A stretch of DNA of 64,000 nucleotides, taken from Blautia sp. (lineage in GTDB: Bacteria > Bacillota > Clostridia > Lachnospirales > Lachnospiraceae). The position numbers were made by a program, and so were the translations under genes. This document shows positions 1 through 64,000 of the stretch, in pieces. The notes beneath the pieces were generated by a model. It worked only from the letters and a program-made list of their open reading frames with translations. It was not told the origin of the DNA and did not search any database. The stretch spans positions 4,262 to 68,261 of the forward strand of contig JBMNRL010000016.1 of NCBI GenBank assembly GCA_050944615.1, written 5' to 3'. The stretch's first letter is position 1, and the number at the start of each line of letters is the position of its first letter.

Positions 1-13
1 TCACTCACTTTGA

Positions 14-3000
14 TTAACCTGGCCAATAAGCAACTTCTGAATCCACATAACGGGAATCCTCACCCGCCAAAGCAGAAAGTTCAAAATAATCCATAAAACG
101 ATTCTCATCTAAATACGGCAATTCCAAGCTATATTGCCAGCTGCCGCTCGATGCATCATAACTAGTAGAAAGAATTACCATCTCTTGATCATTTACATGA
201 ATCCAAAGTTCAGAAACATCTTCATTTTTAATTGCCCATGTTCCATTGCTGAACCCATTCACCAGAAAATCCACATTATACGTGCCACTACTATCCTTCC
301 GCGTGCTTATCACCATCTCATAGGTATTTCCATCATTACCTGGTATCCGTAATCTGTAATAATCCGCTTTATAATCTGTATTCCATGAAATTATCGTATT
401 CACTTGTGCGGTATCCGTTATTACAGCTTCAGGTGTATCCAACTGAACAGATGGTATTTTACAGAAATAAGTTTCTGACCAGGGGGAGGTTAAGCCATTG
501 GAACGTTTTCGCACATTGATGCCAATATAATACTGTCCGGAATATACCCAAAGCTCTTCGGGATCAAACGAATAAAATGCATTGGACAACGTATTACCTT
601 CCATCTCCAATATATAGTTATTTTTTCCTTCCATGTCCGGTATTTTATTCTGTAGCAATGCCACAGGTTCTGCCTCTGCCGAAGGGAAAGCATAAATTCC
701 GGCTTGCAGCTGATAAGAACCATCATCAGATTCCTCTGATCGAACATTGGCGTCTAATACCATACTCCGAAACTCATTTTCCTGCAGAATAACTTCATTA
801 TCATTTTCTAGCTGCGATTCATTTAGTGTAAAAAACACATCCGTTGGTGCTTCTAAACTCTGATCTCCACCAGGCTCATAATCTCCGGAAAAATCCGTGT
901 TATATAAATATTTATCAACACCTTGATAGATCTCGATAGTCGTCGCTAAAGCATGAGGAGAAAGCTGCATACCGCTTACCCTTCCTCCGACTTCTGAAGT
1001 ATAACAGCCACAATAGCTTTCATTCCCAGACACCTGAAGATAGCGAATATTTAAAGCTTCGCCTGCGCCATAGTTTCTATTATTCTGCACATTGCCCGAC
1101 TCTGAATTAAATCTCACCTCCCAGATACCCGGACGCACAACATTCCACCAATTTATACTGTCATACCCCTCTATCTGTATGGTCAGAACATCTGTTTTTA
1201 AAGGATTCTCATTATCAACTCTCAAATCTGTCTGAATTTCTCTATGGGAGTTCACGAATGAATTACATTTGATAGTTTTTCCCAGGACATTATTGTTATC
1301 GGTCGCCTCTGCCCCCTTATGTATAGAATATTCAATTTCTTTCATGTACTGACTTCCATACCAATCTATCGTTATATCCGAAATGTCACACATTCTTTCA
1401 AAATAAAATGTAATTGACATACTCCTGTCCGCAACCAAAATGGAAACTTCATAGCGCGTATCACTGGACTGGTCAACCATTTTTCCTTTTACATAATAAT
1501 TAGATAACCATTCCCACGAAGCACGAGGTGCATCAATGCGAGCCAATTCCACATCACTGCTCGGCTCAATAAAATAGTAATTCTTTTCATCCTGAACCAG
1601 ATTTTCCGGTCCAATCTTGTCCTCCGTCTGCAATGTATACCGTGTAATAGGATTCATCACATCCGATACACCATAAGAATTGGTAATAGAGGTTTTGGTA
1701 TTCAAATGTTCTACCCGGCTACCCAAAATCCCACCAAATACCGCCTCATAGGCTGCCGGTTCTGTTTCATCAATCTCCGTAGGTTTTCCGTAATTTCTAC
1801 ATTTATCAATCAACAGCTTTGTACTGTTTGAACTGTTATCTGCATTATGCGCCCCCACAATACCACCGGTATTAAAACCAGCCTGAATATTCATACGGTT
1901 TCTGCAGTCAAACACTTTTCCGTCCTTACCCCGCCATAGACCCACGATACCGCCTCTGATATTATCTTCTCCATCAGAATACAAATTACCACGGCTCATA
2001 CAACCACTAATCGCCATTCCTTCGTCAGCATTTTCATCCACAATTCCAGCAAGGCCTCCTGTAACACCGCCAAAAGCTTGAAGATTTTTAATATTCCCCC
2101 AGAAATAACCATCAATGATATCACCGCATGTCATACCTGCCAGGCCGCCGGCATAATCTGCATTTATTTCAACCGGTTCCTGACCTTGATTTTTTGAGGA
2201 TAACTGCACATTTACATCCTCTATTGTTCCCAAATTTTTTCCACAGAGCATACCTGCATATGTATATGTAGAACCACTATCAACTATCTTTACATCTTCA
2301 ATACCAACATTTTTTATCGTACCTTGGTTGTTACCAAAAAGACCTACGGAATCTGATAAATCACTACGAAAGATGAAATTTTTCAATTTCCTACTATTTC
2401 CATTAAATACACTCCCCTTATTTATCACTGGAATACTCAGAAATGCACTATTACCAGTTTCATTAAATACTTCCCCCTTTTCAACTGTATCTTTCCAATC
2501 AATCTCTTTTGTTAAAACATAAGTATTACTTGCATCCTTATTTTCAATAAACCGTATATTATACAAATGCCTGGCACAGCTAATACTGTATACTGATCCA
2601 CTTGCATCTTCCATTGTCGGTTGAAACACGGAAGATTTTTTTTCATCCTTATCTTTTTCTATTTCTGAAAACTCACCAATAAATACAGCCACCTTTATGA
2701 TTATTGGTTCTGATACATTTAAATTAGATATTCTGCCAATGTTATAAGTATCCTGAGAATCAGACAAGTCAATTGCATCCAGTACCAGATGAATTTCTCC
2801 ATCCTTTACATAAATACGGCTTTTATAGTCTTTTAAACTTCCATCCGCTGAATAGCATTTCACCGGCACGGTTTGAGACATATCTTGCCCTAAAAAATAA
2901 AACTCATCCTTTAAATCCGTACCTGTCTGATCATAAAACTGCACTCTATAATTATACTTCTTTGGTGTATCAATTTTTACTTGCGGACTAGAATTCCGTT

Positions 3001-3718
3001 CAATTAAATGCCAAGAAGCTTCCAAGATATTTTGGCCATCCACATCGATATTACTGATATTTGCTGGTTTTGTCTTTGGAGTAATATTCGCTCCTTTTAC
3101 AGACTCCGCACCATAATACCCCAAATATAATGCCTTCCTGGCAGTATCCCAATCCGCCGCTGCTGGATCACCGATTCCCATCGTATTATCAGCTTCATTT
3201 TTCTGAAGATTCCCTGAAACTAATTGATTGACTCTGTCGCAATAATAAACTGCTGTCACATTGCCATTATCCTTCTGAAATTCAATGCGAATGGCCGCAT
3301 TGAAAACCGTTTTATCCGCCACGTAGTCTTTTAGAAGTTGGTAGAAACTATTATTGAGTAAATCTTCTGCTGCCGGAGTATTCTTATTCGCTTCAATTAC
3401 ATCCTTATACTCGTTCTTGGTCATTTCTACAAATAGAATAGAATCATCACCCAGAGTGACTTCTTGCAAGTCTGATGCTTTTGTCAGCTCATCCAGACTA
3501 CCGCCTGTCTTGTAATAAGACAAGGCGGATTGAGCCGCAGAAAAAATGGTACGGGCGTAGTCATTGTTCTTCTTAAAATTGGAATACTGCTGGTATTTTA
3601 CGATACTTCCGCCGCCAATGCCTAATAAGAGCAGCAAAATCACTCCGGTGACCACTAATTCCACCAGAGTAAAGCCTTTTCTATTCTCTTTTTTCCGTAT
3701 TTGCTTTGTTGGCAGCAT
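14..3718 (-). CDS. Very large type IV prepilin-like protein (class III signal peptide) with a ~1200 aa extracellular multidomain region
   Basis: N-terminus RKG|FTLVELVVTGVILLLLLGIGGG matches the prepilin G|FxxxE motif. The middle has repeated GG(L/I)(A/V)G (GLUG-like) motifs. The distal region resembles beta-sandwich/FN3 folds by eye. Lies 16 nt after the upstream pilin stop. Confidence 0.85.
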   Translation of the reverse strand: MLPTKQIRKKENRKGFTLVELVVTGVILLLLLGIGGGSIVKYQQYSNFKKNNDYARTIFSAAQSALSYYKTGGSLDELTKASDLQEVTLGDDSILFVEMTKNEYKDVIEANKNTPAAEDLLNNSFYQLLKDYVADKTVFNAAIRIEFQKDNGNVTAVYYCDRVNQLVSGNLQKNEADNTMGIGDPAAADWDTARKALYLGYYGAESVKGANITPKTKPANISNIDVDGQNILEASWHLIERNSSPQVKIDTPKKYNYRVQFYDQTGTDLKDEFYFLGQDMSQTVPVKCYSADGSLKDYKSRIYVKDGEIHLVLDAIDLSDSQDTYNIGRISNLNVSEPIIIKVAVFIGEFSEIEKDKDEKKSSVFQPTMEDASGSVYSISCARHLYNIRFIENKDASNTYVLTKEIDWKDTVEKGEVFNETGNSAFLSIPVINKGSVFNGNSRKLKNFIFRSDLSDSVGLFGNNQGTIKNVGIEDVKIVDSGSTYTYAGMLCGKNLGTIEDVNVQLSSKNQGQEPVEINADYAGGLAGMTCGDIIDGYFWGNIKNLQAFGGVTGGLAGIVDENADEGMAISGCMSRGNLYSDGEDNIRGGIVGLWRGKDGKVFDCRNRMNIQAGFNTGGIVGAHNADNSSNSTKLLIDKCRNYGKPTEIDETEPAAYEAVFGGILGSRVEHLNTKTSITNSYGVSDVMNPITRYTLQTEDKIGPENLVQDEKNYYFIEPSSDVELARIDAPRASWEWLSNYYVKGKMVDQSSDTRYEVSILVADRSMSITFYFERMCDISDITIDWYGSQYMKEIEYSIHKGAEATDNNNVLGKTIKCNSFVNSHREIQTDLRVDNENPLKTDVLTIQIEGYDSINWWNVVRPGIWEVRFNSESGNVQNNRNYGAGEALNIRYLQVSGNESYCGCYTSEVGGRVSGMQLSPHALATTIEIYQGVDKYLYNTDFSGDYEPGGDQSLEAPTDVFFTLNESQLENDNEVILQENEFRSMVLDANVRSEESDDGSYQLQAGIYAFPSAEAEPVALLQNKIPDMEGKNNYILEMEGNTLSNAFYSFDPEELWVYSGQYYIGINVRKRSNGLTSPWSETYFCKIPSVQLDTPEAVITDTAQVNTIISWNTDYKADYYRLRIPGNDGNTYEMVISTRKDSSGTYNVDFLVNGFSNGTWAIKNEDVSELWIHVNDQEMVILSTSYDASSGSWQYSLELPYLDENRFMDYFELSALAGEDSRYVDSEVAYWPG

Positions 3719-3734
3719 TTTTAATTCCCCGATT

Positions 3735-4610
3735 CTATTTTCCCGGTGTCCATGGCCCCTGATCTTTTATTTCCACCCAAGGGTAGCTTCCCGGTTTTGC
3801 TCCAAAAGTCTTCTCTTTTGCCGCATAATATTTTCCCTGATAATATGCTACTGTTCCTGCTGAATAATTATTTTTCACTTCATCCTTTTCATAGTTAACA
3901 ATATTATCTAAATCAAGTACCACATATTCCGCATTTTTCCCTTGACTCATCCCTTGAATCTTATCATGATTCTCGTTGAAATATTCCAGCGGAAGCTTCG
4001 TATTCAGCATCATTATATAATCTCCATTTTTATCTCTGAAAACCGTATAACGACTCCACTCCCCTACATAATCTCCTGATTTTAAACCCATCGCATAATT
4101 CCATAACCCTTCAAAGTCACCGGCAAACTTTTTAAAATCTTCATCAGCATCATCCTTAGTCCCTGGTTCTGGATCCGTACCTCCAGATCCTCCACCGCTG
4201 CCACCCCCATCATCTATATCCCCCGGATTTGCAGGATCTACAGGAGGAATCCCCTCACCTGCATCTGCTAATATCGTAAAATGACTCTCTTTATGATCTG
4301 GTTCCTCACAAAAAATCTCGTTCTTCGCAGCATTCAAATAATATCTTTTTCCAGAAGGACATGTCATATCTTCATCAGAGATGGAATTCCAGTATTCCTC
4401 CGGTGTCTCTCCATCCAACAGCGCCGTCTCCAGCCCGTAAATCAATGCACTGCGTTTTGCCTCACATTGATCCGCTTTCTTCTTCTCTATGTACTTCATA
4501 CCCGCCGGTACGGTAATGGCCATCAAAATAGACAAAATGACGCAGACCACCACCAATTCAATGAGGGTAAAACCTTTTTGATTTTTTATACGATGTAATC
4601 TATTTTTCAT
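3735..4610 (-). CDS. Type IV prepilin-like protein with Gly/Ser/Pro linker and putative C-terminal CBM5/12-like module
   Basis: Start moved to ATG 4610 (MKNRLH), preceded by AGGAG. Has KG|FTLIELVVVCVIL, a small Cys-containing pilin head (CPSGKRY...C), a GGGSGGGSGG linker, and C-terminal YSAGTVAYYQGKYYAA...PGSYPW. Confidence 0.85.
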   Translation of the reverse strand: MKNRLHRIKNQKGFTLIELVVVCVILSILMAITVPAGMKYIEKKKADQCEAKRSALIYGLETALLDGETPEEYWNSISDEDMTCPSGKRYYLNAAKNEIFCEEPDHKESHFTILADAGEGIPPVDPANPGDIDDGGGSGGGSGGTDPEPGTKDDADEDFKKFAGDFEGLWNYAMGLKSGDYVGEWSRYTVFRDKNGDYIMMLNTKLPLEYFNENHDKIQGMSQGKNAEYVVLDLDNIVNYEKDEVKNNYSAGTVAYYQGKYYAAKEKTFGAKPGSYPWVEIKDQGPWTPGK

Positions 4611-4686
4611 GGCATTTTCTCCTGGCACAGATATTTTGGGGCCCCGCTTGTACACACTGTCTCATCATCAGGAACACTTTGTTATT

Positions 4687-4715
4687 ATCATACTATTCTA
4701 TCCTGAAAAAGTCCA
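4687..4715 (-). promoter_or_regulatory. Putative sigmaA promoter of the pilin genes
   Basis: TGGACT-N17-TATGAT on the minus strand, about 75 nt upstream of ATG 4610. Confidence 0.5.
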
Positions 4716-4935
4716 CAAAATTGGCAAATTTCAACAGAAATTACACGGAATTTTCACAAAACCGGCCGAACATCCTAAAATCACAGAACACAGAAAAAAT
4801 CCTGCATGGGGTTTCCCATCTGCAACAGGCCATATAAGCAACCTAATTCCACTCCTCTGCCATTCCACACTGCTAGAAGTACTATTTTCATTTTGTTAGA
4901 GTAGCTAAAAAACTTTCCACTCAAACAAAGAACAC

Positions 4936-4975
4936 CCCCATAGGAATCCGAACCATTCTTTGAATTCCTATGGGG
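4936..4975 (-). terminator. Intrinsic terminator after the NlpC/P60 gene
   Basis: Inverted repeat CCCCATAGGAAT...ATTCCTATGGGG followed by a T-rich tract on the minus strand. Confidence 0.7.
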
Positions 4976-4988
4976 ATGTAACAACCAA

Positions 4989-6758
4989 TTACTCTTTCGT
5001 CTTCAACAACTGCTTCCAGTCATTCTTTTCCGCAACAGTGTTGCTCGTCTTTTCTTTTTCCTTCTTAATCTGATTCAGCTCTTCCTCTGTCGGATAGCAG
5101 GCTGGCCGACGGATATAACGGAAGGATGCGGAATAAGCTTCCCCCACAGTCACACCGTTTTTGCTGGATGAACAATGTACCGCAATCCAGTCCCCACTGT
5201 CTGTCTGGCCACAAATAATACCTACGTGGTTATCACTGCCGCCTTCCGGGCCTCTCTGGAAAACCAGGTCGCCAGGCTGTGCCTCTGCTTCACTGATCGT
5301 CAGGGCACTGTTCCACTGATCCGTGGTACCATCTCCGATCTGTGCAGCCATAGAAGTATCCCAATAGCCATTATTAAATGCCCAAGTCACAAATCCGCTG
5401 CAATCTAAGCCGTAAGATCTTAAGGAACCAGTAGTCCTGCTTCCCGCAGCATCTACCTGTACAGCACTGCCCCAGGCAGAATCCCATCCCAAGGCATTGG
5501 ATTTACCGCCCCAGAAATAACCGATCTTTCCGATCAGGGAATAAGCCGCTGTGATCACATTGACGCGTTCCTCAGATACCTCTTCTCCCACGCTCTGACG
5601 GACAAAGCCCTTGGCATCGGTAACTGTCGCACACAAAAGTTTACAGTCTGTCTCTACATATTTTTTCAGGATCGCCCGATCCTTCTTCGCAATTTTCTCT
5701 TCTTTTATGTAATAATTGATATGGCGGTTACCGTAGCTTACCTTGGTGATATCTTTTTTGTCACGCACCACCGGATTCATCATAGCAAAAATTTCTGCCA
5801 AATCTTTTTTCGCACCGGCATCCAGCTTATAAGATGTCTTGCCTTCTTTATTCTGCTGGTAAATATAAATAGCCAAAATATCCTGCCAATTGCGCACCAG
5901 TAAGGTATCTCTGGAAGAAGTCACCTCGCTGTTCCTGCGGTCACAGTCATCCTGAAGCTTGTTGGCCGCTTTGTATTCTTGTTCAATTTCTTCCATTACC
6001 TGGGCAAAATCATCGGAAAATTCCAAATTGTAATTTTCCTTCAAGCTGTCCAGATAAAAATCCTTGCCCGCATGGAGATTGGAAACTGCATTGCCCAAAT
6101 ACACCGGGTTGCCTTCCAGCACATTGGTCTTACCCTCTTCACTATCCACGTTCTGGAAATCATCTCCGGCATTAGGATCTTTGGTTTCCTCCAATTGGTG
6201 GTTCGCTTCTTCCTTCTTCAGAAGATCCAGTGTTTCTTCCGCTTGAAGCAGGATATCATAATTTGTCACTAAAAATTTATCATCTTCTGATAGGGTCTCA
6301 TAAATGGAACGAATCTCTTTGATGCGGTCCTCTGACTCTAATGTCACCTCTCCCAGACTGTCAAGCTGCGCGATCACCCAGGCGATCCTTGCCTCGGCCG
6401 GATCATCTGGCTGCGGCGTTGGTGTCTCTGTTGGATCTGGTGACGGCGTTACTGTAGGCTCCGGGGTCGGGGTTGGCGTCTCCGTCGGTTCCGGCGTCGG
6501 TGTCTCACTTGGCTCCGGGGTAGGAGTCTCGGTTGGTTCCGGAGTTGGCGTCTCCGTCGGTTCCGGTGACGGCGTCTCACTTGGTGTAGGTGAAACCTCA
6601 CCATTATCAAAGCCTTCATCGCCAGTCTCAAATCCGGTGTTCTCATCCGCCAACGTCATTGTACCATCCATCGCTGCCATTGCTGATGCCGGACTGGACA
6701 ATACCATCATAGAGATCATCGTTATGCATAAAATTTTCGTCAGATATTTGTTCTTCAT
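4989..6758 (-). CDS. Secreted NlpC/P60 (C40) peptidase with Pro/Thr/Glu-rich linker
   Basis: Signal peptide, PTETP/PEPTETP tandem repeats, C-terminal [12 protein letters not shown]...HVGI...H catalytic motifs. Confidence 0.88.
6395..6590 (-). repeat. Coding tandem repeats (about 24-nt PEPTETPT units)
   Basis: Translation [58 protein letters not shown]; coordinates approximate. Confidence 0.8.
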
Positions 6759-6956
6759 CCTAAAAGATTGCTCCCTTCAGTCTCATGCAGCCTTTATCCC
6801 CTCGATATAAAGACTTCCCTCTTGTGCTGTTCCTTACTATCATGTAAATCATTCTATTGCGGATACGCATATCCGACACCGTCTATCAGGCACATGACCG
6901 ACCATAATTATGCAGATAATTTTAACACAAAATGCTTTCAAAATCAACTAAAAGCA

Positions 6957-6988
6957 GGAGCTTTATTGTAAATATTCAATAAAGCTCC
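6957..6988 (-). terminator. Intrinsic terminator
   Basis: GGAGCTTTATTG...CAATAAAGCTCC 12-bp stem just after the stop at 6995. Confidence 0.75.
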
Positions 6989-6994
6989 CCCGCC

Positions 6995-7591
6995 CTATGC
7001 ATATTGTAAGACGATTCCTGCACGCTGATATCGTGCTGCCAACAGACGGAACATCCCTTGTACCACCTGATAGCACACCCGCAGAATAAACGCTATGTCA
7101 TCCTTCACATTGCGCTCTTTGCTCAAATATTGTCTGTGGTTCCTCTGTATATATACCAGAATTTCCTGAAGGCTTTTGAAATCTTCATCTTCCTTCACAT
7201 GGTTCCAAGCCTGTCCGCTGGCGATATATGTCTTCAGACCGTTTTTTAATTCTTTTTCATACTGTCCGTGTTCTAACAGAGTTCCTCCATAGGTTTCATT
7301 ATGAGGAAATGTAAAATAATCAGCCACATAGTGGATCACTTCCCCCAGTCTGCGCCAGTATACTCTCTCATTTCTCTCATAAAGGTCACAGTCCACGGTC
7401 AGATCCCGCATCCTCTCTCCCACCTGCGCAAAAGTCCCGTTAAACTCATGCTTTGTGGTCAAAAAAGACGGCTTCATGTCAGGAAGGATACTCCCCAGAC
7501 AAAAGGCTTTCCGGTGTGACTGCAATTCATCTGCGGCTACCATCTGGTCTGCCAGATATCTTGCCAGCAGAATATGTGATTTTTTTCTCAA
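6995..7591 (-). CDS. Zinc-dependent phospholipase C family protein (no signal peptide)
   Basis: KKSH, GSILPD, LGEVIHYVADYFTFPHN and H..YE metal-ligand pattern. Probable TTG start at 7591 after GGGAGG. Confidence 0.75.
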   Translation of the reverse strand: MRKKSHILLARYLADQMVAADELQSHRKAFCLGSILPDMKPSFLTTKHEFNGTFAQVGERMRDLTVDCDLYERNERVYWRRLGEVIHYVADYFTFPHNETYGGTLLEHGQYEKELKNGLKTYIASGQAWNHVKEDEDFKSLQEILVYIQRNHRQYLSKERNVKDDIAFILRVCYQVVQGMFRLLAARYQRAGIVLQYA

Positions 7592-7733
7592 AGTTGGTTC
7601 CTCCCATTGAGTCCCTGTCCGCAACAAAATTAATTCTACGCCAATCCCCCGGAAAATGCAAGCCGTTTGCCCCGGCTAAAAATGAAATTTTCGTGAATTG
7701 GAGAGGAGAAACCGATATAAATCTTCAATTTAT

Positions 7734-9113
7734 TTATTCAAAATAGCTTCCGCTCTTATAATGAGGTGTAAATACCAGCTTATTACCTTCTGGAGAAACA
7801 TTTGTCTCAAAAAACGCATCTGCTGTCGCTTCCTGATCCGGCTGCCAGGATTCAATCTGACTGATCCAACCTCCGCCAATGATATTTCCATCGTTGTCAA
7901 TCACAGAAATATCTGTTCCAAAATATTCAAAAGTTCTATTTGTCATATTCTTCATTTTGATTTTATATGTTTTGTAGCCCCATTCGTCTTCCTCCGAAGT
8001 AATTGTAAAACCCTCCGTCATTTTATTAATAGATTCCTTAAACTCAAGCTGTTCACTCGCAGCAGAAGCGTCTATAAGAATATCATCCAGTGTTTTTTGG
8101 TATTTTTTACTTACAGTCAAACCATATTCCTTGACAAATTTACTGATGAGCATTGCCCTTTTCATATAAATGGAATCCCATTTCTGACTATATGTATTAT
8201 AATCAATCTTAAAGTATTTTAATGATTCCTTAGATTCACGGATGTAATCAATATATTTTTTTGCATCTTCTTGCAATTCTTTACTTTCAAATGACTGATC
8301 ATAAAATTTTTCAATTTCTTTCAGCTCCAGATCACATGACACATTAAATCTATCCTGTTCTGACCCATAATATCCCTGAGCATCATATTCATCATTTTTT
8401 TCCCAGCGTTTTCTCAATCCTTTTGCCAAAGCATTGAGAAACTGTCCATCCACAGTCTGGGCATACTTGCATTTTTCACAGAACTCCATAGACTGCTTAT
8501 AATCCCCTAAGTCTGCATATATCACTTCTGCATCTTTATATTTTTCTTTATTAAACATTGTACGTGCCATCAAATAGTAGGATTCATTCTTTTTTTCCTG
8601 CGCATTTCCGTACTCGCCCAGTTCATCATAAATTTTAACCGCTTCTTCATAGTTTAGTTTATTGAACAGCTCATCAGCAATTTTCATCCGGCATTCTCTA
8701 TATTTTTCATTTGCATTTTTATAATCCCCCAACTGATTAAATAATACTGAAGCTTCTGTATAATTTTTATCAGATAATAATTTCTCTGCCTGACCATATG
8801 TTCTCATATTATTTGTTGCAAAGAAAATGATACCACCCACAACCACTGTAATCACTGCAAAGATTCCTATAATTTTCCCAAACTTTCTGGATCGTCTCTG
8901 TTTTAAAACCTGGTCATTTTGAGCATCTGCCTTGCCAGAGTCCTCTGGGATGCCCATAAGAATTTCAGAATCGTTCTCCGCTTCTACTATAATGGACTTC
9001 TCCCCGTCTTTATCTTCAACCTTAATCTTCTTTACCGGATACCCACAATTCGGACATGACTCCGCCTGGTCACTGATTGCCTTCCCACATTCTGGACATT
9101 TCATAAGTGTCAT
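7734..9113 (-). CDS. Zinc-ribbon membrane protein with TPR-like helical repeats and C-terminal FxLYD-like domain
   Basis: CPECG...CPNCG ribbon, one TM segment, LGDYK/LGEYG helical repeats. RBS GGGAGG. Visibly AT-rich. Confidence 0.75.
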   Translation of the reverse strand: MTLMKCPECGKAISDQAESCPNCGYPVKKIKVEDKDGEKSIIVEAENDSEILMGIPEDSGKADAQNDQVLKQRRSRKFGKIIGIFAVITVVVGGIIFFATNNMRTYGQAEKLLSDKNYTEASVLFNQLGDYKNANEKYRECRMKIADELFNKLNYEEAVKIYDELGEYGNAQEKKNESYYLMARTMFNKEKYKDAEVIYADLGDYKQSMEFCEKCKYAQTVDGQFLNALAKGLRKRWEKNDEYDAQGYYGSEQDRFNVSCDLELKEIEKFYDQSFESKELQEDAKKYIDYIRESKESLKYFKIDYNTYSQKWDSIYMKRAMLISKFVKEYGLTVSKKYQKTLDDILIDASAASEQLEFKESINKMTEGFTITSEEDEWGYKTYKIKMKNMTNRTFEYFGTDISVIDNDGNIIGGGWISQIESWQPDQEATADAFFETNVSPEGNKLVFTPHYKSGSYFE

Positions 9114-9455
9114 AAGAAATTTCCTCCCTCATCTTACATTAATTTTACTTATATTATATTTGTTTTTGCGAATATATTCAACCATTAGAATATATTTTAT
9201 AATTAATTTAATCAATAGCAAGTATATACAACAAAATGATCGACTATTTCCCTTTATCGATAGCATTAAAAAAATCATCTGAAAATTTATACACTTTAGC
9301 AAACAAATTTTATATATCGAACGCTACCTTATATAGATTAAAAAATAACAAGGATGTATCCACAAAAATATCGAACGACCAATGCCGGATGTGAGACTGC
9401 AACATTTCGAGCTTCGTCAGCTATGTTCTTTCTGACAAGGACCAGTTTTTATAAA

Positions 9456-9540
9456 CACAAGAAAAAATCACCTGCGGTGAGATGCTTACGCAGTATCTTT
9501 CCATTCTGGGACAGTGTGGTCCCGCACGAAGTGCTCTTTG
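9456..9540 (-). repeat. Diverged copy of the terminator-associated palindromic repeat
   Basis: Aligns by eye to 49726-49868 (plus strand CACCTGCGGTG...CAGTGTGGTCCCGCACGAAGTGC); lies just downstream of the metA terminator. Confidence 0.7.
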
Positions 9541-9582
9541 ATTGGGTAAGATCGTACAGAGAATTTTCCTCCCAAACGAAAA

Positions 9583-9617
9583 GACCCCATAAACGGATAT
9601 CGTCCGTCTATGGGATC
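9583..9617 (-). terminator. metA terminator
   Basis: GACCCCATAAACGGA/TCCGTCTATGGGATC imperfect stem followed by TTTT on the minus strand. Confidence 0.65.
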
Positions 9618-9634
9618 CCTTATTCCTTCCTATA

Positions 9635-10555
9635 TCAAAACGGGGTTCCTACCATATCGTAGGGTGTTGCCTGATATACATAATAGTTCAGCCAATTGGT
9701 ATACAGATTATTGGCATGGGCCCTCCACATCAGAAGCGGTTTGTTTTCCGGATCATTCTCCCGGTAATAGTTCTTGGGAATCTCAATATCCAGCCCTTTT
9801 CCCAAGTCCCTTTTGTATTCTCCGTCCAAGGTCACCCGGTCATATTCCGGATGTCCCATGACGAAAATCTGCCGTCCTTCCTTAGCCATGGCCAAAAATA
9901 AGCCCGCCTCGTCGGATTCCGCCAGCACAGTCAGCTCCTTACATGCCCGGATATCCTCCATGGAAACCTCCGTATGACGGGAATGAGGTGCTAAGAATAC
10001 GTCGTCAAATCCTCTCACCAGCGGAATTTTCCGGTTCATCACCCGGTGCCAAAACAGACCGAACATTTTCTGATCCAACTGTCTCTTCTTCAGCCCGTAA
10101 TGGTAATACAGGCCGGCCTGGGCACCCCAGCACAGGTAAATGGTGGAGGTCACATTGGTCTTGGTCCATTCCATGATCTTAGTCAGCTCTTCCCAATAAT
10201 CCACCTCTTCAAATTCCATCTGCTCCACCGGCGCACCGGTGATGATCATACCATCAAATTTGTTATTTTTCAGATCATCAAACCCCAGATAAAACTTGTT
10301 CAGGTGGCTCATGGAGGTGTTTTTGGACTCATGGCTTTGTACGGCCATGAAAGTCACATCCACCTGCAGAGGTGTATTGGAAAGAGAACGCAGAAGCTGA
10401 AGCTCCGTCTCCTCTTTCAACGGCATCAGATTCAGGATCAGAATCTGGATGGGACGGATATCCTGATGCATCGCCCGATGCTCATCCATCACAAAAATAT
10501 TTTCCTTTTCCAAAATTCCTTTTACCGGTAAATCCCCTTGTATCTTAATCGGCAT
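9635..10555 (-). CDS. metA: Homoserine O-acyltransferase (MetA family, probably acetyl-specific)
   Basis: [24 protein letters not shown] and GHPEYD motifs. Confidence 0.95.
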
Positions 10556-10601
10556 AGCAATACTCCTTCCTTATCCCTAACATGCACTTCTGTCCTTTGG
10601 G

Positions 10602-12554
10602 CTATTTCAGCATCTCCAAGAAATCCTCCTCAGAGATCACCGGAATTCCCAGCTCTTTTGCCTTTTTATTTTTTGAGGAAGCAGATGCGGTATCATTGTT
10701 GATGAGATATGCCGTCTTGGAGGTGACACTTCCTGTCACCTTACCCCCTTTGGCCTCAATGACTGCCTTTACCTCATCCCGGTTGGCAAAATGGTGCACA
10801 CTTCCCGTCACTACGAAATTCATGCCGGCAAACCGCTTATCTTCTCCTTGGGACCGCTTTTCCAAATCTATATGGGAAAGCAGATGCTCCAAACGCTTCC
10901 TATTCTCTTCCTTCGCAAAATATCCCGCAATATTTCCGGCGATCACCGGCCCCACTCCGTCGATCTGACTGATCTCCTCTGCCGAAGCGCGACAAATCCG
11001 ATCCATGTTGTCTTCAAAATGGCTGCAGATCAATTTGGCATTGGCAGTTCCCACACCCGGAATGCCCAGACCATACAACAACCGCGGCAGGGTTGTCTTC
11101 TTCGCTTTTTCCAGACTGTCGACCAGGTTTTCATAAGATTTCTGACCGAAGCCTTCCATTTCTACGATTTCGTCTTTATGTTTGTAGATCTCAAAAATAT
11201 CCCCGAAATCGTGAATATACCCCCTGGCAATAAATTTTTCCAAGGTGGCCTCTGACAAACCGTCGATATTCATGGCATTGCGGCTCACAAACAGGGTAAA
11301 TGCCTTGATGCGCTTAGCCGGACATTCTTCGTTGGGACAATAAAGCGTCTCCACATCCTTGTCCTTTTGGATTTTCGTATGTCCTCCGCAGGCGGGACAG
11401 GCCTCTGGCACCGCAAGGTTTCCACTCCTTGTGAGGTTTTCCGCGATCTGCGGGATGATCATATTCGCCTTATAGACCTTAATATGATCTCCCAACCCCA
11501 ATTCCAATTCCCTGACAATACTCAGGTTGTGAACGCTGGCACGGCTGACGGTGGTTCCTTCCAGCTCCACCGGTTCAAAAACAGCAATCGGATTGATAAG
11601 TCCCGTCCTGGACGGCGACCATTCCACCTCTAAAAGCTGTGTCTCTTTCACTTCGTCCGCCCATTTAAAAGCGAACGAATTTCGGGGAAACTTGGCTGTG
11701 TTTCCCAAGGACTCCCCGTAAGCGATGTCATCATACAGAGCCACCAGGCCATCAGAAGGGAAATCATTTGTTTCCACAGCCTGGGAAAAGTAATCCATGG
11801 CCTCATCCAGGGTTTCCCCCGTCACCATCCGATATTCCACCACTTCAAAGCCCTGTTCCCTCAGCCATTCCATCTGTACCCGGCGGGAATTACCAAAATC
11901 CACGCCCGGCGCACTCACCAGTGCAAAGGCATAAAAACGGACATTCCTCTTGGCAGTGATCTCGTTGTTTAACTGGCGCACTGAACCGCTGCACAAATTT
12001 CTTGGGTTTTTATACCGGCCCTCGGCATCGGTAATCTGTTCATTAATACGCATAAAGTCTGAATAGGTAATAATGGCCTCTCCGCGAAGCACCAAACGGC
12101 CCTGGTAAGGGATCTCCAAAGGAATATTTTGAAATACCCGGGCATTGTTGGTGATGACCTCGCCCACCAATCCATTTCCTCTGGTCACCGCTTTCGCCAA
12201 AGCGCCTTCCTCATAGGTAAGGACGATGGTCAGCCCGTCTAACTTCCAGGACAAAAGCGTAGGCTGGCTGCCGATAAACTCCCGCAATGCCTCCCTATCC
12301 TTCGTCTTGTCCAGCGACAGCATCGGGCTTTCATGGGCTTCCTTGGGCAGTTCATCCATGGCTTCATAGCCCACATAATGGGTAGGGCTGCCAGACAGGA
12401 CCGTTCCTGTCTGACGCTCCAGCTCCAAAAGTTCATCATAGAGCCTGTCGTATTCCAGATTGCTCATGATCTCCCTGTCTTCCTGATAGTATGCTTTACC
12501 TGCCTCGTTTAGCTTTTGTACCAGCTCTTTCATTCTGTCCAACACCGCGGCCAT
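10602..12554 (-). CDS. ligA: NAD-dependent DNA ligase
   Basis: KLDG adenylation motif, AFKW, Zn finger CPACG...CPN..C, HhH repeats, BRCT domain. Confidence 0.97.
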   Translation of the reverse strand: MAAVLDRMKELVQKLNEAGKAYYQEDREIMSNLEYDRLYDELLELERQTGTVLSGSPTHYVGYEAMDELPKEAHESPMLSLDKTKDREALREFIGSQPTLLSWKLDGLTIVLTYEEGALAKAVTRGNGLVGEVITNNARVFQNIPLEIPYQGRLVLRGEAIITYSDFMRINEQITDAEGRYKNPRNLCSGSVRQLNNEITAKRNVRFYAFALVSAPGVDFGNSRRVQMEWLREQGFEVVEYRMVTGETLDEAMDYFSQAVETNDFPSDGLVALYDDIAYGESLGNTAKFPRNSFAFKWADEVKETQLLEVEWSPSRTGLINPIAVFEPVELEGTTVSRASVHNLSIVRELELGLGDHIKVYKANMIIPQIAENLTRSGNLAVPEACPACGGHTKIQKDKDVETLYCPNEECPAKRIKAFTLFVSRNAMNIDGLSEATLEKFIARGYIHDFGDIFEIYKHKDEIVEMEGFGQKSYENLVDSLEKAKKTTLPRLLYGLGIPGVGTANAKLICSHFEDNMDRICRASAEEISQIDGVGPVIAGNIAGYFAKEENRKRLEHLLSHIDLEKRSQGEDKRFAGMNFVVTGSVHHFANRDEVKAVIEAKGGKVTGSVTSKTAYLINNDTASASSKNKKAKELGIPVISEEDFLEMLK

Positions 12555-13302
12555 AATTTCCTCCTGCTTTTCCTTCTTTTTTCGTGGGCTCTTTCTCCAT
12601 CTGCTTCATCAGATAGTTCCACTCTTTTTTCGTGGCTTCCCGGTATTTTCCCACGGGCAGACCATCCAAATGGATATCCATGATCCGGATACGCCTAAGG
12701 CGTACCACCCGGCAGCCCAGGTATTCAAACATCCGCCGAATCTGGCGGTTCATGCCCTGGGTGAGTACGATGGAAAACTCCTTATCGCCCATTTTCTTCA
12801 CCTTACAAGGATTTGTCATCTTCCCAAGAACCGGAACTCCGCTGCCCATTCGCTTGAGAAAATCCGCTGTCACATCCTTATCAATCCGCACCAAATATTC
12901 CTTCTCATGACAAAAAGAAGGATGTGTCAGCCAATTGGCCAGCGGCCCGTAATTGGTGAGCAGGATCAGCCCCTCCGAATCCTGGTCCAGACGGCCGATG
13001 GGATATACCCGCACCGGATATCCAATATAATCTACAATATTATTCTTGTCCCGTTTTTGGGAAGTGCATACCACACCCCGGGGTTTGTGGAAAACCAGCA
13101 GTACATTTTTATCCTTTTTCCCCACAAGGCGCCCCTCCACGAACACCTGCTGTCCCGGCATCACACGGTCTCCCATCCGTGCCCTTCTGCCGTCGATGCT
13201 CACTTTCCCGGATTCGATCATCCGGTCTGCCTCTCTGCGGGAACAAATTCCATATTCACTTAAATATTTATTTATGCGGATTCCGCTCATTTCGATACTC
13301 AT
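12496..13302 (-). CDS. RNA pseudouridine synthase (RsuA/RluF family) with S4 domain
   Basis: RINKYLSEYGICSRREAD S4 domain; GRLDQDSEGL catalytic motif. Confidence 0.92.
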   Translation of the reverse strand: MSIEMSGIRINKYLSEYGICSRREADRMIESGKVSIDGRRARMGDRVMPGQQVFVEGRLVGKKDKNVLLVFHKPRGVVCTSQKRDKNNIVDYIGYPVRVYPIGRLDQDSEGLILLTNYGPLANWLTHPSFCHEKEYLVRIDKDVTADFLKRMGSGVPVLGKMTNPCKVKKMGDKEFSIVLTQGMNRQIRRMFEYLGCRVVRLRRIRIMDIHLDGLPVGKYREATKKEWNYLMKQMEKEPTKKEGKAGGNYGRGVGQNERAGTKAKRGR

Positions 13303-13308
13303 TTTCCT

Positions 13309-13337
13309 ATTATATAATCTTTTTTCTCCCTGTGCAA
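13309..13337 (-). promoter_or_regulatory. SigmaA promoter, possibly giving a leaderless mRNA
   Basis: TTGCAC-N17-TATAAT ending 6 nt before ATG 13302. Confidence 0.55.
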
Positions 13338-13392
13338 GGAGTGCTTTTTACGGTTTTCGTACAACAATTCCGCAAAAGTCCCCAGTTTTCTA

Positions 13393-13421
13393 TTGAATTT
13401 CCCATAAAATCCATGTATGAT
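13393..13421 (+). promoter_or_regulatory. SigmaA promoter of the deacetylase gene
   Basis: TTGAAT-N17-TATGAT with extended TG. Confidence 0.55.
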
Positions 13422-13485
13422 ATTGGTGTTAACATAAGTAGTGTTTCATTCAGGGGAGAATGAAATAAAAAAAGGGGGAAAGTAA

Positions 13486-14883
13486 GTGCCTGGTCGGAAG
13501 AAACGAACCAGTCGGGTGCTAATCCTTCTCACGGTGTTATTATCGCTGTTTTTTTCAGCGACTTTGACACAATCTTCTGCCAATCCTACGGCAGTATCCA
13601 GTGAGAAACAAATGCCCGACATCATAGTGGCCGAAAATACCCAGGAAAAAAGCCAGACTGCAGAGCTTACCGACAGCGGACTCACAGACGGCGATTTCCA
13701 AGGAGAGGCCAATACAGACGACCCAGCAAAAAAAGACGAGGAAACCTTTCAAAATTCCCAAAACACCGCCAAGGATGCGGATGAATCCTCTGCAGAGGAA
13801 CCAGAGGAGGAACCCATCGGCGACTGGATCTTGGATAATGGCAGCTGGTATTACCAAATCCACGATTATTACAAGACCGGATGGCTGTATGAAGACGACA
13901 AATGGTATTATTTCGATAAAACAGGCGTCATGCAGACCGGATGGGTAGAATCCCAGAAACGTTGGTTCTTCATGGATGAAGATGGTATCATGCAGACTGG
14001 ATGGGTACAGACGGGCGGCAAATGGTATCACATGGATGAGGAAGGCATCATGCAGACCGGATGGCTGGAGGTAGACGGACAATGGTACTACCTCAGCGAC
14101 AAAGGCGATATGCGGACCGGATGGATACAAATCGGTGACAAATGGTATTACTTTAATTCCAACGGCACCATGGCCACCGGGTGGATCGTAGCCAACGGCA
14201 AACGTTATTTCCTGCAGGATAATGGCGTATGGGATCCCGCCGCGGTTCCGGATGCCGCTTCTATTCCAGAAGCGCCCGAGGGCGCAATGGTAGCGCTTAC
14301 CTATGACGACGGGCCGGGACTGTACACAGACCGCCTGCTGGATACTTTAGAAGCCAACAATGCCAAAGCCACTTTCTTCATGCTGGGGGAAAATATACCA
14401 AATTACCCTTCCACGATTCAGCGTATGGAGGCGTTAGGCTGTGAACTCGGCAACCATACTGCGAACCATAAGGATCTGGCTGCCTTGACGCAGGAAGAAA
14501 TCACTGCCCAGGTAGGGCAGGTGGATCAGGCGCTCACCGATATCGTCGGACATGGCTCCACATTGGTGCGGCCGCCTTATGGATCCGCCAATGATCTGGT
14601 GAAGAGCACCGTGCAGGTGCCGCTCATTCTCTGGTCCATGGATACCCTGGACTGGAAGACCTTGGACATTCCTTCCACTGTGGATACAGTGTTTACCAAC
14701 ATCAAGGACGGCGATATCATACTGATGCATGACATTCACGAGACATCCGTGGCCGCATCTGAGATCATCATTCCTGCATTGGTGGAAAAAGGATATCAAT
14801 TGGTCACTGTCAGCGAGTTGGCAGCGGCAAAGGGAATTGAAATGCACACAGGAATCCTTTACGGAAATATGGGTCAGAATTAA
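13486..14883 (+). CDS. CE4 polysaccharide/peptidoglycan deacetylase with cell-wall-binding repeats
   Basis: About 7 x 20-aa GWxxxxxxWY(Y/F)...G.M repeats; TYDDGP, HTANH, RPPYG, DTLDW and LMHD motifs; N-terminal hydrophobic segment. Confidence 0.92.
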   Translation: MPGRKKRTSRVLILLTVLLSLFFSATLTQSSANPTAVSSEKQMPDIIVAENTQEKSQTAELTDSGLTDGDFQGEANTDDPAKKDEETFQNSQNTAKDADESSAEEPEEEPIGDWILDNGSWYYQIHDYYKTGWLYEDDKWYYFDKTGVMQTGWVESQKRWFFMDEDGIMQTGWVQTGGKWYHMDEEGIMQTGWLEVDGQWYYLSDKGDMRTGWIQIGDKWYYFNSNGTMATGWIVANGKRYFLQDNGVWDPAAVPDAASIPEAPEGAMVALTYDDGPGLYTDRLLDTLEANNAKATFFMLGENIPNYPSTIQRMEALGCELGNHTANHKDLAALTQEEITAQVGQVDQALTDIVGHGSTLVRPPYGSANDLVKSTVQVPLILWSMDTLDWKTLDIPSTVDTVFTNIKDGDIILMHDIHETSVAASEIIIPALVEKGYQLVTVSELAAAKGIEMHTGILYGNMGQN

Positions 14884-14901
14884 ATTTCAGACAAATGTCA
14901 T

Positions 14902-14939
14902 AAGGAGTGCCGGGCGATACTGCCTGGACACTCCTTTTT
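14902..14939 (+). terminator. Intrinsic terminator
   Basis: AAGGAGTG.C.GGC/GCCTGG.CACTCCTT stem plus T tract. Confidence 0.7.
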
Positions 14940-14941
14940 CA

Positions 14942-14974
14942 TTTCATAGGATGTGAAATAACCTTCCTATGAAA
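14942..14974. repeat. Isolated hairpin module related to the repeat family
   Basis: TTTCATAGGA-N13-TCCTATGAAA; arms match the 39615-39641 hairpin; sits between two terminators. Confidence 0.5.
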
Positions 14975-14976
14975 TA

Positions 14977-15022
14977 AAAAGAGCCATTACAAAAGTATTT
15001 TCACTCTTGTAATAGCTCTTTT
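14977..15022 (-). terminator. Intrinsic terminator
   Basis: AAAAGAGCCATTACAA/TTGTAATAGCTCTTTT inverted repeat. Confidence 0.7.
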
Positions 15023-15024
15023 GG

Positions 15025-15942
15025 TTATCTCAACAATTCAGAAAAGATATAACCGGTCTCGCCTTCGTATTCTACCTGGACCCAATCACCTTCCATACCT
15101 GTTTTGGTGATGGTATCCCCGGCACTCAACGAACCGATGACCTCCGCATCGCTGCTGGCTGCTTCCCGGATATTGCACGCCTCCTTGGCAGTAAGCTGTG
15201 CGCCTTCACCGGCAGACGCTGCCGTGCTGGACTCCGTTCCGAGATTATTCAGAAACTGTGCCAATGCCGGATCGCTTTCCTTCGCTTTATTATATTTGTC
15301 GTCTACCTGATTCCACAAAGCTTTCACATCCTGCGTCTGTAAATCCTCGTCCAGGAGTGCAGAAAGTTTGGAATCGCTGGTGGTATCTCCCACTATGTAT
15401 AGCTTGCCGTCCGCATCTGTCTTCACATACAGCTGGCTCATTGCCGGTACCGGAGTGGCTATCCCCGTACAGACATAATTGTAACAAGCATATACGATAT
15501 AACTATTTTCATCCAGGCCCTGTTTGGTGTGGACCTCCAAGTCCTGATAGCCGTCGATATACTTCGCATTTTGAATCTTTGTCTCCTCTGCGGGATCCAA
15601 AGCATCCACCACTGTCTTCAATGTAGCAACATCCTTACTGCCCAATGCATTATAATATGTTGTAATCAATGCATTCACTTCCGGATATTTATCTTGCTCC
15701 AATGGATTATCGCTTACGTCGTCATTCTTCTCGCTCGGCTCCCCATCTGTCGGAGAAGAAGGATCATTTCCCTTGTTATTCCTGTCCTCCTGCTGCGTCT
15801 GTGCTGTAGAATCACCCTTCATAATTCCACTGACCGCTCGGATTCCAAAGAATAATCCAGTTAGAATTACCAGAATGCCCGCGCCTAAAATAATATAGCG
15901 GAGGTTATCTGATAACCACTCTCTAAAATTATCCAAGTTCAT
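15025..15942 (-). CDS. Membrane-anchored SH3b domain protein
   Basis: Start reassigned to ATG 15942 (MNLDNF, RBS AGGAGG) because the longer ORF runs through the tRNA. One TM segment; C-terminal CNIREAASSDAEVIG...WVQVEYEGETGYI. Confidence 0.85.
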   Translation of the reverse strand: MNLDNFREWLSDNLRYIILGAGILVILTGLFFGIRAVSGIMKGDSTAQTQQEDRNNKGNDPSSPTDGEPSEKNDDVSDNPLEQDKYPEVNALITTYYNALGSKDVATLKTVVDALDPAEETKIQNAKYIDGYQDLEVHTKQGLDENSYIVYACYNYVCTGIATPVPAMSQLYVKTDADGKLYIVGDTTSDSKLSALLDEDLQTQDVKALWNQVDDKYNKAKESDPALAQFLNNLGTESSTAASAGEGAQLTAKEACNIREAASSDAEVIGSLSAGDTITKTGMEGDWVQVEYEGETGYIFSELLR

Positions 15943-15990
15943 AGTCCTCCTTTTTATCGCACAGGCGGAAAGCAGATTACCTGTGCCAAA

Positions 15991-16062
15991 CACACCTGAA
16001 GGGAATCGAACCCCCGCACATGGTACCGGAAACCACTGCTCTATCCACTGAGCTACAGGTGC
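15991..16062 (-). tRNA. tRNA-Arg(CCG)
   Basis: GCACCTGTAGCTCAGTGGATAGAGCAGTGGTTTCCGGTACCATGTGCGGGGGTTCGATTCCCTTCAGGTGTG: cloverleaf, anticodon CCG, TTCGA T-loop, CCA not encoded. Confidence 0.95.
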
Positions 16063-16199
16063 ATACGAATTACATTCGCAAGGGTTATAATACCATAATT
16101 TTGAGAATTTGTAAAGCTTTTGGATATTTTCAATCAAAAACCCTGCAAAAAACATGGAAAAAGCCCCACTTACACCGTATTTTTGCCCTGTTCCCGGCC

Positions 16200-16877
16200 T
16201 CAGAAGATAATCGCATCTCCCTCCTGGCGGTAAATATAAACATGATCTGAGAGAATTTCATCCTCCGGCACCTGAGTCCCGTTAATTTCTTGGACAATCT
16301 TCTGGAGCTGTTCCTGGGAGGCCCCTTTTCCCACCGGAATCAGGATGCACTCATGTATACTGCTGGGCAGAATATATAAATCAGAAGAAAATTTCCGGCT
16401 GATCCATTCTAAAAGGCCGGGATATAAAATACAAGCCGCTCCGAACAGTCTGCGCTCATTAGTGAGCACATACATAGGAAGCCTGCCACCCTTCTGCTCC
16501 CCATATTGGTCTCCCAAAAGCTTCTTCACCAACGTTTCCAGCTTCTCCAGTTGAAATGGCATCTCCCGAGGGGTATTCGCTGCGGCCAAATCTTCCAGCT
16601 CTTCCATACTCATGTCCAAAGATTCCAGCCCCCGCCAGGTAAGCAGCCCATACGGCAGGCCGTCCTCTTCTTCTATTTCGCTGTAAAAAACAATGGCCAA
16701 ATCCAGATAGCGGATATGCGGCAGTGTCTGAAGCATACTTTCATTCTTTTCGTAATTGATAAGCTGATATTTAATTTTTTCTTTCATCATAGGGGAATTC
16801 CTTTCTTTATCTATATTTTTGCATACAGCATAAGACCCGCGCTCCATACGCGGATAAACGTTCCCCTCATATTCCAT
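16200..16877 (-). CDS. DUF5688-like protein
   Basis: LINYEKN..L...PH..YLDLAIVF, MYVLTN...FGAA.ILYP and DLYILPSSIHE motifs recognised from this family. Confidence 0.75.
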   Translation of the reverse strand: MEYEGNVYPRMERGSYAVCKNIDKERNSPMMKEKIKYQLINYEKNESMLQTLPHIRYLDLAIVFYSEIEEEDGLPYGLLTWRGLESLDMSMEELEDLAAANTPREMPFQLEKLETLVKKLLGDQYGEQKGGRLPMYVLTNERRLFGAACILYPGLLEWISRKFSSDLYILPSSIHECILIPVGKGASQEQLQKIVQEINGTQVPEDEILSDHVYIYRQEGDAIIF

Positions 16878-17116
16878 TCTGTCTTTGGAAACCCTGCAAG
16901 AACATGCAGTTTTAAGAATTTAGCCTATTATAACTGACAAAGCCCCATTCGTCAATACCTTCCGCTGCCATTTTAGACAGCAGGCTTTCGGAAAACCCCC
17001 ATACAAAAAAATACATAATATGAAAAAAATATCTTAGAATTTTGAAAAATTGTCATCCGCTGGTGCTGCTCATACTTTCGTTCTGGTTATCTCCATCCGC
17101 CTTAGCAGGTGCAAAA

Positions 17117-17150
17117 AGACCGGAGAAAAAGCAACTGCTCTCTCCGGTCT
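17117..17150 (-). terminator. efp terminator
   Basis: AGACCGGAGA/TCTCCGGTCT stem followed by TTTT on the minus strand. Confidence 0.65.
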
Positions 17151-17196
17151 GACTTGTCCATTATGGTCGAATGTTCTATCTGCTTCTAGATCAGCT

Positions 17197-17757
17197 TTAG
17201 TTTGCGCGGGAAAGGTACTCTCCTGTTCTGGTATCGATCTTAATCTTCTCACCCTGATCGATGAACAGCGGCACATATACTGTAGCTCCGGTCTCAACCG
17301 TAGCCGGTTTGGTAGCGCCCTGTGCGGTATCTCCCTTGAAGCCTGGTTCTGTCTCGGTCACTTCCAGCTCTACGAACAGTGGAGCCTCGATGGCATATAC
17401 GTTGCCGTTATAAGAGCATACCTTTACCATCTCGTTCTCTTTGACAAATTTCAAGGAATCTCCCACCAGTTCTGCCTGCAGACCTACCTGGTCAAAGGTC
17501 TCATTATTCATGAAATAATACAGTTCGCCGTCATTATATAAATACTGCATATCCACACGGTCGATACGTGCCTGCGGGAATTTCTCCGTCGGACGGAAAG
17601 ATTTCTCCAGAACGGCTCCTGTGATGATATTTTTATATTTGGTTCTAACGAAAGCAGCGCCCTTTCCTGGCTTAACGTGCTGGAATTCTACGATCTGCAC
17701 GATATTCCCGTCGATCTCCAATGTGATGCCGTTTTTGAAATCTCCTGCTGATATCAT
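17197..17757 (-). CDS. efp: Translation elongation factor P
   Basis: [27 protein letters not shown] and [11 protein letters not shown] motifs. Confidence 0.98.
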
Positions 17758-17806
17758 AATATTTCCTCCTTAATTGTACAATTGACTATTTTCAATTCTA
17801 TAATAC

Positions 17807-18322
17807 CTAACGATTTTTTTCAACTCTTTTTTCCTGCTTTTGATAAAAATACAGCACGATCCGCTCCAGATAACGTTTAAAAACGATCTGAATCTCCTCC
17901 TTGGGATGAATCGGTTTCACCAAAATATTGCGTATCCCAGTCCGTTTTGCCCCATAGACATCTGTAAATAGCTGGTCACCGACAAAAATCGTATTGGTCC
18001 GGTCTGTGCCCAAAAGCTCCATCGCCTTGATATAATTTTTCCTGGAAGGCTTATGCGCATCTTCGATATAAATCTCTCCAATCTCCCGGTTAAAGGAATC
18101 CACCCTCTCCTTTTGGTTATTGGAGAGAAAACAGCTCTTAAAACCGATGGCCCGCAGTCTTTCGAACAGTTGCTTCGCCCGTACATCCGCCGGAGCCCCA
18201 TGGGGAACCAGCGTGTTATCGATGTCAAAGATCAGTCCCCGATATCCCTGCGCGTACAAACCCTCAAAATCGATCTCATAGGTGGACTCCATCCAAGCAT
18301 CAGGAAAAAAACGGTCAAACAT
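17807..18322 (-). CDS. yqeG: YqeG-family HAD IIIA phosphatase
   Basis: FDIDNTLV, LSNN, KP and GDQLFTD motifs. Confidence 0.9.
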   Translation of the reverse strand: MFDRFFPDAWMESTYEIDFEGLYAQGYRGLIFDIDNTLVPHGAPADVRAKQLFERLRAIGFKSCFLSNNQKERVDSFNREIGEIYIEDAHKPSRKNYIKAMELLGTDRTNTIFVGDQLFTDVYGAKRTGIRNILVKPIHPKEEIQIVFKRYLERIVLYFYQKQEKRVEKNR

Positions 18323-19238
18323 TTTCAGCCACCCTGCCCTTTCTCTTTTTCACAGGTAAAAAAGAAAATTTTGTTTCTGCCAGAATGATGGCCAAGAAGA
18401 TCAATACACAGCCGGCCACCATACGCTTACTTAAATATTCACCCAAAAAGATCACAGAAAACAGTGCGCCGAACACAGATTCCATGGACAGAAGCAGAGA
18501 CGCCACATTAGGTGTGGTATATTTCTGGCATACATTTTGTAAAAAGAAGCCAACCATAGTGCTTAGGATACCCAGATATAACATTCCTACCACGATCTCC
18601 TGCTGAAACGCCCCGGCTGGAAACCCGCCGTCCATCACAGGGGCCAGCACCCATCCCAATACCGCTGATGTGGCCAGCTGAAGCACCGTGAGCACGATGG
18701 GATCATGGCGTTTGGCGTAACGGTCAATATAGATCATATGCAGGGCAAAGCCAAAGCCGCAGATGAGGGTGAGTACATCGCCGATCTGAATGCTCAGATC
18801 TCCCTGTAAAGAAAGCAGCCCAATTCCTAAAATCGCCAGAAATGCCGCCGCCACACAGTACACATCCGGCCGTTTCTTATTCAGCAGCCAATGGAGAAAA
18901 GGAACAATCACCACATAGATCGTCGTCAAAAATGCATTTTTTCCTGCCGTAGTATATTGACAGCCAATGGTCTGGAAAAGATAGCTCACAAACAGGAATA
19001 CTCCTAATATCACTCCCTCGGCCAATATCTCCTTAGTCAGTCTCTTCAGCCGTCTCCAAAAGACCAATGCCAAAACCCCTGCCGCGATCGTAAAACGAAA
19101 CGCCAGCATATACGTAGGGGGAATCAGATCCAGAGAATTTTTCACCACCACAAATGCAAACCCCCAGATCACCGCCGTCAGCAGCATCCCCAGGCTTGCC
19201 AATACCTGAATTTTTGTATCCTTTGTAACCACTTGCAT
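18315..19238 (-). CDS. DMT/EamA family transporter
   Basis: IWGFAF start, two EamA repeats, about 10 TM segments. Confidence 0.9.
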   Translation of the reverse strand: MQVVTKDTKIQVLASLGMLLTAVIWGFAFVVVKNSLDLIPPTYMLAFRFTIAAGVLALVFWRRLKRLTKEILAEGVILGVFLFVSYLFQTIGCQYTTAGKNAFLTTIYVVIVPFLHWLLNKKRPDVYCVAAAFLAILGIGLLSLQGDLSIQIGDVLTLICGFGFALHMIYIDRYAKRHDPIVLTVLQLATSAVLGWVLAPVMDGGFPAGAFQQEIVVGMLYLGILSTMVGFFLQNVCQKYTTPNVASLLLSMESVFGALFSVIFLGEYLSKRMVAGCVLIFLAIILAETKFSFLPVKKRKGRVAENV

Positions 19239-19292
19239 GCTCCTTCAATTCTTATTATTTAATGACTGGGCCAACTTAAAGCCGCCCTTTAT

Positions 19293-20144
19293 CTAAGCTT
19301 TCAGATATGCCTGGAGCTCGTCAAAACGATCCTTCATCAAGTCATATCCATGCTGGTAGAACTCCTGCAGCACCTTAGGATCTGTCTCCGTTCTGGAAAC
19401 CTCCGGCAGAGAAGGCCGTATGACAAATATCTTGCCCTCCCTCTCCCATTTCTCCACATAGCTCAAGGTCTTATTATAGACATAGGCCCGCCTGCATATG
19501 GTCCGGAAAAATTCCGGATATCCTTTAAATGCCGCATGGTAAACCGCCCGGCTCTTTCTGGGCGGCTTTTTCCGATAGCCGTAATTCCTGGTAAGCACGA
19601 CGACGTTTTTCTTATGTCCCGTCTTCATGGACCGGAGAATGGGAATAGAATCCGCGATCCCACCATCCAGATACGGAGTCCCGTCGATCATCACCATCGG
19701 CGTGGCGATGGGAATGCTGCTGGAAGCCCGGCAGATTTTCATAAAACGCTCTTTGGAGGAACGTTCATTGAGATATTCCGCCTGTCCCGTGAGACAGTTT
19801 GTCACCACCAGCTCACAGTGAATGGGCGAATGAAAATACGTCTCATAGTCAAATGGAATGGTCTCATTGGGATATTTATCAAAAATCATATCCATGTCAA
19901 AGAGGCTCCGGTTCTTCACCACTTTCCGAAAGCTGAAATAGCTGTCCTCTTTGGTTTCCGGGATCATGCATTTCCTGGTCCTGTCCGGCTGCCTGGACAC
20001 ATAGTCCACCGCATTGCAGGCGCCAGCAGAGACACCGATGACATAAGGCAGATAACACTCCTGCTCCATCAAATAATCCAGCACACCTGATGTAAAGATG
20101 CCCCGCACGGCACCTCCTTCTAATACGAGTCCGGCATTTTGCAT
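19293..20144 (-). CDS. Patatin-like phospholipase family protein
   Basis: GGAVRG, GVSAG and DGG motifs. Confidence 0.9.
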   Translation of the reverse strand: MQNAGLVLEGGAVRGIFTSGVLDYLMEQECYLPYVIGVSAGACNAVDYVSRQPDRTRKCMIPETKEDSYFSFRKVVKNRSLFDMDMIFDKYPNETIPFDYETYFHSPIHCELVVTNCLTGQAEYLNERSSKERFMKICRASSSIPIATPMVMIDGTPYLDGGIADSIPILRSMKTGHKKNVVVLTRNYGYRKKPPRKSRAVYHAAFKGYPEFFRTICRRAYVYNKTLSYVEKWEREGKIFVIRPSLPEVSRTETDPKVLQEFYQHGYDLMKDRFDELQAYLKA

Positions 20145-20168
20145 AGAATCCTTCTTCTCCTTCTTCTC

Positions 20169-21530
20169 CTAACGCTCATGAAGAGGCACATAGGCTCTCT
20201 CAGGGAGCACATTTTTATAGGCAGGACGGATGATCTTATCCGTGTTGATCAATTCTTCCATCCGGTGGGCGCTCCATCCGACAATACGCGCAATCGCGAA
20301 CATCGGTGTATAGAGCTCCAGCGGAAGATCCAGCATACTGTATACAAAACCGCTGTAAAAGTCCACATTGGCACTGACACCTTTATAAATGCGGCGCTCC
20401 TTGCCGATCACGACGGGAGCCAGACGTTCCACCATGGAATACAGCTGATAATCCTTCTCCCGGCCCTTGGCCGTGGCCAGCTTCTCCACAAATTCCTTGA
20501 ATACTTCCGCCCTTGGATCGGATACGGAATAGATTGCATGGCCCATGCCGTAAATCAAGCCCTTCTTGTCAAAAGCTTCTTTATGGAGAAGCTTCGCCAG
20601 ATATGCGCTGATTTCTTCCTCATCCCCATAATCCTTGATCTCTTTTTTCATTTCATTGATCATTTTCACGACCTTGATATTGGCACCGCCGTGTTTCGGG
20701 CCTTTCAAGGAACCAAGAGCCGCCGCAATGGTGGAATACGTATCGGTTCCGGAAGAAGATACCACATGCGTGGTGAAACTGGAGTTATTACCACCACCAT
20801 GCTCCATATGCAGGATCAAAGCCAAATCCAAAATCTGCGCTTCCAAAGGCGTATATTTGCTGTCCGGACGAAGCATCAGCAAAATGTTTTCAGCCGTGGA
20901 AAGCTTCTTCTCCGGATGATGGATGTATAAGCTTTTTCCTTTGACATAGTGATTGTAAGCCTGATATCCATAGACGGAAAGCAGCGGAAAGACGCTGATC
21001 AGATTGAGGCACTGCCGCAGCACATTGGATAAGGAGGTATCATCCGGGTTTGTATCGTAACAATACAAAGTCAACACACTCCTGGATAATGCATTCATGA
21101 TATCCTTGCTGGGCGCCTTCATGATCACGTCCCGGACGAAATTCCGGGGAAGAGAACGCTGATTGGCCAGTATCTTATTAAAATCATGGAGCTGCTGCTC
21201 TGTAGGCAGAGAGCCAAAAAGAAGCAGGTACGCTGTCTCCTCAAAACCGAAGCGGTTGTCCTTCACAAAGCCATCGGTCAGATCCCGGATATTGATTCCT
21301 CGGTAATACAGGTTGCCGGCACAAGGCACTTCCTTGCCGTCCACGATCTTCGTCGCCTGTACATTGGAAATCTTCGTAAGCCCTGCCAGAACACCCTTGC
21401 CGTTGATATCCCTAAGCCCTCTTTTGACATCATATTTACCATACAGTTCCAGATCAATCTGGCCCTGCTGATGACAGATATTCGTTAATCTTTCTACCTC
21501 TGGTGTAACTTTCAAATTAAATCCTGACAT
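20169..21530 (-). CDS. gltA: Citrate synthase (citrate/2-methylcitrate synthase family)
   Basis: HMEHGGGNNS, HGGAN, GMGHAIY and NVDFYSG motifs. Confidence 0.9.
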   Translation of the reverse strand: MSGFNLKVTPEVERLTNICHQQGQIDLELYGKYDVKRGLRDINGKGVLAGLTKISNVQATKIVDGKEVPCAGNLYYRGINIRDLTDGFVKDNRFGFEETAYLLLFGSLPTEQQLHDFNKILANQRSLPRNFVRDVIMKAPSKDIMNALSRSVLTLYCYDTNPDDTSLSNVLRQCLNLISVFPLLSVYGYQAYNHYVKGKSLYIHHPEKKLSTAENILLMLRPDSKYTPLEAQILDLALILHMEHGGGNNSSFTTHVVSSSGTDTYSTIAAALGSLKGPKHGGANIKVVKMINEMKKEIKDYGDEEEISAYLAKLLHKEAFDKKGLIYGMGHAIYSVSDPRAEVFKEFVEKLATAKGREKDYQLYSMVERLAPVVIGKERRIYKGVSANVDFYSGFVYSMLDLPLELYTPMFAIARIVGWSAHRMEELINTDKIIRPAYKNVLPERAYVPLHER

Positions 21531-21708
21531 ATGTTATCTCCTTTCTTAGCACTTTTCCGATACGCTGTTCCTCCTCATGTATCACTGTTAAAATTTTCAA
21601 GAATATTTTGTAATTATAACATCAAATAAAGGCCAGGTCTAGGATTTAATTTCCAAGGCCTGGCCATATTGCTTCATTTTGTGACTGTTTTAGACGCTGT
21701 CAAACCGA

Positions 21709-23124
21709 TCAGTCTTCTTTTCCGCTCCAGCAGTAGGTACAAAGCTTGCAAGGCGAAATACCCACAGACTTCACCATGTCATCCAGACGGTGGAAACGCA
21801 GAGAAGTAAAATTCAATTCCTTCCGCATATCCTCCAGCATTTCCTTGTAGCACAGGGAATCCGGATCTGCATACTCCTGAAGCCTTTCCTGGGTCACATC
21901 CCCTTCTCTTTTCTGGATGATCCTTCTGGTGATCAGATCCATCTCAGATTTGGAGCGGGAAAAATTCAGATATTTGCATCCGAACAAAAGCGGCGGGCAG
22001 GCCGGACGGATATGCACTTCTTTCGCACCGCTGTGATACAGAAATTCCGTGGTCTCCCGAAGCTGCGTTCCGCGGACGATGGAATCGTCAATGAGCAGCA
22101 GACTCTTGTCCTTAATCAGCTTATGCACCGGGATCAGCTTCATCCTGGCGATCAGGTTTCTCTGGTTCTGGTCTGTTGGCATAAAAGAACGGGGCCAGGT
22201 CGGCGTATATTTGATAAACGGACGGGCAAAGGGAATGCCGGAGCAGTTGGCATAACCGATGGCATGGGCGATGCCGGAGTCTGGAACACCGGCCACGATA
22301 TCCGGCTTCACATTGTCTTCCATATCCCTTCTGGCCAGCATATCACCACATTTATAACGCATATCCTCCACATTCACGCCTTCATAGGTAGATGTGGGAT
22401 AGCCATAATAAACCCACAAAAAGGAACAGATCTTCATCTTATCCCCAGGCTGTATCAGGGTCTCCACACCCTCTGGTGTGATATAGACCACCTCTCCGGG
22501 TCCCAGCTCCCGGTAATCGTCATACCCTAAGTTGATAAAGGCAAAGCTTTCAAAGGAAACACAATAAGCATCTTCTTTGCATCCTAAAATCACTGGCATT
22601 CTTCCCAGCAAATCCCTGGCCGCATACAGCCCCTTTGGCGTCATCACCAGGATGTTCATGGAACCTTCGATCATCTCCTGTGCATAGCGGATCCCTTCCA
22701 CCAGGCTGGACTTCTGATTGATTAAGGACGCCACCATCTCCGTAGGGTTCACATTTCCGCCACTCATTTCCAGAAAATGAGTACAGCCATTTTTATATGC
22801 CCGGTCAATGAGCTGGTCCATATTATTAATTTTCCCCACCGTAGTGATGGCAAAGCTGCCCAGATGGGACTGTACCATCAACGGCTGCGGCTCATTGTCA
22901 GAAATACAGCCGATTCCCAGATTGCCCTTCAATTCCGTGACATCCCGCTCAAACTTCGTGCGGAAAGGAGAATTCTCAATGTTATGAATGGCCCTGTCAA
23001 ATCCTTTTGGTCCATAGACAGCCATACCGCCTCTGCGGGTGCCTAAATGAGAATGATAGTCAGTTCCGAAAAACAAATCCAACACGCAGTCGGATTTAGA
23101 TGCAACACCAAAAATTCCACCCAT
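21709..23124 (-). CDS. purF: Amidophosphoribosyltransferase-like protein lacking the N-terminal catalytic Cys
   Basis: MGGIFG start, PRPP loop IDDSIVRGT, VPDSG, Fe-S Cys pattern (CPP, CKLCTYCW). Confidence 0.88.
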   Translation of the reverse strand: MGGIFGVASKSDCVLDLFFGTDYHSHLGTRRGGMAVYGPKGFDRAIHNIENSPFRTKFERDVTELKGNLGIGCISDNEPQPLMVQSHLGSFAITTVGKINNMDQLIDRAYKNGCTHFLEMSGGNVNPTEMVASLINQKSSLVEGIRYAQEMIEGSMNILVMTPKGLYAARDLLGRMPVILGCKEDAYCVSFESFAFINLGYDDYRELGPGEVVYITPEGVETLIQPGDKMKICSFLWVYYGYPTSTYEGVNVEDMRYKCGDMLARRDMEDNVKPDIVAGVPDSGIAHAIGYANCSGIPFARPFIKYTPTWPRSFMPTDQNQRNLIARMKLIPVHKLIKDKSLLLIDDSIVRGTQLRETTEFLYHSGAKEVHIRPACPPLLFGCKYLNFSRSKSEMDLITRRIIQKREGDVTQERLQEYADPDSLCYKEMLEDMRKELNFTSLRFHRLDDMVKSVGISPCKLCTYCWSGKED

Positions 23125-23261
23125 TTTTTACTCTCCTTTGATCATCTATCTGTTGTTCAATTTATTTTTTCAAATACAATAGTACTTCTTTTTGCCCCAT
23201 TATTATATAAAAGGGCCATCCAGAAGTAAAGTATTTTGTCCAAAACAATTTCTTCCCGCCT

Positions 23262-23693
23262 TTATCCCTGGGACCGCAAAAGCCCCAGCAGTGAACGGCT
23301 CTGGTAAATCATCGGCTCCTGTTCCGGAAAAAACGCCGCCATCCGGTAAATATAATAGAGAATGGCCAGCACGCCCACTGCCGCAGCCAGATACCTCATC
23401 CAGGAAATGTCCCGATCCATTCCATACCGAAGGAAAGCTGCCATCACCGCCATGACCAGGACTGCATAGAAAAACGGATGCATCCAGAAAGCTTGGACAA
23501 ATTCTCCCTTAAGAAAGAGTACGGCCGCCCGCGTAATTCCGCAGGCAGGGCAGGGAAATCCGGTGAGCAGTGCCACCGGACAGACGCTTAAACCAAAGAC
23601 AACGTTCATCAGAACGAGATAAGCCCCGATCACTCCAAAGGGAGGCCCGTATTTTTTCAGATCCCCGGGAATGTGGGATAGCCCACCTTTCAT
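23262..23693 (-). CDS. DUF2752 membrane protein
   Basis: CPVALLTGFPCPACGITRA motif; start overlaps the aminotransferase stop (ATGA). Confidence 0.85.
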   Translation of the reverse strand: MKGGLSHIPGDLKKYGPPFGVIGAYLVLMNVVFGLSVCPVALLTGFPCPACGITRAAVLFLKGEFVQAFWMHPFFYAVLVMAVMAAFLRYGMDRDISWMRYLAAAVGVLAILYYIYRMAAFFPEQEPMIYQSRSLLGLLRSQG

Positions 23694-24907
23694 TGCTGCC
23701 TGTAGCCAGCCAGAAAATCCCGCAGCTTATCCATAGCGCCCTCCAATTGATTGAGGTTCGGCAGATATACCACACGGAAATGATCCGGCTCCTTCCAGTT
23801 AAAGCCTTTGCCGTGTACCACCAGTACCCGTTTCTCCCGCAGGAAATCCAAGGCAAACTGCTCATCGTCCACAATATTAAATTTCTTCACATCCAATTTC
23901 GGGAATATATAAAAAGCAGCCTTAGGCTTCACCGCAGTGACCCCTGGAATATCGTTGAGAGCTTGATATACATAGTCACGCTGTTCATAGATTCTTCCGC
24001 CTGGACGGATATATTCGCCCACACTCTGATATCCCCCAAGAGCCGTCTGAATAATGGCCTGGGCCGGCACGTTAGAACACAGACGCATGGAAGACAGCAT
24101 ATTGATGCCTTCGATATATCCCTTCGCCTTGGATTTGTCGCCGCTTAATACCATCCATCCCACGCGGAAGCCAGCGATCATATGGGATTTTGACAAACCG
24201 CTAAAGGTCACACAGAACAGATCCGGCGCAAGAGAAGCAATCGAAACATGCTCCAAACCATCCATCACCAGCCGGTCATAAATCTCATCGGAGAAAATGA
24301 TCAGCTCATGTTCTCTGGCCACCTGCACGATCTGTTCCAGCACTTCCTTGGGATACAACGCACCTGTGGGATTATTGGGGTTAATGATAACGATGGCTTT
24401 GGTCCGATCGTTAATCTTTCTACGAATATCGTCGATATCCGGATACCATTCAGACTGTTCATCGCAGATATAATGCACCGCCTTGCCTCCCGCCAGGTTA
24501 GCCGTGGCCGTCCAAAGCGGATAATCCGGCGCCGGTATCAATATTTCATCTCCATCATTGAGCAGCGCCTGCATACACAGATTGATCAGCTCACTGACTC
24601 CGTTTCCCGTGTAAATGTCACTCATTCCCACATTGGGGATATGTTTCAGCTGGCAGTACTGCATGATCGCCTTCCGGGCCGGGAAAATCCCACGGGAATC
24701 GGAATATCCCTGGGAAGTCCGCACAGAGCTCATCATATCCAAGATCACCTCTTCCGGCGCGGAAAAACCAAAGGGATACGGATTGCCAATATTGAGCTTA
24801 AGCACCTCTTTCCCGTCTTCCTCCATGCGCGCTGCCTCATCTACCACAGGGCCTCTCACATCATAAAGCACATCATCCAACTTCATTGATTTCTCAAATG
24901 TCCGCAA
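23690..24907 (-). CDS. alaA: Class I/II PLP aminotransferase (AlaA/AlaT-like)
   Basis: LNIGNP, INPNNPTGA, DEIYD, GLSKSHMIAGFRVGW; TTG start after GGAGG. Confidence 0.88.
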   Translation of the reverse strand: MRTFEKSMKLDDVLYDVRGPVVDEAARMEEDGKEVLKLNIGNPYPFGFSAPEEVILDMMSSVRTSQGYSDSRGIFPARKAIMQYCQLKHIPNVGMSDIYTGNGVSELINLCMQALLNDGDEILIPAPDYPLWTATANLAGGKAVHYICDEQSEWYPDIDDIRRKINDRTKAIVIINPNNPTGALYPKEVLEQIVQVAREHELIIFSDEIYDRLVMDGLEHVSIASLAPDLFCVTFSGLSKSHMIAGFRVGWMVLSGDKSKAKGYIEGINMLSSMRLCSNVPAQAIIQTALGGYQSVGEYIRPGGRIYEQRDYVYQALNDIPGVTAVKPKAAFYIFPKLDVKKFNIVDDEQFALDFLREKRVLVVHGKGFNWKEPDHFRVVYLPNLNQLEGAMDKLRDFLAGYRQQ

Positions 24908-24944
24908 TTTACATTCCTCCTGTCAAACACTCTCGCTGTTACTT

Positions 24945-26252
24945 TCAATCTAAGTTTCTGTTTTTCACAAATAAAATAAAAATCACGCCGCTGACAGCCA
25001 TCAGGATGGGGTAGAAACAATATGGCATGATCTGGTACGGCGTCAGGCCGCTCAAGGAGGCCGCAGACAGAAGCTGGGCTCCATAAGGGATCAGGCCCTG
25101 CCCCACAGAAGTAAACATATCCAACAAGGATGCAGATCTTCTGGGGCTGATATCGAACTCCTCACTGATCTCTTTGGCGATGGGGCCTGCCATAACGATA
25201 GCCACCGTATTGTTTGCGGTACACATATCCACCAGCAGAGAAAGGATCGCAATCCCCAGTTCGCCGCCTTTTTTCCCTTTGATACGTTTCTTAATAAATT
25301 CCAGGACAAACTGAATGCCGCCCATTTCCTTGACCAGGGAAACGATGCATGCCACCACGATGGAAATCACCGTGATATCATACATTCCCATAACGCCGCC
25401 GGAGCCGTCTGCGCCTTTTGCCACCACCTGGAAAATCTGTCCCGGCAGAATGGTCCCCATGGCCACGCCTACAATCAAAGACAGAACCGTGCCTGCGATA
25501 AGTACCAAAAATACATTAAATCCGATCAGAGCACCGATGAGCACCACCAGATACGGCAGCACCTTCCAAATGCTGTAGTTCAAACTCTCATCCAACACAA
25601 AATTGCTATTCCTAGTGATCACCAGGAAAATCACGATGGTGATCAACGCTGCCGGAAGAACGATGAAAAAGTTTTCTTTAAATTTGTCCCTCATCTCACA
25701 TCCCTGGGTCTTCACGGCCGCAATCGTCGTGTCAGAAATCATGGACAGATTGTCTCCGAACATGGCACCGCACATTACCGCACCGATGCAGATTGCCATG
25801 GAAAATCCGGTTTTCTTACTGATCTCCACCGCTATGGGCGCCAATGCAGCAATCGTCCCCATAGAAGTTCCCATTGAAATAGAAATAAAACAGCCGATAA
25901 TGAACAAGCCAACCACTGCCACGGAAGACGGCAGGATAGACAGCCCTAAAGCTACGGTACTTTCCGCGCCTCCCGCTGCTGTCACAGCCCCGGAAAAGCC
26001 GCCGGCCACCAAAAAGATCAGACACATAGTGATGATGTTGTCATCTCCCACACCCAGGGAAATGATATGTAATTTCTCATTAAAATCATGTTCCCGGTCC
26101 TGAAGAAACGCCACCAGAAGTGCAATCAGAAATGCTACAATTGCCGGCATACTGTAAAAATCCCCAGTGATGAAACCAGCCCCCAAAAAGATCACCAGAA
26201 ATACGATGATGGGCAGCAGCGCGCCCGCCCTTGCTTTTGTTTTACTCTCCAT
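24945..26252 (-). CDS. NhaC-family Na+/H+ antiporter / amino-acid transporter
   Basis: GTSMGT, GAMFGDNLSMISDTTIAA and PYGAQLL motifs; probable start ATG 26252 (RBS GGGAGG). Confidence 0.85.
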   Translation of the reverse strand: MESKTKARAGALLPIIVFLVIFLGAGFITGDFYSMPAIVAFLIALLVAFLQDREHDFNEKLHIISLGVGDDNIITMCLIFLVAGGFSGAVTAAGGAESTVALGLSILPSSVAVVGLFIIGCFISISMGTSMGTIAALAPIAVEISKKTGFSMAICIGAVMCGAMFGDNLSMISDTTIAAVKTQGCEMRDKFKENFFIVLPAALITIVIFLVITRNSNFVLDESLNYSIWKVLPYLVVLIGALIGFNVFLVLIAGTVLSLIVGVAMGTILPGQIFQVVAKGADGSGGVMGMYDITVISIVVACIVSLVKEMGGIQFVLEFIKKRIKGKKGGELGIAILSLLVDMCTANNTVAIVMAGPIAKEISEEFDISPRRSASLLDMFTSVGQGLIPYGAQLLSAASLSGLTPYQIMPYCFYPILMAVSGVIFILFVKNRNLD

Positions 26253-26499
26253 AATTTCCTCCCTGTGGGGCAAAGCTACCGCTTTCCCCAGTTATTCTAC
26301 TCTATATAATCTCATACCCTCCTTTTCTTCGCAAGTACCATCCTCCTTTTCTTGCACAGAAATTTTTATCCGTTCTTTTTATCCCGGATTCCACTGTATA
26401 ATTTGTCTGAAACCAAGTCCCATTTTCCCCTAAAATCTTTAATATTACACAAACTTGTCAATTACGTTATATTTTTTGTTTTTCTATGTATCACTTTAG

Positions 26500-27885
<1,386 letters not shown>

Positions 27886-27902
27886 TTCCAGCTTCCAAAC
27901 GC

Positions 27903-27938
27903 AAAAAGGGAAGGACGTTTCATGGTCCTTCCCTTTTT
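27903..27938 (+). terminator. gdhA terminator
   Basis: AAAAAGGGAAGGAC/GTCCTTCCCTTTTT inverted repeat. Confidence 0.85.
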
Positions 27939-28075
27939 TATTGTATAGGAAAGTTCTTCGAATTTCCTATACAATAAAAAACACTCCGTGCAGGATCGCA
28001 CTGCGGCGGAATGGAAGAATGCCGCTTATGCGACCCGCCGCAGGCGGAGAATCCTGCGAGCAGGATTCTTTCTTG
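27934..28075 (+). repeat. Full copy of the terminator-associated palindromic repeat
   Basis: Reverse complement is near-identical (two differences by eye) to 49726-49868. Confidence 0.9.
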
Positions 28076-28104
28076 TGTGGCAATAGCTGCCCCGATCGCT
28101 GCTC

Positions 28105-28818
28105 TCAAAAAGAATCCTGATGATACTCCTCCAGCGCTTGCCGCACCCATTCCTTCCGGTCCCTGCTCAGCGGTATGCTTCTGCCGTCTTTCAAAATGAC
28201 CGCTTCCTTTTCAATAGACCGGCAATACCGCAGGTTCACCAAAAAACTCATGTGCACACGGACAAAGCCGCATTTTTCTAAAAGCATCTCGTACTTTTTC
28301 AGCGTCCCCCGAAACTGACAGCATCGGTCTTTCGTACAGCAGGCTGTAATCTGGTGTCCCCAAGATTCCAGATAACAAACCTCCCTGGTATCCAGGAAAT
28401 GAACTCCCTGTTTGGTGGTAATCCGCAAATCCACAAAACCTTTCCGGTTCTCCCGCAGATACTCTGTAATCACCGATTCCAGTGTATCCCTTCCTGCCGG
28501 CAGCAAAACCACCTGGAAGGGATAATAGTTCAGACACCGTTCCACTTCCTCCCTTCCCCTGGCAAACAGAACCATGGAACGATTCCTCCCTTTTTGGAAC
28601 ATCCATCCAGCCACTCCCCTGCCAGCTTCGGCCTCTGGCTCTACCGCGGCAAACAATAGATCCGCCGGACGTTCCCAAAGTCTGCGGATGCATTCTTCTT
28701 CCTCCTGAAAAACCTCCACAGAAATTTTAATCTCTTTTTTCTCCTTTTGCAGCAAAACGAAATCCTGCAGCAGTGTTTCCTCAGAATTCCTCCCTTGATA
28801 ATAAACGATATCCAACAT
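28105..28818 (-). CDS. LytTR-family DNA-binding regulator with degenerate receiver domain
   Basis: C-terminal YLESWGH, FVRVHMSFLVNL and IPLSR motifs; receiver lacks the conserved Asp and Lys residues. Confidence 0.85.
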   Translation of the reverse strand: MLDIVYYQGRNSEETLLQDFVLLQKEKKEIKISVEVFQEEEECIRRLWERPADLLFAAVEPEAEAGRGVAGWMFQKGRNRSMVLFARGREEVERCLNYYPFQVVLLPAGRDTLESVITEYLRENRKGFVDLRITTKQGVHFLDTREVCYLESWGHQITACCTKDRCCQFRGTLKKYEMLLEKCGFVRVHMSFLVNLRYCRSIEKEAVILKDGRSIPLSRDRKEWVRQALEEYHQDSF

Positions 28819-29050
28819 GCTTCTCCCCTTTTCTTTCCCTTATTTTCCCCTTCACCAGCTAACTTAAAAAACCGCCTCCTTTAACTTTTATTTAATACAA
28901 TAGTTACTATATTTAATAGAATTATAATGTTTTTATCAGCATATTGCAATAAATTGTCATATTTTGTTTGGGAACAAACATAGTTTCCAGCTATAAAGCA
29001 AAAAACAACCAAAAAGAAGATACCCGCCTCAAGCAGATATCCCCTATCCT

Positions 29051-29503
29051 TCAATCCTTCAAAAATTTCTTCAATTCGTCCATGAATGTGTTCACATCCT
29101 TGAACTCCCGGTAAACAGATGCAAAGCGCACATAAGCCACCGCATCCAAATCCTTTAGTTCTTCCATCACCAATTCCCCAATGACGGTGCTGGGAATCTC
29201 ACGTTCCTCCATGTTGAACAGCTTCGTTTCAATCTTATCCACCACAGTCTCAATCTCAGCCACAGAAATCGGACGCTTGTAACAGGCTCTGACGATGCCA
29301 GCCTCCAGCTTGGCCCGGTCATACTGCTCTCTGCTTTGGTCCTTCTTCATCACAGTCAACGGTATCGTCTCCACCTTCTCATAGGTAGTGAACCTTCTGC
29401 CGCAGGCATCACACATGCGTCTCCTGCGTATGGAATTGGTCTCCTCCACCGGCCGTGAATCCACAACCCTGGTGTTTTCCTGACTACAAAAAGGACATTT
29501 CAT
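29051..29503 (-). CDS. nrdR: Transcriptional repressor NrdR
   Basis: MKCPFC, VVDSR, RRRRMCDAC, RFTTYE, ATP cone, AYVRFASVY. Confidence 0.97.
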   Translation of the reverse strand: MKCPFCSQENTRVVDSRPVEETNSIRRRRMCDACGRRFTTYEKVETIPLTVMKKDQSREQYDRAKLEAGIVRACYKRPISVAEIETVVDKIETKLFNMEEREIPSTVIGELVMEELKDLDAVAYVRFASVYREFKDVNTFMDELKKFLKD

Positions 29504-29604
29504 AGTGGTACCCCTCTTCTTTTGATTTCACTTGCTGCCACATCCCTTACCGGCGTTTTATCTCCCAGCGTCCTCCGGGCAATGGCGTTTATCTCATCTG
29601 TTAA

Positions 29605-29633
29605 AGTATACTAAAATCCCGCTTTTCTGTCAA
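29605..29633 (-). promoter_or_regulatory. SigmaA promoter of nrdR
   Basis: TTGACA-N17-TATACT. Confidence 0.7.
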
Positions 29634-29679
29634 CAAAGGCCGCTGCCTGACATATACTGAAAAAAAAGCGTGATTCTCC

Positions 29680-29934
29680 ATGAGACTATGTGACCTGAAA
29701 CAAAAAGAAGTCATCAATACCGCAACCTGCAAAAGTCTGGGCTGCCCCATCGACATCGAATTCGACTGCAAGAAGGGCTGCGTTCTGGCCTTAGTCCTCC
29801 CGGGCCCCGGAAGGATCTGCAGTCTCCTAGGACGGGACAGTGAATATATCATTCCCTGGGACTGCATCTGCCAGATCGGCGAGGACATCATCCTGGTAAA
29901 TATCAAAGAAGACAACTGCCTTCACAAAAATTGA
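29680..29934 (+). CDS. ylmC: YlmC/YmxH family sporulation PRC-barrel protein
   Basis: MRLCDLKQKEVIN...LG...DIEFD...IIPWDCICQIGEDIILV. Confidence 0.9.
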   Translation: MRLCDLKQKEVINTATCKSLGCPIDIEFDCKKGCVLALVLPGPGRICSLLGRDSEYIIPWDCICQIGEDIILVNIKEDNCLHKN

Positions 29935-29945
29935 ACTGCGGTCTG

Positions 29946-30611
29946 TCAAAACCATTCTGCCACCTCCAGCAGGGAGTCCGCACACCCTGCCAAAAGCGTC
30001 TCCACCGGAGAAATATCCCGCAGAAGATCCGGTACCATCACAGGCAGCATCCCCGCCTGGTAAGCAGAACGGATTCCATGATAAGAATCCTCCAATGCCA
30101 TCGCCTGCTGTGGATCAACGCCAAGAGCCTCACAGGCTTTTACATAGATTTCCGGATCCGGCTTCGCCTTTTTGACCATATCCCCGGTAATAATGGTCTG
30201 GAAATAGGACTCAATCCCTTCTCTTGTGATATTTCCCAGGGCATACTCCCGGCTGGAGGATGTCGCCACTGCCATGGAAATCCCCCGCCGCTTCAATGCT
30301 TCCAAAAGCTCATGGAGCCCTTTCTTGGCCGGCAGTCCATGCTCATCCACATAAGCGGCAAACTCCAGACGGTAGCGGCGGCGGAATTCCTCGTAGGGAA
30401 AATCTTCTCCATAGGCTCCCAAAAAATACTGCCGTCTCCTGGCATTATTAAATCCCAGCGTATTCCTCACATTGTCATCTCCCAGTGCTCCATAGCCCAT
30501 CTTCTGGCCTGCCTGGTTCCAGGATATCTGTATGATCCGCTCGCTGTCAAACATCAGGCCATCCATGTCAAACACGACGGCAACGGGCAGTTTCTCAATC
30601 TTTTTCAACAA
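29946..30611 (-). CDS. HAD-superfamily phosphatase (Ia, beta-PGM-like)
   Basis: FDMDGLMFDSE, ATSS, KPDP and EDS motifs. Confidence 0.9.
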   Translation of the reverse strand: MLKKIEKLPVAVVFDMDGLMFDSERIIQISWNQAGQKMGYGALGDDNVRNTLGFNNARRRQYFLGAYGEDFPYEEFRRRYRLEFAAYVDEHGLPAKKGLHELLEALKRRGISMAVATSSSREYALGNITREGIESYFQTIITGDMVKKAKPDPEIYVKACEALGVDPQQAMALEDSYHGIRSAYQAGMLPVMVPDLLRDISPVETLLAGCADSLLEVAEWF

Positions 30612-30724
30612 TATTCTTCTCCTTATCCACTGTCTTTCCAGCCTCTTCTATGGTATAATCATATACGAAATAGACGCCGTGCGCAAGAGATGCACAGACA
30701 GACATCACCGGAAAGGAGAGACGT

Positions 30725-31468
30725 ATGGATTTAGAACTTTTACTATCCCAGGTACGTTCTGGGGAAATGGACATAGAACAGGCGAAGGAGCATCTGAAAA
30801 CCCTTCCCTATGAGGATCTGGGCTTTGCCAAACTGGATCACCACCGCAAACTCCGCAGCGGCTATGGGGAAGTGATCTACTGTGCGGGCAAGACTGTGGA
30901 GCATATGATAAAAATCTACCAGAGCTTCTTCGAAAAAGGGGTCAATGTCTTGGGGACCAGGGCTACGCCACAGCAGGCCGAAGCTTTGCAGAAGGTACTT
31001 CCAAACGCCGAATATGATCCTCTGTCCCGGATTCTTCAGGTCATCCACCAGCCGGTGGAACAAATCGGCTGTGTGGCCGTGTGCACCGGAGGGACCTCTG
31101 ATATAGGAGTGGCTGAAGAAGCTGCCCTCACTGCTGAATTCTTAGGCGCTAAGGTCAACCGGATCTATGATGTGGGTGTGGCCGGCATCCACCGCCTCCT
31201 CTCCAAAACCGACGATCTGCGCCATGCCAACTGCATCGTTGCCGTAGCGGGAATGGAGGGTGCTCTGGGCGGCGTGGTAGCCGGACTCGTGGACAAACCG
31301 GTGATCGCCGTTCCTACCTCCATAGGCTACGGTGCCAGCTTCCACGGGCTATCCGCCTTGCTCACCATGCTCAATTCCTGCGCAGAAGGGATCTCCGTGG
31401 TAAATATTGACAACGGCTTCGGCGCCGGGTATAATGCCGCACAGATCAACCGCCTGGCGGTTCATTGA
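30725..31468 (+). CDS. larB: Nickel pincer cofactor biosynthesis protein LarB
   Basis: AKLDHHR...GYGEVIYC.GKT, GGTSD, DVGVAGIHRL, AGMEGAL, PTSIGYG and VVNIDNGFGA motifs. Confidence 0.93.
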   Translation: MDLELLLSQVRSGEMDIEQAKEHLKTLPYEDLGFAKLDHHRKLRSGYGEVIYCAGKTVEHMIKIYQSFFEKGVNVLGTRATPQQAEALQKVLPNAEYDPLSRILQVIHQPVEQIGCVAVCTGGTSDIGVAEEAALTAEFLGAKVNRIYDVGVAGIHRLLSKTDDLRHANCIVAVAGMEGALGGVVAGLVDKPVIAVPTSIGYGASFHGLSALLTMLNSCAEGISVVNIDNGFGAGYNAAQINRLAVH

Positions 31469-31514
31469 AAGAGCGGCTGTTTAGGCAGAACAAGCCTATA
31501 TATTCCTGCCACCC

Positions 31515-31564
31515 AAAAGAAAGCCTCAGACTGGCCAAAGCTGGCCAGCCCGAGGCTTTCTTTT
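31515..31564. terminator. Bidirectional terminator between larB and glycerate kinase
   Basis: AAAAGAAAGCCTC/GAGGCTTTCTTTT with an internal TGGCCA hairpin. Confidence 0.75.
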
Positions 31565-31599
31565 ACACTATATACACAATATATCCTGCCGTTTCAAGC

Positions 31600-32733
31600 T
31601 TATCTGACGCTTTTCATCAGACGGAGGATGTTATCTACGGTCAATTCCAGATTCTCAGCGCTGTTGTGTCTGCTCACAGAGAAATCCTGGGGCAGACGGT
31701 TGATGGTAAATACAGAAGATACCCCCATCTCATAAGCAGCCTCAATATCCGGCTCTGCGCCTCCGGCGATCACGGTCACCGGCACACTCTGCTCTTTGGC
31801 ACGTTTGGCCACGCCGATCACCACCTTGCCGCGCAGGCTCTGGGTATCCATCTTGCCCTCGCCTGTGAACACCATATCCGCATCGGAAATGATGGAATCA
31901 AACTTCACCGTATCCAACACTGTCTCAATGCCCATCTGCAAGGTGGAACCAAAGAAGGCCAGCATCCCTGCGCCCATCGCACCAGCGGCGCCGGCGCCGG
32001 GAACCAGGGAATAATCCTTGCCCAGATCTCTTTGAATCACTTCTGATAAATGCACCAGTCCTGCATCCAGCTCTTTCACCATATCCGGATCCGCACCCTT
32101 TTGCGGCCCAAAAATGTAAGCCGCCCCTGTCTCACCGTACATCGGATTGTCAATATCACACATAGTCACGATCTCTGTGTTTTTGACCTCTGAAGCGACG
32201 CCGGATACATCAATCCGGTCAATTTCGATCAGAGTTCCGCCCGTAGGCACAAACTCTTCTCCGGCTTTGTTGAAGAAACGCACGCCCACCGCAGCCGCAG
32301 CACCGCAGCCGCCGTCGTTGGTAGAGGAGCCGCCAAGGCCTGTGACAATCTTCTTCACGCCCTTTTTTGCGGCAGCCAGGATCAGCTGCCCCACGCCGTA
32401 GGTCGTTGTAAGCTTGGGATTTTTCCGGTCTTCCACCAGAGGCAGCCCCGCACAGCTTGCCATCTCCACCACAGCGGTCTCCCCATGATCGATCAGTCCG
32501 TAGAAAGCTTCCATATCTTCAAAATAAGGATTCTTCACGATCTCCTTGATTTTTTCACCACCAAGGGCTGTAAGGAAGCAGTCCACGCTGCCCTCCCCGC
32601 CGTCGGCTACCGGAATGGACACCACTTCACATCCGGGAAAATGCTCTTCAATCTTCCGGGAAATAATGCCGCAAATCTGTTCTGAACTTAAGGTTCCCTT
32701 AAAAGAATCGGGAATCAACACTGCCTTTTTCAT
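31600..32733 (-). CDS. glxK: Glycerate kinase (GlxK family)
   Basis: PDSFKGTL, ADGGEG, GLGGSSTNDGG, GAGAAGAMG and TGEGKMD motifs. Confidence 0.93.
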   Translation of the reverse strand: MKKAVLIPDSFKGTLSSEQICGIISRKIEEHFPGCEVVSIPVADGGEGSVDCFLTALGGEKIKEIVKNPYFEDMEAFYGLIDHGETAVVEMASCAGLPLVEDRKNPKLTTTYGVGQLILAAAKKGVKKIVTGLGGSSTNDGGCGAAAAVGVRFFNKAGEEFVPTGGTLIEIDRIDVSGVASEVKNTEIVTMCDIDNPMYGETGAAYIFGPQKGADPDMVKELDAGLVHLSEVIQRDLGKDYSLVPGAGAAGAMGAGMLAFFGSTLQMGIETVLDTVKFDSIISDADMVFTGEGKMDTQSLRGKVVIGVAKRAKEQSVPVTVIAGGAEPDIEAAYEMGVSSVFTINRLPQDFSVSRHNSAENLELTVDNILRLMKSVR

Positions 32734-32765
32734 TGGCTTCTCCTCCTGTTATCTTACCATCCCTT

Positions 32766-34040
32766 TTATTCAATCACCATCACGGATACGCCGTCTGGAA
32801 TGGCTGTCACCGTAGCTTTTGGATTCTTCACGATATCCTCAGCGATGGCCATCGCCTCTTCCAAAGAATGGGCCGGCACCATATGGAGCCCTTTTACCAT
32901 CTCATCGGGAGCTTCGGATACATAGACCACGGTAGCCTTCTGCAGCACACGGATAAAAATCTGTGTCTGCCACTGATCTGGTACCGTCTCGTTGCGGCCT
33001 CTGCTCATAAACAGATCCAGCGTCTTAGAAATATCCGGCTCATCCGCCATCTGATGGTAGAAATGGTCACCGCCGTGGCCATCGTTGGATTTGGCCAGCA
33101 TCACGATAACACCGCCCTTTTTCACGGTAGCCTCTGCCGCCGTCATTCCTTTGACTGCCTGATAGATATTCTGATCCAGCGGATAGCCGCCGTTGGTGGA
33201 GATGACGATATCTGCCGGAACCGCGTCCACCTTACACAGGCCGCTTAAAAACTCACAGCCTTTGGCATGTGCCTCTTCCATATCCCCGGCCACTGCAAAA
33301 ATCGCTTCCTTCTGTGCATTGATAACCACATTGACAATAAATGCCAGGTTTGCTTTTCTGGCTGCCCATACCATATCTTTATGGATCGGGTTACCTTCCA
33401 AGATTCCGGTCCTGGATTTCGGATCGGCGATGAATTCGGAACAATGGTTTGCCATCACTGTAACACGGCTGGCCACCCCTGGCAATACGCTTTTTCTGGC
33501 TCCGGAAAAGCCCGCAAAGAAATGCGGCTCGATAAAGCCTTCTGCCACCAGAAGATCCGCATCATATGCCACTTTATTGATGAGGCACTCCCCGCCGGAA
33601 GGCAGCGTTCCAATATTTACCATGTTGGGATCATCACAATCATGGATCACAATGTTCTCATTGGCTACAATCTCTTCTCCGAATTTGTTCACCAATTCAT
33701 CCTTGGTCGTGCCTCTGTGGCATCCGGTAGCGATGAGAATTGTGATATCCGCATCTGGATTTCCTCTGCGGATTTCTTCCAGCATGGCCGGAACGATGGC
33801 CTTGCTTGGTACTGGACGGGTGTGGTCGCTGGCGATGAGCACCACGTTTTTCTTGTCTTTGGCCAATTCGGAAAGCGTCTTAGTTCCCACCGGATTTGCC
33901 AACGCTTCTCTTACCAGCTCTTCCTGGTTCTTCTCGGCCTGATAATGATGTAAATTAGATACTAACACTGCCTGTAATCTGTCATCTGCGATAGCAAACG
34001 GCAGCATCTCTTTGCCATAAGGAAATTTTACTTCTGCCAT
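32766..34040 (-). CDS. larA: Nickel-pincer-dependent lactate racemase family protein
   Basis: SDHTRP, ATGCHR, EPHFFAGFSGARKS, NH, GGYPLDQNIYQAVKG and PDQW motifs. Confidence 0.93.
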   Translation of the reverse strand: MAEVKFPYGKEMLPFAIADDRLQAVLVSNLHHYQAEKNQEELVREALANPVGTKTLSELAKDKKNVVLIASDHTRPVPSKAIVPAMLEEIRRGNPDADITILIATGCHRGTTKDELVNKFGEEIVANENIVIHDCDDPNMVNIGTLPSGGECLINKVAYDADLLVAEGFIEPHFFAGFSGARKSVLPGVASRVTVMANHCSEFIADPKSRTGILEGNPIHKDMVWAARKANLAFIVNVVINAQKEAIFAVAGDMEEAHAKGCEFLSGLCKVDAVPADIVISTNGGYPLDQNIYQAVKGMTAAEATVKKGGVIVMLAKSNDGHGGDHFYHQMADEPDISKTLDLFMSRGRNETVPDQWQTQIFIRVLQKATVVYVSEAPDEMVKGLHMVPAHSLEEAMAIAEDIVKNPKATVTAIPDGVSVMVIE

Positions 34041-34085
34041 AACAATAGTTCTCCTTTTCCGAAATAGTTGGGGTATCCCATCTAT

Positions 34086-35303
34086 TTAAAACGTCTCTTT
34101 TAATTTCCGCAGTCCATAGCTGATCGCGTCTTCTCTTCCGAAGGCACCGGCTTTGGTGATCACATGAAGGCCTTCCTGATCTCCGCCTACCAGACTCATG
34201 ATAGGAATGCCGATGGCCACCTCACCTAAAATTCTGGAGCCTTCCGCATGTACCATATCAAAAAGACCGATGGCCGTATCGCCTCCGGTGAGAAAAATAC
34301 CGGAAACTGCTGCTGCCTTCAGGATATCCCTGCCGATCTCCCCCATGATATTCTGGGTTTTCAGACTGATCTCTGGCCCCGTCATTCCCAATGCTTTACC
34401 GCATTCCAGTGTCTTATCGTACTCCTTCCGGTCATAGGAAGCGGAGGACAGCACGATGGTATCGAGGCCCTTCCTCAGAAATTCTGCCGCATTCTGCACA
34501 TAGGTTTCTGTGGGCTTGCCGCTTAAAATCTCATAAATCGGCACCTGTACCAGCTTCGCTCCCGCATTCTCGGCATATTTCACCTGTTTTGCAGTCACGG
34601 AGCTTAAACTCGCCACCAAAGCCATGGAAGGCTTCACCGGAGAATCGATTTCGAACAGATTGTCCGCCATAGCCGCCGTCCCCACATAGAGTATCCTTTT
34701 CTCCAGCTTCGCAGCTTGGCCCAAAACCTTCTGCATATCCTCATTGGTCACCGCGTCACAGGCAAAGAGCCTTCCTTTTGAAAAATCCAGCTCCCCTTTT
34801 TCAATCTGGGTCAAGGTCACTGCTGTCACCGGTTCCCCATAGACGCTTTCCAGGATCTTTTGGATATTGTCTTCTGTCACCGGTTTTTTAGGATCCTTCG
34901 CCAATTCTGTCAAGGTGATCGGCGTCCCGTTCAGATGATGAACGCCATTGACAGTCGTCCGGGAAAGATCCGGAAGTGCCGGCATGAATAATACCATGTC
35001 GCTTCCATAGGCTTCATCCAGAGCTTTTATCTCAGAAGCCACATTTCCGCGGAGGGTGGAATCCACCTTTTTAATCACATATTTGTAATCCTCAAATCTG
35101 ACCTTGGAAACATCGCTCTTAACTTTCTCATAGGCCTCTTGTTCTGATAAACCGCGGCTTTCCGTGTCAATGACATAGGAAGCATCCGCGGACCGGTCTT
35201 CATACCGGAAGACCACATGTGTGTCGAACCCTCTCCGCCTTAACTGCACTCCTGTATCATTGGCGCCGGTAAAATCATCTGCTACTATCAAATTTCTGCT
35301 CAT
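34086..35303 (-). CDS. Four-carbon acid sugar kinase (DUF1537, DtnK/DenK-like)
   Basis: ADDFTGANDTG, DTESR, KKVDSTLRGN, TGGDTA and TKAGAFG motifs; probable start ATG 35303. Confidence 0.92.
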   Translation of the reverse strand: MSRNLIVADDFTGANDTGVQLRRRGFDTHVVFRYEDRSADASYVIDTESRGLSEQEAYEKVKSDVSKVRFEDYKYVIKKVDSTLRGNVASEIKALDEAYGSDMVLFMPALPDLSRTTVNGVHHLNGTPITLTELAKDPKKPVTEDNIQKILESVYGEPVTAVTLTQIEKGELDFSKGRLFACDAVTNEDMQKVLGQAAKLEKRILYVGTAAMADNLFEIDSPVKPSMALVASLSSVTAKQVKYAENAGAKLVQVPIYEILSGKPTETYVQNAAEFLRKGLDTIVLSSASYDRKEYDKTLECGKALGMTGPEISLKTQNIMGEIGRDILKAAAVSGIFLTGGDTAIGLFDMVHAEGSRILGEVAIGIPIMSLVGGDQEGLHVITKAGAFGREDAISYGLRKLKETF

Positions 35304-35313
35304 ATGTATCACC

Positions 35314-36261
35314 TTATTTCGCTGCTGCTTTCGCTTTCTCCCTCTTATCCAGGAAGTTTACGAGAAGAGGACAGCAGATAGCTGTCACGATAATGGCTGC
35401 TGCTACCTGTACGGTTGAAAGAGCCGCAACTGCGGATAATGTGGGGTCTACCTCGGCCAAGGCAGCCGGTGTTCCTACTGCGTTTCCTGCGGTGGTACCA
35501 ACTGCGGCACCTACTGCCGGATGTTTTGCTCTCATCAGCTTGAGTACGAAATATCCACCCAGACCTGTGATGACGGTAACTGCAACACCCAGTACGATGC
35601 CCGGAAGACCTGCCTCCACAATCTGTGTCCACTTTAATCCGGTTCCCAGAGCAAATGCGAAGAACGGGATCGGAAGAACGGTTCCTTTTCCTAAAAGCTC
35701 TCTTAAGTCCTCATCCAGGTTACCCAGGATAAATCCCAAGACGATTGGAATGATACAAGCAATTAATGACATAAACGGAACGTTGGCAATCCCTGCCGCG
35801 CCCAACGCTACCATGGTAAAGAACGGACCGTCATTTAAGGACAAGATAGAGATCGCACCTACATCAGATGCATCGCCGTACTGGCCGGCCAAAGCGGCAT
35901 AAAGACCGCCGTTAGAGTTGGTCATGGCAGCTACGATCGCCAGCGGAGTCAATCCCAGCACACCGGCAGGGCCGCACAATTTTCCGATGACCACGCCGAT
36001 CACAGCGCCGATGATAAACTTGATCGCTGTCAAGGCCACACCTTTTCCTAACGTGGAACCTGCTTGCTTCACATTGATCTGTGCGGCATTGCACAGACAG
36101 AACAGCGCGATCAATGCGGTGGCACTGTCTTTGAACAACGCTGTGGTAAATCCTCCGATGGTCAGCGCATCCGGAGCTAACGTATTCAATGTGGCTCCCA
36201 GCAGCAGAGGCACAACCATTAAGCCTCCGGGTACTTTTTGTACGGTTTTTAAAATCTTCAT
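35314..36261 (-). CDS. kdgT: 2-keto-3-deoxygluconate permease family transporter
   Basis: KVPGGLMVVPL, NSNGGLY, NDGPF, PFFAFALG and GNAVGTPAA motifs. Confidence 0.92.
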   Translation of the reverse strand: MKILKTVQKVPGGLMVVPLLLGATLNTLAPDALTIGGFTTALFKDSATALIALFCLCNAAQINVKQAGSTLGKGVALTAIKFIIGAVIGVVIGKLCGPAGVLGLTPLAIVAAMTNSNGGLYAALAGQYGDASDVGAISILSLNDGPFFTMVALGAAGIANVPFMSLIACIIPIVLGFILGNLDEDLRELLGKGTVLPIPFFAFALGTGLKWTQIVEAGLPGIVLGVAVTVITGLGGYFVLKLMRAKHPAVGAAVGTTAGNAVGTPAALAEVDPTLSAVAALSTVQVAAAIIVTAICCPLLVNFLDKREKAKAAAK

Positions 36262-36393
36262 TTCTCCCTCTCCTTTCGAGCAGCGTTTTTGCTTCTCGTT
36301 TCTTAGTATATTTCATAGAAAAACCGCATGCTCATGCGGTTTTCACTATGCGTAATAACGGGGACCTCAGGTCCTTGTGCACAGGTGTGTGCA

Positions 36394-37425
36394 TTAACGG
36401 TTATTTGCCAGAGTCACTGCGTAATCAATGGCATTGATCAGGCTCAGCTCATTGGCATTACCCTTTCCGGCATGTCCGAATGCCGTTCCGTGATCCACAG
36501 AAGTACGGATGATCGGCAGCCCCAAGGTGATGTTCACACCGGCCACCGCGTTCCATTCCTTCTTCTCATCGTTGTATACAAAGCCCACAACCTTCAGCGG
36601 GATATGCCCCTGATCGTGATACATCGCGACCACGATATCAAACCATCCGCCTCTGGCTTTGGAGAAAATCGTATCCGGTGCTACCGGCCCTTCCACATGG
36701 ATTCCCTCTGCCTTCGCCGCTTCCACTGCCGGTGTGATCTCTTCGATTTCTTCCCGGCCGAACAGCCCGTTTTCACCGCAGTGCGGATTCAGTCCTGCCA
36801 CGCCCACCTTCGGTTCCTGGATCCCCAGGGCCTTACATGCGTCATTTGCAATACGGATCACATCCAGCACACGCTGCTTCTTCACACGGTCACAAGCCTC
36901 ACGCAGGGAAACATGCGTGGACACGTGAACCACCCGCAGATTTTCATGGGCCAGCAGCATGGTGTACTTATCTGTATTTGTAAAATCCGCGTAGATTTCG
37001 GTATGGCCGGAATAATGGTGGCCAGCCAGATTGATGGCCTCCTTATTCAACGCATTGGTCACCGTAGCATCGATTTCTCCTGCCATAGCCAGCTCAATGA
37101 CCTTCTTCACACACTGAAAGGCTGTCTCGCCGCCCATCTTAGAGACTTTTCCAAACTCCAGCTGATCCATATCCACCATATCCAGATCATATACGTCAAT
37201 GGTGCCAGCTTCAAATTTCGCATCTTTTACAGATTTTACGCTGTGAATCCGGATGCTATCTTCCATGCCCACGATCTTGACTGCATTTTCCATTACTTTG
37301 GCATCCCCTACGATCAGAGGGCGGCATTTTTCATAAATGCCAGCATTAGCCAATGCTTTCACTGAAATCTCCGGTCCGATGCTCACCGGATCTCCCATGG
37401 TAATACCTAAGATTGGTTTTTTCAT
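36394..37425 (-). CDS. pdxA: PdxA2-type tetronate-4-phosphate dehydrogenase (PdxA family)
   Basis: ITMGDP, GHTE, HVSLR, GLNPH, YHDQGHIPLK and RTSVDHGTAF motifs; operon context with DUF1537 kinase. Confidence 0.92.
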   Translation of the reverse strand: MKKPILGITMGDPVSIGPEISVKALANAGIYEKCRPLIVGDAKVMENAVKIVGMEDSIRIHSVKSVKDAKFEAGTIDVYDLDMVDMDQLEFGKVSKMGGETAFQCVKKVIELAMAGEIDATVTNALNKEAINLAGHHYSGHTEIYADFTNTDKYTMLLAHENLRVVHVSTHVSLREACDRVKKQRVLDVIRIANDACKALGIQEPKVGVAGLNPHCGENGLFGREEIEEITPAVEAAKAEGIHVEGPVAPDTIFSKARGGWFDIVVAMYHDQGHIPLKVVGFVYNDEKKEWNAVAGVNITLGLPIIRTSVDHGTAFGHAGKGNANELSLINAIDYAVTLANNR

Positions 37426-37459
37426 TTTGTTTCCTCCTTAAAACCTTACCTTTGCCATC

Positions 37460-37476
37460 CGTTTCATTTTGAAACA
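37460..37476. promoter_or_regulatory. Putative operator 1 of the PrpR-like regulator
   Basis: Palindrome CGTTTCA-TTT-TGAAACA. Confidence 0.6.
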
Positions 37477-37503
37477 CATTTGTTTTTCTTATCAATTTTT
37501 CTT

Positions 37504-37533
37504 ATTATATCCTCTCATTTGTTCTTTTTCAAT
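37504..37533 (-). promoter_or_regulatory. SigmaA-type promoter of the pdxA operon
   Basis: TTGAAA-N18-TATAAT. Confidence 0.55.
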
Positions 37534-37552
37534 TCCCTCTTACGTCATTTTT

Positions 37553-37569
37553 TGTTTTAATTTGAAACA
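37553..37569. promoter_or_regulatory. Putative operator 2
   Basis: TGTTTTA-ATT-TGAAACA, one mismatch from consensus TGTTTCA-N3-TGAAACA. Confidence 0.55.
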
Positions 37570-37585
37570 TCATTTTTTATTCTTA

Positions 37586-37614
37586 TTGCAATATGACGTA
37601 GCTGCCGATATAAT
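37586..37614 (+). promoter_or_regulatory. SigmaA promoter of the regulator
   Basis: TTGCAA-N17-TATAAT. Confidence 0.65.
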
Positions 37615-37715
37615 ATAAATAAGCATTGGCCCAGTGCCATAATCCAAAGTGCACGATTGATACGGGGTGCCCGAAGTGCACCGTTTCTATTTTTAACAAA
37701 TGAGGAGGGACCGTT

Positions 37716-39521
37716 TTGAGGAAAGTCAAGATACTATTTATTGCGCCTTATCCGGGCCTGGTAGAGCCGATCAACCATGTGATCAAAGCCCATCATGATA
37801 TTGAGGCCACCATTAAGATCGGCGATATGAAGGATGGCGCTCTTATCGCAAAATCCATGATGGTCCATCACTATGACGTAATCATTTCCCGCGGCGGTAC
37901 CGCAGAGCTCATTCGGAAGTCTGTGGAACTGCCGGTAGTAAATATTCCGGTATCCGTTTACGATATCATCCGTTCCATTAAAATGGCGGAAAACTACTGC
38001 GAAGATTTCGCCATTGCCGGTTATCCCAGCATCACCGAATGCGCCAAAATTCTCTGCGATCTCCTGCAGTTGAATACCGAAATCATCACCTTTGACAAAA
38101 TGGAAGACATTCCCCAACAGCTGGGGGCCCTGCGCAAAAAAGGCTACGAGCTGGTAATCTGTGATACCATCGGTGTGACCACGGCCAGCCAGATGGGCAT
38201 GAATTCCATTCTCATCTCCTCCTGGACGGAAAGCATCGAACAGGCAGTGGAAAATGCCCGCTCCCTGGTCAGATCCTCGTATTATTATTTTCGCCAGAAA
38301 GAAATTTTCCAATCCATCCTCACCAGCAAAGAGGAGGATCTGCTCATTTATGATCCCAATGGCCTTTTGTGGTTTTCCAGCATCTCCAAGCCGACGATGC
38401 AGAACATGGTTTACAGCCTGGTACAGCCCTATCTTCCCTCCTTTTTACAGGAACCGGGACAAAAAATTGAGAAACGGGCGGGCTCCACACTCTATTCCAT
38501 ACAGAACCGCCATTTCTATCCCGACGGTCAGAAATACACGGTGATCACCATTTCCCGCAAGGAGTTCCTGTTTTCTGAACAAGATCAGAGCATCTCCATC
38601 TACAACCAGCGGGAAGAAGGCAACGAGGATTTCAGCTTCAGCTACAACAGCGCCAACTATATCGGCAATATCCGGGATACCATCGATTCTTACAGCAAAA
38701 CTTTGTTTCCCGTGCTGATCCTGGGGGAAAACGGCACCGGCAAGGATAAGGCCGCTTCCATCATCTATAAAAACAGCTCCTTACAAAACCATCCGCTGTA
38801 CACGGTGGACTGTGAGCTTCTGGGCGAACGGCGCTGGTCCACCTTACTTAGCAGCAGCAATTCCCCGCTGAACTCCGTGAACAGCACCATCTACTTTAAG
38901 AACATCAATTTTCTCAATAATGCGCAGCTGGAACGGCTGATTTCCTATATGGACCAGGCCAATCTCTCCAGGCTGAACCACTTGTTATTTTCCTACGTGG
39001 AAACACCCGGCGCCCCATCCAGTGAATCCTCCATCTGCAATTACCTGATGAACCGCACAAACTGCCTGGTGCTGCGCTTGCCGCCTCTTAGAGAACGGCA
39101 GAAAGACATCCCCAGCATCTTAACATTATACTTAAACCAGCTAAACCTGGAACTGGGCAAGCAGATCATCGGTTTCGAACCGGAAGCCATGGACCTGATG
39201 AAGAACTTCCCGTGGCCGCAGAATTTAAACCAGCTTCAGCGGATTCTCCGGGAACTGGCGGTGCTCACCACGGATTCCTACATCACCAAAAAGGCCACCA
39301 AAGAACGCTTAAAAAGTGAAAGCTTCTCCGCTTCCTTGCCCTGGCAGGAGGCCAAGGACTTTCCTCTGGACTTAAACCGTTCCCTGGAGGAAATCAATTA
39401 TGATATCATCCGCATGGTTTTGAGTGAAGAAAACAACAACAAAGAAAGAGCCGCCAAGCGGCTGGGCATCAGCCGCAGCACTCTCTGGCGGATCTTAAAG
39501 GCGCATGACAGCACCCAATAG
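37716..39521 (+). CDS. PrpR-N domain / AAA-like / Fis-HTH transcriptional regulator (GAFTGA-less)
   Basis: N-terminal DVIISRGGTA (PrpR_N), Walker A GENGTGK, WPQNLNQL, C-terminal NKERAAKRLGISRSTLWR; TTG start after GAGGAGG. Confidence 0.88.
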   Translation: MRKVKILFIAPYPGLVEPINHVIKAHHDIEATIKIGDMKDGALIAKSMMVHHYDVIISRGGTAELIRKSVELPVVNIPVSVYDIIRSIKMAENYCEDFAIAGYPSITECAKILCDLLQLNTEIITFDKMEDIPQQLGALRKKGYELVICDTIGVTTASQMGMNSILISSWTESIEQAVENARSLVRSSYYYFRQKEIFQSILTSKEEDLLIYDPNGLLWFSSISKPTMQNMVYSLVQPYLPSFLQEPGQKIEKRAGSTLYSIQNRHFYPDGQKYTVITISRKEFLFSEQDQSISIYNQREEGNEDFSFSYNSANYIGNIRDTIDSYSKTLFPVLILGENGTGKDKAASIIYKNSSLQNHPLYTVDCELLGERRWSTLLSSSNSPLNSVNSTIYFKNINFLNNAQLERLISYMDQANLSRLNHLLFSYVETPGAPSSESSICNYLMNRTNCLVLRLPPLRERQKDIPSILTLYLNQLNLELGKQIIGFEPEAMDLMKNFPWPQNLNQLQRILRELAVLTTDSYITKKATKERLKSESFSASLPWQEAKDFPLDLNRSLEEINYDIIRMVLSEENNNKERAAKRLGISRSTLWRILKAHDSTQ

Positions 39522-39645
39522 AATCCTGCGCGCAGGATTCTCCGCCTGCGGCGGGCCGCATACGCGGCATCCTTCCCTTCCGCCGCAGTGCGATCCCGCA
39601 CGGAGGGCTTTTTGTTTCATAGGACGCAATTTCCTATGAAAAAAT
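39521..39645 (-). repeat. Copy of the terminator-associated palindromic repeat
   Basis: Plus strand GAATCCTGCGCGCAGGATTCTCCGCCTGCGGCGGG...GCAGTGCGATCCCGCACGGAGGGC...TTTCATAGGA..TCCTATGAAA, clearly homologous to 49726-49868. Confidence 0.85.
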
Positions 39646-39646
39646 A

Positions 39647-39687
39647 GAAAGCAGCAGTCCATCGTCAACCGGTGGGCTGCTGCTTTC
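39647..39687. terminator. Terminator (likely bidirectional)
   Basis: GAAAGCAGCAG/CTGCTGCTTTC stem with T tracts on both sides. Confidence 0.75.
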
Positions 39688-39746
39688 TTTTCTATTGCTT
39701 CTATATACTTATATGATCTACAAGTCTGTCTGTGTATGCGGCGCTG

Positions 39747-40118
39747 CTACTGCGCTGCATTCGCGCCGGAATTCCCGGAAGTATCTTCTGCTACGTTTGA
39801 TGCTGCCTCTCCGTCTGCAGAACTATCGGCTTTGCTGCCTGCGGCAGCGCCGCTGCTTTCACTCTTCTCAGCCGCATCCTTGCCGCTCTCATCCTGGGGG
39901 ACATCCGTATCCTCAGCCTGGAATTCAGAAGAACTCTCATCACTTTGCATCTGTTCTTCCTCCATCTGGCTACCATCAGTGGAATCCTGTTGTGACTCCT
40001 GTGTGGTCTTGGTATCGGAGGCTTGTTCAGAATCCTCCCCGCATCCCGTGAGTAAAGCCATGGACAATGCTGCCATACACGCAAAACTTAAAACCTTCAA
40101 ATATTTTTTCTTTAACAT
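39747..40118 (-). CDS. Small acidic low-complexity lipoprotein
   Basis: Basic N-terminus, hydrophobic stretch, lipobox LLTGC, S/E/D/A/Q-rich tail; RBS AAGGAG. Confidence 0.75.
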   Translation of the reverse strand: MLKKKYLKVLSFACMAALSMALLTGCGEDSEQASDTKTTQESQQDSTDGSQMEEEQMQSDESSSEFQAEDTDVPQDESGKDAAEKSESSGAAAGSKADSSADGEAASNVAEDTSGNSGANAAQ

Positions 40119-40444
40119 TTTGTCACTCCTTTGTATGTATTACAAGGTAACCCCTATTTTCATTGTCTCCGTTCTATTCTCCATACCTCCTTTCCGATTT
40201 CATACTCCATATCTTAACTGTAAAATGTGTCCATTGTTTGGATAAATTAAAATATTTTTCCAATATTTTTCTAAAAAAATACGAAAATCCGCACCGGAAC
40301 CTGCTTTTGTCAAGGGCTTATATTTTTTATATTTTTCCTAAAATCGTATATTTCCCCAGGGAAGTGAGAATCATTTTATTAAGGCTGACAGGTGCCAAAA
40401 GGCACTTTCACCTTAAGCAAACTTTCACAGGAGGATTCTCAGAA

Positions 40445-41224
40445 ATGGCACTGAATAAAGTTGAAATATGCGGAGTCAATACATCAAAACTGCCCATTTT
40501 AAGCAATGAAGAAAAAACAGATCTTTTTCGCAGAATCAAACAGGGGGAACAGGAAGCCAGAGAATTATATATTAAAGGAAACCTGCGCCTGGTCTTGAGC
40601 GTGATCAAACGTTTTTCAAACAGCAACGAAAATCCGGATGATCTATTCCAGATCGGCTGCATCGGACTGATCAAGGCCATTGACAATTTTGACACCACAT
40701 TGGATGTAAAATTCTCCACCTATGCGGTGCCTATGATCATCGGTGAGATCCGCCGTTACCTAAGAGACAACAACTCCATCCGTGTCAGCCGTTCCTTGCG
40801 AGACATCGCTTATAAGGCCATCTACGCCAAAGAGCAGTACATGAAGGAGCATTCTAAGGAGCCTACCATCAACGAGCTGGCTGAAGAGATCGGCATTGAA
40901 AAGGAAATGATCGTCTACGCCCTGGACGCCATTCAAAGTCCGGTCAGTCTCTACGAGCCAGTCTACACCGAAGGCGGAGACACCCTCTACGTGATGGATC
41001 AGATCAGCGACAAGAAAAACAAGGAAGACCGTTGGATTGAGGACCTTTCCCTAAGACAGGCCATGAACCGGCTGGGCGACCGGGAAAAACACATCATCGA
41101 ACTGCGCTTCTACGAAGGCAAGACCCAGATGGAAGTGGCGAAGGAAATCGGCATTTCCCAAGCCCAGGTCAGCCGCCTGGAGAAAAATGCCCTAAAAACC
41201 ATGCGCGGGTATCTGCGGCCCTAA
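40445..41224 (+). CDS. sigG: RNA polymerase sporulation sigma factor SigG
   Basis: MALNKVEICGVNTSKLP, DLFQIGCIGLIKAIDNFD, GISQAQVSRLEK; start ATG 40445 after GGAGG. Confidence 0.96.
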   Translation: MALNKVEICGVNTSKLPILSNEEKTDLFRRIKQGEQEARELYIKGNLRLVLSVIKRFSNSNENPDDLFQIGCIGLIKAIDNFDTTLDVKFSTYAVPMIIGEIRRYLRDNNSIRVSRSLRDIAYKAIYAKEQYMKEHSKEPTINELAEEIGIEKEMIVYALDAIQSPVSLYEPVYTEGGDTLYVMDQISDKKNKEDRWIEDLSLRQAMNRLGDREKHIIELRFYEGKTQMEVAKEIGISQAQVSRLEKNALKTMRGYLRP

Positions 41225-41323
41225 CGGCACGCAGATAAACAGGCCGCCTGCCTTCCCCTCCGGCAATGCCGTACAAGGGCCAAACAAGCGGCCTTAAAAT
41301 GCCCGTTACCTTTCACAAATCAT

Positions 41324-42796
41324 CTATTCCAAGGCTTTCTCCAAGGCTTCGATGACAATTTTCAACGCCTTGATCCTGGCATATTTCTTATCCACAGATT
41401 CCAAAATATGCCAAGGGGCATAGGTGGTGCTGGTCTTTTGCAGCATCTCATCCACAGCCACCTCATAGTCATCCCATTTTTCCCGGTTTCTCCAATCCTC
41501 ATCGGTGATCTTCCACCGCTTCTCCGGCGTCTTTTCTCTCTCCTGGAACCGTTCCAGCTGCGTGTCCTTATCGATCTGCACCCAGAATTTGATGATGACC
41601 GCACCCCAGTCGTCCAATTCCTTTTCAAATTCATTCATCTCGTTGTACGCCCGCTGCCAGTCATTCTCAGAACAGAAGCCTTCCAGGCGCTCCACCATGA
41701 CCCGGCCATACCAGGTCCGGTCAAAAATTGTGATATGCCCTGTCTTGGGCAGCCTGGTCCAGAACCGCCACAGATAATGTCTGGCTTTCTCATGAGGCTC
41801 AGGGCTCGCAATCGGCTGTACCTCAAAGCCTCTGGGGTCCAAAGCCCCGGTGATCCGTTTGATATTACCGCCTTTTCCGGCCGCGTCCCAGCCTTCATAG
41901 AGGATGATCACCGGCACCTTTTTCCGGTAGATCCGGTTATGGAGCCTGCCCAGCTTCTTCTGCAGCTTGTCCAGCTCCTCTTTGTATTCCTCTTCCTCGA
42001 TGGTCTTCCCTTTCAATTCCACCTGGGAGAGCTTCGGCATCTTCTTCAGCGGAAACAGATTCTGCAGGATCGGCGCGGAAATCTTACTGTTCTGCAATGC
42101 CACCTCAATGCCCCGTACCATAGTCTCCAGCACCTGCAACTGCACCCATTTCTTATCTGTGGCATCCACAATATACCAGGGCGCATTGGGCATATGGGTA
42201 TCCACCAGATATCGGTCAAATACCTTCTGGCACTTCTTATAATGTTCGTTCTGCCAGCGGTCAAAGCTGCTCACCCTCCAAGCAGTGTCTTTATTCGCCG
42301 CCAGCTTATCCAGCCGCTTCTTCTGTTCCTTGGGATCGATCTGGAAAAAGAATTTCAGCACCAGATAGCCATTGTCCGTGAGCTGGCGTTCAAAACGGCG
42401 GATGCTGTCAATGCGTTTGGCATAGGCATCCTTATCCAAATCCCCGCGAAGCACCTCCTTGGTGATCTGCTCCATCCAGCCGGAATCCAAAAAGGTGAAT
42501 TTCCCCTCTTCCGGAATCTGCACAAAATACCGGTACAAGAACGGCTTGCGGCTCTCCTCCTGGGTGGGCTCTGCCAAAGTAGCCACCTTAAAAAACCGTG
42601 GGTCAATATTTTTAATGACCTTTCCAATGGTGCTGCCTTTGCCGGAAGCGCCCCAGCCCTCGAACAAGGCAAGTACCGGCAGCCGGTGTTCCTTTATCTG
42701 CATCTGCAGGGCAAACAGCTTATTTCTGGCCGCCTCCAGACGCTTGGCCAGCTGTTCCTCATCGGGTATTTCCTGTGGTTTGAAATTAATGATCAT
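41324..42796 (-). CDS. ppk2: Two-domain polyphosphate kinase 2 (class II, polyP:AMP phosphotransferase-like)
   Basis: Duplicated PPK2 domains: FEGWGASGKG and YEGWDAAGKGG, FDRTWY, EKRWKIT.EDW; start ATG 42796 after GGAG. Confidence 0.92.
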   Translation of the reverse strand: MIINFKPQEIPDEEQLAKRLEAARNKLFALQMQIKEHRLPVLALFEGWGASGKGSTIGKVIKNIDPRFFKVATLAEPTQEESRKPFLYRYFVQIPEEGKFTFLDSGWMEQITKEVLRGDLDKDAYAKRIDSIRRFERQLTDNGYLVLKFFFQIDPKEQKKRLDKLAANKDTAWRVSSFDRWQNEHYKKCQKVFDRYLVDTHMPNAPWYIVDATDKKWVQLQVLETMVRGIEVALQNSKISAPILQNLFPLKKMPKLSQVELKGKTIEEEEYKEELDKLQKKLGRLHNRIYRKKVPVIILYEGWDAAGKGGNIKRITGALDPRGFEVQPIASPEPHEKARHYLWRFWTRLPKTGHITIFDRTWYGRVMVERLEGFCSENDWQRAYNEMNEFEKELDDWGAVIIKFWVQIDKDTQLERFQEREKTPEKRWKITDEDWRNREKWDDYEVAVDEMLQKTSTTYAPWHILESVDKKYARIKALKIVIEALEKALE

Positions 42797-42959
42797 AGCA
42801 TCACTCCGTTTCTGCAGGTGCGAAAAAGACCTTCCATCACCCGCTCTGACTATTTGCACAAAGCAATAAAAAATGGATTTACATAGTATAGATATTATAT
42901 CACATATCTTCCACCATATAAATCCATTTTCTGAGAATTTTATATTGTTTATTCTGTAA

Positions 42960-44696
42960 TTAGACGATTTGTCCTTTGACCATCTCCTGATACCCTCTGT
43001 TTTGTGCTGCAGGTTCCTGTACCGGAAGGGCCGCATCCTTGCTTTCCCCGGTCTGAGCCTCCGCCAGACGGCTGCAATGATTGCCAATGCTGTCAAAGCA
43101 TTGGAGCAGATTAGAGAATAGCTGGGTCAGCTTTGGATCGCATTTTCCTTTTTTCACCCGGGATAAATGGCTTTTGCGCATCACATGTTCCCGGTTGGCC
43201 GCCTCCAGCCGTTTTTCCACGATGTGGGCAGCCGCATCCGGATTTTTCCCTTGTAAGGCGCCAACCGCCTCCTTGTACATTTCTTCGGTCAAGACCATCA
43301 CAGCCCCCATTTCATCTGCCGCGTCCTTGGAAAACTTATAGGATTTTTCAATCTTTTCCTTCGTGACGCCCGCAATTTCCACGCACCTTTTTCCGATATG
43401 CTCAATATCGTTGATGTCATACATCATCTGTGTGCCCTGTCCCGTCTGGTTTTCCGTCAATGTGCCTGCGGAGAAAAGATTGGATAAAAAGCCGGTGATA
43501 TTTTCCTGGGACTGTTCCACTGATTTCCCCAGCCGGAACACATCCTCCAAAGCCTTCGCATTGTTGTCGAGAATGGATTTCTTCGTCTGAGCCAGCATTT
43601 CCCCTACGCTCTGGGCACAGCGGAACACCTCCTGACTGGCCAGATACAGCGCGAACACAGGCTGATGCATGATCTTGTCATCGATTGGCAATGGATTGGG
43701 AGCCGCCTTGGGCGTCTCGTCCTTGCCGGGAATGATCCACATGACAATTTTCACCATGAGCCAGATCAGCGGCAGCCAGATCAATGTATTGATCACATTG
43801 AACAGCGTATGGGCATTGGCAATCTGCCGGGAGATGATGTCCACCTCTGCACCTGTGGGGGATACCAGCTGTACCAGCTTGGCAAACCACGGAATGATCC
43901 ACATGAACAGGAAAGCTCCGGTGATGTTAAATACGCTGTGGGCCACCGCCGTGCGTTTGGCATTTTTAGACTGTCCGATGCAGGCCAGCAGGGCGGTGAT
44001 CGTCGTGCCGATATTGTCTCCCAAGAGAATGGGAATCGCGCCGGAAAGGCCTAAGATGCTATGTACCCCGTCCGGACCCGCCTGAGATGCAAAATTCTGC
44101 AGAACCGCAATCGTAGCGCTGGAGCTTTGGACAACCAAGGTCATCACCGTCCCCAAAAGCACACCCAGCACCGGAATATCGGATACCCGGGCGATCATTT
44201 CCGTGAACACCGGGCTTGCCGCCAGCGGCTTCATCACAGAGCCCATAGTCTCAATGCCGACAAACAAAAGGCCAAAGGCAAACACCGTCTGTCCCACATT
44301 TTTCAACTGTTCCTTTTTTCCGAAAAAGAACATGACAAATCCGAGAAACAAAATCGGCCAGATATAGTCACTGATGTTAAATGCGATGATCTGCGCGGTC
44401 ATGGTCGTACCGATATTGGCGCCCAGGATTACAGAAATGGCCTGTGGCAGGCTCATCAGGCCGGCGCTGACGAAGCCAATGACCATAACCGTGGTGGCAC
44501 TGGAGCTTTGAAGCACCGCTGTGGTCACTGCCCCGGCCAACACGCCCAGCAGTGGATTTTTCGTGAGGATCCCCAGAATATACTTCATCTTCTCCCCGGC
44601 CGCTTTCTGCAGCCCCTCACTCATCATATTCATTCCATACAGAAACAATGCCAGGCCGCCTAACAGCCCGGTTATGGTTGCCGCTGTCTCATTCAT
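42960..44696 (-). CDS. Na/Pi cotransporter family protein with PhoU-like C-terminal domains
   Basis: GLALFLYGM, QSSSAT twice, GANIGTT/GDNIGTT; helical C-terminus with DIEHIG; start ATG 44696 after AGAGG. Confidence 0.92.
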   Translation of the reverse strand: MNETAATITGLLGGLALFLYGMNMMSEGLQKAAGEKMKYILGILTKNPLLGVLAGAVTTAVLQSSSATTVMVIGFVSAGLMSLPQAISVILGANIGTTMTAQIIAFNISDYIWPILFLGFVMFFFGKKEQLKNVGQTVFAFGLLFVGIETMGSVMKPLAASPVFTEMIARVSDIPVLGVLLGTVMTLVVQSSSATIAVLQNFASQAGPDGVHSILGLSGAIPILLGDNIGTTITALLACIGQSKNAKRTAVAHSVFNITGAFLFMWIIPWFAKLVQLVSPTGAEVDIISRQIANAHTLFNVINTLIWLPLIWLMVKIVMWIIPGKDETPKAAPNPLPIDDKIMHQPVFALYLASQEVFRCAQSVGEMLAQTKKSILDNNAKALEDVFRLGKSVEQSQENITGFLSNLFSAGTLTENQTGQGTQMMYDINDIEHIGKRCVEIAGVTKEKIEKSYKFSKDAADEMGAVMVLTEEMYKEAVGALQGKNPDAAAHIVEKRLEAANREHVMRKSHLSRVKKGKCDPKLTQLFSNLLQCFDSIGNHCSRLAEAQTGESKDAALPVQEPAAQNRGYQEMVKGQIV

Positions 44697-44760
44697 AAGA
44701 TTTTTCCTCTTTCCCAACTTTTTTCTCAGATTTTACTTTTGATTTGTTAAAGTATTCCTA

Positions 44761-44810
44761 TGTCAAAAATCTGCCTTAGCAGGTATTGTCCTGCTAAGGC
44801 AGCCTTGACA
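44761..44810 (-). terminator. Strong hairpin between sigE and the Na/Pi gene (terminator or attenuator)
   Basis: CTGCCTTAGCAGG-N6-CCTGCTAAGGCAG perfect 13-bp stem, extended by TGTCAA/TTGACA, followed by ATTTTT on the minus strand. Confidence 0.65.
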
Positions 44811-44870
44811 CCTGAAACCTAATGGGAATTTACCAAAAAATCTCATGTCCTATCTATCTTACAATGATAA

Positions 44871-44893
44871 AATCTATGTTAAATCTATGTAAA
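44871..44893 (-). promoter_or_regulatory. Putative Pho box
   Basis: TTTACA-TAGAT-TTAACA-TAGAT direct repeat with 11-bp period upstream of a phosphate transporter. Confidence 0.6.
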
Positions 44894-44898
44894 GCGCT

Positions 44899-45639
44899 TT
44901 ACTCATACTTTACGATTTCTTTTTTCAATCTTTTCATGATCCGTTTCTCCAGCCTGGAGATATAGGACTGAGAAATCCCCAGATAATCCGCCACCTCTTT
45001 CTGCGTCTTTTCCTTGCCGTCAGCCCCAGAGAGCCCGAAGCGGAGCTTAATGATGGTCTGTTCCCTGGGTGTGAGCTTGCCGATGGCTTTTTCCAAAAGA
45101 TTCCGCTCTACCTCATGCTCAATGTCCCGGTAAATCACATCCTCGTCAGTACCCAGGATATCGGAAAGCAGCAGTTCATTGCCGTCCCAGTCCACATTCA
45201 GCGGTTCATCGATGGAGACCTCCATCTTCGTTTTGTTGTTCCGCCTCAGATACATCAAAATTTCATTTTCGATGCACCGGGACGCATAGGTGGCAAGCTT
45301 TATTTTCTTCACCGGATTGAAGGTATTGATGGCCTTGATCAGGCCGATGGTGCCGATGGAAATCAGATCCTCCACCCCCACACCGGTGTTGTCAAATTTT
45401 TTGGCAATGTAGACCACCAGCCGGAGATTATGCTCGATGAGCTGTGTGCGGGCTTCCTGAGGCTGGCTGCTGCCCAGCTTCTGGATCATCACCGCCTCTT
45501 TTTCCGGCGCCAGCGGAGCCGGAAGCACCTCTGTTCCCCCGATATAATGGACTTCTCTGGGATTTCGGAACATAACGCCTGGAAATCTGGAAATGACTTG
45601 GATTGGATTGTAACCAAATGCTGCTGCTTTTGAACTCAT
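44899..45639 (-). CDS. sigE: Pro-sigmaE sporulation sigma factor
   Basis: [66 protein letters not shown]. Confidence 0.96.
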
Positions 45640-45653
45640 AGATGTGACCCCTC

Positions 45654-46511
45654 CTAAATCTTGCGATATAACAATTTGGAATTTAATATCATCTGATACT
45701 CAGCTCCCAAAGCGGAAGGATTCAAAGAAATCGCAACGATTGGATTTGGAATATGAACCACTTCCCGCGGAGTATGAATGCATAAATCCTCTAGTGTGAC
45801 TGCCAATAGCATGCCCTCATTCCCGATCGTCCGATAAGGAAGAAAGTGCGGCTGCAGTTTCGGCAGCGCGGTATATTCCAGCTCCCCTGATTCTTCTTGA
45901 AAGTGCCTTAACCTATCCCACATCTCTTCTGATAAAAGTTCCTCCAATACCTCTTTACCTACAATGGAAACAGGTTTTGCGGACGCCATATCCGTCAGAA
46001 CGTTTCCTGTATCATACAGCCCGTACAGGTCAACGCCGTTTCCGCCGTACCCCAGGCGGACCGGATAAATGTGCTTCCTCTTTATCTGTACATAATCGTA
46101 CCCTATGGAAATACAGGTAAAGAGCAGGTAGCTGCAGGCGGTAAAAAGCAAAAAAGTTTTCAGGTTCATCTCACTTTTGTCAGACATCGCTTCCCAAAAA
46201 CCTCCACATAAAAACGCTGTCAGATACAGCGCCACTATCGCTTTTACCAGCATACTGCCGGTCTTTACTTGACATCCTACCTTCGCCATCAGCACTGCAG
46301 TCAGTCCCTGCAGCAAAATGGACGAAGGAAAGAAGCTATCTGTGGGTAAAAATAAAAGCAGACAGGCCATCAAGGCTCCTATGGCCGCTCCTGCCAGACT
46401 GCGTATCCTGCTGCTTCTGCAGTCCAGGAAACCGCCCACCAGCCGAAGCAGAACATAGTCCATAAAAAGATTCGTCACAAAGACAACATCCAGGTAAATC
46501 TCGTAGTACAC
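45654..46511 (-). CDS. spoIIGA: SigmaE processing peptidase SpoIIGA
   Basis: [21 protein letters not shown], 5 TM segments, aspartic motif YDTGN; probable GTG start at 46511; directly upstream of sigE. Confidence 0.9.
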
Positions 46512-46559
46512 AAAAACCCCCCTATGACCTGTCATTCCTTCACTTTGGTAAGTGAACCC

Positions 46560-46660
46560 ATTATAGGCCATAGGGGGGTATTGTTTTTGTCAAAACCAGT
46601 GTGTCGGTTTTTATAAGTTTTCGAGCGCATTCGACAAAGTTTCCTGCCTTATGTCGACCA
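46560..46660 (-). promoter_or_regulatory. Spo0A-dependent spoIIG promoter with 0A boxes
   Basis: TTGACA (46588-46593)-N22-TATAAT (46560-46565); perfect TGTCGAA at 46630-46636; near-consensus TGTCGAC at 46652 and TGTCGGT at 46602. Confidence 0.75.
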
Positions 46661-46678
46661 AATGCGGGAAATCAGGGA

Positions 46679-47485
46679 TCATTTTTCTCCCAAAGTCCCA
46701 GCCGGCGCATGTTGTCCCGCATGGGAGTCCTTGTGGAAAATCCCCATCAGCTCCCGCAGCTCCTCGATGGGGATCTGTCCCGGCGCAGAAGCCTTGCCCA
46801 CCACGCCAAAGGTGATGGAGGAACCGAACAGCTCTCCGGAAAAACGGCTCAGTCCGCCCATGTCTCCCATGGCCATGGTGACCACCGGTTTCTCGGTGTA
46901 TTCCACTGTCATGTCATTGGTCGCTTCCAAAAGCTCCCACACATCAAACAGTGTCTTGGGCATCACTGCGATCTTTAAAATATCGCCGCCAGCCTTATCC
47001 AGCTTCTGCATGAGCTTGAACAATTCCTTCTTCGGCGGAGCCGCTGTGAAATTGTGGCTGGAGGCGATGACCTTGCCCCCGTTCTCATGGATCCTGTTTA
47101 TCAGGCGCCGCATCTTCCCTTCCTCTGTCAGCGCTTCCACATCGATCAAATCCGCGATCCCAAGTTCTGACACCTTTTGATTGATGTTTACATAATCTTC
47201 TGTCGAAATTTGCAGTTCGCTGCCCTCTCTGGCAGTACGGATCGTAAAAATTATCGGAATTTGTTCTAAAATGCCGGCGATGGTTTTCAGTATATCTTCC
47301 ACTGCTGACTGGTCAAACAGTCCACTAAAAAAGTCCGCTCTCCACTCCGCCATGTCTGCGCCTGCGGCCACCAAAGCCTCCGCCTCCCGGCACAGCTCTT
47401 CTTTATCCACGCCCACCATGGGCACACAGATCTTCGGCAGGCCTTCCCCTACCAATATATTTTTAAGCCTCACTGATCGTGTCAT
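46679..47485 (-). CDS. aroD: Type I 3-dehydroquinate dehydratase
   Basis: PKICVP, EWRADF, FTIRTAREG, IASSHNF, ILKIAVMP, SAPGQI. Confidence 0.93.
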   Translation of the reverse strand: MTRSVRLKNILVGEGLPKICVPMVGVDKEELCREAEALVAAGADMAEWRADFFSGLFDQSAVEDILKTIAGILEQIPIIFTIRTAREGSELQISTEDYVNINQKVSELGIADLIDVEALTEEGKMRRLINRIHENGGKVIASSHNFTAAPPKKELFKLMQKLDKAGGDILKIAVMPKTLFDVWELLEATNDMTVEYTEKPVVTMAMGDMGGLSRFSGELFGSSITFGVVGKASAPGQIPIEELRELMGIFHKDSHAGQHAPAGTLGEK

Positions 47486-47549
47486 AAGTATCTCCTGCTC
47501 CTGTCCGGCGGCAGTTCCAAAGCTATAGCTGCCGCCGGATAAGTGTTCC

Positions 47550-49475
47550 TTAATCTTCTGTTTCTACTTTCCGCACCGTACGGTTTGCAATTTCCTTTTG
47601 GATATCCGCAATGAATGCGTCCAGATCCTTAGAGCCTTCGTCTCCCAAGAAACGGCTTCTCACGGATACTTTGCCTTCTTCCTCTTCCTTGGCGCCTACC
47701 ACCAGCATGTACGGAATCTTCTGCAGACGGGCTTCCCGGATCTTATAGCCGATCTTTTCCGCCTTAGTGTCAATCTCTGCACGGATACCGGCATCGTTTA
47801 ACGCTTTCAGCACTTTTTCCCCGTATGCGGCATATTTGTCAGAAATCGGCAGCACCTTCACCTGCACCGGCGCAAGCCAGGTAGGGAATGCGCCTGCAAA
47901 ATGCTCGATGAGAATTCCGATAAAACGCTCGATGGAACCGAAAGCCACGCGGTGAATCATGATCGGTCTGTGTTTTTCCCCATCTGCGCCGATATATTCC
48001 AGATCAAAACGCAGCGGAAGCTGGAAATCCAGCTGAATGGTACCGCACTGCCAGGTCCTGCCGATGGAATCTTCCAAATGGAAATCGATCTTTGGACCGT
48101 AGAATGCGCCATCGCCTTCATTGACCACATAATCCAATCCCAGGTCATCCAATGCGCCTCTTAGAGCATCGGTAGCCATCTCCCAATCCTCATCACTTCC
48201 CATGCTGTTCTCCGGTCGTGTGGAGAGCTCCACATGATATTTGAAGCCAAACAGCTTATAAACCTCATCGATCAGCCTTGCCACGCCTTTGATCTCCTCG
48301 CGGATCTGCTCCGGCATCATGAAGATATGGGCATCGTCCTGGGTAAAGCAGCGCACCCGCATCAGGCCGTGAAGCTGACCAGATTTCTCATGACGGTGCA
48401 CCAGACCCAGCTCGCCCATGCGCAGCGGCAGATCCCGGTAAGAACGGGGTTCTGCCTGGTAGACCAAAATACCGCCCGGGCAGTTCATCGGTTTGATGGC
48501 AAAATCCTGCTCATCAATCACCGTGGTATACATGTTGTCCTTGTAATGATCCCAATGGCCAGAGGTCTCCCACAGATGGCGGCTGAGCATGATCGGAGTC
48601 GCGATCTCCACATAGCCGTTTTTCTTATGGATCTCTCTCCAATAATCCAACAAGGTGTTCTTCAGCACCATCCCCTTGGGCAGGAAGAACGGGAATCCCG
48701 GCCCTTCTTCACGCATCATGAAGAGCCCCAGCTCTTTGCCCAGCTTTCTGTGGTCACGTTTTTTCGCTTCCTCAATCCTGGCCAGATGCTCGTCTAAATC
48801 CGCTTTTTTTGTAAAAGAAGTGCCGTAAATACGGGTCAGCATCTTATTCTTCTCGCTGCCTCTCCAGTAAGCGCCTGCCAGGCTGGTGAGCTTAAAGGCC
48901 TTCACCGGCTTAGTGCTCATAAGGTGTGGTCCCGCGCACAGATCCACAAATTCACCCTGCTGATAGAAGCTGATCACCGCATCCTCCGGAAGGTCCTGAA
49001 TCAGCTCCACCTTATAAGGCTCGCCTTTTTCTTCCATAAAAGCGATGGCCTCTGCCCTGGGCTTGGTGAACTGCTCAATTTTTAAGTTCTCTTTGACGAT
49101 TTTCTTCATTTCGCCTTCGATCTTCTCCAGATCATCCGCGGTGATCGGCGTCTCGGAGTCCACATCATAGTAAAAACCATCCGCGATGGAGGGACCAATA
49201 GCCAGCTTCACATCCGGATACAGGCGCTTGATGGCCTGGGCCATAATATGGGAGGTGGTGTGATGAAATGCCCCACGGCCGCCCTCATCGTTAAAGGTCA
49301 GGATATTCAGACTGCAGTCCTGATCCACCACTGTCCTTAAATCCACAACCTCTCCGTCCACTTCTCCGGCACAGGCCATCCTGGCCAGTCCCTCGCTGAT
49401 ATCAGCGGCGATCTCATAGACTGATTTTGCTTCCTGGTACTCTTTTACTGAGCCGTCTTTCAATGTAATGATCAT
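47550..49475 (-). CDS. thrS: Threonyl-tRNA synthetase
   Basis: TGS domain, DLCAGPH, RDHRKLG, KPMNCP, HRHE.SG.LHGLMRVR.FTQDDAH, WQCGTIQLDF, HRVAFGSIERF. Confidence 0.98.
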   Translation of the reverse strand: MIITLKDGSVKEYQEAKSVYEIAADISEGLARMACAGEVDGEVVDLRTVVDQDCSLNILTFNDEGGRGAFHHTTSHIMAQAIKRLYPDVKLAIGPSIADGFYYDVDSETPITADDLEKIEGEMKKIVKENLKIEQFTKPRAEAIAFMEEKGEPYKVELIQDLPEDAVISFYQQGEFVDLCAGPHLMSTKPVKAFKLTSLAGAYWRGSEKNKMLTRIYGTSFTKKADLDEHLARIEEAKKRDHRKLGKELGLFMMREEGPGFPFFLPKGMVLKNTLLDYWREIHKKNGYVEIATPIMLSRHLWETSGHWDHYKDNMYTTVIDEQDFAIKPMNCPGGILVYQAEPRSYRDLPLRMGELGLVHRHEKSGQLHGLMRVRCFTQDDAHIFMMPEQIREEIKGVARLIDEVYKLFGFKYHVELSTRPENSMGSDEDWEMATDALRGALDDLGLDYVVNEGDGAFYGPKIDFHLEDSIGRTWQCGTIQLDFQLPLRFDLEYIGADGEKHRPIMIHRVAFGSIERFIGILIEHFAGAFPTWLAPVQVKVLPISDKYAAYGEKVLKALNDAGIRAEIDTKAEKIGYKIREARLQKIPYMLVVGAKEEEEGKVSVRSRFLGDEGSKDLDAFIADIQKEIANRTVRKVETED

Positions 49476-49539
49476 TTCTTTCTCTCCTTTTTATTCATTG
49501 ATATGAATTTTTGTATTTATTAAGATTCGGGTGCCAAAA

Positions 49540-49725
49540 AGGACTCGGACGCAATTTCCTATGACAGAACAAAGTGGGCAAGCCCACCTCAAGCTCCCCC
49601 TCCCCTCAATCTTTGAGGGGCTTGACAGCTTTGCGCGCCAGATGCACTTTCCTCTTGCATCTGTGCGCATCCCGCACGAAGTGCTTTTTTGTTGTATAGG
49701 AAATTTGAAGAACTTTCCTATACAA
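49540..49725 (-). repeat. Mosaic of diverged/partial repeat modules in the thrS leader
   Basis: GGACGCAATTTCCTATGA is identical to 39622-39639 and CCCGCACGAAGTGC to 9521-9534; TTGTATAGGAAA..TTTCCTATACAA hairpin; extra GTGGGC/GCCCAC, CCCCTCAA/TTGAGGGG and CAGATGCA/TGCATCTG hairpins. Confidence 0.75.
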
Positions 49726-49868
49726 CAAGAAAGAATCCTGCTCGCAGGATTCTCCGCCTGCGGCGGGTCGCATAAGCGGCATTCTTCCCTTCCGCCGCAG
49801 TGCGATCCTGCACGGAGTGCTTTTTTATTGTATAGGAAATTCGAAGAACTTTCCTATACAATAAAAAA
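49726..49868 (-). repeat. Full copy of the terminator-associated palindromic repeat
   Basis: Near-identical to 27934-28075; begins in the U-tract of the T-box terminator. Confidence 0.9.
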
Positions 49869-50140
49869 CCCGCCCCTGCCATTCTTACGAATCACAGGGA
49901 CGGGCCATAGTTCTGTATAGTCCGCGGTTCCACCCTCATTGCATGTCCGTTCCCACACCTCTGATAACCGGCAGGGACGGGTCAACCACTTATTTCGACG
50001 ATAACGGAGTCACCGGGCCGGATTAGGGCCGCTCCGAGTTGGTATTCAGATGTTTCCCACTAAGGCGCTTCCAGCCTGCCGCGTCTCTCTCTGGAATGTT
50101 CCGCATCTTACTCTTCTCTTCTGCGCGTTCACTGTATAAA
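49863..50140 (-). ncRNA. T-box riboswitch (Thr) upstream of thrS
   Basis: Stem I with AGAGA and GCTGGAA motifs, specifier GAAT-ACC (Thr), T-box AGGGTGGAACCGCG, terminator GCCCGTCCCTG/CAGGGGCGGG plus U-tract. Confidence 0.92.
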
Positions 50141-50181
50141 TGATAGCTTCCGTTCAACGGCAACTGTTTTAACTCTGTATA

Positions 50182-50209
50182 TTATAGCATACAGGATTGT
50201 TTTGTCAAC
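50182..50209 (-). promoter_or_regulatory. SigmaA promoter of the T-box/thrS leader
   Basis: TTGACA-N16-TATAAT with extended TG. Confidence 0.8.
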
Positions 50210-50248
50210 GCCGCAAAACTGATTTTCTCAAAACTATTTTCGTGAGCC

Positions 50249-51634
50249 TCACCGGGACAAGCCTTTGGTATTTCTTCCCGCCAAAGCGGCGCTGTAGGCG
50301 CCTTCCTGCCACAGGGGCAGAATCCAGGCCTCCTCTTCGATCCAGTCCTCAAAGGCTTCACAGTACCTGGAAAGCTCCATCTCTTCCCCCGGGACAAAGG
50401 GCCCTTCTTCTGCCAGCAATTCTTCATACCAGCCGCAGTACAAATACATGGAAACGTCCTGGCCTGTCAGCGGGCCTTCCTTAATTTTGTCCTGCTGCTC
50501 TACGGTAATTCCTTGTTGTTCCCAAGCTTTTATCAGCCAATCAGCCACAGCCATTGCCGCATTGTCCTGTCCTCTGTATAAGGTGAGGGACTTCCAGGAA
50601 GCATCCGCAGCCTTTTGTCCTTTTTTCTCTTTGGGACTTCTGTCCAACAAAATTCCTTTCGGCAGCAGTCCTTGGGAAAAACAATCCTCAAAGAGTTTTT
50701 CCCGGTCGATGGACTGCATTACCAGCTGCCGCTTCTGCAGATCTGCCATTTCCGGATGATTCCGGTTACACACCAGATACATCCCATAAGCTTTGCCAAA
50801 CTCATAAATATCATAAGCCCCGTCCCCGCAGGCCGCTTCCTCCTGACTGTCACTGACAGACATCCAATCGTAAGCCTGCGCTTTGAGTATTCCGGTGAAA
50901 TCTTTGCCTCCCGGCGTCTCTATCTGTACGTTTTTATAAGGAAAATCCTCCGCGGTCATCCCGTCCCGGAGGGACAGGCGCACCGATTTTGACGGTACCA
51001 GGGTATCTATTTCATAAGGTCCGCTGCCGGCTAAGGTCTCATTTTTCTTCAAAAGCTCCTCCGTTACATGCATCACGGGAACCTCAAGCACCTTCAAATT
51101 GTCAATGGAATTTCCGGTAAACTGAATCCGGAGGATTCCCTCCTCCACCGGCTCGGCCTTGGCCACCTTCTGTAAAACCACCTGGTATGCGCTTTCATTT
51201 GCCATTTCCTGATGCCAGCCAAACGCAGCAGCCACAGCTTCTGCGGTCACATCAGAGCCGTCACGAAACGTACGGTCTGCTTTTAATGTAACCTCCGCCT
51301 CCTGCCCGTCTTGAGAGATCACAACCTTCTCAGCCAGCGCATAGGTCAGGGAGCCATCCTGGTTTCTATAAGCCAAAGGTTCATAGACCAGCTTTTTCAA
51401 TATATCCATCGTCTCATTCTGTCCTTGGTATGGATGAATGGACGATGGAATCTGGGATGCGCCCACCATAAGAGTTTCTTTTCTGTCCTCTTCCATTTTC
51501 CGCACTTTGGCGGTATCTCCTTCATGGATCAAATAGGGAACCGAAGGCTGGCGGTGCCAGAAAAGCACCGCCAGCAAAACAACAGCTCCCGCTACGGCGA
51601 TCACCGCCGCAGCACATTTCTTTTTTCTTGTCAT
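50249..51634 (-). CDS. Family-5 (Opp/Dpp-like) solute-binding-fold protein with N-terminal TM anchor
   Basis: LVYEPL...ALAEKVVISQDG...TL.....FRDGS.VTAEAV, GSGPY, RQLVMQSIDRE; start ATG 51634 overlaps the adhesin stop (ATGA). Confidence 0.8.
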   Translation of the reverse strand: MTRKKKCAAAVIAVAGAVVLLAVLFWHRQPSVPYLIHEGDTAKVRKMEEDRKETLMVGASQIPSSIHPYQGQNETMDILKKLVYEPLAYRNQDGSLTYALAEKVVISQDGQEAEVTLKADRTFRDGSDVTAEAVAAAFGWHQEMANESAYQVVLQKVAKAEPVEEGILRIQFTGNSIDNLKVLEVPVMHVTEELLKKNETLAGSGPYEIDTLVPSKSVRLSLRDGMTAEDFPYKNVQIETPGGKDFTGILKAQAYDWMSVSDSQEEAACGDGAYDIYEFGKAYGMYLVCNRNHPEMADLQKRQLVMQSIDREKLFEDCFSQGLLPKGILLDRSPKEKKGQKAADASWKSLTLYRGQDNAAMAVADWLIKAWEQQGITVEQQDKIKEGPLTGQDVSMYLYCGWYEELLAEEGPFVPGEEMELSRYCEAFEDWIEEEAWILPLWQEGAYSAALAGRNTKGLSR

Positions 51635-54600
51635 CTCATATCCTGCATAGAGCTGCTGCCCTGCTTCTTCTCCTTTCTCCGATAGCGGATGCATCCGACT
51701 GCCAGGAGCCCGGCCAGGGCCATCAGCAGAAGCATCCATTCGGTCTGTGTTTCATCTCCCGTCTTCACCGGTTTTTCCAGCTTCACAGACGTGGCCGGAC
51801 GCGTCGGCAGGATCAGCTGCGGACGTTTCGGGGGCACCAGCCACTCCACAGGTTCATCCTGCGCCGCTTTTGGAATGTGATATCCCAAATACAGTGTCTT
51901 TTCCTTGGCCTCAGCTTCATAGCTTTGCTGGTAATAATTCTTTTGGGTACGTTCCAAAGCCAGAGTCACGCCTTGGGTGATACCTGTATTCGGATTCGTC
52001 TCCTGAACCACACCTGCCGGTTTTCCGCAGACATTATGGCCTGTCAGAGTTTCTGTTCCAACCGCGTATACCCGGGTGAATGCCGCATGATCCTTCTTGT
52101 TCATTTTCAGCCGGTAGACATAAGGTGTTCCCTCTTCGTCCACCGCCGGAAGCTCCTCAAACCGGAACTGTCCTTTATCATCTGTGACAGCGGTCCGCCC
52201 TTCAAAGGATGCATAGACACCGTCACAAATCACACAGTAAGGATCAGAAACCAATTCCGTCCGGCTGTGAGAGCCCACTTTGTATTCCAGGGATACCTCA
52301 TAGCCTTCTACGGCGCTGTCTTCCCATTCCATAATGCCGTTGCGGTTCTTATCCTCAAATACAACACCGCTGATGGCACCCGGCTGATAGGGCTTAAGAC
52401 CCGCATCATTGCCCGTCACGTCATGTCCTTTCACACAGCTGTAGCCTTCCAGGTTTCCATCCTCCTTAGACTTCTTTGAAAGAAGGAGGAAATCCTTATC
52501 GTATGCATATTTTGCCAGCGGCACCAGATAACCGGTCATTTCGTCCAGATCACTATCATAGCTGCCTCCGTTTTTCCGGAAGGCCGTTACGGTCTTATCC
52601 ATGGGGATTTCCTGGATATGCAGACGATAGCCTGCCAGGACCTTCTCACCCTTCCAGTCCGCAGACAACGGAAGGTCTTCAAAAGCGTATTCCCCATCTT
52701 CATCGGTATATGCATAGACAGTCAACCCATCCTGCAGCTTCCACTGGCCGCGGATCCGGTAATAGGTCTCCAGACAAACTTCCACATCCGCAATACCCGC
52801 TTCCGCATCCTGACGGATGCCGTCGCCATCACTGTCCTCCCAGACGGTTCCGGCAATCCGGTGGTATTCCTTCTCCACCAAACCAGCATTGTAATCCGTC
52901 TCATGAGAGGCATGGACTTTGTCAAACGGAGAAGCCTCCTCGCCGGTTTCCTTGGCAATCATAATACACCCTTTGTAAATCTGGGGACCACCTTTTTTCG
53001 TGATCTCCATCGTCGCTTCCACAAGCGCGCTGTCCGCTATACCGCCGTTTGCCAGATAACGGGTGACTTCATAGCCGTCTTCCCGTTCCGGCATCCATAC
53101 CCGGTAACCGTATAGCTCTTTTGCTCCGCTGCCTGTATCAGCCGTCTCCAGGTCTTTAAACTGGTAACATCCTTTTTCATCCGTAGTCGTCTCCCGGTAG
53201 AAGGTTCCTTCCGGGAACTCCGGTATCCACTCTTTTGTACGCTCGTCATAACGGTACCGGCTCAGACAGATTCTTCTGCCTGCCAGCCGCTGATCCGCGT
53301 CTCCCAAGCGTCCGTCATATTCCTTATCGAGGAATACGGTTCCTGAGATACTGCCCCGTTCATAGGTGACGCCTCCACCGCCGCCGCGGGAATATCCGGC
53401 ACCGTAGCTGTCATCCTGGGCCCCTTTGACAAAGTCATAGATGCGGTTTCCATGATGCAGCGTATATGGTGTATTCGGTTTCCTGCCGCCGGTGACCTCC
53501 TGAGCCAGGAGAATGTATTCCCCTTCGTCTGTCAACGTCAGGGTCTTATCCTTCTGCTGCTTCAAATCGCTGTCCAGGACGGCATCCGTCCCTGCCCGGT
53601 ATCTGGTCGGAACCAGATCCTTTGGCATCTCAGTCAAAATCAACCGGTATGCATAGAGGAATTTATCTCCATTTTCCTCTCCATACGCAGGCAGATCGGT
53701 AAATTCATAATGTCCGTCTTCGCCTGTCACTGCTGTCTGCATCCGATCAACCAGCTCTTCCCACTGATCATCCGCCGTCTGCCGGTACCAGTGGAGCACA
53801 ATTTCGGCATCTGGCACTGTCTCCTCTTTTTCCTCACGGATGCCGTCGGAATCTTCATCCTTCCAGACATAGCCTCCGATCCGGCCCAGCGTATATTCTG
53901 TCACACCGCCGTCGCAATGGTCAAACGGTCCGGCAGCAACAGCCAGGTCATAGGAGACGCCGTTATATTTCCGGATGTAAGAGGAATCCTTCTTAGAACC
54001 CTCCAAGGCCTTTGCCAGGATATAGAATTCCTCACCCTTCACCGTCTCCATTTTGCCAGAAACGGCATTTAGGTCACTGTCCACATCCTCTGCCACACCT
54101 GCATAGTGCTGATGGGTGACAGCGTACTGGTCATAGGGGCTTTGGAATTTGCCCACACGCACCGTATAACCCGCCAGATAGAGGATATCATTGACTTCCA
54201 CATAGACAGGCAGGTCCGTAAATTCATAGATGCCGTCCTCTGTATTTTGATTTACAAGGACAGATGCCGTCGCAGATGCCTGATAGCATTTCTCTGCCGT
54301 ATCCGTACTTGCGGTATTGGCTGCACTGACTATCCATTGTCCTTGATCCGGATCATAGTAATACTGGGTCAAATACACGGGTACATCGTTGATTCCCGCA
54401 TCTTTATCGGACTGGTATTCCCCGTCATAGGCCGTATCCTCAAAGATCCGTCCGGAAATGGAGGAAAGTCCTGTCTTCACAAGGCCTGCATTGTATTCCT
54501 CCCGTTCTTCAGCAAGCGCGATGTCATAGCCGCTTCTCATGTTCTGGCTGGCACTTGATTTTACCTCGTCCTGCCAATATTTGGCCGCTATCACATAGCT

Positions 54601-57600
54601 GTCCTGTTCCTCATGCTTGCCATTTAGATAGCCATCCGGTCCTGTTTTCGTAATGACCAGATCCGCCTGATTCAAAGAAGAATCCCCGCTGCCTTTGTTC
54701 AACAAACGTTTCGTCACCAGGAAGCCTTCCGGCAGTCCGTTCAGCTCCAGCTGATAACCGGCCAAGCAATGTCTGCCATCTATGAGCACCTGCGTAGGAA
54801 GCTTCAGCTCATAGCTGCCGTCATTAGCCACTGCTGCCGTACTGCTCTTTTGGATCTGATTGGTTTCCTGTGGCTGCCAATTTCCGTCTTCGTCCTGATA
54901 GTAATATTTGGCAGTCACCGTCAGCTGTCCCCCTGTCATTTGGGAAACCGCTGCCAGCAATTCCTTGGAATATCCCTCATCCTTACCCAGCTTGCCATCG
55001 TAATTTTCATCATGGAAAACTTTACCGGTAATCTTTGCCAAAGGATATTCAATCAGGCCGCCGTCATATTCCTCTGCATCCTGCGCGGTTACCAGATCGT
55101 AAACCTTATCCTGGTAGGTCCGAAGATAAGAATCATTTCCGCTGCCCACGGATTCCTTGGCCAGCAGGATCAATTCTCCATCATCCCCGTCGCCGGTCAG
55201 ATACATGTCTCCGTCGATGTCGCTGTTTCTGCCGCCTGTCTGCTTATAGAGGGTCACACCGTATTTTTCCGGCAGATTGACCGCTTTCACCTTATAAGCA
55301 GCTAAGGTCAGCGTCCCATCCGGCCTCTTCGCATAGCCAGTCAGATTTTCAAATACATACTTCCCATCCGCATCGCTTTTTGCCGTCTTAGCAACAAATG
55401 AGGGATCCTTCTGCCATGCGCCGTTTTCATCCAGATAATAGCGTTCCAGATTCAACTCAATGCCGGCTATCTTGCTTTCATCCTGTTCCAGAAGGCCGTC
55501 ATAATCCGCATCTTCCCAAATGATACCGCTGATATCACCTTTTTGGAATTCCAGGAGTCCGGCATCATTTCCCTCATGATTTTCCACCTTGATCCGGTCA
55601 AAATATCCCAGAGCATTGCCGATTACCAGGGCGTCCTGATTTCCCAATTTAGGCACTCCATACTGTGGAGACAGATCATCCGGCTGATCAGGCTCCGCCA
55701 CCTTCTTCGCTATAATGATATATTCGTCACTCTCTGTGAGCAGCTGGTCACCCTTGATCAGGTCGCTGTCCGTATCGGTATTCCCCACATGATACCGGGT
55801 CACCGCATAAGGCTTATCCTCTAGACCACTGAGCAGCTTGATCTTATAGCTGGTGATATAGACCGCTCCGCCGATTTCCACAGTGGAAGCAAGCCCGTTA
55901 AAGCAATAGCTTCCGTCTGCGGCGCTGCGCACCGTCTGACAATACGTCGGATGGCTGGTGGTATCCAGCTTCTTCCATCCATCCTGGTAATAATACGGGA
56001 TCAGCTCGAACTCCATGTCTTTGATTCCAGGCTCCGGCACCTGTTTGCCATCCTTTTCATAGGTGCCTCGCTGGCCATCATAATTTTTGTCCTCCCAGAT
56101 CACACCTTCGATCCGGCCCTTTTCCACCCGGGCAAGACCTGCATCAATATCCAGGATCATCTGTCCCTCAGTGGTGTCATAGGCCTTATCGCCAACCTTT
56201 ATTTGGTATTCCAAATTAGTATTATCCACTGCCTCTTCCGCGGCGATCACCACGTCAGGCGTCAGATACCGGTAACCGAGCTCATTCGCCTGCCAGGACA
56301 AATCGCTGTCCTTATAGCCTTGATTCATATAGTATTTGGTGGGCACATAATCTTTGGGGACGGTATCCATATCCAGCCTTACCTTATAGCCCGCCAGATG
56401 CTTCTCTGTCTCTCCTTGCGGCACATAGGTCGTAGGCACTTCAAAGATGTAGCCGCCTCCGGTGCTGCTATAGGTCTTATCTGCAGGAACTCCTGCATAT
56501 ACCCATTCTTTTGCTGTCTCATCATAGTAGTAGGTCTCCAGCACCAGCTTCACGCCCGCGATCTCCGGTTCTGTCACGGTCTGCCCTTGCCCGTTTGGAT
56601 ACTGATTCCAAATGCCGTCATAGCTTTCATCGTCAAAGATATGCTTTCCGAGATAGCCTTTGCCAGCCTCTACAAATCCAAAGCCCAGAGGGTCTTCGGG
56701 GTCGGCCAGGTAGGTACCGAATTCATTTTGGATCAGCACACCGTTTTTATCACGGCTTGGCCCTACCGGGAAAAGATAGGTGATATGTTCTTTGCTCGCC
56801 TTATCCTCGTAAAGATCGTTGTCTGTGTTTTTCTCCAGAGGATCCGTGGACAGTGTAAACGGTGTCGGCTTATAGATCACTGTCAGTTTGGTGGTATCCG
56901 CCTTCGCCACATAACTGCGGCCCGGATACAGATAGATCTCAAAATGACCGTTTTCATCCGTAACTGCAGAAGCTTCTTCTCCGTTTCTGCCCAAAGCAGG
57001 CTTCTCGCTTACCTTTCCGCTGGCATCCACCTCATAGAATGTGATCTTCACATCCTTCAGCACTTTTTCATCCGCCTCACGGATTCCGTCTACTTTTTTA
57101 TCGTCTCCTTCCGCCCAGGCATAACCGCCATACAGATAGGCGTTGCATACGCCGAGATCATAAGCGGTCATACGCTCGTCATACGTCCGGTAAGTCCCCG
57201 GATCAGTGCCGATGGCCTCCACAGCCACGGCCTCTTTTGTCTGCACTACCAGGCAATTATCCACGCTCTGACAGTCGCAAGGCACGTCCCCTGCCCCTGG
57301 ATCTCCCAGATCGGGAAGCGTGTCACCATCCCGGTAAATATCCACGCCGGTCACCGTTCCGCCCTTGGAGGCGTCACCCAACTGCAGTGTGGTCACCGCA
57401 TGTTCATTATAATCATGCACAGGGAAGGTATAGCGCAGCTTATAATTGCCGGGCGTAAGATTGGATATGATGAAATATCCGTTATTTCCATAGGCATCCT
57501 TCTCTGTGGTGTAGGCAGCCGGGCCAAACGGCGTATACTGGTAAGCGCCGGTATTCTCATTGACCTTCTTTTTACCCGTGGCTTCATCGATAATGATATA

Positions 57601-60600
57601 TTTTCCTTCTGCCGCATCGTAAACCACCGGTTCCCCCAGCTTATTCACCGGGTAGCCATTTTCTGAAAGCAGCTCCACCAGCACTCCGTTGATACCCGGA
57701 TCATCCGGCACGCCGTCATAATCCAGATCCTTGGTCGCCTTGGAGAAAATGTAACGTCCGTCCGCATCCCGCTTTAAGTATTCTCCCTCATCGGTAAACT
57801 CGGCGTTGCAGCTTCCATCCAGCCATACATAATGACCGATGTAGCCTTTGTCCGCCGGGGCATCCAGGTAGACGCCGGCCCTCGGGGATTCTTCCGGCTT
57901 TGCAGAGGGCTCTCCAGTCATCATGGAATACGTATTCCATCCGGTATAATCCTTCACCGCTTCTGCCAGTGCTGAATTGTTCTCACTGTTTTCCGGCATA
58001 TAGCCAGGATATAACGGCAAATTCAAAGGTGCCTTCATCTGGTATTCCAGCTTTAGCTTTTCTTCTCCGGATAAAGTGAAATCTTCTTTCGTTTCCACAT
58101 AGACAGCCAGTACCTGCTTCTGCAGCTCTTCATAATTACTGCTAGCCTTCAAGTCAGAGACAGGCACCATAAATTTGGATTTTTCAGCTACTGCTTCATT
58201 GCTGTCTCCATACATGGCCTGATAAAATTCCGCCGTTCCAGTCTGCTCTACAGCCGGCAAAACAGAAACATCCAAGGCCTGAATTTCGTTGTTCACCTTC
58301 GTAAACGGTCCGACCCAAAGCTTATAATCTGCCCCTTCCGTCATATTCGCAACGACAAGTCCCTTTTCGTCACGGTATTCCTTGGATACCTTTACGGAAT
58401 CCAGATTGATCCATCCGCTCCAGGTGGAATTCCTGGAACTCTTCGTCACAATCGTGGAATCCTCCGGATATGGCAGCACATCATAGATGATTGGATGCTG
58501 GTAAGGCTGACCACTGCCCGGATTATCCCGATCAACCAAAGCTATTTCAAAGGTATAATCTGTTCCTTCCGGCACCAAGGAGGGTCTCCTGTCACCGTTT
58601 CCACCGGCATCGGTTCCGCTTCCGTATTCGGATCTGGAAATCTTCTTTCTCGTAACCGTCCGATTGGACTCAAAAATAATTCCACCCACTGATTTCGTCA
58701 GGGTCCGCTCATTATTGGTGATGCCGTTGTTGTTGATATCACGGCTGTCCACCTCCAAGGCATAAGCTTCATAAGAAGACTGTGTCTCCGGGATATATCC
58801 GTCAAAGGAGCCATATTTAAAGGCATAATTTTTACACTGCAGAAGATCTGCACTAACAATACCATAATCCTGGGCCGTCAGCGGCACCATGAAATCCACG
58901 ATCACTTTCTGACCCGGTTTCAGCTTTCCATCAAAACGCCAGGTGAGGATCTTTCGGTTATATCCGCTTAAATCCGCAGGTTTATCATAGATTTCAAATC
59001 CGTCGTCCTCTTTCAGCTTCAGATCCGGCTCCTCCACCACGTTTCCTTCTTTGTCTATCACATACCAAGTCCACTGGGCCTGCGCGCTGGAAAGGGATTT
59101 GGTCCCTTTATAGTCCGCCCTTACATAAGAATCCAAATATTCCTGGCTTCCATATTCCACATATTGATATTTGTCATAGCCATAAGGATCGGCGGCTCCA
59201 TCACTGCGGCTGTCCATCACGTCCTCTAAATAAGGCAGGACATTGCTGATAACAGGATCCGTGGCATTGTCGGGATCCACTTCTTTTTTCGCCAATTCAA
59301 TAATGTCTGTCTCATCCAGATTATACATGCTGGCCTGATACTTCATCATCAAACTGGTACCGGGGGATATCAGCGTATCGTCATCCCAAGCCAGGCTATA
59401 TTCACTGTCACCTTCCCGCTTCATCCTTTTCAGATACTGTGCGGACAGGTCAACCTGCAAATACGGGATCTCTTTGCTGATAAAGTAACCCGCTCTGGAA
59501 CGTTTGGAAATCTGAGCAATCTGTTTGTCATCATATCTCGCCCATGCTGTCGCAAAATGATTGGCATGTCTTCGCACGTCTCCATGATTTTCCGTTGTCA
59601 GGGTTAAAAATGCAGCCTGGCCGGTCTCATGGATCTCATCAATGCAGCCCTCCACATCCGTGCCGGATTTGTATGTTATCTCTGTCGTCACGCAATCAGG
59701 CAGTGGATTGACATTGTTATGGTTCGGATCGATGTCATTCATTTCCTGGACTCCATCCACATCGGCATTCAGGTCATCAATAGCCAATCGGAAGCCTTTG
59801 GGCACCCGCCACTGTCTCTTGATCTCTATATCCGCTTCCGTCATTCCGGCCGCAGCCGTGATCACGTATCGCAGCTGACAGATATGCGTGGACTGATTTT
59901 TAAGCTTCTCTTTGACATCGATCACCGTATTCGTAGTGATTGGCACTCCAGAGGCATCCGTCAATTCCATCCAGTTACCGTCCGTCCAATCATCCGGCGT
60001 GCCGTAGCCCGCATTCAGATCATCTGCCGGTAATTCCTCTGTCATCTTGGCATAGACGTGTACTTTCAGTTTTTCTGCCAATTCCTCCCGGTATTTCGCA
60101 GCCTCTTCCTCTCCATAGGCTTCCACACCGACATCCTCCGGGATTTCCCAGACTCCGGTGCCTATGTTATGGATATCCGGATAAAGTGCGCCATCCGAAG
60201 GTGCAGCCTCTTCCTGGGTACCGTTATTCGTGCCACGGAACGGAATTCTCCAGTCCACGATATACGCGCCTACAGCCGCTCCTTCGTTCACTGCCTGGTC
60301 CAGATAGATCATCATTTTTTTCAACCCCTTGACACCGGGGTCTTCGGCTACCACCACATCCGCATCCGGATCGCTCATGCTCACCCGCGGAATGCCGGTA
60401 TCCAGCCGCACCACACTCTTCGGCTTTAAGACCGTCACCTTCGCTGTCACATCACAGAAGTAACGTTCCTTATATTCTCCATCCAGATCCAGGTCCAGGC
60501 CGTTTTCCTCATCGTCCTCCATAGGGCGCTCATATTTCGCCTCAGACAAATCCTGCATATCCAGGGTGTTATAATCCCTATCCGGATATGCTTCTTTAAG

Positions 60601-63600
60601 GTAAGAGCCATCCATCAAATGGAAATTTACATAAGTATCGGCCTTATAGTCCTCATCCCAGAACTCTTCTCCGGTCATCACTGTCTCCGGGCCTTCTGCA
60701 TGATCCACAACGGTTTTAATGCCGAATACGAAGCTTTCCTTCGTATCCAAATGACCGGGAAGCTTTTTGCCATCCACAAAATCCTGATAGCTTTGGGCAT
60801 CCCCAGGTGTTACGATATCAAACCGCAGGGTTTCAGTGTCATCATCATTTACCTGGCGTTTGGTCTCTTTAATGAGCCAGCCGTTGGCAGTAAGCTCTGC
60901 AAAGCTGTATTTCTGTCCATCTTTTACCACATACATCCGGTCATCGTCCTTCGTCCGGTAAGACGCGATCGATGGCAGGGTGATGTTCACCGTAATCACA
61001 CTGTGAGTGATATCTCCTTGATAGGAGTAATCCTCTTCGCCCGTAGAATTGGTAATTTTCACATGATAATACAAGTTGTCCCCGTATTCCACGTGGGTAT
61101 CCTCATCCGGGTAATACTCATAGATGCCCTGGGCAAAGCCCTCGTCGGACCGGCCACCCATGCTTTCTTCAGTCTGCAGCTCATCTGCCTGTTTTTTGGA
61201 GACAAAGCTTTCGTTGGACAGGCTGGCCTGTTTCACTCGGATACGTGATGTCGTGGTCACTCCAGTGTCAGGCAATTCCGGATAACCAGAAGCTTCCTTA
61301 TGGGTGTTGCTGCCGCCATTGTCATTGAAATCCCTGTCCTTTGGCTGCAGCTTGAGACTGTTACGGAGGTCCGTATAATCCTCCATCTCCATCTCATCTG
61401 TCTCTTGATATCTGTGAATTCCTCCTTCCACAGTGGCATCCAAAATCGGATAATCCTTGCCCGCCAGCGCACTGCTCTGATCAAAACGGAACATATGATC
61501 CGGCAGGTTGCCGCCGCTTTTTTGATAAACATGATTGCCATTATACTCCCACGGTATCCTGTGGGTCTTTTTCACAGCATCGGCCCGTGTATCATCCGGG
61601 CTGATCGGATAATAATCCAAATATAGTGGGCTATAGTAATTGCCTACCCAATAGGGGTTCTCACCTGCCCCACCTGTAGTATCCGCATCTGTGAGAAATT
61701 TAAAGCCCTCCAGGCTACTGGACACATAAATATGGTTTTTCTGGTACTGATAGAGCAGGTCCGATTCTTGCGTCCCATCCTTTAACTGCGTATCCGGACC
61801 CATCTTAGTGAAAAAGTCGAAGGAAAAGATACGGGTGTCCCCGCTTAGGATCTTCGCCTTATCTGCCGCACCCTCCTTCTGCATGAAGGTGACCTTATAA
61901 CGACCCTCTGTGCCGCCGTCCTCAGCCTGCAATGTGACGTATTCCACCCTTGTACGGTAGTTTTCCTGTTCATCTGTAAGCGGCGTTCCTTGCTTGTCGT
62001 TGAGACTCCATTTCAAGCTATGCTTTGCATTTTCCTCATTGTCCTCCGTGAAGAGCTTTCCATTCACATCCTTGGGAACGATTCCCGCAGGGAGGATATC
62101 CGTCACTACCGGATAATATAAGGTACCCATATTGCCGCCGTCCACCGCATAGGTGTGGCGCCATTTTGCATATTTTACATTATGATTTCCCTGTCCATAA
62201 CTATAGCTGCCATTTCCATTTGGAGCATAATCATTGAGATAGTCCTTATTTTCCACGTGAATATTGACCGCAGAGGTATCTCCTTCCGGATTCACATAAT
62301 AATCCTCCAGCTTAGCCCCGCTTAAATTGTTCTTTCCAATCGTCGTCCAGGTACGCAGCATAGGCTTGCGCATCTTAACCCTGGTGCCCGTGGCTGCATA
62401 GGTGTCTCGGCTTCCAGATGCAAAATCAGCCTTGTTCCATTCCGTTACCGCGCTTCCATTCACATCGCTGCTCGTATCCACTTCTTTGTTGGAAATATTG
62501 AACCCATCGATGTACGGCATATTGGGGGAACCGTTCATATAAAAGATCTGGCCCGGACCGTTATTATAACCACCATAATTGTATCCGTTCCACAAATAGT
62601 CCATCCCGCCGAATTGAAGACTGACCATCCCATTTTCCACCTTGGTCTTCCAGTCCACATTAAATTTCGTATGCCCGGAAGCAGAGGTCTGGTCATAAAT
62701 CTGATAGTACAAGCTATCCTTATCGTCAACTTTGGCCGGACGTACCATCACCTGATCATACCAATATTCACTCTCATTGGTACGGTATACTCTCTCCGGA
62801 ATATCCACAACAATCTGATAACCGGAATCTGTCCCCCGGTGATACCATTTTTTCAAGGGCGCTCTCACTGTAATCTTCAGCACCCATGGGGAGTACGCAG
62901 CATCATCTCCCTCATAATAATCCGGATTAGCTGAATACACATCATCCGTCGTATTCATGACATCCTGCACAAGCAAAGGATCCTGAATCTTTCTAGGTGC
63001 CAGATAGCCGGCAGACGTCCCAGGCTTCTGAAGAATTTCAATCTCTATATTCCCTGGATCCAGATCCGTATAGACCGGATTTCTGGAATCTCCGCCACTT
63101 AAAATCTTGGCTGTGATATCCGGCAGGGAAGCACCGTCTCCTAACCTTGGTTCCATCCCTCTAGGCAGCGTATAAATAAATTCCACACCGGAGCTTAAAT
63201 CCCAATCCCCGTAGTTATAAGCAGCCAGCCGGCTGGTAAACTCCTGGTCATATTCCAATGTGGTGATAAAATCATCGGAATAAAGCTTATATCTTGCAAT
63301 CGCATCGTTTTGTGAGCTGTCATAGCTGTAATCATCGATATACCGATAATGCGTGTCACTGGCTTCCCGGTTACCATTCCCCAAATATTGCTTGGTCTTC
63401 AAATAATCGGTCTCATCGGAGATCATCTGGGAGCTGGCCGCCAGCCAGGCGGTCTGCAGATGGGTCCTGGCCTGTGCCCAGACCACCGGAATCTGTCTTC
63501 CCTCGCCATCCCACTTTGCGCTGCTGTTGCGGTAACGCATCAGGTATTGGTAATAATCCCGATTCTTCCTTGCGGAAGGACTGAGATAGGACACAGTTGC

Positions 63601-64000
63601 CGGAAGCTGATCCAGCTGATTCGCGGTTAGCTTCGGCAAATACAGCGTTTTCTGCCATACTGAGCCGGACGCCATATCCATATCCTTCAAATAACCGCTG
63701 CTGCCATGATGTCCATCATTATAATAATGGCTGGTACTGCTCCCGTCACCAGTATCCGCGCTGCTTCCCGGCATATAGACATAGGCATCCTGCAGATACT
63801 CATACGTATCAATATTCGGATTGATAGTTCCGCTGACGCCCACATCATGCTGGAGATAGTTCATATCCATCATGATCCCGGTATTCGCAAGTTTCCTGGT
63901 GTACGCATTATAAGCGCTTATCTGTGGATTTCCATAGCTGTACATCGGATAGGAATAGTCATAATATCCGCCGCTTCGTTCGTGCTGGTAATACTCTCCA
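51631..64000 (-). CDS. Giant cell-wall-anchored surface protein (>4100 aa, 5'-partial) with 11 SdrD-B/Cna-B-like repeats
   Basis: Frame stays open from 63945 to the window edge (GEYYQHERSGGYYDYSYP-M). About 11 G.I.G.(V/I)(W/F).D.(D/N).DG repeats, D(I/V)LP motifs in the N-terminal half, C-terminal PVKTGD + hydrophobic helix + RYRRKEKK tail. Confidence 0.9.
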   Translation of the reverse strand, partial: GEYYQHERSGGYYDYSYPMYSYGNPQISAYNAYTRKLANTGIMMDMNYLQHDVGVSGTINPNIDTYEYLQDAYVYMPGSSADTGDGSSTSHYYNDGHHGSSGYLKDMDMASGSVWQKTLYLPKLTANQLDQLPATVSYLSPSARKNRDYYQYLMRYRNSSAKWDGEGRQIPVVWAQARTHLQTAWLAASSQMISDETDYLKTKQYLGNGNREASDTHYRYIDDYSYDSSQNDAIARYKLYSDDFITTLEYDQEFTSRLAAYNYGDWDLSSGVEFIYTLPRGMEPRLGDGASLPDITAKILSGGDSRNPVYTDLDPGNIEIEILQKPGTSAGYLAPRKIQDPLLVQDVMNTTDDVYSANPDYYEGDDAAYSPWVLKITVRAPLKKWYHRGTDSGYQIVVDIPERVYRTNESEYWYDQVMVRPAKVDDKDSLYYQIYDQTSASGHTKFNVDWKTKVENGMVSLQFGGMDYLWNGYNYGGYNNGPGQIFYMNGSPNMPYIDGFNISNKEVDTSSDVNGSAVTEWNKADFASGSRDTYAATGTRVKMRKPMLRTWTTIGKNNLSGAKLEDYYVNPEGDTSAVNIHVENKDYLNDYAPNGNGSYSYGQGNHNVKYAKWRHTYAVDGGNMGTLYYPVVTDILPAGIVPKDVNGKLFTEDNEENAKHSLKWSLNDKQGTPLTDEQENYRTRVEYVTLQAEDGGTEGRYKVTFMQKEGAADKAKILSGDTRIFSFDFFTKMGPDTQLKDGTQESDLLYQYQKNHIYVSSSLEGFKFLTDADTTGGAGENPYWVGNYYSPLYLDYYPISPDDTRADAVKKTHRIPWEYNGNHVYQKSGGNLPDHMFRFDQSSALAGKDYPILDATVEGGIHRYQETDEMEMEDYTDLRNSLKLQPKDRDFNDNGGSNTHKEASGYPELPDTGVTTTSRIRVKQASLSNESFVSKKQADELQTEESMGGRSDEGFAQGIYEYYPDEDTHVEYGDNLYYHVKITNSTGEEDYSYQGDITHSVITVNITLPSIASYRTKDDDRMYVVKDGQKYSFAELTANGWLIKETKRQVNDDDTETLRFDIVTPGDAQSYQDFVDGKKLPGHLDTKESFVFGIKTVVDHAEGPETVMTGEEFWDEDYKADTYVNFHLMDGSYLKEAYPDRDYNTLDMQDLSEAKYERPMEDDEENGLDLDLDGEYKERYFCDVTAKVTVLKPKSVVRLDTGIPRVSMSDPDADVVVAEDPGVKGLKKMMIYLDQAVNEGAAVGAYIVDWRIPFRGTNNGTQEEAAPSDGALYPDIHNIGTGVWEIPEDVGVEAYGEEEAAKYREELAEKLKVHVYAKMTEELPADDLNAGYGTPDDWTDGNWMELTDASGVPITTNTVIDVKEKLKNQSTHICQLRYVITAAAGMTEADIEIKRQWRVPKGFRLAIDDLNADVDGVQEMNDIDPNHNNVNPLPDCVTTEITYKSGTDVEGCIDEIHETGQAAFLTLTTENHGDVRRHANHFATAWARYDDKQIAQISKRSRAGYFISKEIPYLQVDLSAQYLKRMKREGDSEYSLAWDDDTLISPGTSLMMKYQASMYNLDETDIIELAKKEVDPDNATDPVISNVLPYLEDVMDSRSDGAADPYGYDKYQYVEYGSQEYLDSYVRADYKGTKSLSSAQAQWTWYVIDKEGNVVEEPDLKLKEDDGFEIYDKPADLSGYNRKILTWRFDGKLKPGQKVIVDFMVPLTAQDYGIVSADLLQCKNYAFKYGSFDGYIPETQSSYEAYALEVDSRDINNNGITNNERTLTKSVGGIIFESNRTVTRKKISRSEYGSGTDAGGNGDRRPSLVPEGTDYTFEIALVDRDNPGSGQPYQHPIIYDVLPYPEDSTIVTKSSRNSTWSGWINLDSVKVSKEYRDEKGLVVANMTEGADYKLWVGPFTKVNNEIQALDVSVLPAVEQTGTAEFYQAMYGDSNEAVAEKSKFMVPVSDLKASSNYEELQKQVLAVYVETKEDFTLSGEEKLKLEYQMKAPLNLPLYPGYMPENSENNSALAEAVKDYTGWNTYSMMTGEPSAKPEESPRAGVYLDAPADKGYIGHYVWLDGSCNAEFTDEGEYLKRDADGRYIFSKATKDLDYDGVPDDPGINGVLVELLSENGYPVNKLGEPVVYDAAEGKYIIIDEATGKKKVNENTGAYQYTPFGPAAYTTEKDAYGNNGYFIISNLTPGNYKLRYTFPVHDYNEHAVTTLQLGDASKGGTVTGVDIYRDGDTLPDLGDPGAGDVPCDCQSVDNCLVVQTKEAVAVEAIGTDPGTYRTYDERMTAYDLGVCNAYLYGGYAWAEGDDKKVDGIREADEKVLKDVKITFYEVDASGKVSEKPALGRNGEEASAVTDENGHFEIYLYPGRSYVAKADTTKLTVIYKPTPFTLSTDPLEKNTDNDLYEDKASKEHITYLFPVGPSRDKNGVLIQNEFGTYLADPEDPLGFGFVEAGKGYLGKHIFDDESYDGIWNQYPNGQGQTVTEPEIAGVKLVLETYYYDETAKEWVYAGVPADKTYSSTGGGYIFEVPTTYVPQGETEKHLAGYKVRLDMDTVPKDYVPTKYYMNQGYKDSDLSWQANELGYRYLTPDVVIAAEEAVDNTNLEYQIKVGDKAYDTTEGQMILDIDAGLARVEKGRIEGVIWEDKNYDGQRGTYEKDGKQVPEPGIKDMEFELIPYYYQDGWKKLDTTSHPTYCQTVRSAADGSYCFNGLASTVEIGGAVYITSYKIKLLSGLEDKPYAVTRYHVGNTDTDSDLIKGDQLLTESDEYIIIAKKVAEPDQPDDLSPQYGVPKLGNQDALVIGNALGYFDRIKVENHEGNDAGLLEFQKGDISGIIWEDADYDGLLEQDESKIAGIELNLERYYLDENGAWQKDPSFVAKTAKSDADGKYVFENLTGYAKRPDGTLTLAAYKVKAVNLPEKYGVTLYKQTGGRNSDIDGDMYLTGDGDDGELILLAKESVGSGNDSYLRTYQDKVYDLVTAQDAEEYDGGLIEYPLAKITGKVFHDENYDGKLGKDEGYSKELLAAVSQMTGGQLTVTAKYYYQDEDGNWQPQETNQIQKSSTAAVANDGSYELKLPTQVLIDGRHCLAGYQLELNGLPEGFLVTKRLLNKGSGDSSLNQADLVITKTGPDGYLNGKHEEQDSYVIAAKYWQDEVKSSASQNMRSGYDIALAEEREEYNAGLVKTGLSSISGRIFEDTAYDGEYQSDKDAGINDVPVYLTQYYYDPDQGQWIVSAANTASTDTAEKCYQASATASVLVNQNTEDGIYEFTDLPVYVEVNDILYLAGYTVRVGKFQSPYDQYAVTHQHYAGVAEDVDSDLNAVSGKMETVKGEEFYILAKALEGSKKDSSYIRKYNGVSYDLAVAAGPFDHCDGGVTEYTLGRIGGYVWKDEDSDGIREEKEETVPDAEIVLHWYRQTADDQWEELVDRMQTAVTGEDGHYEFTDLPAYGEENGDKFLYAYRLILTEMPKDLVPTRYRAGTDAVLDSDLKQQKDKTLTLTDEGEYILLAQEVTGGRKPNTPYTLHHGNRIYDFVKGAQDDSYGAGYSRGGGGGVTYERGSISGTVFLDKEYDGRLGDADQRLAGRRICLSRYRYDERTKEWIPEFPEGTFYRETTTDEKGCYQFKDLETADTGSGAKELYGYRVWMPEREDGYEVTRYLANGGIADSALVEATMEITKKGGPQIYKGCIMIAKETGEEASPFDKVHASHETDYNAGLVEKEYHRIAGTVWEDSDGDGIRQDAEAGIADVEVCLETYYRIRGQWKLQDGLTVYAYTDEDGEYAFEDLPLSADWKGEKVLAGYRLHIQEIPMDKTVTAFRKNGGSYDSDLDEMTGYLVPLAKYAYDKDFLLLSKKSKEDGNLEGYSCVKGHDVTGNDAGLKPYQPGAISGVVFEDKNRNGIMEWEDSAVEGYEVSLEYKVGSHSRTELVSDPYCVICDGVYASFEGRTAVTDDKGQFRFEELPAVDEEGTPYVYRLKMNKKDHAAFTRVYAVGTETLTGHNVCGKPAGVVQETNPNTGITQGVTLALERTQKNYYQQSYEAEAKEKTLYLGYHIPKAAQDEPVEWLVPPKRPQLILPTRPATSVKLEKPVKTGDETQTEWMLLLMALAGLLAVGCIRYRRKEKKQGSSSMQDMR

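Follow-up and report, generated by a model that had tools for sequence, protein, structure and literature searches.

Structured, gene-less repeats behind intrinsic terminators in Blautia and other Lachnospiraceae, and their probable spread by insertion at terminator T tracts

Repeat copies in the Blautia window

The window, a stretch of 64,000 nucleotides from a Blautia genome, contains five copies and remnants of one modular repeat. The motif common to the copies, GCACTNCGTGCNGGA, gave five matches with at most one mismatch against 0.06 expected, and none of 100 shuffles reached five. Sequence comparison recovered the four homologous copies of the earlier note (here A, B1, C and D) at the positions it gave. 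As it had also described, each sits behind a terminator-like hairpin (here assigned to gdhA, the T-box, a 123-aa ORF and metA, respectively), and all are oriented with the terminated transcript.

Copy A (27940-28075, plus strand) is complete and lies behind its putative target, the intrinsic terminator of gdhA with its T tract (27903-27939, plus strand; 14-bp stem, T tract 27934-27939). It comprises a hairpin, H1 (27940-27975), an A tract (27976-27981), the core CACTCCGTGCAGGAT (27982-27996), a stem, P2, with a GGAAUGGAAGAAU bulge (about 27997-28047), a second hairpin, P3 (28048-28069), and the tail TTCTTG (28070-28075). Copy B1 (49726-49862, minus strand), also complete, starts immediately behind the thrS T-box terminator, whose T tract occupies 49863-49868. 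Between the two regions previously called a near-identical pair, 27934-28075 and 49726-49868, identity is 98% over 101 nt and reaches 100% in a 48-nt hairpin.

The stretch 49540-49725, earlier read as partial modules, instead holds a complete element of a second subfamily, copy B2 (49566-49725, minus strand), placed head to tail against B1, and a remnant. The H1 and core of B2 are as in B1, whereas its P2 differs (CAGAUGCA..UGCAUCUG); its P3 is a long variant (GCCCCUCAAAGAUUGAGGGG..GGGCUUGCCC), its tail is CTTTGTTCT (49566-49574), and four loci from other genomes have the same architecture. The remnant, B3 (about 49545-49565, minus strand), is half an H1 hairpin (TCATAGGAAATTGCGTCC) resembling the H1 of copy C. 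Lying 70 nt upstream of the thrS ATG (49475), at the distal end of the array, it is all that is left of an older unit.

Copy C (39520-39638, minus strand; H1 39618-39638) is 90-94% identical to A and B1 and has no T-rich tail. It adjoins the host T tract 39639-39644, and its putative target is the terminator stem (39646-39688, minus strand) of an unnamed 123-aa ORF (39747-40118, minus strand). The last two bases of copy C are the AG of the TAG stop codon of a convergent PrpR-like sigma-54 activator gene (37716-39521, plus strand). Copy D (about 9458-9574, minus strand) is decayed and lies behind the metA terminator (stem about 9586-9616), with a degenerate H1 (9541-9574), the core GCACTTCGTGCGGGAC (9520-9535) and the tail TTTTTTCTTG (9458-9467). 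In its P2-like part, a compensated UCACC/GGUGA replaces CCGCC/GGCGG; P3 is absent.

The thrS T-box leader (49893-50132, minus strand) was recognised with 67.8 bits (E 2.6e-14), below the Rfam gathering score of 93, and its terminator and T tract (about 49863-49905, minus strand) are the putative insertion target of B1 and B2. The leader promoter, with the consensus TTGACA-16-TGnTATAAT, lies at 50181-50208 (minus strand), and no other sigma-70-like promoter was found from there to the thrS ATG on that strand. Because there is no promoter downstream of the T-box, the thrS mRNA must cross B1 and B2.

Architecture and folding of the repeat family

The repeat unit is 130-170 nt long and modular, with three or four hairpins and no gene of its own. 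The host terminator and T tract are followed by the long AT-rich hairpin H1 (ATAGGAAA..TTTCCTAT), the A tract, a conserved core (CUCCG..GGAU), the GC-rich stem P2 with a purine bulge, and the terminal hairpin P3 with a T-rich tail. The core, which is GCUCCGCG..GGAU in other Blautia copies, is strongly conserved across genera, and CUCCG and GGA are its only invariant parts; GCAC-N3-GTGC, listed earlier as a module, is not a universal pairing. The TTCTTG tail listed with it is present in copy A but is only one variant, the usual tails outside the window being CTTTGTTCT and TTTTTTAT.

The right boundary is precise; on its left the element begins within the host T tract or where that tract ends. 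In one MAG, five near-identical copies have exactly the span from (G)TCTCATAGG to CTTTGTTCT in common, behind host T tracts that vary. Target-site duplications were absent from these five copies and from those of the window, the left flank being a T tract and the right flank unrelated. Terminal inverted repeats were also absent: the left end (..TCTCATAGGAAA) does not complement the right end (..CTTTGTTCT), inverted repeats occur only as internal hairpins, and H1 and P3 are unrelated in sequence. In arrays the units are head to tail, the terminator-proximal unit intact and the distal units decayed.

We found no transposase and no reverse transcriptase in the 64-kb window, and neither recurred in about 2.3 Mb of flanks around the copies. 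A RAYT (Y1 HUH) gene was likewise missing from the window, with no recurrent ORF family of this kind in the flanks, no Y2 or RepHel gene was found, and no TnpA/TnpB gene was found near copies.

Compensatory changes preserve the hairpins. The P3 stem occurs in at least 12 different sequences, every one self-complementary. Among 72 Blautia-type copies, cells were paired in 98.9% of cases; changes on both sides affected 8 pairs and 20 cells, whereas shuffles gave 1.0 and 1.2, and none of the 500 reached the observed values. Copies fold far better than shuffled sequences, with z from -5 to -9 and a weaker value for the decayed copy D; in the window, z was -7.6 for A, -7.8 for B1, -5.5 for B2, -5.3 for C and only -2.1 for D. 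The window copies fold equally well on either strand. The forward-strand bias is modest (32 versus 16 elements; 135 versus 72 G-U pairs) and is not significant in the Blautia set (about 16 G-U versus 9 A-C).

An invariant core across genera, together with a purine bulge and hairpins kept by compensatory change, would also be expected of a functional RNA. On this reading, which we consider unlikely, read-through transcripts would be cut at the ~20-bp H1 duplex, for example by RNase III, releasing a stable RNA of ~100 nt with the core, P2 with its GGAAGAU bulge, and P3 as its own terminator. The RNA would bind a conserved protein, or act as a back-up terminator or insulator; terminator adjacency would be selected for biogenesis, and spread would be secondary. 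The slightly better folding of the forward strand and its more numerous G-U pairs agree with this, as does the resemblance of P3 and its U-rich tail (UUUUUUAU in gut Blautia copies) to an intrinsic terminator; however, copies also lie in the leaders of essential genes (5' side), where efficient termination would be deleterious. No promoter was found inside the element, which is consistent with read-through biogenesis. In metatranscriptome contigs, word depth is greater over the element than in the flanks, although such an excess is also expected from multi-copy DNA or RNA. Single loci decay (D, B3 and copies truncated on either side), and purifying selection therefore does not maintain a given locus; close relatives have empty orthologous sites. 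The 3'-end RNA module offered in the earlier note fits poorly, because terminated transcripts stop before the element and because several copies lie in 5' leaders.

Terminator adjacency, occupied sites and distribution

The terminator-directed placement proposed for the window copies was also seen across the family. Among the matches listed, 68 of 71 evaluable copies (96%) start within 2 nt of a terminator-like hairpin with a T tract, compared with 102 of 3000 random positions (3.4%). The upstream gene was co-directional in 53 of 57 cases, and the downstream gene was co-directional in 56 and convergent in 16, again among the matches listed. Any intrinsic terminator type serves: gene ends, T-box attenuators and a tRNA operon. 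Three T-box leaders were recognised at the Rfam gathering score and three by motif, including that of the window, and one target is a tRNA gene.

We compared empty and filled sites, as the earlier note had suggested, and both window sites examined in this way are empty in relatives. At the thrS site, three relatives have the T-box terminator, then 36 nt, then the ATG, whereas the window and five further loci (L114-L118) carry two units at the identical point. The second unit of L116 and L118 differs from that of L114, L115 and L117, which indicates strain-level variation. The gdhA site is empty in six relatives.

The family is widespread in Lachnospiraceae, with at least about 70 true copies in species genomes; cultured carriers include Agathobacter ruminis, Anaeromicropila herbilytica and Blautia. 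More than 120 gut metagenome contigs carry the repeat among the matches listed, and at least hundreds of sites exist in many genera. In the metagenome containing this genome, word depth was 500-1500 over the element versus ~12 in the flanks, and metagenome assemblies break at this repeat. The repeat is multi-copy within as well as across genomes. Near-identical copies occupy unrelated loci within one genome: copies of ~140 nt, 98-100% identical, stand behind unrelated terminators of a single genome.

These copies bear on whether the repeat moves at all. It is highly improbable that it is not mobile, being either a binding site or structure convergent at terminators or a sequence spread only through homologous recombination or gene conversion. 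Module swaps between strains at the thrS site do resemble recombination, and neither an enzyme nor a transposition intermediate was found. However, so much common sequence goes beyond convergence, and conversion requires a pre-existing copy. Such near-identical copies, precise boundaries, empty orthologous sites and a presence at no fewer than hundreds of sites across many genera all argue for movement.

Proposed mechanism and known systems

We therefore regard the elements as probably non-autonomous structured repeats of 130-170 nt that spread in Lachnospiraceae by one-orientation insertion at the ends of terminator T tracts. Mobility is what the comparative patterns suggest; no transposition event, excision product or moving enzyme was seen. 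The element would move as a folded single strand, in which the constant A tract 3' of H1 would pair with the T tract of the terminator and the H1 stem would extend into the target, the insertion point being where this pairing ends. The right end, P3 with its T-rich tail, would imitate the target. The terminator would survive insertion and could be hit again, and such repeated hits would produce arrays. How well T tract and A tract complement each other depends mostly on the subfamily, and within subfamilies the signal is weak (21 versus 15.6; 63 of 2000 permutations as high); any T tract pairs with any A tract, so the A tract is no more than a candidate guide. The conservation of the core across genera could instead reflect a host protein or a selected RNA function. 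In RNA, the element would be carried along in read-through transcripts and in some 5' leaders, including that of thrS, where its hairpins may attenuate transcription or invite processing; contigs from rumen metatranscriptomes contain host terminators joined to it.

The catalyst would act in trans. Our guess, a tentative one, is an HUH-type enzyme that nicks and joins single-stranded DNA, like those of IS200/IS605 or of IS91/Helitrons; a reverse-transcriptase route as in group IIC introns is the second candidate.

By analogy, the repeat appears to behave most like group IIC introns, and in form it comes nearest to SPRITE and BOX, two pneumococcal repeats. Group IIC introns reportedly insert after the terminator in sense orientation, and are said to recognise the stem-loop as single-stranded DNA together with a short stretch of pairing to the T-rich 5' exon. 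The repeat shares the sense insertion after intrinsic terminators, and its A tract likewise faces the T tract, but it has no ribozyme domains I-VI, no 5' GUGYG or 3' AY ends and no intron-encoded protein. A retroelement passenger, copied via RNA and then inserted by a reverse transcriptase, that of a resident group IIC intron or another, is quite unlikely. The A-tract/T-tract pairing would then replace EBS1-IBS1, with single-stranded DNA as the form in which the terminator stem-loop is recognised. The target is the one reported for IIC introns, for which a review (PMC4424553) gives intrinsic transcription terminators as insertion sites; A tract and T tract are complementary, and the element is transcribed within read-through RNAs. 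Nevertheless, it measures only 130-170 nt and has no domain V, and when copies A, B1 and B2 were searched against Rfam with an E cut-off of 10, the matches were spurious miRNA-like hairpins only, with no intron family. The lack of a reverse transcriptase in the window, or of a recurrent one in the flanks, also speaks against this route, and there is no clear truncation polarity (5 copies 5'-deleted versus 8 3'-deleted, in a sample anchored mid-element).

SPRITE is an 18-bp AT-rich duplex between AAAA and TTTT, terminator-like and enriched beside CDS 3' ends, whereas BOX is modular (A, Bn, C), one BOX element being composite with T-box leaders (PMC3049150, Croucher et al. 2011). Both are likewise small, structured, gene-less interspersed repeats of a Firmicute; compared by description only, SPRITE resembles H1 and BOX the module swapping. 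They belong to another taxon, with no sequence relation seen, and are almost confined to S. pneumoniae and S. mitis, whereas the repeat is conserved across many genera. SPRITE is itself a terminator, whereas the repeat sits behind a separate host terminator; terminal inverted repeats and target duplications, both absent from the repeat, are features of BOX and RUP.

We found no sign of a described family, as the earlier note had supposed: at the gathering score, the only Rfam match in the whole window was a tRNA, and no description of this repeat was found in the searchable literature. Its REP/BIME-like or MITE-like assignment stands as far as a non-autonomous, terminator-targeting family goes, but it lacks defining features of REP, BIME and MITE. 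REP/BIME are similarly high-copy extragenic palindromes, mostly at gene ends and in mosaic arrangements, for which a single HUH (Y1) enzyme, RAYT, is the presumed mover in trans. The repeat, however, has no 20-40-nt unit with a GTAG head and no inverted doublets (REPINs), and instead forms direct arrays in one orientation relative to the upstream gene. Classical MITEs have terminal inverted repeats matching an IS and a target duplication, and the repeat lacks both.

Like the repeat, IS200/IS605 elements have hairpins near both ends and lack terminal inverted repeats and target duplications; in IS200, the hairpin at the left end doubles as a terminator (PMC4513863). They insert strand-specifically 3' of a short conserved sequence paired to a guide located at the base of the left hairpin, and the constant left-flank type of the repeat, a T tract, is comparable to such fixed-sequence insertion. 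However, their end hairpins resemble each other, as H1 and P3 do not, and their target is a fixed tetra- or pentanucleotide, whereas the repeat seems to need a hairpin and a T tract. IS91/ISCR and Helitrons also lack terminal inverted repeats and duplications, have a hairpin near the 3' end and form head-to-tail arrays. The target tetranucleotides of IS91 are GTTC and CTTG, and two tail variants of the repeat end in these. The IS91 tetranucleotide flanks the origin end and is part of the target, whereas that of the repeat lies at the far end and is part of the element, its left flank being a T tract instead.

The placement behind terminators hints at terminator-seeking spread. A bolder reading, which we hold to be unlikely, is a new kind of mobile element, in which a gene-less folded strand finds its targets by structure and base pairing. 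The A tract would dock on the U/T tract of any intrinsic terminator, the H1 stem would stack on the target, and integration would occur exactly where termination releases the transcript, catalysed by a host-encoded or distant trans-acting enzyme of a type not yet tied to such repeats. If this were true, the terminators of a whole bacterial family would be a generic landing pad.

Copies, module order and folding

The copy positions of the earlier note were borne out by the repeat finder and by sequence inspection. Within the window, copy A (27940-28075, +) and copy B1 (49726-49862, -) shared 98% identity over 101 nt (27976-28076 against 49725-49825) and 100% identity over 48 nt (27934-27981 against 49821-49868). 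Copy C (39520-39638, -) was 90% identical to A over 105 nt (39520-39624 against 27965-28069) and was a direct copy of B1 with 94% identity (39520-39613 against 49732-49825). The 15-nt motif GCACTNCGTGCNGGA, common to all copies including copy D (9458-9574, -), gave five matches with at most one mismatch in the window, against 0.06 expected. The fifth match (49670-49684) lies in the interval 49540-49725, previously taken for partial modules; this interval instead holds a unit of another subfamily (B2, 49566-49725, -) and a half-hairpin (B3, 49545-49565, -).

Module order was identical in every copy and followed the strand of the upstream gene, confirming the single orientation relative to the terminated transcript. 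The host terminator stem and its T tract are followed by H1, a long AT-rich hairpin (NNNN-ATAGGAAA-loop-TTTCCTAT-NNNN), an A tract, the core (G)CACUCCGUGCAGGAU, the GC-rich stem P2 with a 10-13-nt purine bulge GGAAUGGAAGAAU and a small apical hairpin, the terminal hairpin P3 and, as the last module, a T-rich tail. The element has no ORF of its own, and the neighbours of the window copies are ordinary genes encoding GdhA, a LytTR regulator, a PrpR-like sigma-54 activator, MetA, ThrS and an SBP_bac_5 solute-binding protein. The TAG stop (39519-39521) of the sigma-54 activator gene (37716-39521, +) shares the last two bases of copy C on the opposite strand (C end part, 39520-39541), and the element may have reshaped the 3' end of this gene.

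Copies A, B1, B2 and C folded well beyond shuffled sequence (z from -5.3 to -7.8); copy D (z -2.1) did not and is a decayed copy. The P3 sequence was subfamily-specific but always self-complementary (GAGUCGC/GCGACUC, GAGUUGC/GCAACUC, GAGCCGC/GCGGCUC, GAAUAUCGC/GCGAUAUUC, GAAUCCUGC/GCAGGAUUC, GAGUUUGC/GCAAACUC and others). Covariation was evaluated in 72 alignable Blautia-type copies; a MAFFT alignment across subfamilies misaligns the stems. Standard pairs filled 98.9% of the cells, and changes on both sides were found in 8 of 25 pairs (20 cells), compared with 1.0 pairs and 1.2 cells in column shuffles, none of 500 being as high; sliding the partners as a control yielded 0-4. P2 is fixed by the search pattern, and covariation is uninformative for this stem either way.

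Across the family, fold stability favoured the forward strand in 32 elements and the reverse strand in 16, with a mean difference of 1.8 kcal/mol, and the forward strand carried more G-U pairs (135 against 72). Both strands of the window copies folded equally well, and wobble changes in the Blautia set favoured the forward strand by only about 16 to 9. The H1 stem extends outward, placing the host T tract opposite the element A tract. This complementarity exceeded every permutation across the family but was weak within subfamilies (21 against 15.6; 63 of 2000 permutations as high), and it is mainly the palindrome of each subfamily meeting a generic T tract. Locus-specific covariation of the two tracts was therefore rejected. 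Templating of the A tract from the host T tract, by a hairpin or P-nucleotides, was also rejected, since young copies all have the same A tract whereas the host T tracts differ. Long-loop H1 variants (such as those at loci L011, L025, L040 and L086) have an H1 loop enlarged by a conserved insert, GACCTTGTTGCATTAACGTATGAAGGTCATGAA, of about 34 nt; the insert contains the small palindrome GCATTAATGC and was present in 19 of 70 measured copies of the species-genome set, about a fifth.

Other repeats and surface proteins were observed in the window. At 4936-4975 (-), directly past the stop of an NlpC/P60 gene (4989-6758, -), stands a solitary H1-like hairpin, CCCCATAGGAAT..ATTCCTATGGGG, with GTGTTCTTTGTTT after it. 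It is the sole terminator-like structure of that gene and looks like a minimal or internally deleted family member consisting of H1 and the tail. Two in-frame tandem repeats were found, one with a 24-30-nt period in the NlpC/P60 gene (6390-6584) and one with a 60-nt period (13874-14190), encoding the choline-binding-type cell-wall repeats of a polysaccharide deacetylase (13486-14883). The 4104-aa ORF at 51631-63945 (-), with SdrD B-like and CarboxypepD_reg-like domains and the internal direct repeats D4, D10 and D11, is probably a giant surface adhesin. Two ORFs, of 1234 aa (14-3718, -) and 471 aa (21709-23124, -), had no Pfam match at E 1e-5; the former lies directly downstream, on the same strand, of a gene (3735-4655, -) with a type IV pilin-like N-terminal methylation motif.

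Distribution and placement behind terminators

One genome per species was scanned with the pattern TTTCCTAT-N10-16-CTNCGTGCNGGA, which includes no terminator. The scan resulted in at least 113 loci, about 70 of them true copies. Among the loci listed, all true copies were in Lachnospiraceae or unnamed Clostridia/Bacillota MAGs, and the named carrier genera were Butyrivibrio, Agathobacter, Coprococcus, Faecalimonas, Lachnoclostridium, Anaeromicropila and Mobilitalea; the remaining matches were chance hits in other phyla. A 5'-module profile found 84 copies in these loci and the window, or 83 without the chance match L017.

A terminator, defined as a hairpin of dG <= -7 kcal/mol and a T-rich tract ending at most 2 nt from the H1 start, was detected at 68 of 71 evaluable copies, against 102 of 3000 random positions in the same loci. 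By crude ORF calls, 53 of 57 resolvable copies had a co-directional upstream gene; downstream, the gene was co-directional in 56 cases and convergent in 16, and divergent contexts were essentially absent. The terminator-directed placement proposed in the earlier note is thus upheld. Some copies follow T-box terminators, identified at the Rfam gathering score (L007, L100 and L110) or by the T-box motif (the window, L096 and L097), and one follows a tRNA gene (L011). The T-box copies lie in 5' leaders, where a 3'-end function would be senseless, which favours targeting over selection for a 3'-end role.

Metagenome contigs were scanned with GGATCGCACTGCGGCGGANNGGAAG, from the middle of the window-type element, yielding at least 123 matches on at least 120 contigs and at least 97 distinct sites, many from human or primate gut samples. 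In the mid-element-anchored sample, H1 was present in 74 of 91 copies and an upstream terminator in 64 of 91, both lower bounds because the strict script misses variant hairpins. A few copies have lost H1 by deletion, as in L228. This contig belongs to one recurrent gut metagenome locus (L167, L173, L186, L218 and L228) with a consensus-like promoter, TTGACA..TATACT; a short hairpin and T tract stand about 10 nt past the promoter, followed by the element. Compared with L167 and L173, L228 has cleanly lost the T tract, H1 and the A tract. The target at this locus may be a very short transcript or an attenuator.

ThrRS and GdhA comparisons placed the window organism close to Candidatus Blautia gallistercoris (94% identity); an exact look-up of the window ThrRS and GdhA ORFs returned no record because ORF starts differ. 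Copy density ranged from 5 in the 64-kb window down to about 1 additional copy for every 100 kb of fetched loci, which corresponds to tens to a few hundred copies per genome. Word depth in the sole public run with the window genome was 500-1500 for the element, a whole-community sum, against about 12 for unique flanks. The Logan unitigs of this run break at every window copy, and 29 of the 123 listed metagenome matches (L130-L249) lay within 130 nt of a contig end, making the repeat a practical cause of fragmented Lachnospiraceae MAGs. The plasmid collection gave no match, and in viral-contig scans the element was absent or matched only by chance. Fifteen unannotated 'Bacteriophage sp.' records from human faeces (MT835472 to MT839789) in the phage collection carried Blautia-type copies with 73-90% identity. 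Either the element has targeted prophage or phage terminators in them, or they are bacterial contigs deposited as phage; they are uninformative on mechanism.

Insertion sites, arrays and transcription

Five near-identical copies in one MAG (L009, L013, L021, L023 and L092) shared exactly the sequence from (G)TCTCATAGG to CTGCTTTGTTCT. The preceding bases varied (TTTTATT, TTTTTC, TTTTTTA, TTTTTTA and TTTTTAA) and the 3' bases were unrelated. Since the left bases vary and the shared start is exact, the T tract is the host's, and the element starts about 7 nt past the terminator stem. Neither terminal inverted repeats nor target duplications were found in these five copies, as previously noted for the window.

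The earlier note had suggested comparing empty and filled sites, and both states were found. The gdhA site was empty in every fetched relative, including those with 94% GdhA identity. At thrS, three loci of a Blautia species with 89% ThrRS identity (L119-121) have the T-box terminator GGGACGGGCTTTT, then 36 nt and the ATG, with no element, whereas the window and B. gallistercoris (L114-118) have two units after the T tract. The second unit varies within B. gallistercoris (L116 and L118 against L114, L115 and L117).

Arrays run head to tail without spacer, the B1-B2 junction being ..TTCTTG followed directly by TTGTATAGG... In the window array, the terminator-adjacent B1 is young (98-100% identical to A), the next unit is of another subfamily and the last is a half-hairpin; the same gradient was observed in L040, L110 and L014. 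The terminator would survive each insertion and permit repeated hits, which could produce this gradient. Similar junctions would also arise if a new copy entered behind the terminator-like P3 of one already present.

The thrS T-box (49893-50132, -) scored 67.8 bits (E 2.6e-14). It is real, but as the Rfam gathering score is 93 it would escape default annotation. Several T-boxes of relatives are likewise below the cut-off, L096 and L097 being detected by motif only. B1 and B2 separate the T-box terminator from the thrS start codon. On the thrS strand, the only sigma-70-like promoter predicted from the leader to the ATG is a perfect TTGACA-16-TATAAT, which precedes the T-box; thus, the thrS mRNA must include B1 and B2, and the element enters transcripts at least as a passenger. 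Rumen metatranscriptome contigs, which lack strand and end information and may include DNA carry-over, carry H1 and the core fused to various host terminators, and the stretch that they share ends at the element boundaries.

A processed small RNA, for example with RNase III cutting the 20-bp H1 duplex and P3 acting as terminator, is a live rival explanation; however, individual copies decay and orthologous sites are empty, which argues that single loci are not under selection. Promoters within the element were rejected: no sigma-70 promoter was predicted inside the copies, and by inspection the spacing of a sigma-54 promoter in GCAC-N3-GTGC is 2 nt short. A candidate CsrA-type GGA hairpin, which resembles the CsrA SELEX consensus, was likewise set aside.

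Proposed mobilisation and relation to known systems

The window encodes housekeeping and surface proteins only, with no mobilising gene, and all-against-all ORF clustering, which covered genome loci (about 0.8 Mb) and metagenome loci (0.9 Mb), revealed no recurrent transposase-like family, extending the earlier observation that no transposase is evident. A linked transposase was rejected, as the flanking ORFs clustered only as paralogues of the ABC, response-regulator and similar kinds.

The strict placement is striking and can be tested directly. For the mechanism we infer that a folded single strand of the element would recombine, because there are no inverted repeats or duplication, a conserved hairpin stands immediately within one end and another hairpin lies a few bases from the opposite end, orientation is single, and the target is a hairpin with a short tract able to pair with the element. 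Rolling-circle transposition of the IS91/Helitron type is a further precedent for folded-strand recombination. We weakly favour an HUH-type enzyme acting in trans: IS200/IS605 elements use such enzymes, and the IS200 left-end hairpin is itself a terminator (PMC4513863). Retromobility like that of group IIC introns, whose insertion sites are intrinsic terminators (PMC4424553), is less favoured; no ribozyme was detected in the Rfam search at the gathering score or at E up to 10, and polar, reverse-transcription-like truncation was not seen in the mid-element sample. Target-primed reverse transcription with one-sided truncation was rejected, as deletions in that sample affect both sides. To our knowledge, no mobile element besides group IIC introns targets the intrinsic terminator as such.

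These introns are the nearest match to the element in behaviour, and the pneumococcal SPRITE and BOX repeats, by published description, are the nearest in form. SPRITE is an 18-bp AT-rich duplex, flanked by runs of A and T, that lies beside gene 3' ends; BOX is modular, with one case of fusion to T-boxes (PMC3049150). The element lacks the features that define MITEs, REP/BIME elements and group II introns. The Rfam search, also suggested in the earlier note, returned only tRNA, T-box and spurious miRNA-like hairpins at the gathering score and at E up to 10, with no family matching the element, and queries by sequence and by topic gave no description in the searchable literature. Genome annotations therefore probably leave the repeat unlabelled. 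We rate the element as a small structured interspersed repeat with strict terminator homing, conserved across a whole bacterial family.

A gene-less element that targets terminators suggests an unrecognised mobilising activity, and it is a simple system in which to study recognition of a hairpin and T tract. The repeat is common in dominant gut Lachnospiraceae, including Blautia, Butyrivibrio, Agathobacter and Coprococcus. Its copies lie in aminoacyl-tRNA synthetase leaders, from the T-box terminator to the start codon, and between co-directional genes, where they may alter read-through, processing or translation of the adjacent genes.

Follow-up and report, generated by a model that had tools for sequence, protein, structure and literature searches.

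The DNA downstream of metA in a Blautia sp. genome carries a group of small hairpins that recur elsewhere on the same contig. A preliminary description of this locus read base differences between the copies as compensatory changes. The question raised is whether the hairpins are under structural selection and what kind of element they compose. The window analysed here is a stretch of 64,000 nt (contig JBMNRL010000016.1, positions 4,262 to 68,261, forward strand); it belongs to a 91%-complete draft assembly of 2.86 Mb, in which genes were called by a simple ORF rule.

The copy downstream of metA

The strings quoted in the preliminary description do belong to one repeat: a 21-mer occurs five times in the window against 0 expected (none in 100 shuffles). 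The segment behind metA is organised as follows.

9458..9467, plus strand: CAAGAAAAAA, the left boundary motif, degenerate relative to the family-A end CAAGAAA; H1, normally next, is absent
9468..9480, plus strand: "H2 local" hairpin TCACC-TGC-GGTGA, read directly, with two both-sided changes relative to CCGCC-TGC-GGCGG
9481..9494, plus strand: H3 remnant GATGC-TTAC-GCAGT, with three Watson-Crick pairs, one G-T pair and one mismatch
9495..9523, plus strand: C/T-rich segment and broken 3' strand of the long-range stem, from alignment and fold
9524..9534, plus strand: H4 hairpin GCAC-GAA-GTGC, within the module common to all families
9535..9582, plus strand: decayed T-hairpin, from alignment, with a T-run, AT-rich arms around an ATAGGA...TCCTAT core and an A-run
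9583..9617, minus strand: hairpin of the intrinsic metA terminator, with the minus-strand sequence GATCCCATAGACGG...CCGTTTATGGGGTC then TTTTCGTTT; the repeat begins directly after it
9635..10555, minus strand: metA, homoserine O-acyltransferase (ORF of 306 aa); the copy follows its terminator

The hairpins TCACC-TGC-GGTGA and GCAC-GAA-GTGC, the latter a loop-only change, were correctly reported in the metA copy. Their counterpart CCGCC-TGC-GGCGG lies at 39542-39554 and 49754-49766, the position 49745 given earlier being only approximate. The stems GCCGC-ATAC-GCGGC and GTCGC-ATAA-GCGGC, described as kept, are found at 39555-39568 and 49767-49780, respectively, but the equivalent third hairpin of the metA copy is not preserved. 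Both C-GNA-G triloops exist, but on different strands (GGA on the plus strand, GCA only on the minus strand), so that they cannot act together in one single strand.

The segment 9458-9582 is the most diverged copy of the repeat, with 73% identity to the consensus; full copies range from 80% upwards, their median being 94%. Alignment to intact copies and to the family HMM shows that H1 is missing, the long stem broken, H3 mismatched and the T-hairpin degenerate; at 9508-9523 a local pairing, GGGAC-AGTGTG-GTCCC, replaces the long-range stem. The fold z-scores of this copy (-0.6/-0.7 as DNA, -1.4/-1.1 as RNA) are on par with shuffles, whereas intact copies reach about -9 on either strand. The metA copy, put forward as evidence for selected hairpins, is thus a decayed relic that folds like shuffled sequence. 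Its TCACC/GGTGA variant has a single occurrence across this genome and about 170 loci of other Lachnospiraceae. In a neutral simulation with 20 random substitutions, that hairpin acquires two compensated pairs with p ~0.002 and any one of three hairpins does so with p ~0.004, values that precede correction for the post hoc choice from about 185 copies. The double change in one copy is mildly surprising; it would also arise if a quasi-palindrome underwent templated change in a single step. The segment is probably an old copy, now decayed, of a gene-less mobile repeat found in gut Lachnospiraceae.

Anatomy and families of the repeat

The repeat is modular and occurs as families A and B and a short form, which have in common a module composed of the small GC hairpin H4 and a long AT-rich hairpin (T-hairpin). 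Units are non-coding, 75-140 nt long, and hold 4-5 hairpins. Family A, in the plus orientation, opens with CAAGAAA, H1 (GAATCCTGC-TCG-CAGGATTC), CCGCCTGCGGCGG and H3 (GYCGC-ATAA-GCGRC), continues with a C/T-rich stretch, CCGCCGCAG, TGCGATCC, H4 (GCAC-GGA-GTGC) and T5-6, and closes with the long AT-rich T-hairpin around ATAGGA...TCCTAT, then A5-6. Family B carries left of H4 the series GAACAAA, GTGGGCAAGCCCAC, CCCCTCAATCTTTGAGGGG and CAGATGCA-CTTTCCTCT-TGCATCTG, its H4 and T-hairpin being as in family A. In the short form CAAGAAAGAATCCTGC is joined directly to ACGGAGTGC, as if the part between the two ATCCTGC repeats of family A had been deleted. The other copies of reference in the window are listed below.

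27934..28076, minus strand: intact copy of family A, oriented as most are, with its start at the T-tract of the gdhA terminator; shares 99% identity with 49732-49868
39513..39645, plus strand: intact family-A copy immediately after the stop codon of a plus-strand regulator gene, in the rare opposite orientation; fold z-scores -6.5/-5.6
49567..49724, plus strand: family-B copy, from the module listing, in tandem with the next
49725..49868, plus strand: intact family-A reference copy with CAAGAAA, H1, long stem enclosing H3, H4 and T-hairpin; fold z-scores -9.0/-9.6 as DNA and -7.6/-8.6 as RNA

Alignment of 46 full copies with their flanks, together with flank logos, shows that the two unit ends are unlike, with neither terminal inverted repeats nor a target duplication; the T module alone is a 16-17-bp inverted repeat. 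The logos, drawn from solo copies (105 of family A, 21 of family B), show no conservation beyond 6-8 nt outside H1 or B1, the end hairpin of family B. The left flank of the 105 solo copies is conserved only in its last 6-8 nt (a.AAgAAA) and the other end of the unit is an A-run.

The reverse complement begins with the T-hairpin, followed by a 4-bp GC hairpin with a GGA loop. The family-A body is then a 9-bp stem enclosing a small hairpin, and the unit ends with a GC hairpin and a T-rich 7-mer. The end of a copy is therefore shaped like the terminator behind which it sits, which would explain the head-to-tail arrays described below.

Census and distribution

Iterated nhmmer searches of the whole 2.86-Mb assembly gave 237 matches, corresponding to about 185 non-overlapping copies, 46 of them full length. 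The 187 H4 modules of the genome comprise 75 of family A, 51 of family B and 61 others, including the short form. Arrays are almost always head-to-tail, mixed orientation being found in only 2. Six 137-nt copies that are 98-99% identical and 14 pairs at least 97% identical are signs of recent activity.

Of 40 species sampled in the genus, 21 carry the repeat; 12 other families of the order, each represented by one sample, gave none. The 23-mer CAGGATTCTCCGCCTGCGGCGGG is present without mismatch in more than 116 contigs of many genera, with labels that include Blautia, Dorea, Roseburia, Kineothrix, Fusicatenibacter and Laedolimicola; cultured Blautia wexlerae is among its carriers. The 23-mer is found also on two plasmid records and on eleven unannotated faecal "Bacteriophage sp." contigs, carriers that are possible vehicles between hosts. 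A search of Rfam 15 gave no family match to the repeat, the sole gathering-level match in the window being a tRNA; matches below threshold on the A/B mosaic were chance miRNA-like hairpins and the end of a neighbouring T-box. Our literature search found no description of the repeat.

Covariation and folding

Covariation was assessed on 122 distinct full-length family-A cores, taken from this genome and 116 loci of other Lachnospiraceae and aligned with a sequence-only HMM. Among all 4,656 column pairs, ranked by mutual information with average-product correction (a statistic that is not phylogeny-aware), the three strongest are predicted base pairs of H3 and H4, to which only 9 of the 4,656 belong. 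The strongest pair of columns is the third pair of H4 (GC 44, AT 41, CG 29 and two non-pairs); in H3 one covarying pair is CG in 106 and TA in 13 copies, another TA in 83, CG in 22 and TG in 12. The same H4 pair tops covariation in a set of 44 family-B copies (AT 33, CG 10), whose B1 end hairpin has TA37/CG4 at one pair. In the T-hairpin, studied in 148 distinct intact copies, three arm positions by the core are 91-95% Watson-Crick and use all four pair types.

When partners were shuffled 500 times, the observed pairing was reached by 0 shuffles for H3 and 0 for H4, 4 for H1, 13 for CCGCC/GGCGG and 47 for the long stem. An alternative hairpin, H5 (GTGCG/CGCAC), was rejected as 100 of the 500 shuffles equalled it. 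Among 37 maximally diverse copies, both-sided changes affect 3 of 5 pairs in H3 and 3 of 4 in H4, against 0 of 5 in CCGCC/GGCGG and 1 of 9 in the long stem; the whole-structure scores of these copies were reached by no shuffle. The H4 loop is GGA in 113 of 132 copies, GAA in 7 and any G-N-A in 121; of the two triloops it alone is demonstrably conserved. The H3 loops and the C/T-rich segment are free to vary and the stems remain paired.

Structural constraint on H3, H4 and the T-hairpin is real. The structural selection proposed earlier thus holds for these hairpins, but they differ from the hairpin on which the proposal was based, CCGCC/GGCGG, in which the 37 diverse copies show no compensated pair. 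H1 and the CCGCC region are more than 95% invariant, even between genera, and the 9-bp stem is nearly invariant. Such invariance of H1 and CCGCC points to sequence recognition; the conservation of H1 and of the 9-bp stem may accordingly reflect recognition of sequence rather than of fold. In the minimum-energy fold of intact copies, on both strands, CTGCGGCGG pairs with CCGCCGCAG around H3, replacing the local hairpin of the preliminary description. The folding strand was also sought from the counts of G-T and A-C mismatches, which designated no clear strand: in H3 and H4 two columns drive the difference (48 against 22), and the T-hairpin is balanced at 21 each.

Position behind terminators and replication bias

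With the plus form of the element as reference, 93 of 148 cases have "--" flanking genes, 40 have convergent, 11 divergent and 4 "++" ones. The reverse complement is thus the gene-sense form. The gene on the downstream side converges on the element in 133 of the 148 cases. In this form a copy begins with the T-run behind a GC-rich hairpin of the host; for 75 of 76 array heads, a predicted stem finishes 4-13 nt ahead of the ATAGGA core. The last elements of the copy are H1 or B1 and TTTCTTG or TTTGTTC, and in arrays the following unit begins at that point. The host hairpin that precedes the copy is, at both metA and gdhA, the terminator of the gene itself, and the same arrangement is found at 72 predicted gene terminators.

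Using a simple terminator predictor and replication strands deduced from GC skew on draft contigs, we found copies directly behind 67 of 326 leading-strand but only 5 of 115 lagging-strand predicted terminators (odds ratio 5.7, Fisher p 1.5e-5). Arrays are co-oriented with replication in 131 of 143 cases (92%), compared with 78.6% of genes (p 2.5e-5), a result that holds when window size and threshold are altered. In two complete chromosomes the copies change strand from one replichore to the other (32/40 and 8/9); in the first of these the share, 80%, does not exceed the bias usual for genes, which makes the excess over gene bias provisional.

Comparison of copies suggests that the element is mobile and where its exact junction would lie. 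The metA orthologues of five relatives (82-92% identity) have a terminator and no repeat downstream, and the gdhA orthologues of 29 relatives likewise have a terminator with no repeat behind it. None of these 29 gdhA and 5 metA loci gave a readable empty site, the downstream synteny and terminator sequences being too different; an exact-protein look-up of GdhA returned no record. Copies of families A and B are also present in the thrS leader, after the T-box terminator and before the start codon of thrS; this placement argues that the hairpin and T-tail of the element are not an efficient terminator.

Candidate enzymes

The 91%-complete assembly gave no match to Y1 HUH transposases (PF01797, Y1_Tnp), RVT_1 or the TnpB zinc ribbon. 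The search for IS91 Y2 was also negative in the assembly, a result of little weight as this model matched no control genome either; IS110 gave one weak match below cut-off, inside a 1,426-aa ORF. Repeated insertion sequences are often missing from draft assemblies. Clustering of ORFs from the 116 loci around copies revealed no conserved neighbour, recombinase, transposase or reverse transcriptase, and the families encountered were generic (ABC ATPases, response regulators, MATE pumps).

Several other candidates were discarded. Partial matches to the first 40 nt in relatives, considered as ends of an autonomous element, are contig-end truncations or degenerate copies, and lone H1 or B1 motif matches in this genome are chance occurrences inside genes. 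With a spacer of variable length (about 6 to 20 nt), the T-hairpin does not fit the core site of a tyrosine recombinase. Reading CTTG/GTTC at the family ends as an IS91-type target fails at host junctions. A second repeat with GATTCGGGTGTCAAAAG ends was rejected as a parent IS, its longest "copy" just bracketing a host AAA-ATPase gene.

Origin and maintenance of the repeat

For the observed census, boundaries, position, orientation and covariation, we favour the explanation of a gene-less, non-autonomous mobile repeat that is handled as folded single-stranded DNA by an enzyme provided in trans. The hairpins would be kept because only folding copies get copied further. Compensated changes would then mark lineages of active source copies, and uncompensated ones dead copies such as that of metA. 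The folded form would most likely be single-stranded DNA exposed on the lagging-strand template. The trans-acting enzyme would cut and join the folded strand, and insertion would take place on the lagging-strand template, where terminator hairpins could extrude. Many unrelated IS families of Firmicutes are also reported to show a replication-linked orientation bias (PMC3971601); such a bias is therefore not specific to single-strand transposition and is no proof of this route. A bolder reading, which we hold to be rather unlikely, is a new class of terminator-homing non-coding element. It would be a 75-140-nt cassette inserted a fixed few bases after a hairpin-plus-T-tract on the lagging-strand template by an enzyme that is neither a Y1 HUH nor a group II RT, maybe a host replication or repair protein. 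Each copy would recreate its own target and so seed tandem arrays, and the element would have spread across genera of Lachnospiraceae.

The HUH nuclease of the preliminary description corresponds to an element of REP/RAYT or IS200/IS605 type, in which a Y1 enzyme cuts single-stranded DNA at a fixed distance from a hairpin foot and the repeats are derivatives of the PATE or REP kind. It would account for the ends devoid of inverted repeats and of target duplication, the hairpins at both ends and the orientation-specific insertion, and the bias to the lagging-strand template matches descriptions of IS608 and ISDra2 (PMC6006769, PMC5027513). Y1 genes are also common in the genus (24 of 41 genomes), being present in 17 of 22 repeat-bearing and 7 of 19 repeat-free genomes. 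This association vanishes, however, in genomes at least 90% complete (10/12 against 7/11), so that Y1 presence does not track the repeat, and no repeat module flanks any of seven Y1 loci of relatives. This genome has no PF01797 match despite its 98-99% identical copies, and neither a GTAG-type REP head nor alternating orientation is found. We regard a Y1 origin as unlikely. Selection could instead act on RNA, the repeat being a 3'-UTR module kept or tolerated by the host: a back-up terminator, a stabiliser of mRNA 3' ends or a small RNA with C/U-rich loops resembling an anti-Shine-Dalgarno sequence. Copies do lie just downstream of genes in a fixed orientation, their gene-sense end is a terminator-like hairpin with a T-rich tail that a consensus scan also flags, and the RNA fold z-score is strong (-7.6/-8.6). 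The other strand of families A and B shows a C/T-rich loop on unrelated stems, then H4 and T6, and the core is conserved across genera, to the point that the 23-mer is exact in more than 116 contigs. Yet copies placed behind a host terminator should receive little read-through, no promoter consensus was found in the element, no Rfam family matches it and the avoidance of lagging-strand terminators is left unexplained. Efficient termination in the thrS leader would, moreover, silence an essential gene, and selfish repeats typically show modular shuffling, tandem arrays and decayed copies. A role at the RNA level thus appears rather doubtful.

It is very improbable that no structural selection is involved and that covariation is a mutational by-product of template switching in quasi-palindromes or of gene conversion. 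The lone TCACC/GGTGA case sits in a decayed copy, as a one-step templated change would look, and the occurrence of the same H4 variants (A-T, C-G) in families A and B fits module exchange. These processes do not explain why H3 has at least 3 positions with several pair types in many genera, nor the four pair types and 91-95% pairing at three positions of the T-hairpin. They also leave aside the stems that stay paired beside freely varying H3 loops and C/T-rich segment, and the dominance of uncompensated changes in diverged copies only.

Implications

Lachnospiraceae are dominant bacteria of the human gut. The repeat takes up a noticeable share of the DNA between their genes, with about 185 copies in 2.9 Mb in this genome and its 23-mer exact in over 116 contigs of many genera. 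Since it lies behind one in five predicted leading-strand terminators, and even in a T-box leader, it may affect termination, transcript 3' ends and genome assembly. Copies are to be masked as repeats in annotation and not taken for gene-specific riboswitches or attenuators. Identification of the copying machinery could reveal a new way of recognising folded DNA. New here are the covariation resolved per helix, the lack of covariation in the hairpin first cited, the short form and syntax of the families, the test of leading and lagging terminators and the negative HUH tests.

Comparison with known systems

PATEs derived from IS200/IS605 are, like the present repeat, short and non-coding, without inverted ends or target duplication. 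They have structurally conserved hairpins at both ends, as does the repeat, in which the T-hairpin covaries strongly, B1 shows two pair types at one position and H1 is nearly invariant. Both also share insertion in a specific orientation and a fork-linked replication bias (PMC6006769), the latter feature not being family-specific (PMC3971601). In contrast to PATEs, no full-length IS encoding TnpA and sharing the ends of the repeat was found in this genome or at the seven Y1 loci of relatives. The target also sets the repeat apart from IS200/IS605 and REP elements, being a terminator hairpin with a T-tract instead of a fixed tetranucleotide. A REP is one imperfect 20-40-nt palindrome with a conserved 5' GTAG-type head, whereas the repeat spans 75-140 nt with 4-5 hairpins and bears no such head on either end; the 91%-complete assembly has no Y1 (RAYT) gene and the seven Y1 loci of relatives are without modules. 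The alternating orientation of REPIN/BIME contrasts with the head-to-tail arrays found here, only 2 of which are mixed. BIMEs of enterobacteria resemble the repeat as high-copy extragenic mosaics of a few hairpin modules in varied combinations, but they are tied to RAYT genes, while the arrays of the repeat are direct, each unit abutting a terminator-like hairpin. The whole units differ from a TIR-type MITE by the lack of terminal inverted repeats and of target-site duplication.

We know of no element other than group IIC introns that homes to terminators. These introns sit immediately behind intrinsic terminators (an inverted repeat with Ts after it) and are sense-oriented (PMC1702495); the repeat occupies the same position and orientation. 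It differs from them by the absence of a group II match in Rfam, at gathering or E-value threshold, and thus of ribozyme domains, by its size (75-140 nt against several hundred or more) and by the lack of an RVT_1 domain in the assembly. By analogy, the mechanism would work like that of IS200/IS605 elements and group IIC introns; membership in either group fails on the defining features tested (PMC6006769, PMC5027513, PMC1702495).

In shape, the nearest described repeats are SPRITE, BOX and RUP of Streptococcus pneumoniae, small interspersed repeats of less than 200 bp with stable folds, BOX being modular (Croucher et al. 2011, PMC3049150). The Lachnospiraceae repeat differs from them in spanning many genera. 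BOX and RUP have inverted ends and target duplications, unlike the repeat, and the pneumococcal elements mirror the coding bias (about 61-63% on the leading strand), whereas here 92% compares with 79% of genes (PMC3049150). SPRITE, for which neither the mobilising enzyme nor a target duplication is known, consists of an 18-bp AT-rich duplex ending in AAAA/TTTT plus a T-rich tract and is enriched near gene 3' ends (PMC3049150). As described, SPRITE resembles the T-hairpin module in shape and position; the repeat joins this AT-rich hairpin to GC-rich covarying hairpins that have no counterpart in SPRITE.

Element copies around thrS and a regulator gene

Two copies of the hairpin-rich repeat, one of family A and one of family B, lie in the leader of thrS, and a third, of family A, stands in the rare orientation opposite to the usual one:
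37716-39521, plus strand, regulator gene
39513-39645, intact family-A copy in the rare orientation
47550-49475, minus strand, thrS
49567-49868, the family-B copy and the family-A copy of the leader, downstream of the T-box terminator and ahead of the thrS start codon
49893-49950, minus strand, 3' end of the T-box

Given this position of the two leader copies, transcripts reading through the T-box terminator must cross two element-borne hairpins with T-rich tails before reaching thrS. It follows that the tails terminate weakly or that thrS is transcribed from another promoter. The copy in rare orientation begins on the stop codon of the regulator gene, ahead of the bidirectional terminator of that gene. 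The window also carries two coding tandem repeats, at 13874-14190 and 6390-6584; one consists of five units of 60 nt that code for a cell-wall-binding repeat of the GW...WYYF type, the other of seven units of 24-30 nt that code for a Gly/Ser/Val-rich linker.

Short form and a second small repeat

Across the draft genome, the short form of the main repeat is composed of CAAGAAAGAATCCTGC fused to ACGGAGTGC and followed by the T-hairpin, the AT-rich module common to all families, over a total of about 75 nt (for example at C10:12997, C12:57292 and C41:6672). This form resembles the product of a deletion between the two direct repeats (ATCCTGC) present in family A, or else it could represent the minimal ancestral form.

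A second small repeat, unrelated to the main element, has inverted ends GATTCGGGTGTCAAAAG...CTTTTGACACCCGAATC and two size forms, of about 55-70 nt and about 207 nt. It is found in the window at about 49524 and elsewhere in the genome at C25:38924-39129, C44:9251-9458 and C5:94642-94733. Since it occupies or replaces the loop of T-hairpins, with (C)TATGAA on either side, it seems to target or extend this module. No transposase accompanying it was found.

Transposase genes and possible vehicles

In the genus, genes for Y1 transposases (IS200/IS605-type) are widespread, being present in 24 of 41 genomes, and they frequently lie at contig ends, so that their absence from the draft genome may be an assembly effect. 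The family-A element is present at 79-90% identity in two plasmid records (NZ_CP119189.1 and NZ_CP135163.1), namely a 225-kb record labelled Clostridium perfringens, from goat faeces, and a Roseburia plasmid, and in eleven unannotated human-faecal "Bacteriophage sp." contigs (MT839789.1, MT838488.1, MT836725.1 and eight more). These records may represent vehicles for spread of the element or bacterial DNA in viromes.

Follow-up and report, generated by a model that had tools for sequence, protein, structure and literature searches.

The catabolism of D-threonate and D-erythronate by a DUF1537 family kinase (DtnK or DenK) and the dehydrogenase PdxA2 was reportedly described by Zhang and co-workers in PNAS in 2016, and to our knowledge neither a nickel-pincer (NPN) racemase nor a glycerate kinase is a member of the described tetronate pathways. 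The E. coli glycerate kinases GarK and GlxK belong with the CdaR (sugar diacid) regulon, and the D-glycerate of this bacterium is made by tartronate semialdehyde reductase, with no racemase involved. In Lactiplantibacillus plantarum, larA lies in the larABCDE operon together with a lactate channel. Homologues of LarA also operate in sugar-acid pathways, as D-gluconate 2-epimerase GntE and malate racemase (Desguin et al., Sci Rep 2020, PMC7583248), and in December 2024 LarA homologues were shown to racemize glycerate (Urdiain-Arraiza et al., JBC 2024, PMC11770544). One of the latter, LarAH43 of Enterocloster asparagiformis (Lachnospiraceae), racemized glycerate in vitro slightly better than lactate; the paper gives no genomic context for it, and its authors leave the physiological role to be determined (PMC11770544).

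Here we describe a locus within a 64,000-nucleotide stretch of Blautia sp. DNA, referred to below as the window. The bacterium would be a Blautia-like inhabitant of the gut or of a bioreactor, and the one sequencing run found for the sequence is a DNA metagenome from a bioreactor. As in the DtnK/DenK-PdxA2 pathway, a kinase adjoins a PdxA2-type dehydrogenase and the predicted product is DHAP, but both enzymes fall below the equivalog cut-offs, the transporter belongs to the KdgT family, and an NPN racemase and a glycerate kinase are added. Unlike its L. plantarum counterpart, the larA gene is located between sugar-acid kinases and has larB as the sole lar gene nearby. As with GarK and GlxK of E. 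coli, a GlxK-family kinase would be the terminal step bringing glycerate into glycolysis, and regulators of the CdaR type recur beside related larA genes. The logic would be that of GntE and malate racemase, i.e., NPN-dependent inversion at C2 of an unusable stereoisomer for the benefit of a downstream kinase or dehydrogenase, whereas the LarA subgroup, the pocket residues and the predicted substrate are different.

Organization of the locus

The five genes lie co-oriented on the minus strand, just as the original prediction had them: pdxA2 (36394-37425; Pfam PdxA, 362 bits), kdgT (35314-36261; Pfam KdgT, 403 bits), the gene of a DUF1537 four-carbon acid-sugar kinase (34086-35303; SBD_N, 177 bits, and NBD_C, 86 bits), larA (32766-34040; Pfam Lar_N and LarA_C, 239 and 219 bits) and glxK, encoding a GlxK/GarK-type glycerate kinase (31600-32733; full-length Pfam Gly_kinase domain, 461 bits). 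The true start of the kinase is the ATG at 35303, which gives a protein of 405 aa matching database protein P0121. The spacers were claimed to be short, and this is the case for kdgT-kinase, kinase-larA and larA-glxK (10, 45 and 32 nt) but not for pdxA2-kdgT, where 132 nt intervene. We infer that the genes are co-transcribed. A sigma-70-type promoter candidate (37504-37532, minus strand; TTGAAA-17-TATAAT, 11/12 consensus match) is found upstream of pdxA2, with one TGTTTCAAA repeat on either side (37561-37569 and 37468-37476), and the corresponding intergenic region of locus L082 also has a GGATATAAT box plus TGTTTCAAA / TGTTTAAAATTGAAACA elements. Within the pdxA2-kdgT spacer a stable hairpin precedes a T run (36314-36350, minus strand), and when the folding energy of the spacer was compared with that of shuffled sequences (MFE -41.9 kcal/mol, z = -4.4), 0/200 shuffles were equally stable. 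L082 has another hairpin at this position, likewise with a T run, and in L089 the pdxA-kdgT spacer is just 13 nt long. The hairpin may act as a partial terminator or an attenuator, or may stabilize the RNA.

The larB gene (30725-31468, plus strand), whose product catalyzes the first step in the synthesis of the nickel-pincer cofactor and scores 297 bits with NCBIfam LarB (cut-off 175), does adjoin the operon, at 131 nt from glxK. The two genes are convergent, larB presumably has a transcript of its own, and the gap between them contains a terminator-like hairpin (31522-31542, minus strand; a stem of 8 pairs with a TTCTTTT tail). The window ORFs of at least 200 aa were found to include neither larC nor larE. 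Divergently from the operon, a regulator gene (37716-39521, plus strand) encodes a PrpR_N sensor domain, an AAA+ domain and a Fis-type HTH, as assigned by Pfam. Inspection of the sequence and alignment revealed a Walker A motif (GENGTGK) in this protein but neither a G[AS]F[TS]GA motif nor a Walker B, and with the GAFTGA loop and Walker B absent it is probably not a sigma-54-dependent (bacterial enhancer-binding) regulator. The sole TGGCAC...TGCT match to a -24/-12 promoter at its target exceeds the proper spacer length by 2 nt. In L090, L094 and L095, by contrast, the regulators contain GSFTGA and the promoters are canonical -24/-12 ones.

Recurrence of the gene set

Synteny of the window with Candidatus Blautia gallistercoris extends to the regulator and larB (72% and 91% identity, respectively, each gene at the same position). 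The same five genes also recur across many Clostridia: among eight sampled loci of kinase homologues 55-59% identical to the window kinase, six contain the full set of KdgT, kinase, PdxA, LarA and Gly_kinase, five of them in the order kdgT-kinase-pdxA-larA-glxK (L088, L090, L093, L094, L095) and one as pdxA-kinase-larA-glxK-kdgT (L091). The remaining two, L089 and L092, have regulator-pdxA-kdgT-kinase alone, in the order of the window. The occurrence of the set in independent genomes and in other orders means that the cluster is not a product of chance, and the gene combination proposed from the single locus is conserved. Both larA and glxK are present in 8/8 cassette loci and neither in the kinase-centered loci L086, L089 and L092, i.e., in kinase-centered loci the two genes come and go together. 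The description of the cluster as a tetronate operon to which larA and glxK were added is borne out by L089 and L092, which resemble it minus these two genes, and the cluster indeed looks like a tetronate operon joined by larA-glxK.

The racemase genes of the cassettes belong to two lineages. The LarAs of the other cassettes form a clade to the exclusion of the window LarA (199/200 bootstraps), which groups with LarAs paired with KdgT (200/200 bootstraps) and is 77-81% identical to these, versus 64-68% to the cassette clade. Therefore, either tetronate genes were joined by a racemase and a glycerate kinase on two or more occasions, or one LarA took the place of the other.

Predicted functions of the encoded proteins

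Compared with solved structures, PdxA2 scored 317 bits with 4JQP, 300 bits with Salmonella PdxA2 (2HI1), 288 bits with 6E85 and ~179 bits with E. coli PdxA. The structure 6E85, among its closest solved relatives, is that of a D-threonate 4-phosphate dehydrogenase, and judging by homology the protein is clearly nearer to PdxA2-type enzymes than to the PdxA of the PLP pathway. Its translation contains the PdxA-type motifs GHTE, HDQG and DHGTA; it passes the generic pdxA model TIGR00557 (345 bits, cut-off 290) and stays below the cut-off of the NCBIfam D-threonate-4-P dehydrogenase model NF002891 (347 versus 583). Its gene is paired with a DUF1537 kinase gene in the window and in L082-L095, and the enzyme is predicted to be an NAD-dependent decarboxylating dehydrogenase converting 4-phospho-D-threonate or 4-phospho-D-erythronate to DHAP and CO2. 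The kinase is, by sequence, a DtnK/DenK-like member of the DUF1537 family. Its top NCBIfam match is D-threonate kinase (278 bits, below the cut-off of 450), its score with the 3-oxo-tetronate kinase model is 96 bits (below the cut-off of 350), its solved relatives are 4XFM (the best, 143 bits), 4XFR (123 bits) and 1YZY, and its homologues are labelled "D-threonate/D-erythronate kinase" by JGI.

KdgT is also below the cut-off of the NCBIfam KDG-transporter equivalog TIGR00793 (240 versus 454), and since the kinase, PdxA2 and KdgT all miss their equivalog cut-offs, these scores do not fix their exact substrates. The permease is 76-83% identical to those of three-gene pdxA-kdgT-kinase operons, 57-68% identical to those of other five-gene cassettes and ~52% identical to KdgT proteins paired with LarA in other phyla. 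In the loci compared, KdgT is always accompanied either by PdxA and a tetronate kinase or by LarA, which makes a substrate other than 2-keto-3-deoxygluconate likely, and we predict that it imports small C3/C4 polyhydroxy acids instead.

The glycerate kinase scored 413 bits with TIGR00045 (cut-off 168) and 277 bits with PDB entry 3CWC, is below the E. coli 2-kinase and 3-kinase equivalog cut-offs, and is 73-78% identical to GlxK of the other five-gene cassettes. Characterized members of class II (MOFRL) glycerate kinases prefer D-glycerate, and therefore a racemase would be needed for productive use of the L-form.

The classification of LarA as a lactate-racemase-like enzyme for small substrates agrees with its score in the NCBIfam model Ni_dep_LarA (632 bits, cut-off 460; the malate-racemase and LarAH10 models are below theirs) and with its identity to the solved lactate racemases of Thermoanaerobacterium thermosaccharolyticum (2YJG, 56%) and L. 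plantarum (5HUQ, 55%). It has in common with these two the fold, the catalytic His pair, the Lys tether, the His nickel ligand and the carboxylate-binding Tyr/Gln/Lys. The anticipated HFF and YQ..K residues are indeed there (H-F-F at 173-175, Y-Q-x-x-K at 293-297), and all catalytic, cofactor and carboxylate residues are kept: positions 108, 173, 75, 183, 199, 293, 294 and 297 of the window LarA correspond to His108, His174, Arg75, Lys184, His200, Tyr294, Gln295 and Lys298 of the L. plantarum enzyme, where His108/His174 are catalytic, Arg75, Lys184 and His200 bind NPN, and Tyr294, Gln295 and Lys298 bind the carboxylate (PMC11770544). The specificity signature of the LAR group is F175, F176, W358 and E/Q359 in L. 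plantarum numbering (PMC11770544), and that of the window LarA is F, F, W, Q, with Gln where L. plantarum has Thr359. The 5HUQ and 2YJG enzymes have Thr or Glu at 359, and LAR enzymes of the E and T types prefer lactate 10-17-fold (PMC11770544).

The subgroup and the F, F, W, Q signature with Gln359 are shared with LarAH43, a Q-type enzyme whose kcat/KM is 1.1e5 with glycerate, 8e4 with lactate and 1-4e2 with 2,4-dihydroxybutyrate and 4-deoxy-tetronates, and Gln359 is credited by the authors with the glycerate preference; the residue goes with glycerate activity that equals or exceeds that on lactate, and with ~500-fold lower activity on the two C4 acids assayed (PMC11770544). The N- and C-termini of LarAH43, as deduced from the published primers, match none of the LarAs collected here. 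The window LarA is predicted to be a lactate-racemase-group enzyme of the Gln-359 type, a putative glycerate/lactate racemase. Gln359 is, however, common in the LAR group, and the glycerate preference was just 1.4-fold in the sole enzyme tested, which counts against the glycerate reading.

Genomic context bears on the same point. In a survey of 80 species-representative loci, 9/80 had a glycerate kinase within 5 kb of LarA (five of the GlxK type and four of the unrelated DUF4147/MOFRL type; binomial P ~3e-10 against an assumed background of 0.5%), and a CdaR-type "sugar diacid" regulator was present in 7/80. Tetronate genes are absent from eight of the nine glycerate-kinase-linked loci. LarA and glycerate kinase genes are direct neighbors in 17 loci, with CdaR-type regulators recurring nearby, and all 17 LarAs adjoining a glycerate kinase of either family have F, F, W, Q. 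Genes of PdxA and DUF1537 proteins were found within 5 kb of the window LarA clade in 7/80 loci, in at least three arrangements and with kinases of two subfamilies (53% and 26-27% identity to the window kinase). In L003, L004, L005, L018 and L022 they lie beside LarA with no glycerate kinase visible, which hints at a direct link between LarA and tetronates, although most of these contigs are short. Lactate permease, lactate dehydrogenase and lut genes were not among the recurrent neighbors of LarA in the loci compared.

Competing readings and the possible role of the operon

The explanation to which we give somewhat better than even chances is that of an operon for the catabolism of small sugar acids, in which two branches share a single KdgT-family permease and a single PrpR_N-type regulator. 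By homology, the DUF1537 kinase of the first branch would phosphorylate D-threonate and/or D-erythronate at C4, and the PdxA2-like dehydrogenase would oxidize C3 and decarboxylate the product to DHAP and CO2. In the second branch, LarA would racemize L-glycerate to D-glycerate, with lactate a likely co-substrate, and GlxK would phosphorylate D-glycerate to phosphoglycerate, as suggested by the context, the active-site residues and the published kinetics of relatives. Synthesis of the nickel-pincer cofactor would fall to LarB, with LarC and LarE coming from genes located elsewhere, and both branches would end in lower glycolysis. This arrangement has its difficulties: a conserved five-gene cassette usually represents one pathway, two substrates are less economical, and a single permease and a single regulator must serve both C3 and C4 acids. 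The original prediction had left it open whether LarA interconverts threonate and erythronate or converts L- to D-glycerate; the second option is the better supported one, by the 17 loci, the two kinase families, the CdaR-type regulators recurring nearby and the Gln residue, and the first is the weaker.

It is unlikely, though conceivable, that LarA is a tetronate 2-epimerase acting between D-erythronate and D-threonate, which would let one kinase/PdxA2 pair consume both, and that GlxK is a passenger or serves another feed. Inversion at C2 of 2-hydroxy acids is what LarA-family enzymes do, members of the LAR group measurably epimerize 4-deoxy-threonate and 4-deoxy-erythronate at C2 (PMC11770544), PdxA and DUF1537 genes occur near the LarA clade, several times with no visible glycerate kinase, and a single class of substrate would explain the single permease and regulator. 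Yet the activity of all four LAR-group enzymes tested with the two C4 hydroxy acids was just ~1e2 M-1 s-1, ~200-1000-fold below that with the best C3 substrate, and threonate and erythronate themselves are absent from the reported substrates (PMC11770544). Moreover, the F, F, W, Q pocket of the window LarA is unaltered, the three-gene operons of L086, L089 and L092 run without LarA, LarA never appears without GlxK in kinase-centered loci, and eight loci with LarA and glycerate kinase lack tetronate genes. Epimerization of tetronates is less likely than racemization of glycerate.

An equally doubtful proposal is that LarA acts as a promiscuous C2 "de-chiralizer" for both branches, supplying glycerate to GlxK and tetronate epimers to the kinase and PdxA2. 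It would explain how the cassette works as a single unit with one transporter, and it draws on the promiscuity of LAR-group enzymes toward small 2-hydroxy acids (PMC11770544) and on the recurrence of both kinds of partner genes beside one LarA clade whose members are ~80% identical mutually; the kinetic gap between C3 and C4 acids applies to it just as well, and the pocket is unchanged relative to ordinary lactate racemases. Least probable of all, in our estimate, is a plain lactate racemase functionally unlinked to its neighbors. Such a role would fit the lactate-racemase equivalog score, the identity to two proven lactate racemases and the fact that LarAH43 is nearly as good on lactate as on glycerate (PMC11770544), but not the association with glycerate kinase, which recurs in shuffled gene orders and with two LarA lineages, nor the lack of lactate permease, lactate dehydrogenase and lut genes among recurrent neighbors. 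We also give only a small chance to the cassette being a single undescribed route in which LarA acts on four-carbon acids, either as a D-erythronate/D-threonate 2-epimerase or next to a kinase/PdxA pair specific for the L-series.

Under a single four-carbon route, this LarA would bring an NPN enzyme into tetronate catabolism for the first time, and with an L-series kinase/PdxA pair the operon would directly clear the vitamin C breakdown products L-threonate and L-glycerate. The link to ascorbate suggested originally is speculative, since ascorbate breakdown yields L-threonate and the homology points to D-series tetronates. As for the two-branch operon, only a part of the claimed novelty of the pathway stands: racemization of glycerate by LarA homologues was already published, and it is the genomic and physiological context that is new. 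The chemistry is known, while no description appears to exist of the conserved cassette or of its role in physiology. Through the racemase both mirror forms of glycerate probably become usable to the cell, and such a natural role, if true, would be new for the LarA family.

Organization and predicted control of the five-gene cluster

ORF listing and family scans bear out the original prediction of a co-oriented five-gene cluster flanked by larB. On the minus strand the genes run in the order pdxA2 (36394-37425), the KdgT-family permease gene (35314-36261), the DUF1537 kinase gene (34086-35303, with a true ATG start and encoding 405 aa), larA (32766-34040) and the gene for a GlxK-type glycerate kinase (31600-32733), while larB (30725-31468, plus strand) is convergent with the set and lies 131 nt from the operon end, with a terminator-like hairpin in the gap. 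On inspection of the sequence, every gene is preceded by a good ribosome-binding site. The kdgT-kinase, kinase-larA and larA-glxK spacers are 10, 45 and 32 nt long, and the one between pdxA2 and kdgT is 132 nt long and contains a very stable hairpin followed by a T run (36314-36350, minus strand; z = -4.4), which implies that pdxA2 is perhaps partly uncoupled from the other four genes. The closest relative, Candidatus Blautia gallistercoris, has its own hairpin and T run at this position, not identical to those of the window, and the corresponding spacer of L089, a locus with a three-gene tetronate operon, is 13 nt long and has no hairpin. Inside the operon the hairpin may work as a terminator, an attenuator or a site of processing, giving pdxA2 a different expression level from the genes that follow.

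Upstream and divergent from pdxA2 is a gene for a PrpR_N/AAA+/HTH regulator (37716-39521, plus strand). Neither a GAFTGA loop nor a Walker B motif is present in the regulators of the window, of Candidatus B. gallistercoris and of the three-gene loci L089 and L092. The regulators of L090, L094 and L095, three loci with the full cassette, contain PAS and GSFTGA, and canonical sigma-54 promoters (TGGCA-N7-TTGC) are found there 5' of kdgT. Control of the window operon by sigma-54 was rejected, since its regulator has no GAFTGA and its sole match resembling a -24/-12 element has a spacer that is 2 nt too long; no valid -24/-12 promoter was found in the intergenic region 37426-37715. The same region contains a strong candidate for a sigma-70-like promoter (37504-37532) with TGTTTCAAA repeats on both sides (37561-37569 and 37468-37476), and this promoter and both repeats are also kept in Candidatus B. 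gallistercoris.

Synteny with Candidatus B. gallistercoris extends over more than 20 kb and takes in the regulator, all five operon genes, larB, nrdR and gdhA, with identities of 88% for LarA and 92% for PdxA2. The GC content of the operon (0.50-0.51) is similar to that of its flanks and, together with the preserved Blautia synteny, leaves recent horizontal transfer of the operon unsupported. The window also carries the sporulation genes sigG and spoIIGA. In the search of public runs, one DNA data set, a bioreactor metagenome, contained its exact sequence, and no RNA run did. Neither larC nor larE was found among the window ORFs of at least 200 aa. An ORF at 29931-30734 (plus strand, 267 aa, TTG start) was considered as larE or larC and rejected, as it has no Pfam or NCBIfam matches; it overlaps the start of larB, the syntenic Blautia locus is annotated with an 84-aa PRC-barrel gene on the opposite strand, and the ORF is probably not a gene. 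Elsewhere in the window, a 4104-aa ORF with SdrD B-like and CarboxypepD_reg repeats (51631-63945, minus strand) probably encodes a giant surface adhesin. A 306-aa ORF with an N-terminal methylation (pilin-type) motif (3735-4655) is followed just downstream on the same strand by a 1234-aa ORF without any Pfam match (14-3718, minus strand).

Enzymes of the predicted tetronate and glycerate branches

The PdxA-like protein of the window scores 288-317 bits against solved PdxA2 proteins and D-threonate-4-phosphate dehydrogenases and about 179 bits against E. coli PdxA, and the best NCBIfam model for the kinase is D-threonate kinase (278 bits), well above 3-oxo-tetronate kinase. Since these two proteins and KdgT all score under the equivalog cut-offs, the substrate is described, from homology, as a tetronate, probably of the D-series. 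PdxA-type oxidation requires the 3R configuration that is common to D-threonate and D-erythronate, and so inversion at C2 of L-threonate could not feed this branch unless the enzyme specificity has changed. A single linear pathway through all five enzymes, either by tartrate decarboxylation with the PdxA-like enzyme or from L-series tetronates, was set aside because the stereochemistry and the kinase need extra assumptions.

The window LarA passes the NCBIfam lactate-racemase equivalog (632 bits against a cut-off of 460). Its sequence identity to lactate racemases of solved structure is 56% for the T. thermosaccharolyticum enzyme and 55% for the L. plantarum one. The HFF and YQ..K motifs that had been recognized in it are both present, as is every other catalytic and cofactor-binding residue. 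Enzymes of the lactate-racemase group are marked out by F175, F176, W358 and E/Q359 in L. plantarum numbering, and all those tested racemise glycerate, with residue 359 being the only clear difference between their pockets (PMC11770544). LarAH43 of Enterocloster asparagiformis, with Gln at this position, has kcat/KM values of 1.1e5 for glycerate and 8e4 for lactate, whereas the values for glycerate are lower in LarAH51 (Glu) and LarA1 of L. plantarum (Thr), which prefer lactate 10-fold and 17-fold, respectively; the authors of this JBC 2024 study left the physiological significance to be determined (PMC11770544). The four specificity positions of the window LarA are occupied by F, F, W and Q, this Gln being residue 358 of its own sequence. 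Including the cassettes, Gln is found at position 359 in 17/17 LarAs that adjoin a glycerate kinase, a perfect match that still stands although the overall prevalence of Gln in our sample is biased by one genome-scan search peptide that contained this residue. LarAH43 itself was not located among the collected LarAs by its primer-derived termini, which gave no match.

Conservation of the cassette and the probable role of LarA

The kinase scan of metagenomes gave three loci, and genomic contexts were drawn instead from the contigs encoding eight kinase homologues that are 55-59% identical to the window kinase. The combination of LarA with PdxA and the DUF1537 kinase proved to be conserved: genes for KdgT, the kinase, PdxA, LarA and glycerate kinase all occur in six of the eight loci, in the order kdgT-kinase-pdxA-larA-glxK in five of them (L088, L090, L093, L094 and L095, the last from Pseudoflavonifractor) and pdxA-kinase-larA-glxK-kdgT in L091. 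The other two (L089 and L092), as well as L086, have regulator-pdxA-kdgT-kinase alone. In the kinase-centred loci larA and glxK are either both there or both missing. The idea that a racemase and a glycerate kinase were added to a tetronate operon fits these data, as the three-gene operons share the gene order of the window and encode the nearest counterparts of its PdxA (73-74% identity) and KdgT (76-83%). The window GlxK is nearest to the GlxKs of the cassettes (73-78%). Cassette LarAs share only 64-68% identity with the window LarA, which is 77-81% identical to KdgT-paired LarAs of spirochaetes, Synergistota and other Bacillota and groups with these in 200/200 neighbour-joining bootstrap replicates; the cassette LarAs are monophyletic without it in 199/200. 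The tree and the identities thus indicate that LarAs of the kinase-adjoining, lactate-racemase type, drawn from two lineages, were joined to tetronate genes. This could be the result of independent assembly or of replacement, and by either route the recurrence of the same combination argues that it is selected. In L088, the only such locus, the cassette adjoins a GH38 alpha-mannosidase gene (12400-15227, minus strand). The E. coli GH38 enzyme MngB frees D-glycerate from mannosylglycerate; the neighbour in L088 may be a coincidence.

Neighbours within 5 kb of LarA were counted in 80 species-representative loci whose LarAs are 66-88% identical to that of the window. A KdgT permease is found in 22 of the 80, a glycerate kinase, nearly always directly adjoining, in nine, a CdaR-type "sugar diacid" regulator in seven, and PdxA and/or the DUF1537 kinase also in seven; lactate permease and lactate dehydrogenase were not found among the recurrent neighbours. 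Five of the nine glycerate kinases are of the GlxK type and four of the unrelated DUF4147/MOFRL type (class II), the characterised members of which prefer D-glycerate, and eight of these nine loci are without tetronate genes. No glycerate kinase is visible in six loci that have tetronate genes; several of their contigs are short, though the flank of L018, one of the six, is ample.

Two further contexts recur in the same LarA clade. In spirochaete MAGs (L027, L030, L036, L042, L043 and L044) LarA occurs with a GntR/FCD regulator, a split transketolase (N and C subunits), an iron-type alcohol dehydrogenase, a DUF4147/MOFRL glycerate kinase and a xylose-isomerase-like TIM barrel, a fold that hydroxypyruvate and oxo-tetronate isomerases have as well, and this context may represent a different pathway ending in glycerate. 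In L002, L003, L006, L007, L009-L015, L022, L073 and L081, the gene after those for KdgT and LarA encodes a conserved protein about 300 aa long with N-terminal membrane helices, a zinc-ribbon-like CxxC...CxxC stretch and a NUDIX domain; the domain is a Pfam assignment in the precomputed annotation of L081, and our scan of the L015 copy gave no match. The triad is shared by Treponema, Fretibacterium, Sphaerochaetaceae and Bacillota, where LarA identity is 77-81%, and this suggests that it moved between phyla.

As the likeliest mechanism we consider, with slightly more confidence than doubt, an operon with two branches. Small polyhydroxy monocarboxylates would enter through a single permease; the kinase and PdxA2 would convert a D-tetronate to DHAP and CO2, and LarA would convert L-glycerate to D-glycerate, which GlxK would phosphorylate. 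Alternatively, LarA may be a 2-epimerase of D-erythronate and D-threonate: loci such as L018 and L022 keep the link of LarA to tetronate genes, and a conserved cassette serving two substrates would be odd. This is improbable given the unchanged small pocket of LarA, the invariable pairing of larA with glxK in the kinase-centred loci and the published kinetics, in which kcat/KM for the C4 substrates 2,4-dihydroxybutyrate and 4-deoxy-tetronates is only about 1e2 (PMC11770544). It is also unlikely that one promiscuous LarA serves both branches, and quite doubtful that LarA is a plain lactate racemase placed there by accident.

A possible natural role of LarA in glycerate use

DUF1537/PdxA2 tetronate catabolism, GlxK and LarA racemases, including racemisation of glycerate in vitro, are already known, and the original prediction of a new pathway is weakened to that extent. 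Full-text literature searches found no paper on "glycerate racemase", no joint paper on four-carbon acid sugar kinase and lactate racemase or on lactate racemase and either glycerate kinase or PdxA, and nothing relevant on LarA with DUF1537. To judge from these searches, the five-gene cassette, as a conserved unit, and a physiological role of a Gln-359 LarA upstream of a glycerate kinase appear to be undescribed so far.

The cassette would extend the DUF1537/PdxA2 tetronate pathway to anaerobic Clostridia that live in gut, rumen and digester communities and give it a likely importer, a KdgT-type permease. It also offers a checkable rule for annotating the many genes that now carry the label "lactate racemase", namely Gln-359 together with a glycerate kinase or a CdaR-type regulator nearby. 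The racemisation of glycerate by LarA-type enzymes, reported in vitro in 2024, would gain a testable natural role, the use of L-glycerate, from a conserved cassette that was built from two LarA lineages and has the racemase immediately upstream of a glycerate kinase with a preference for the D form.
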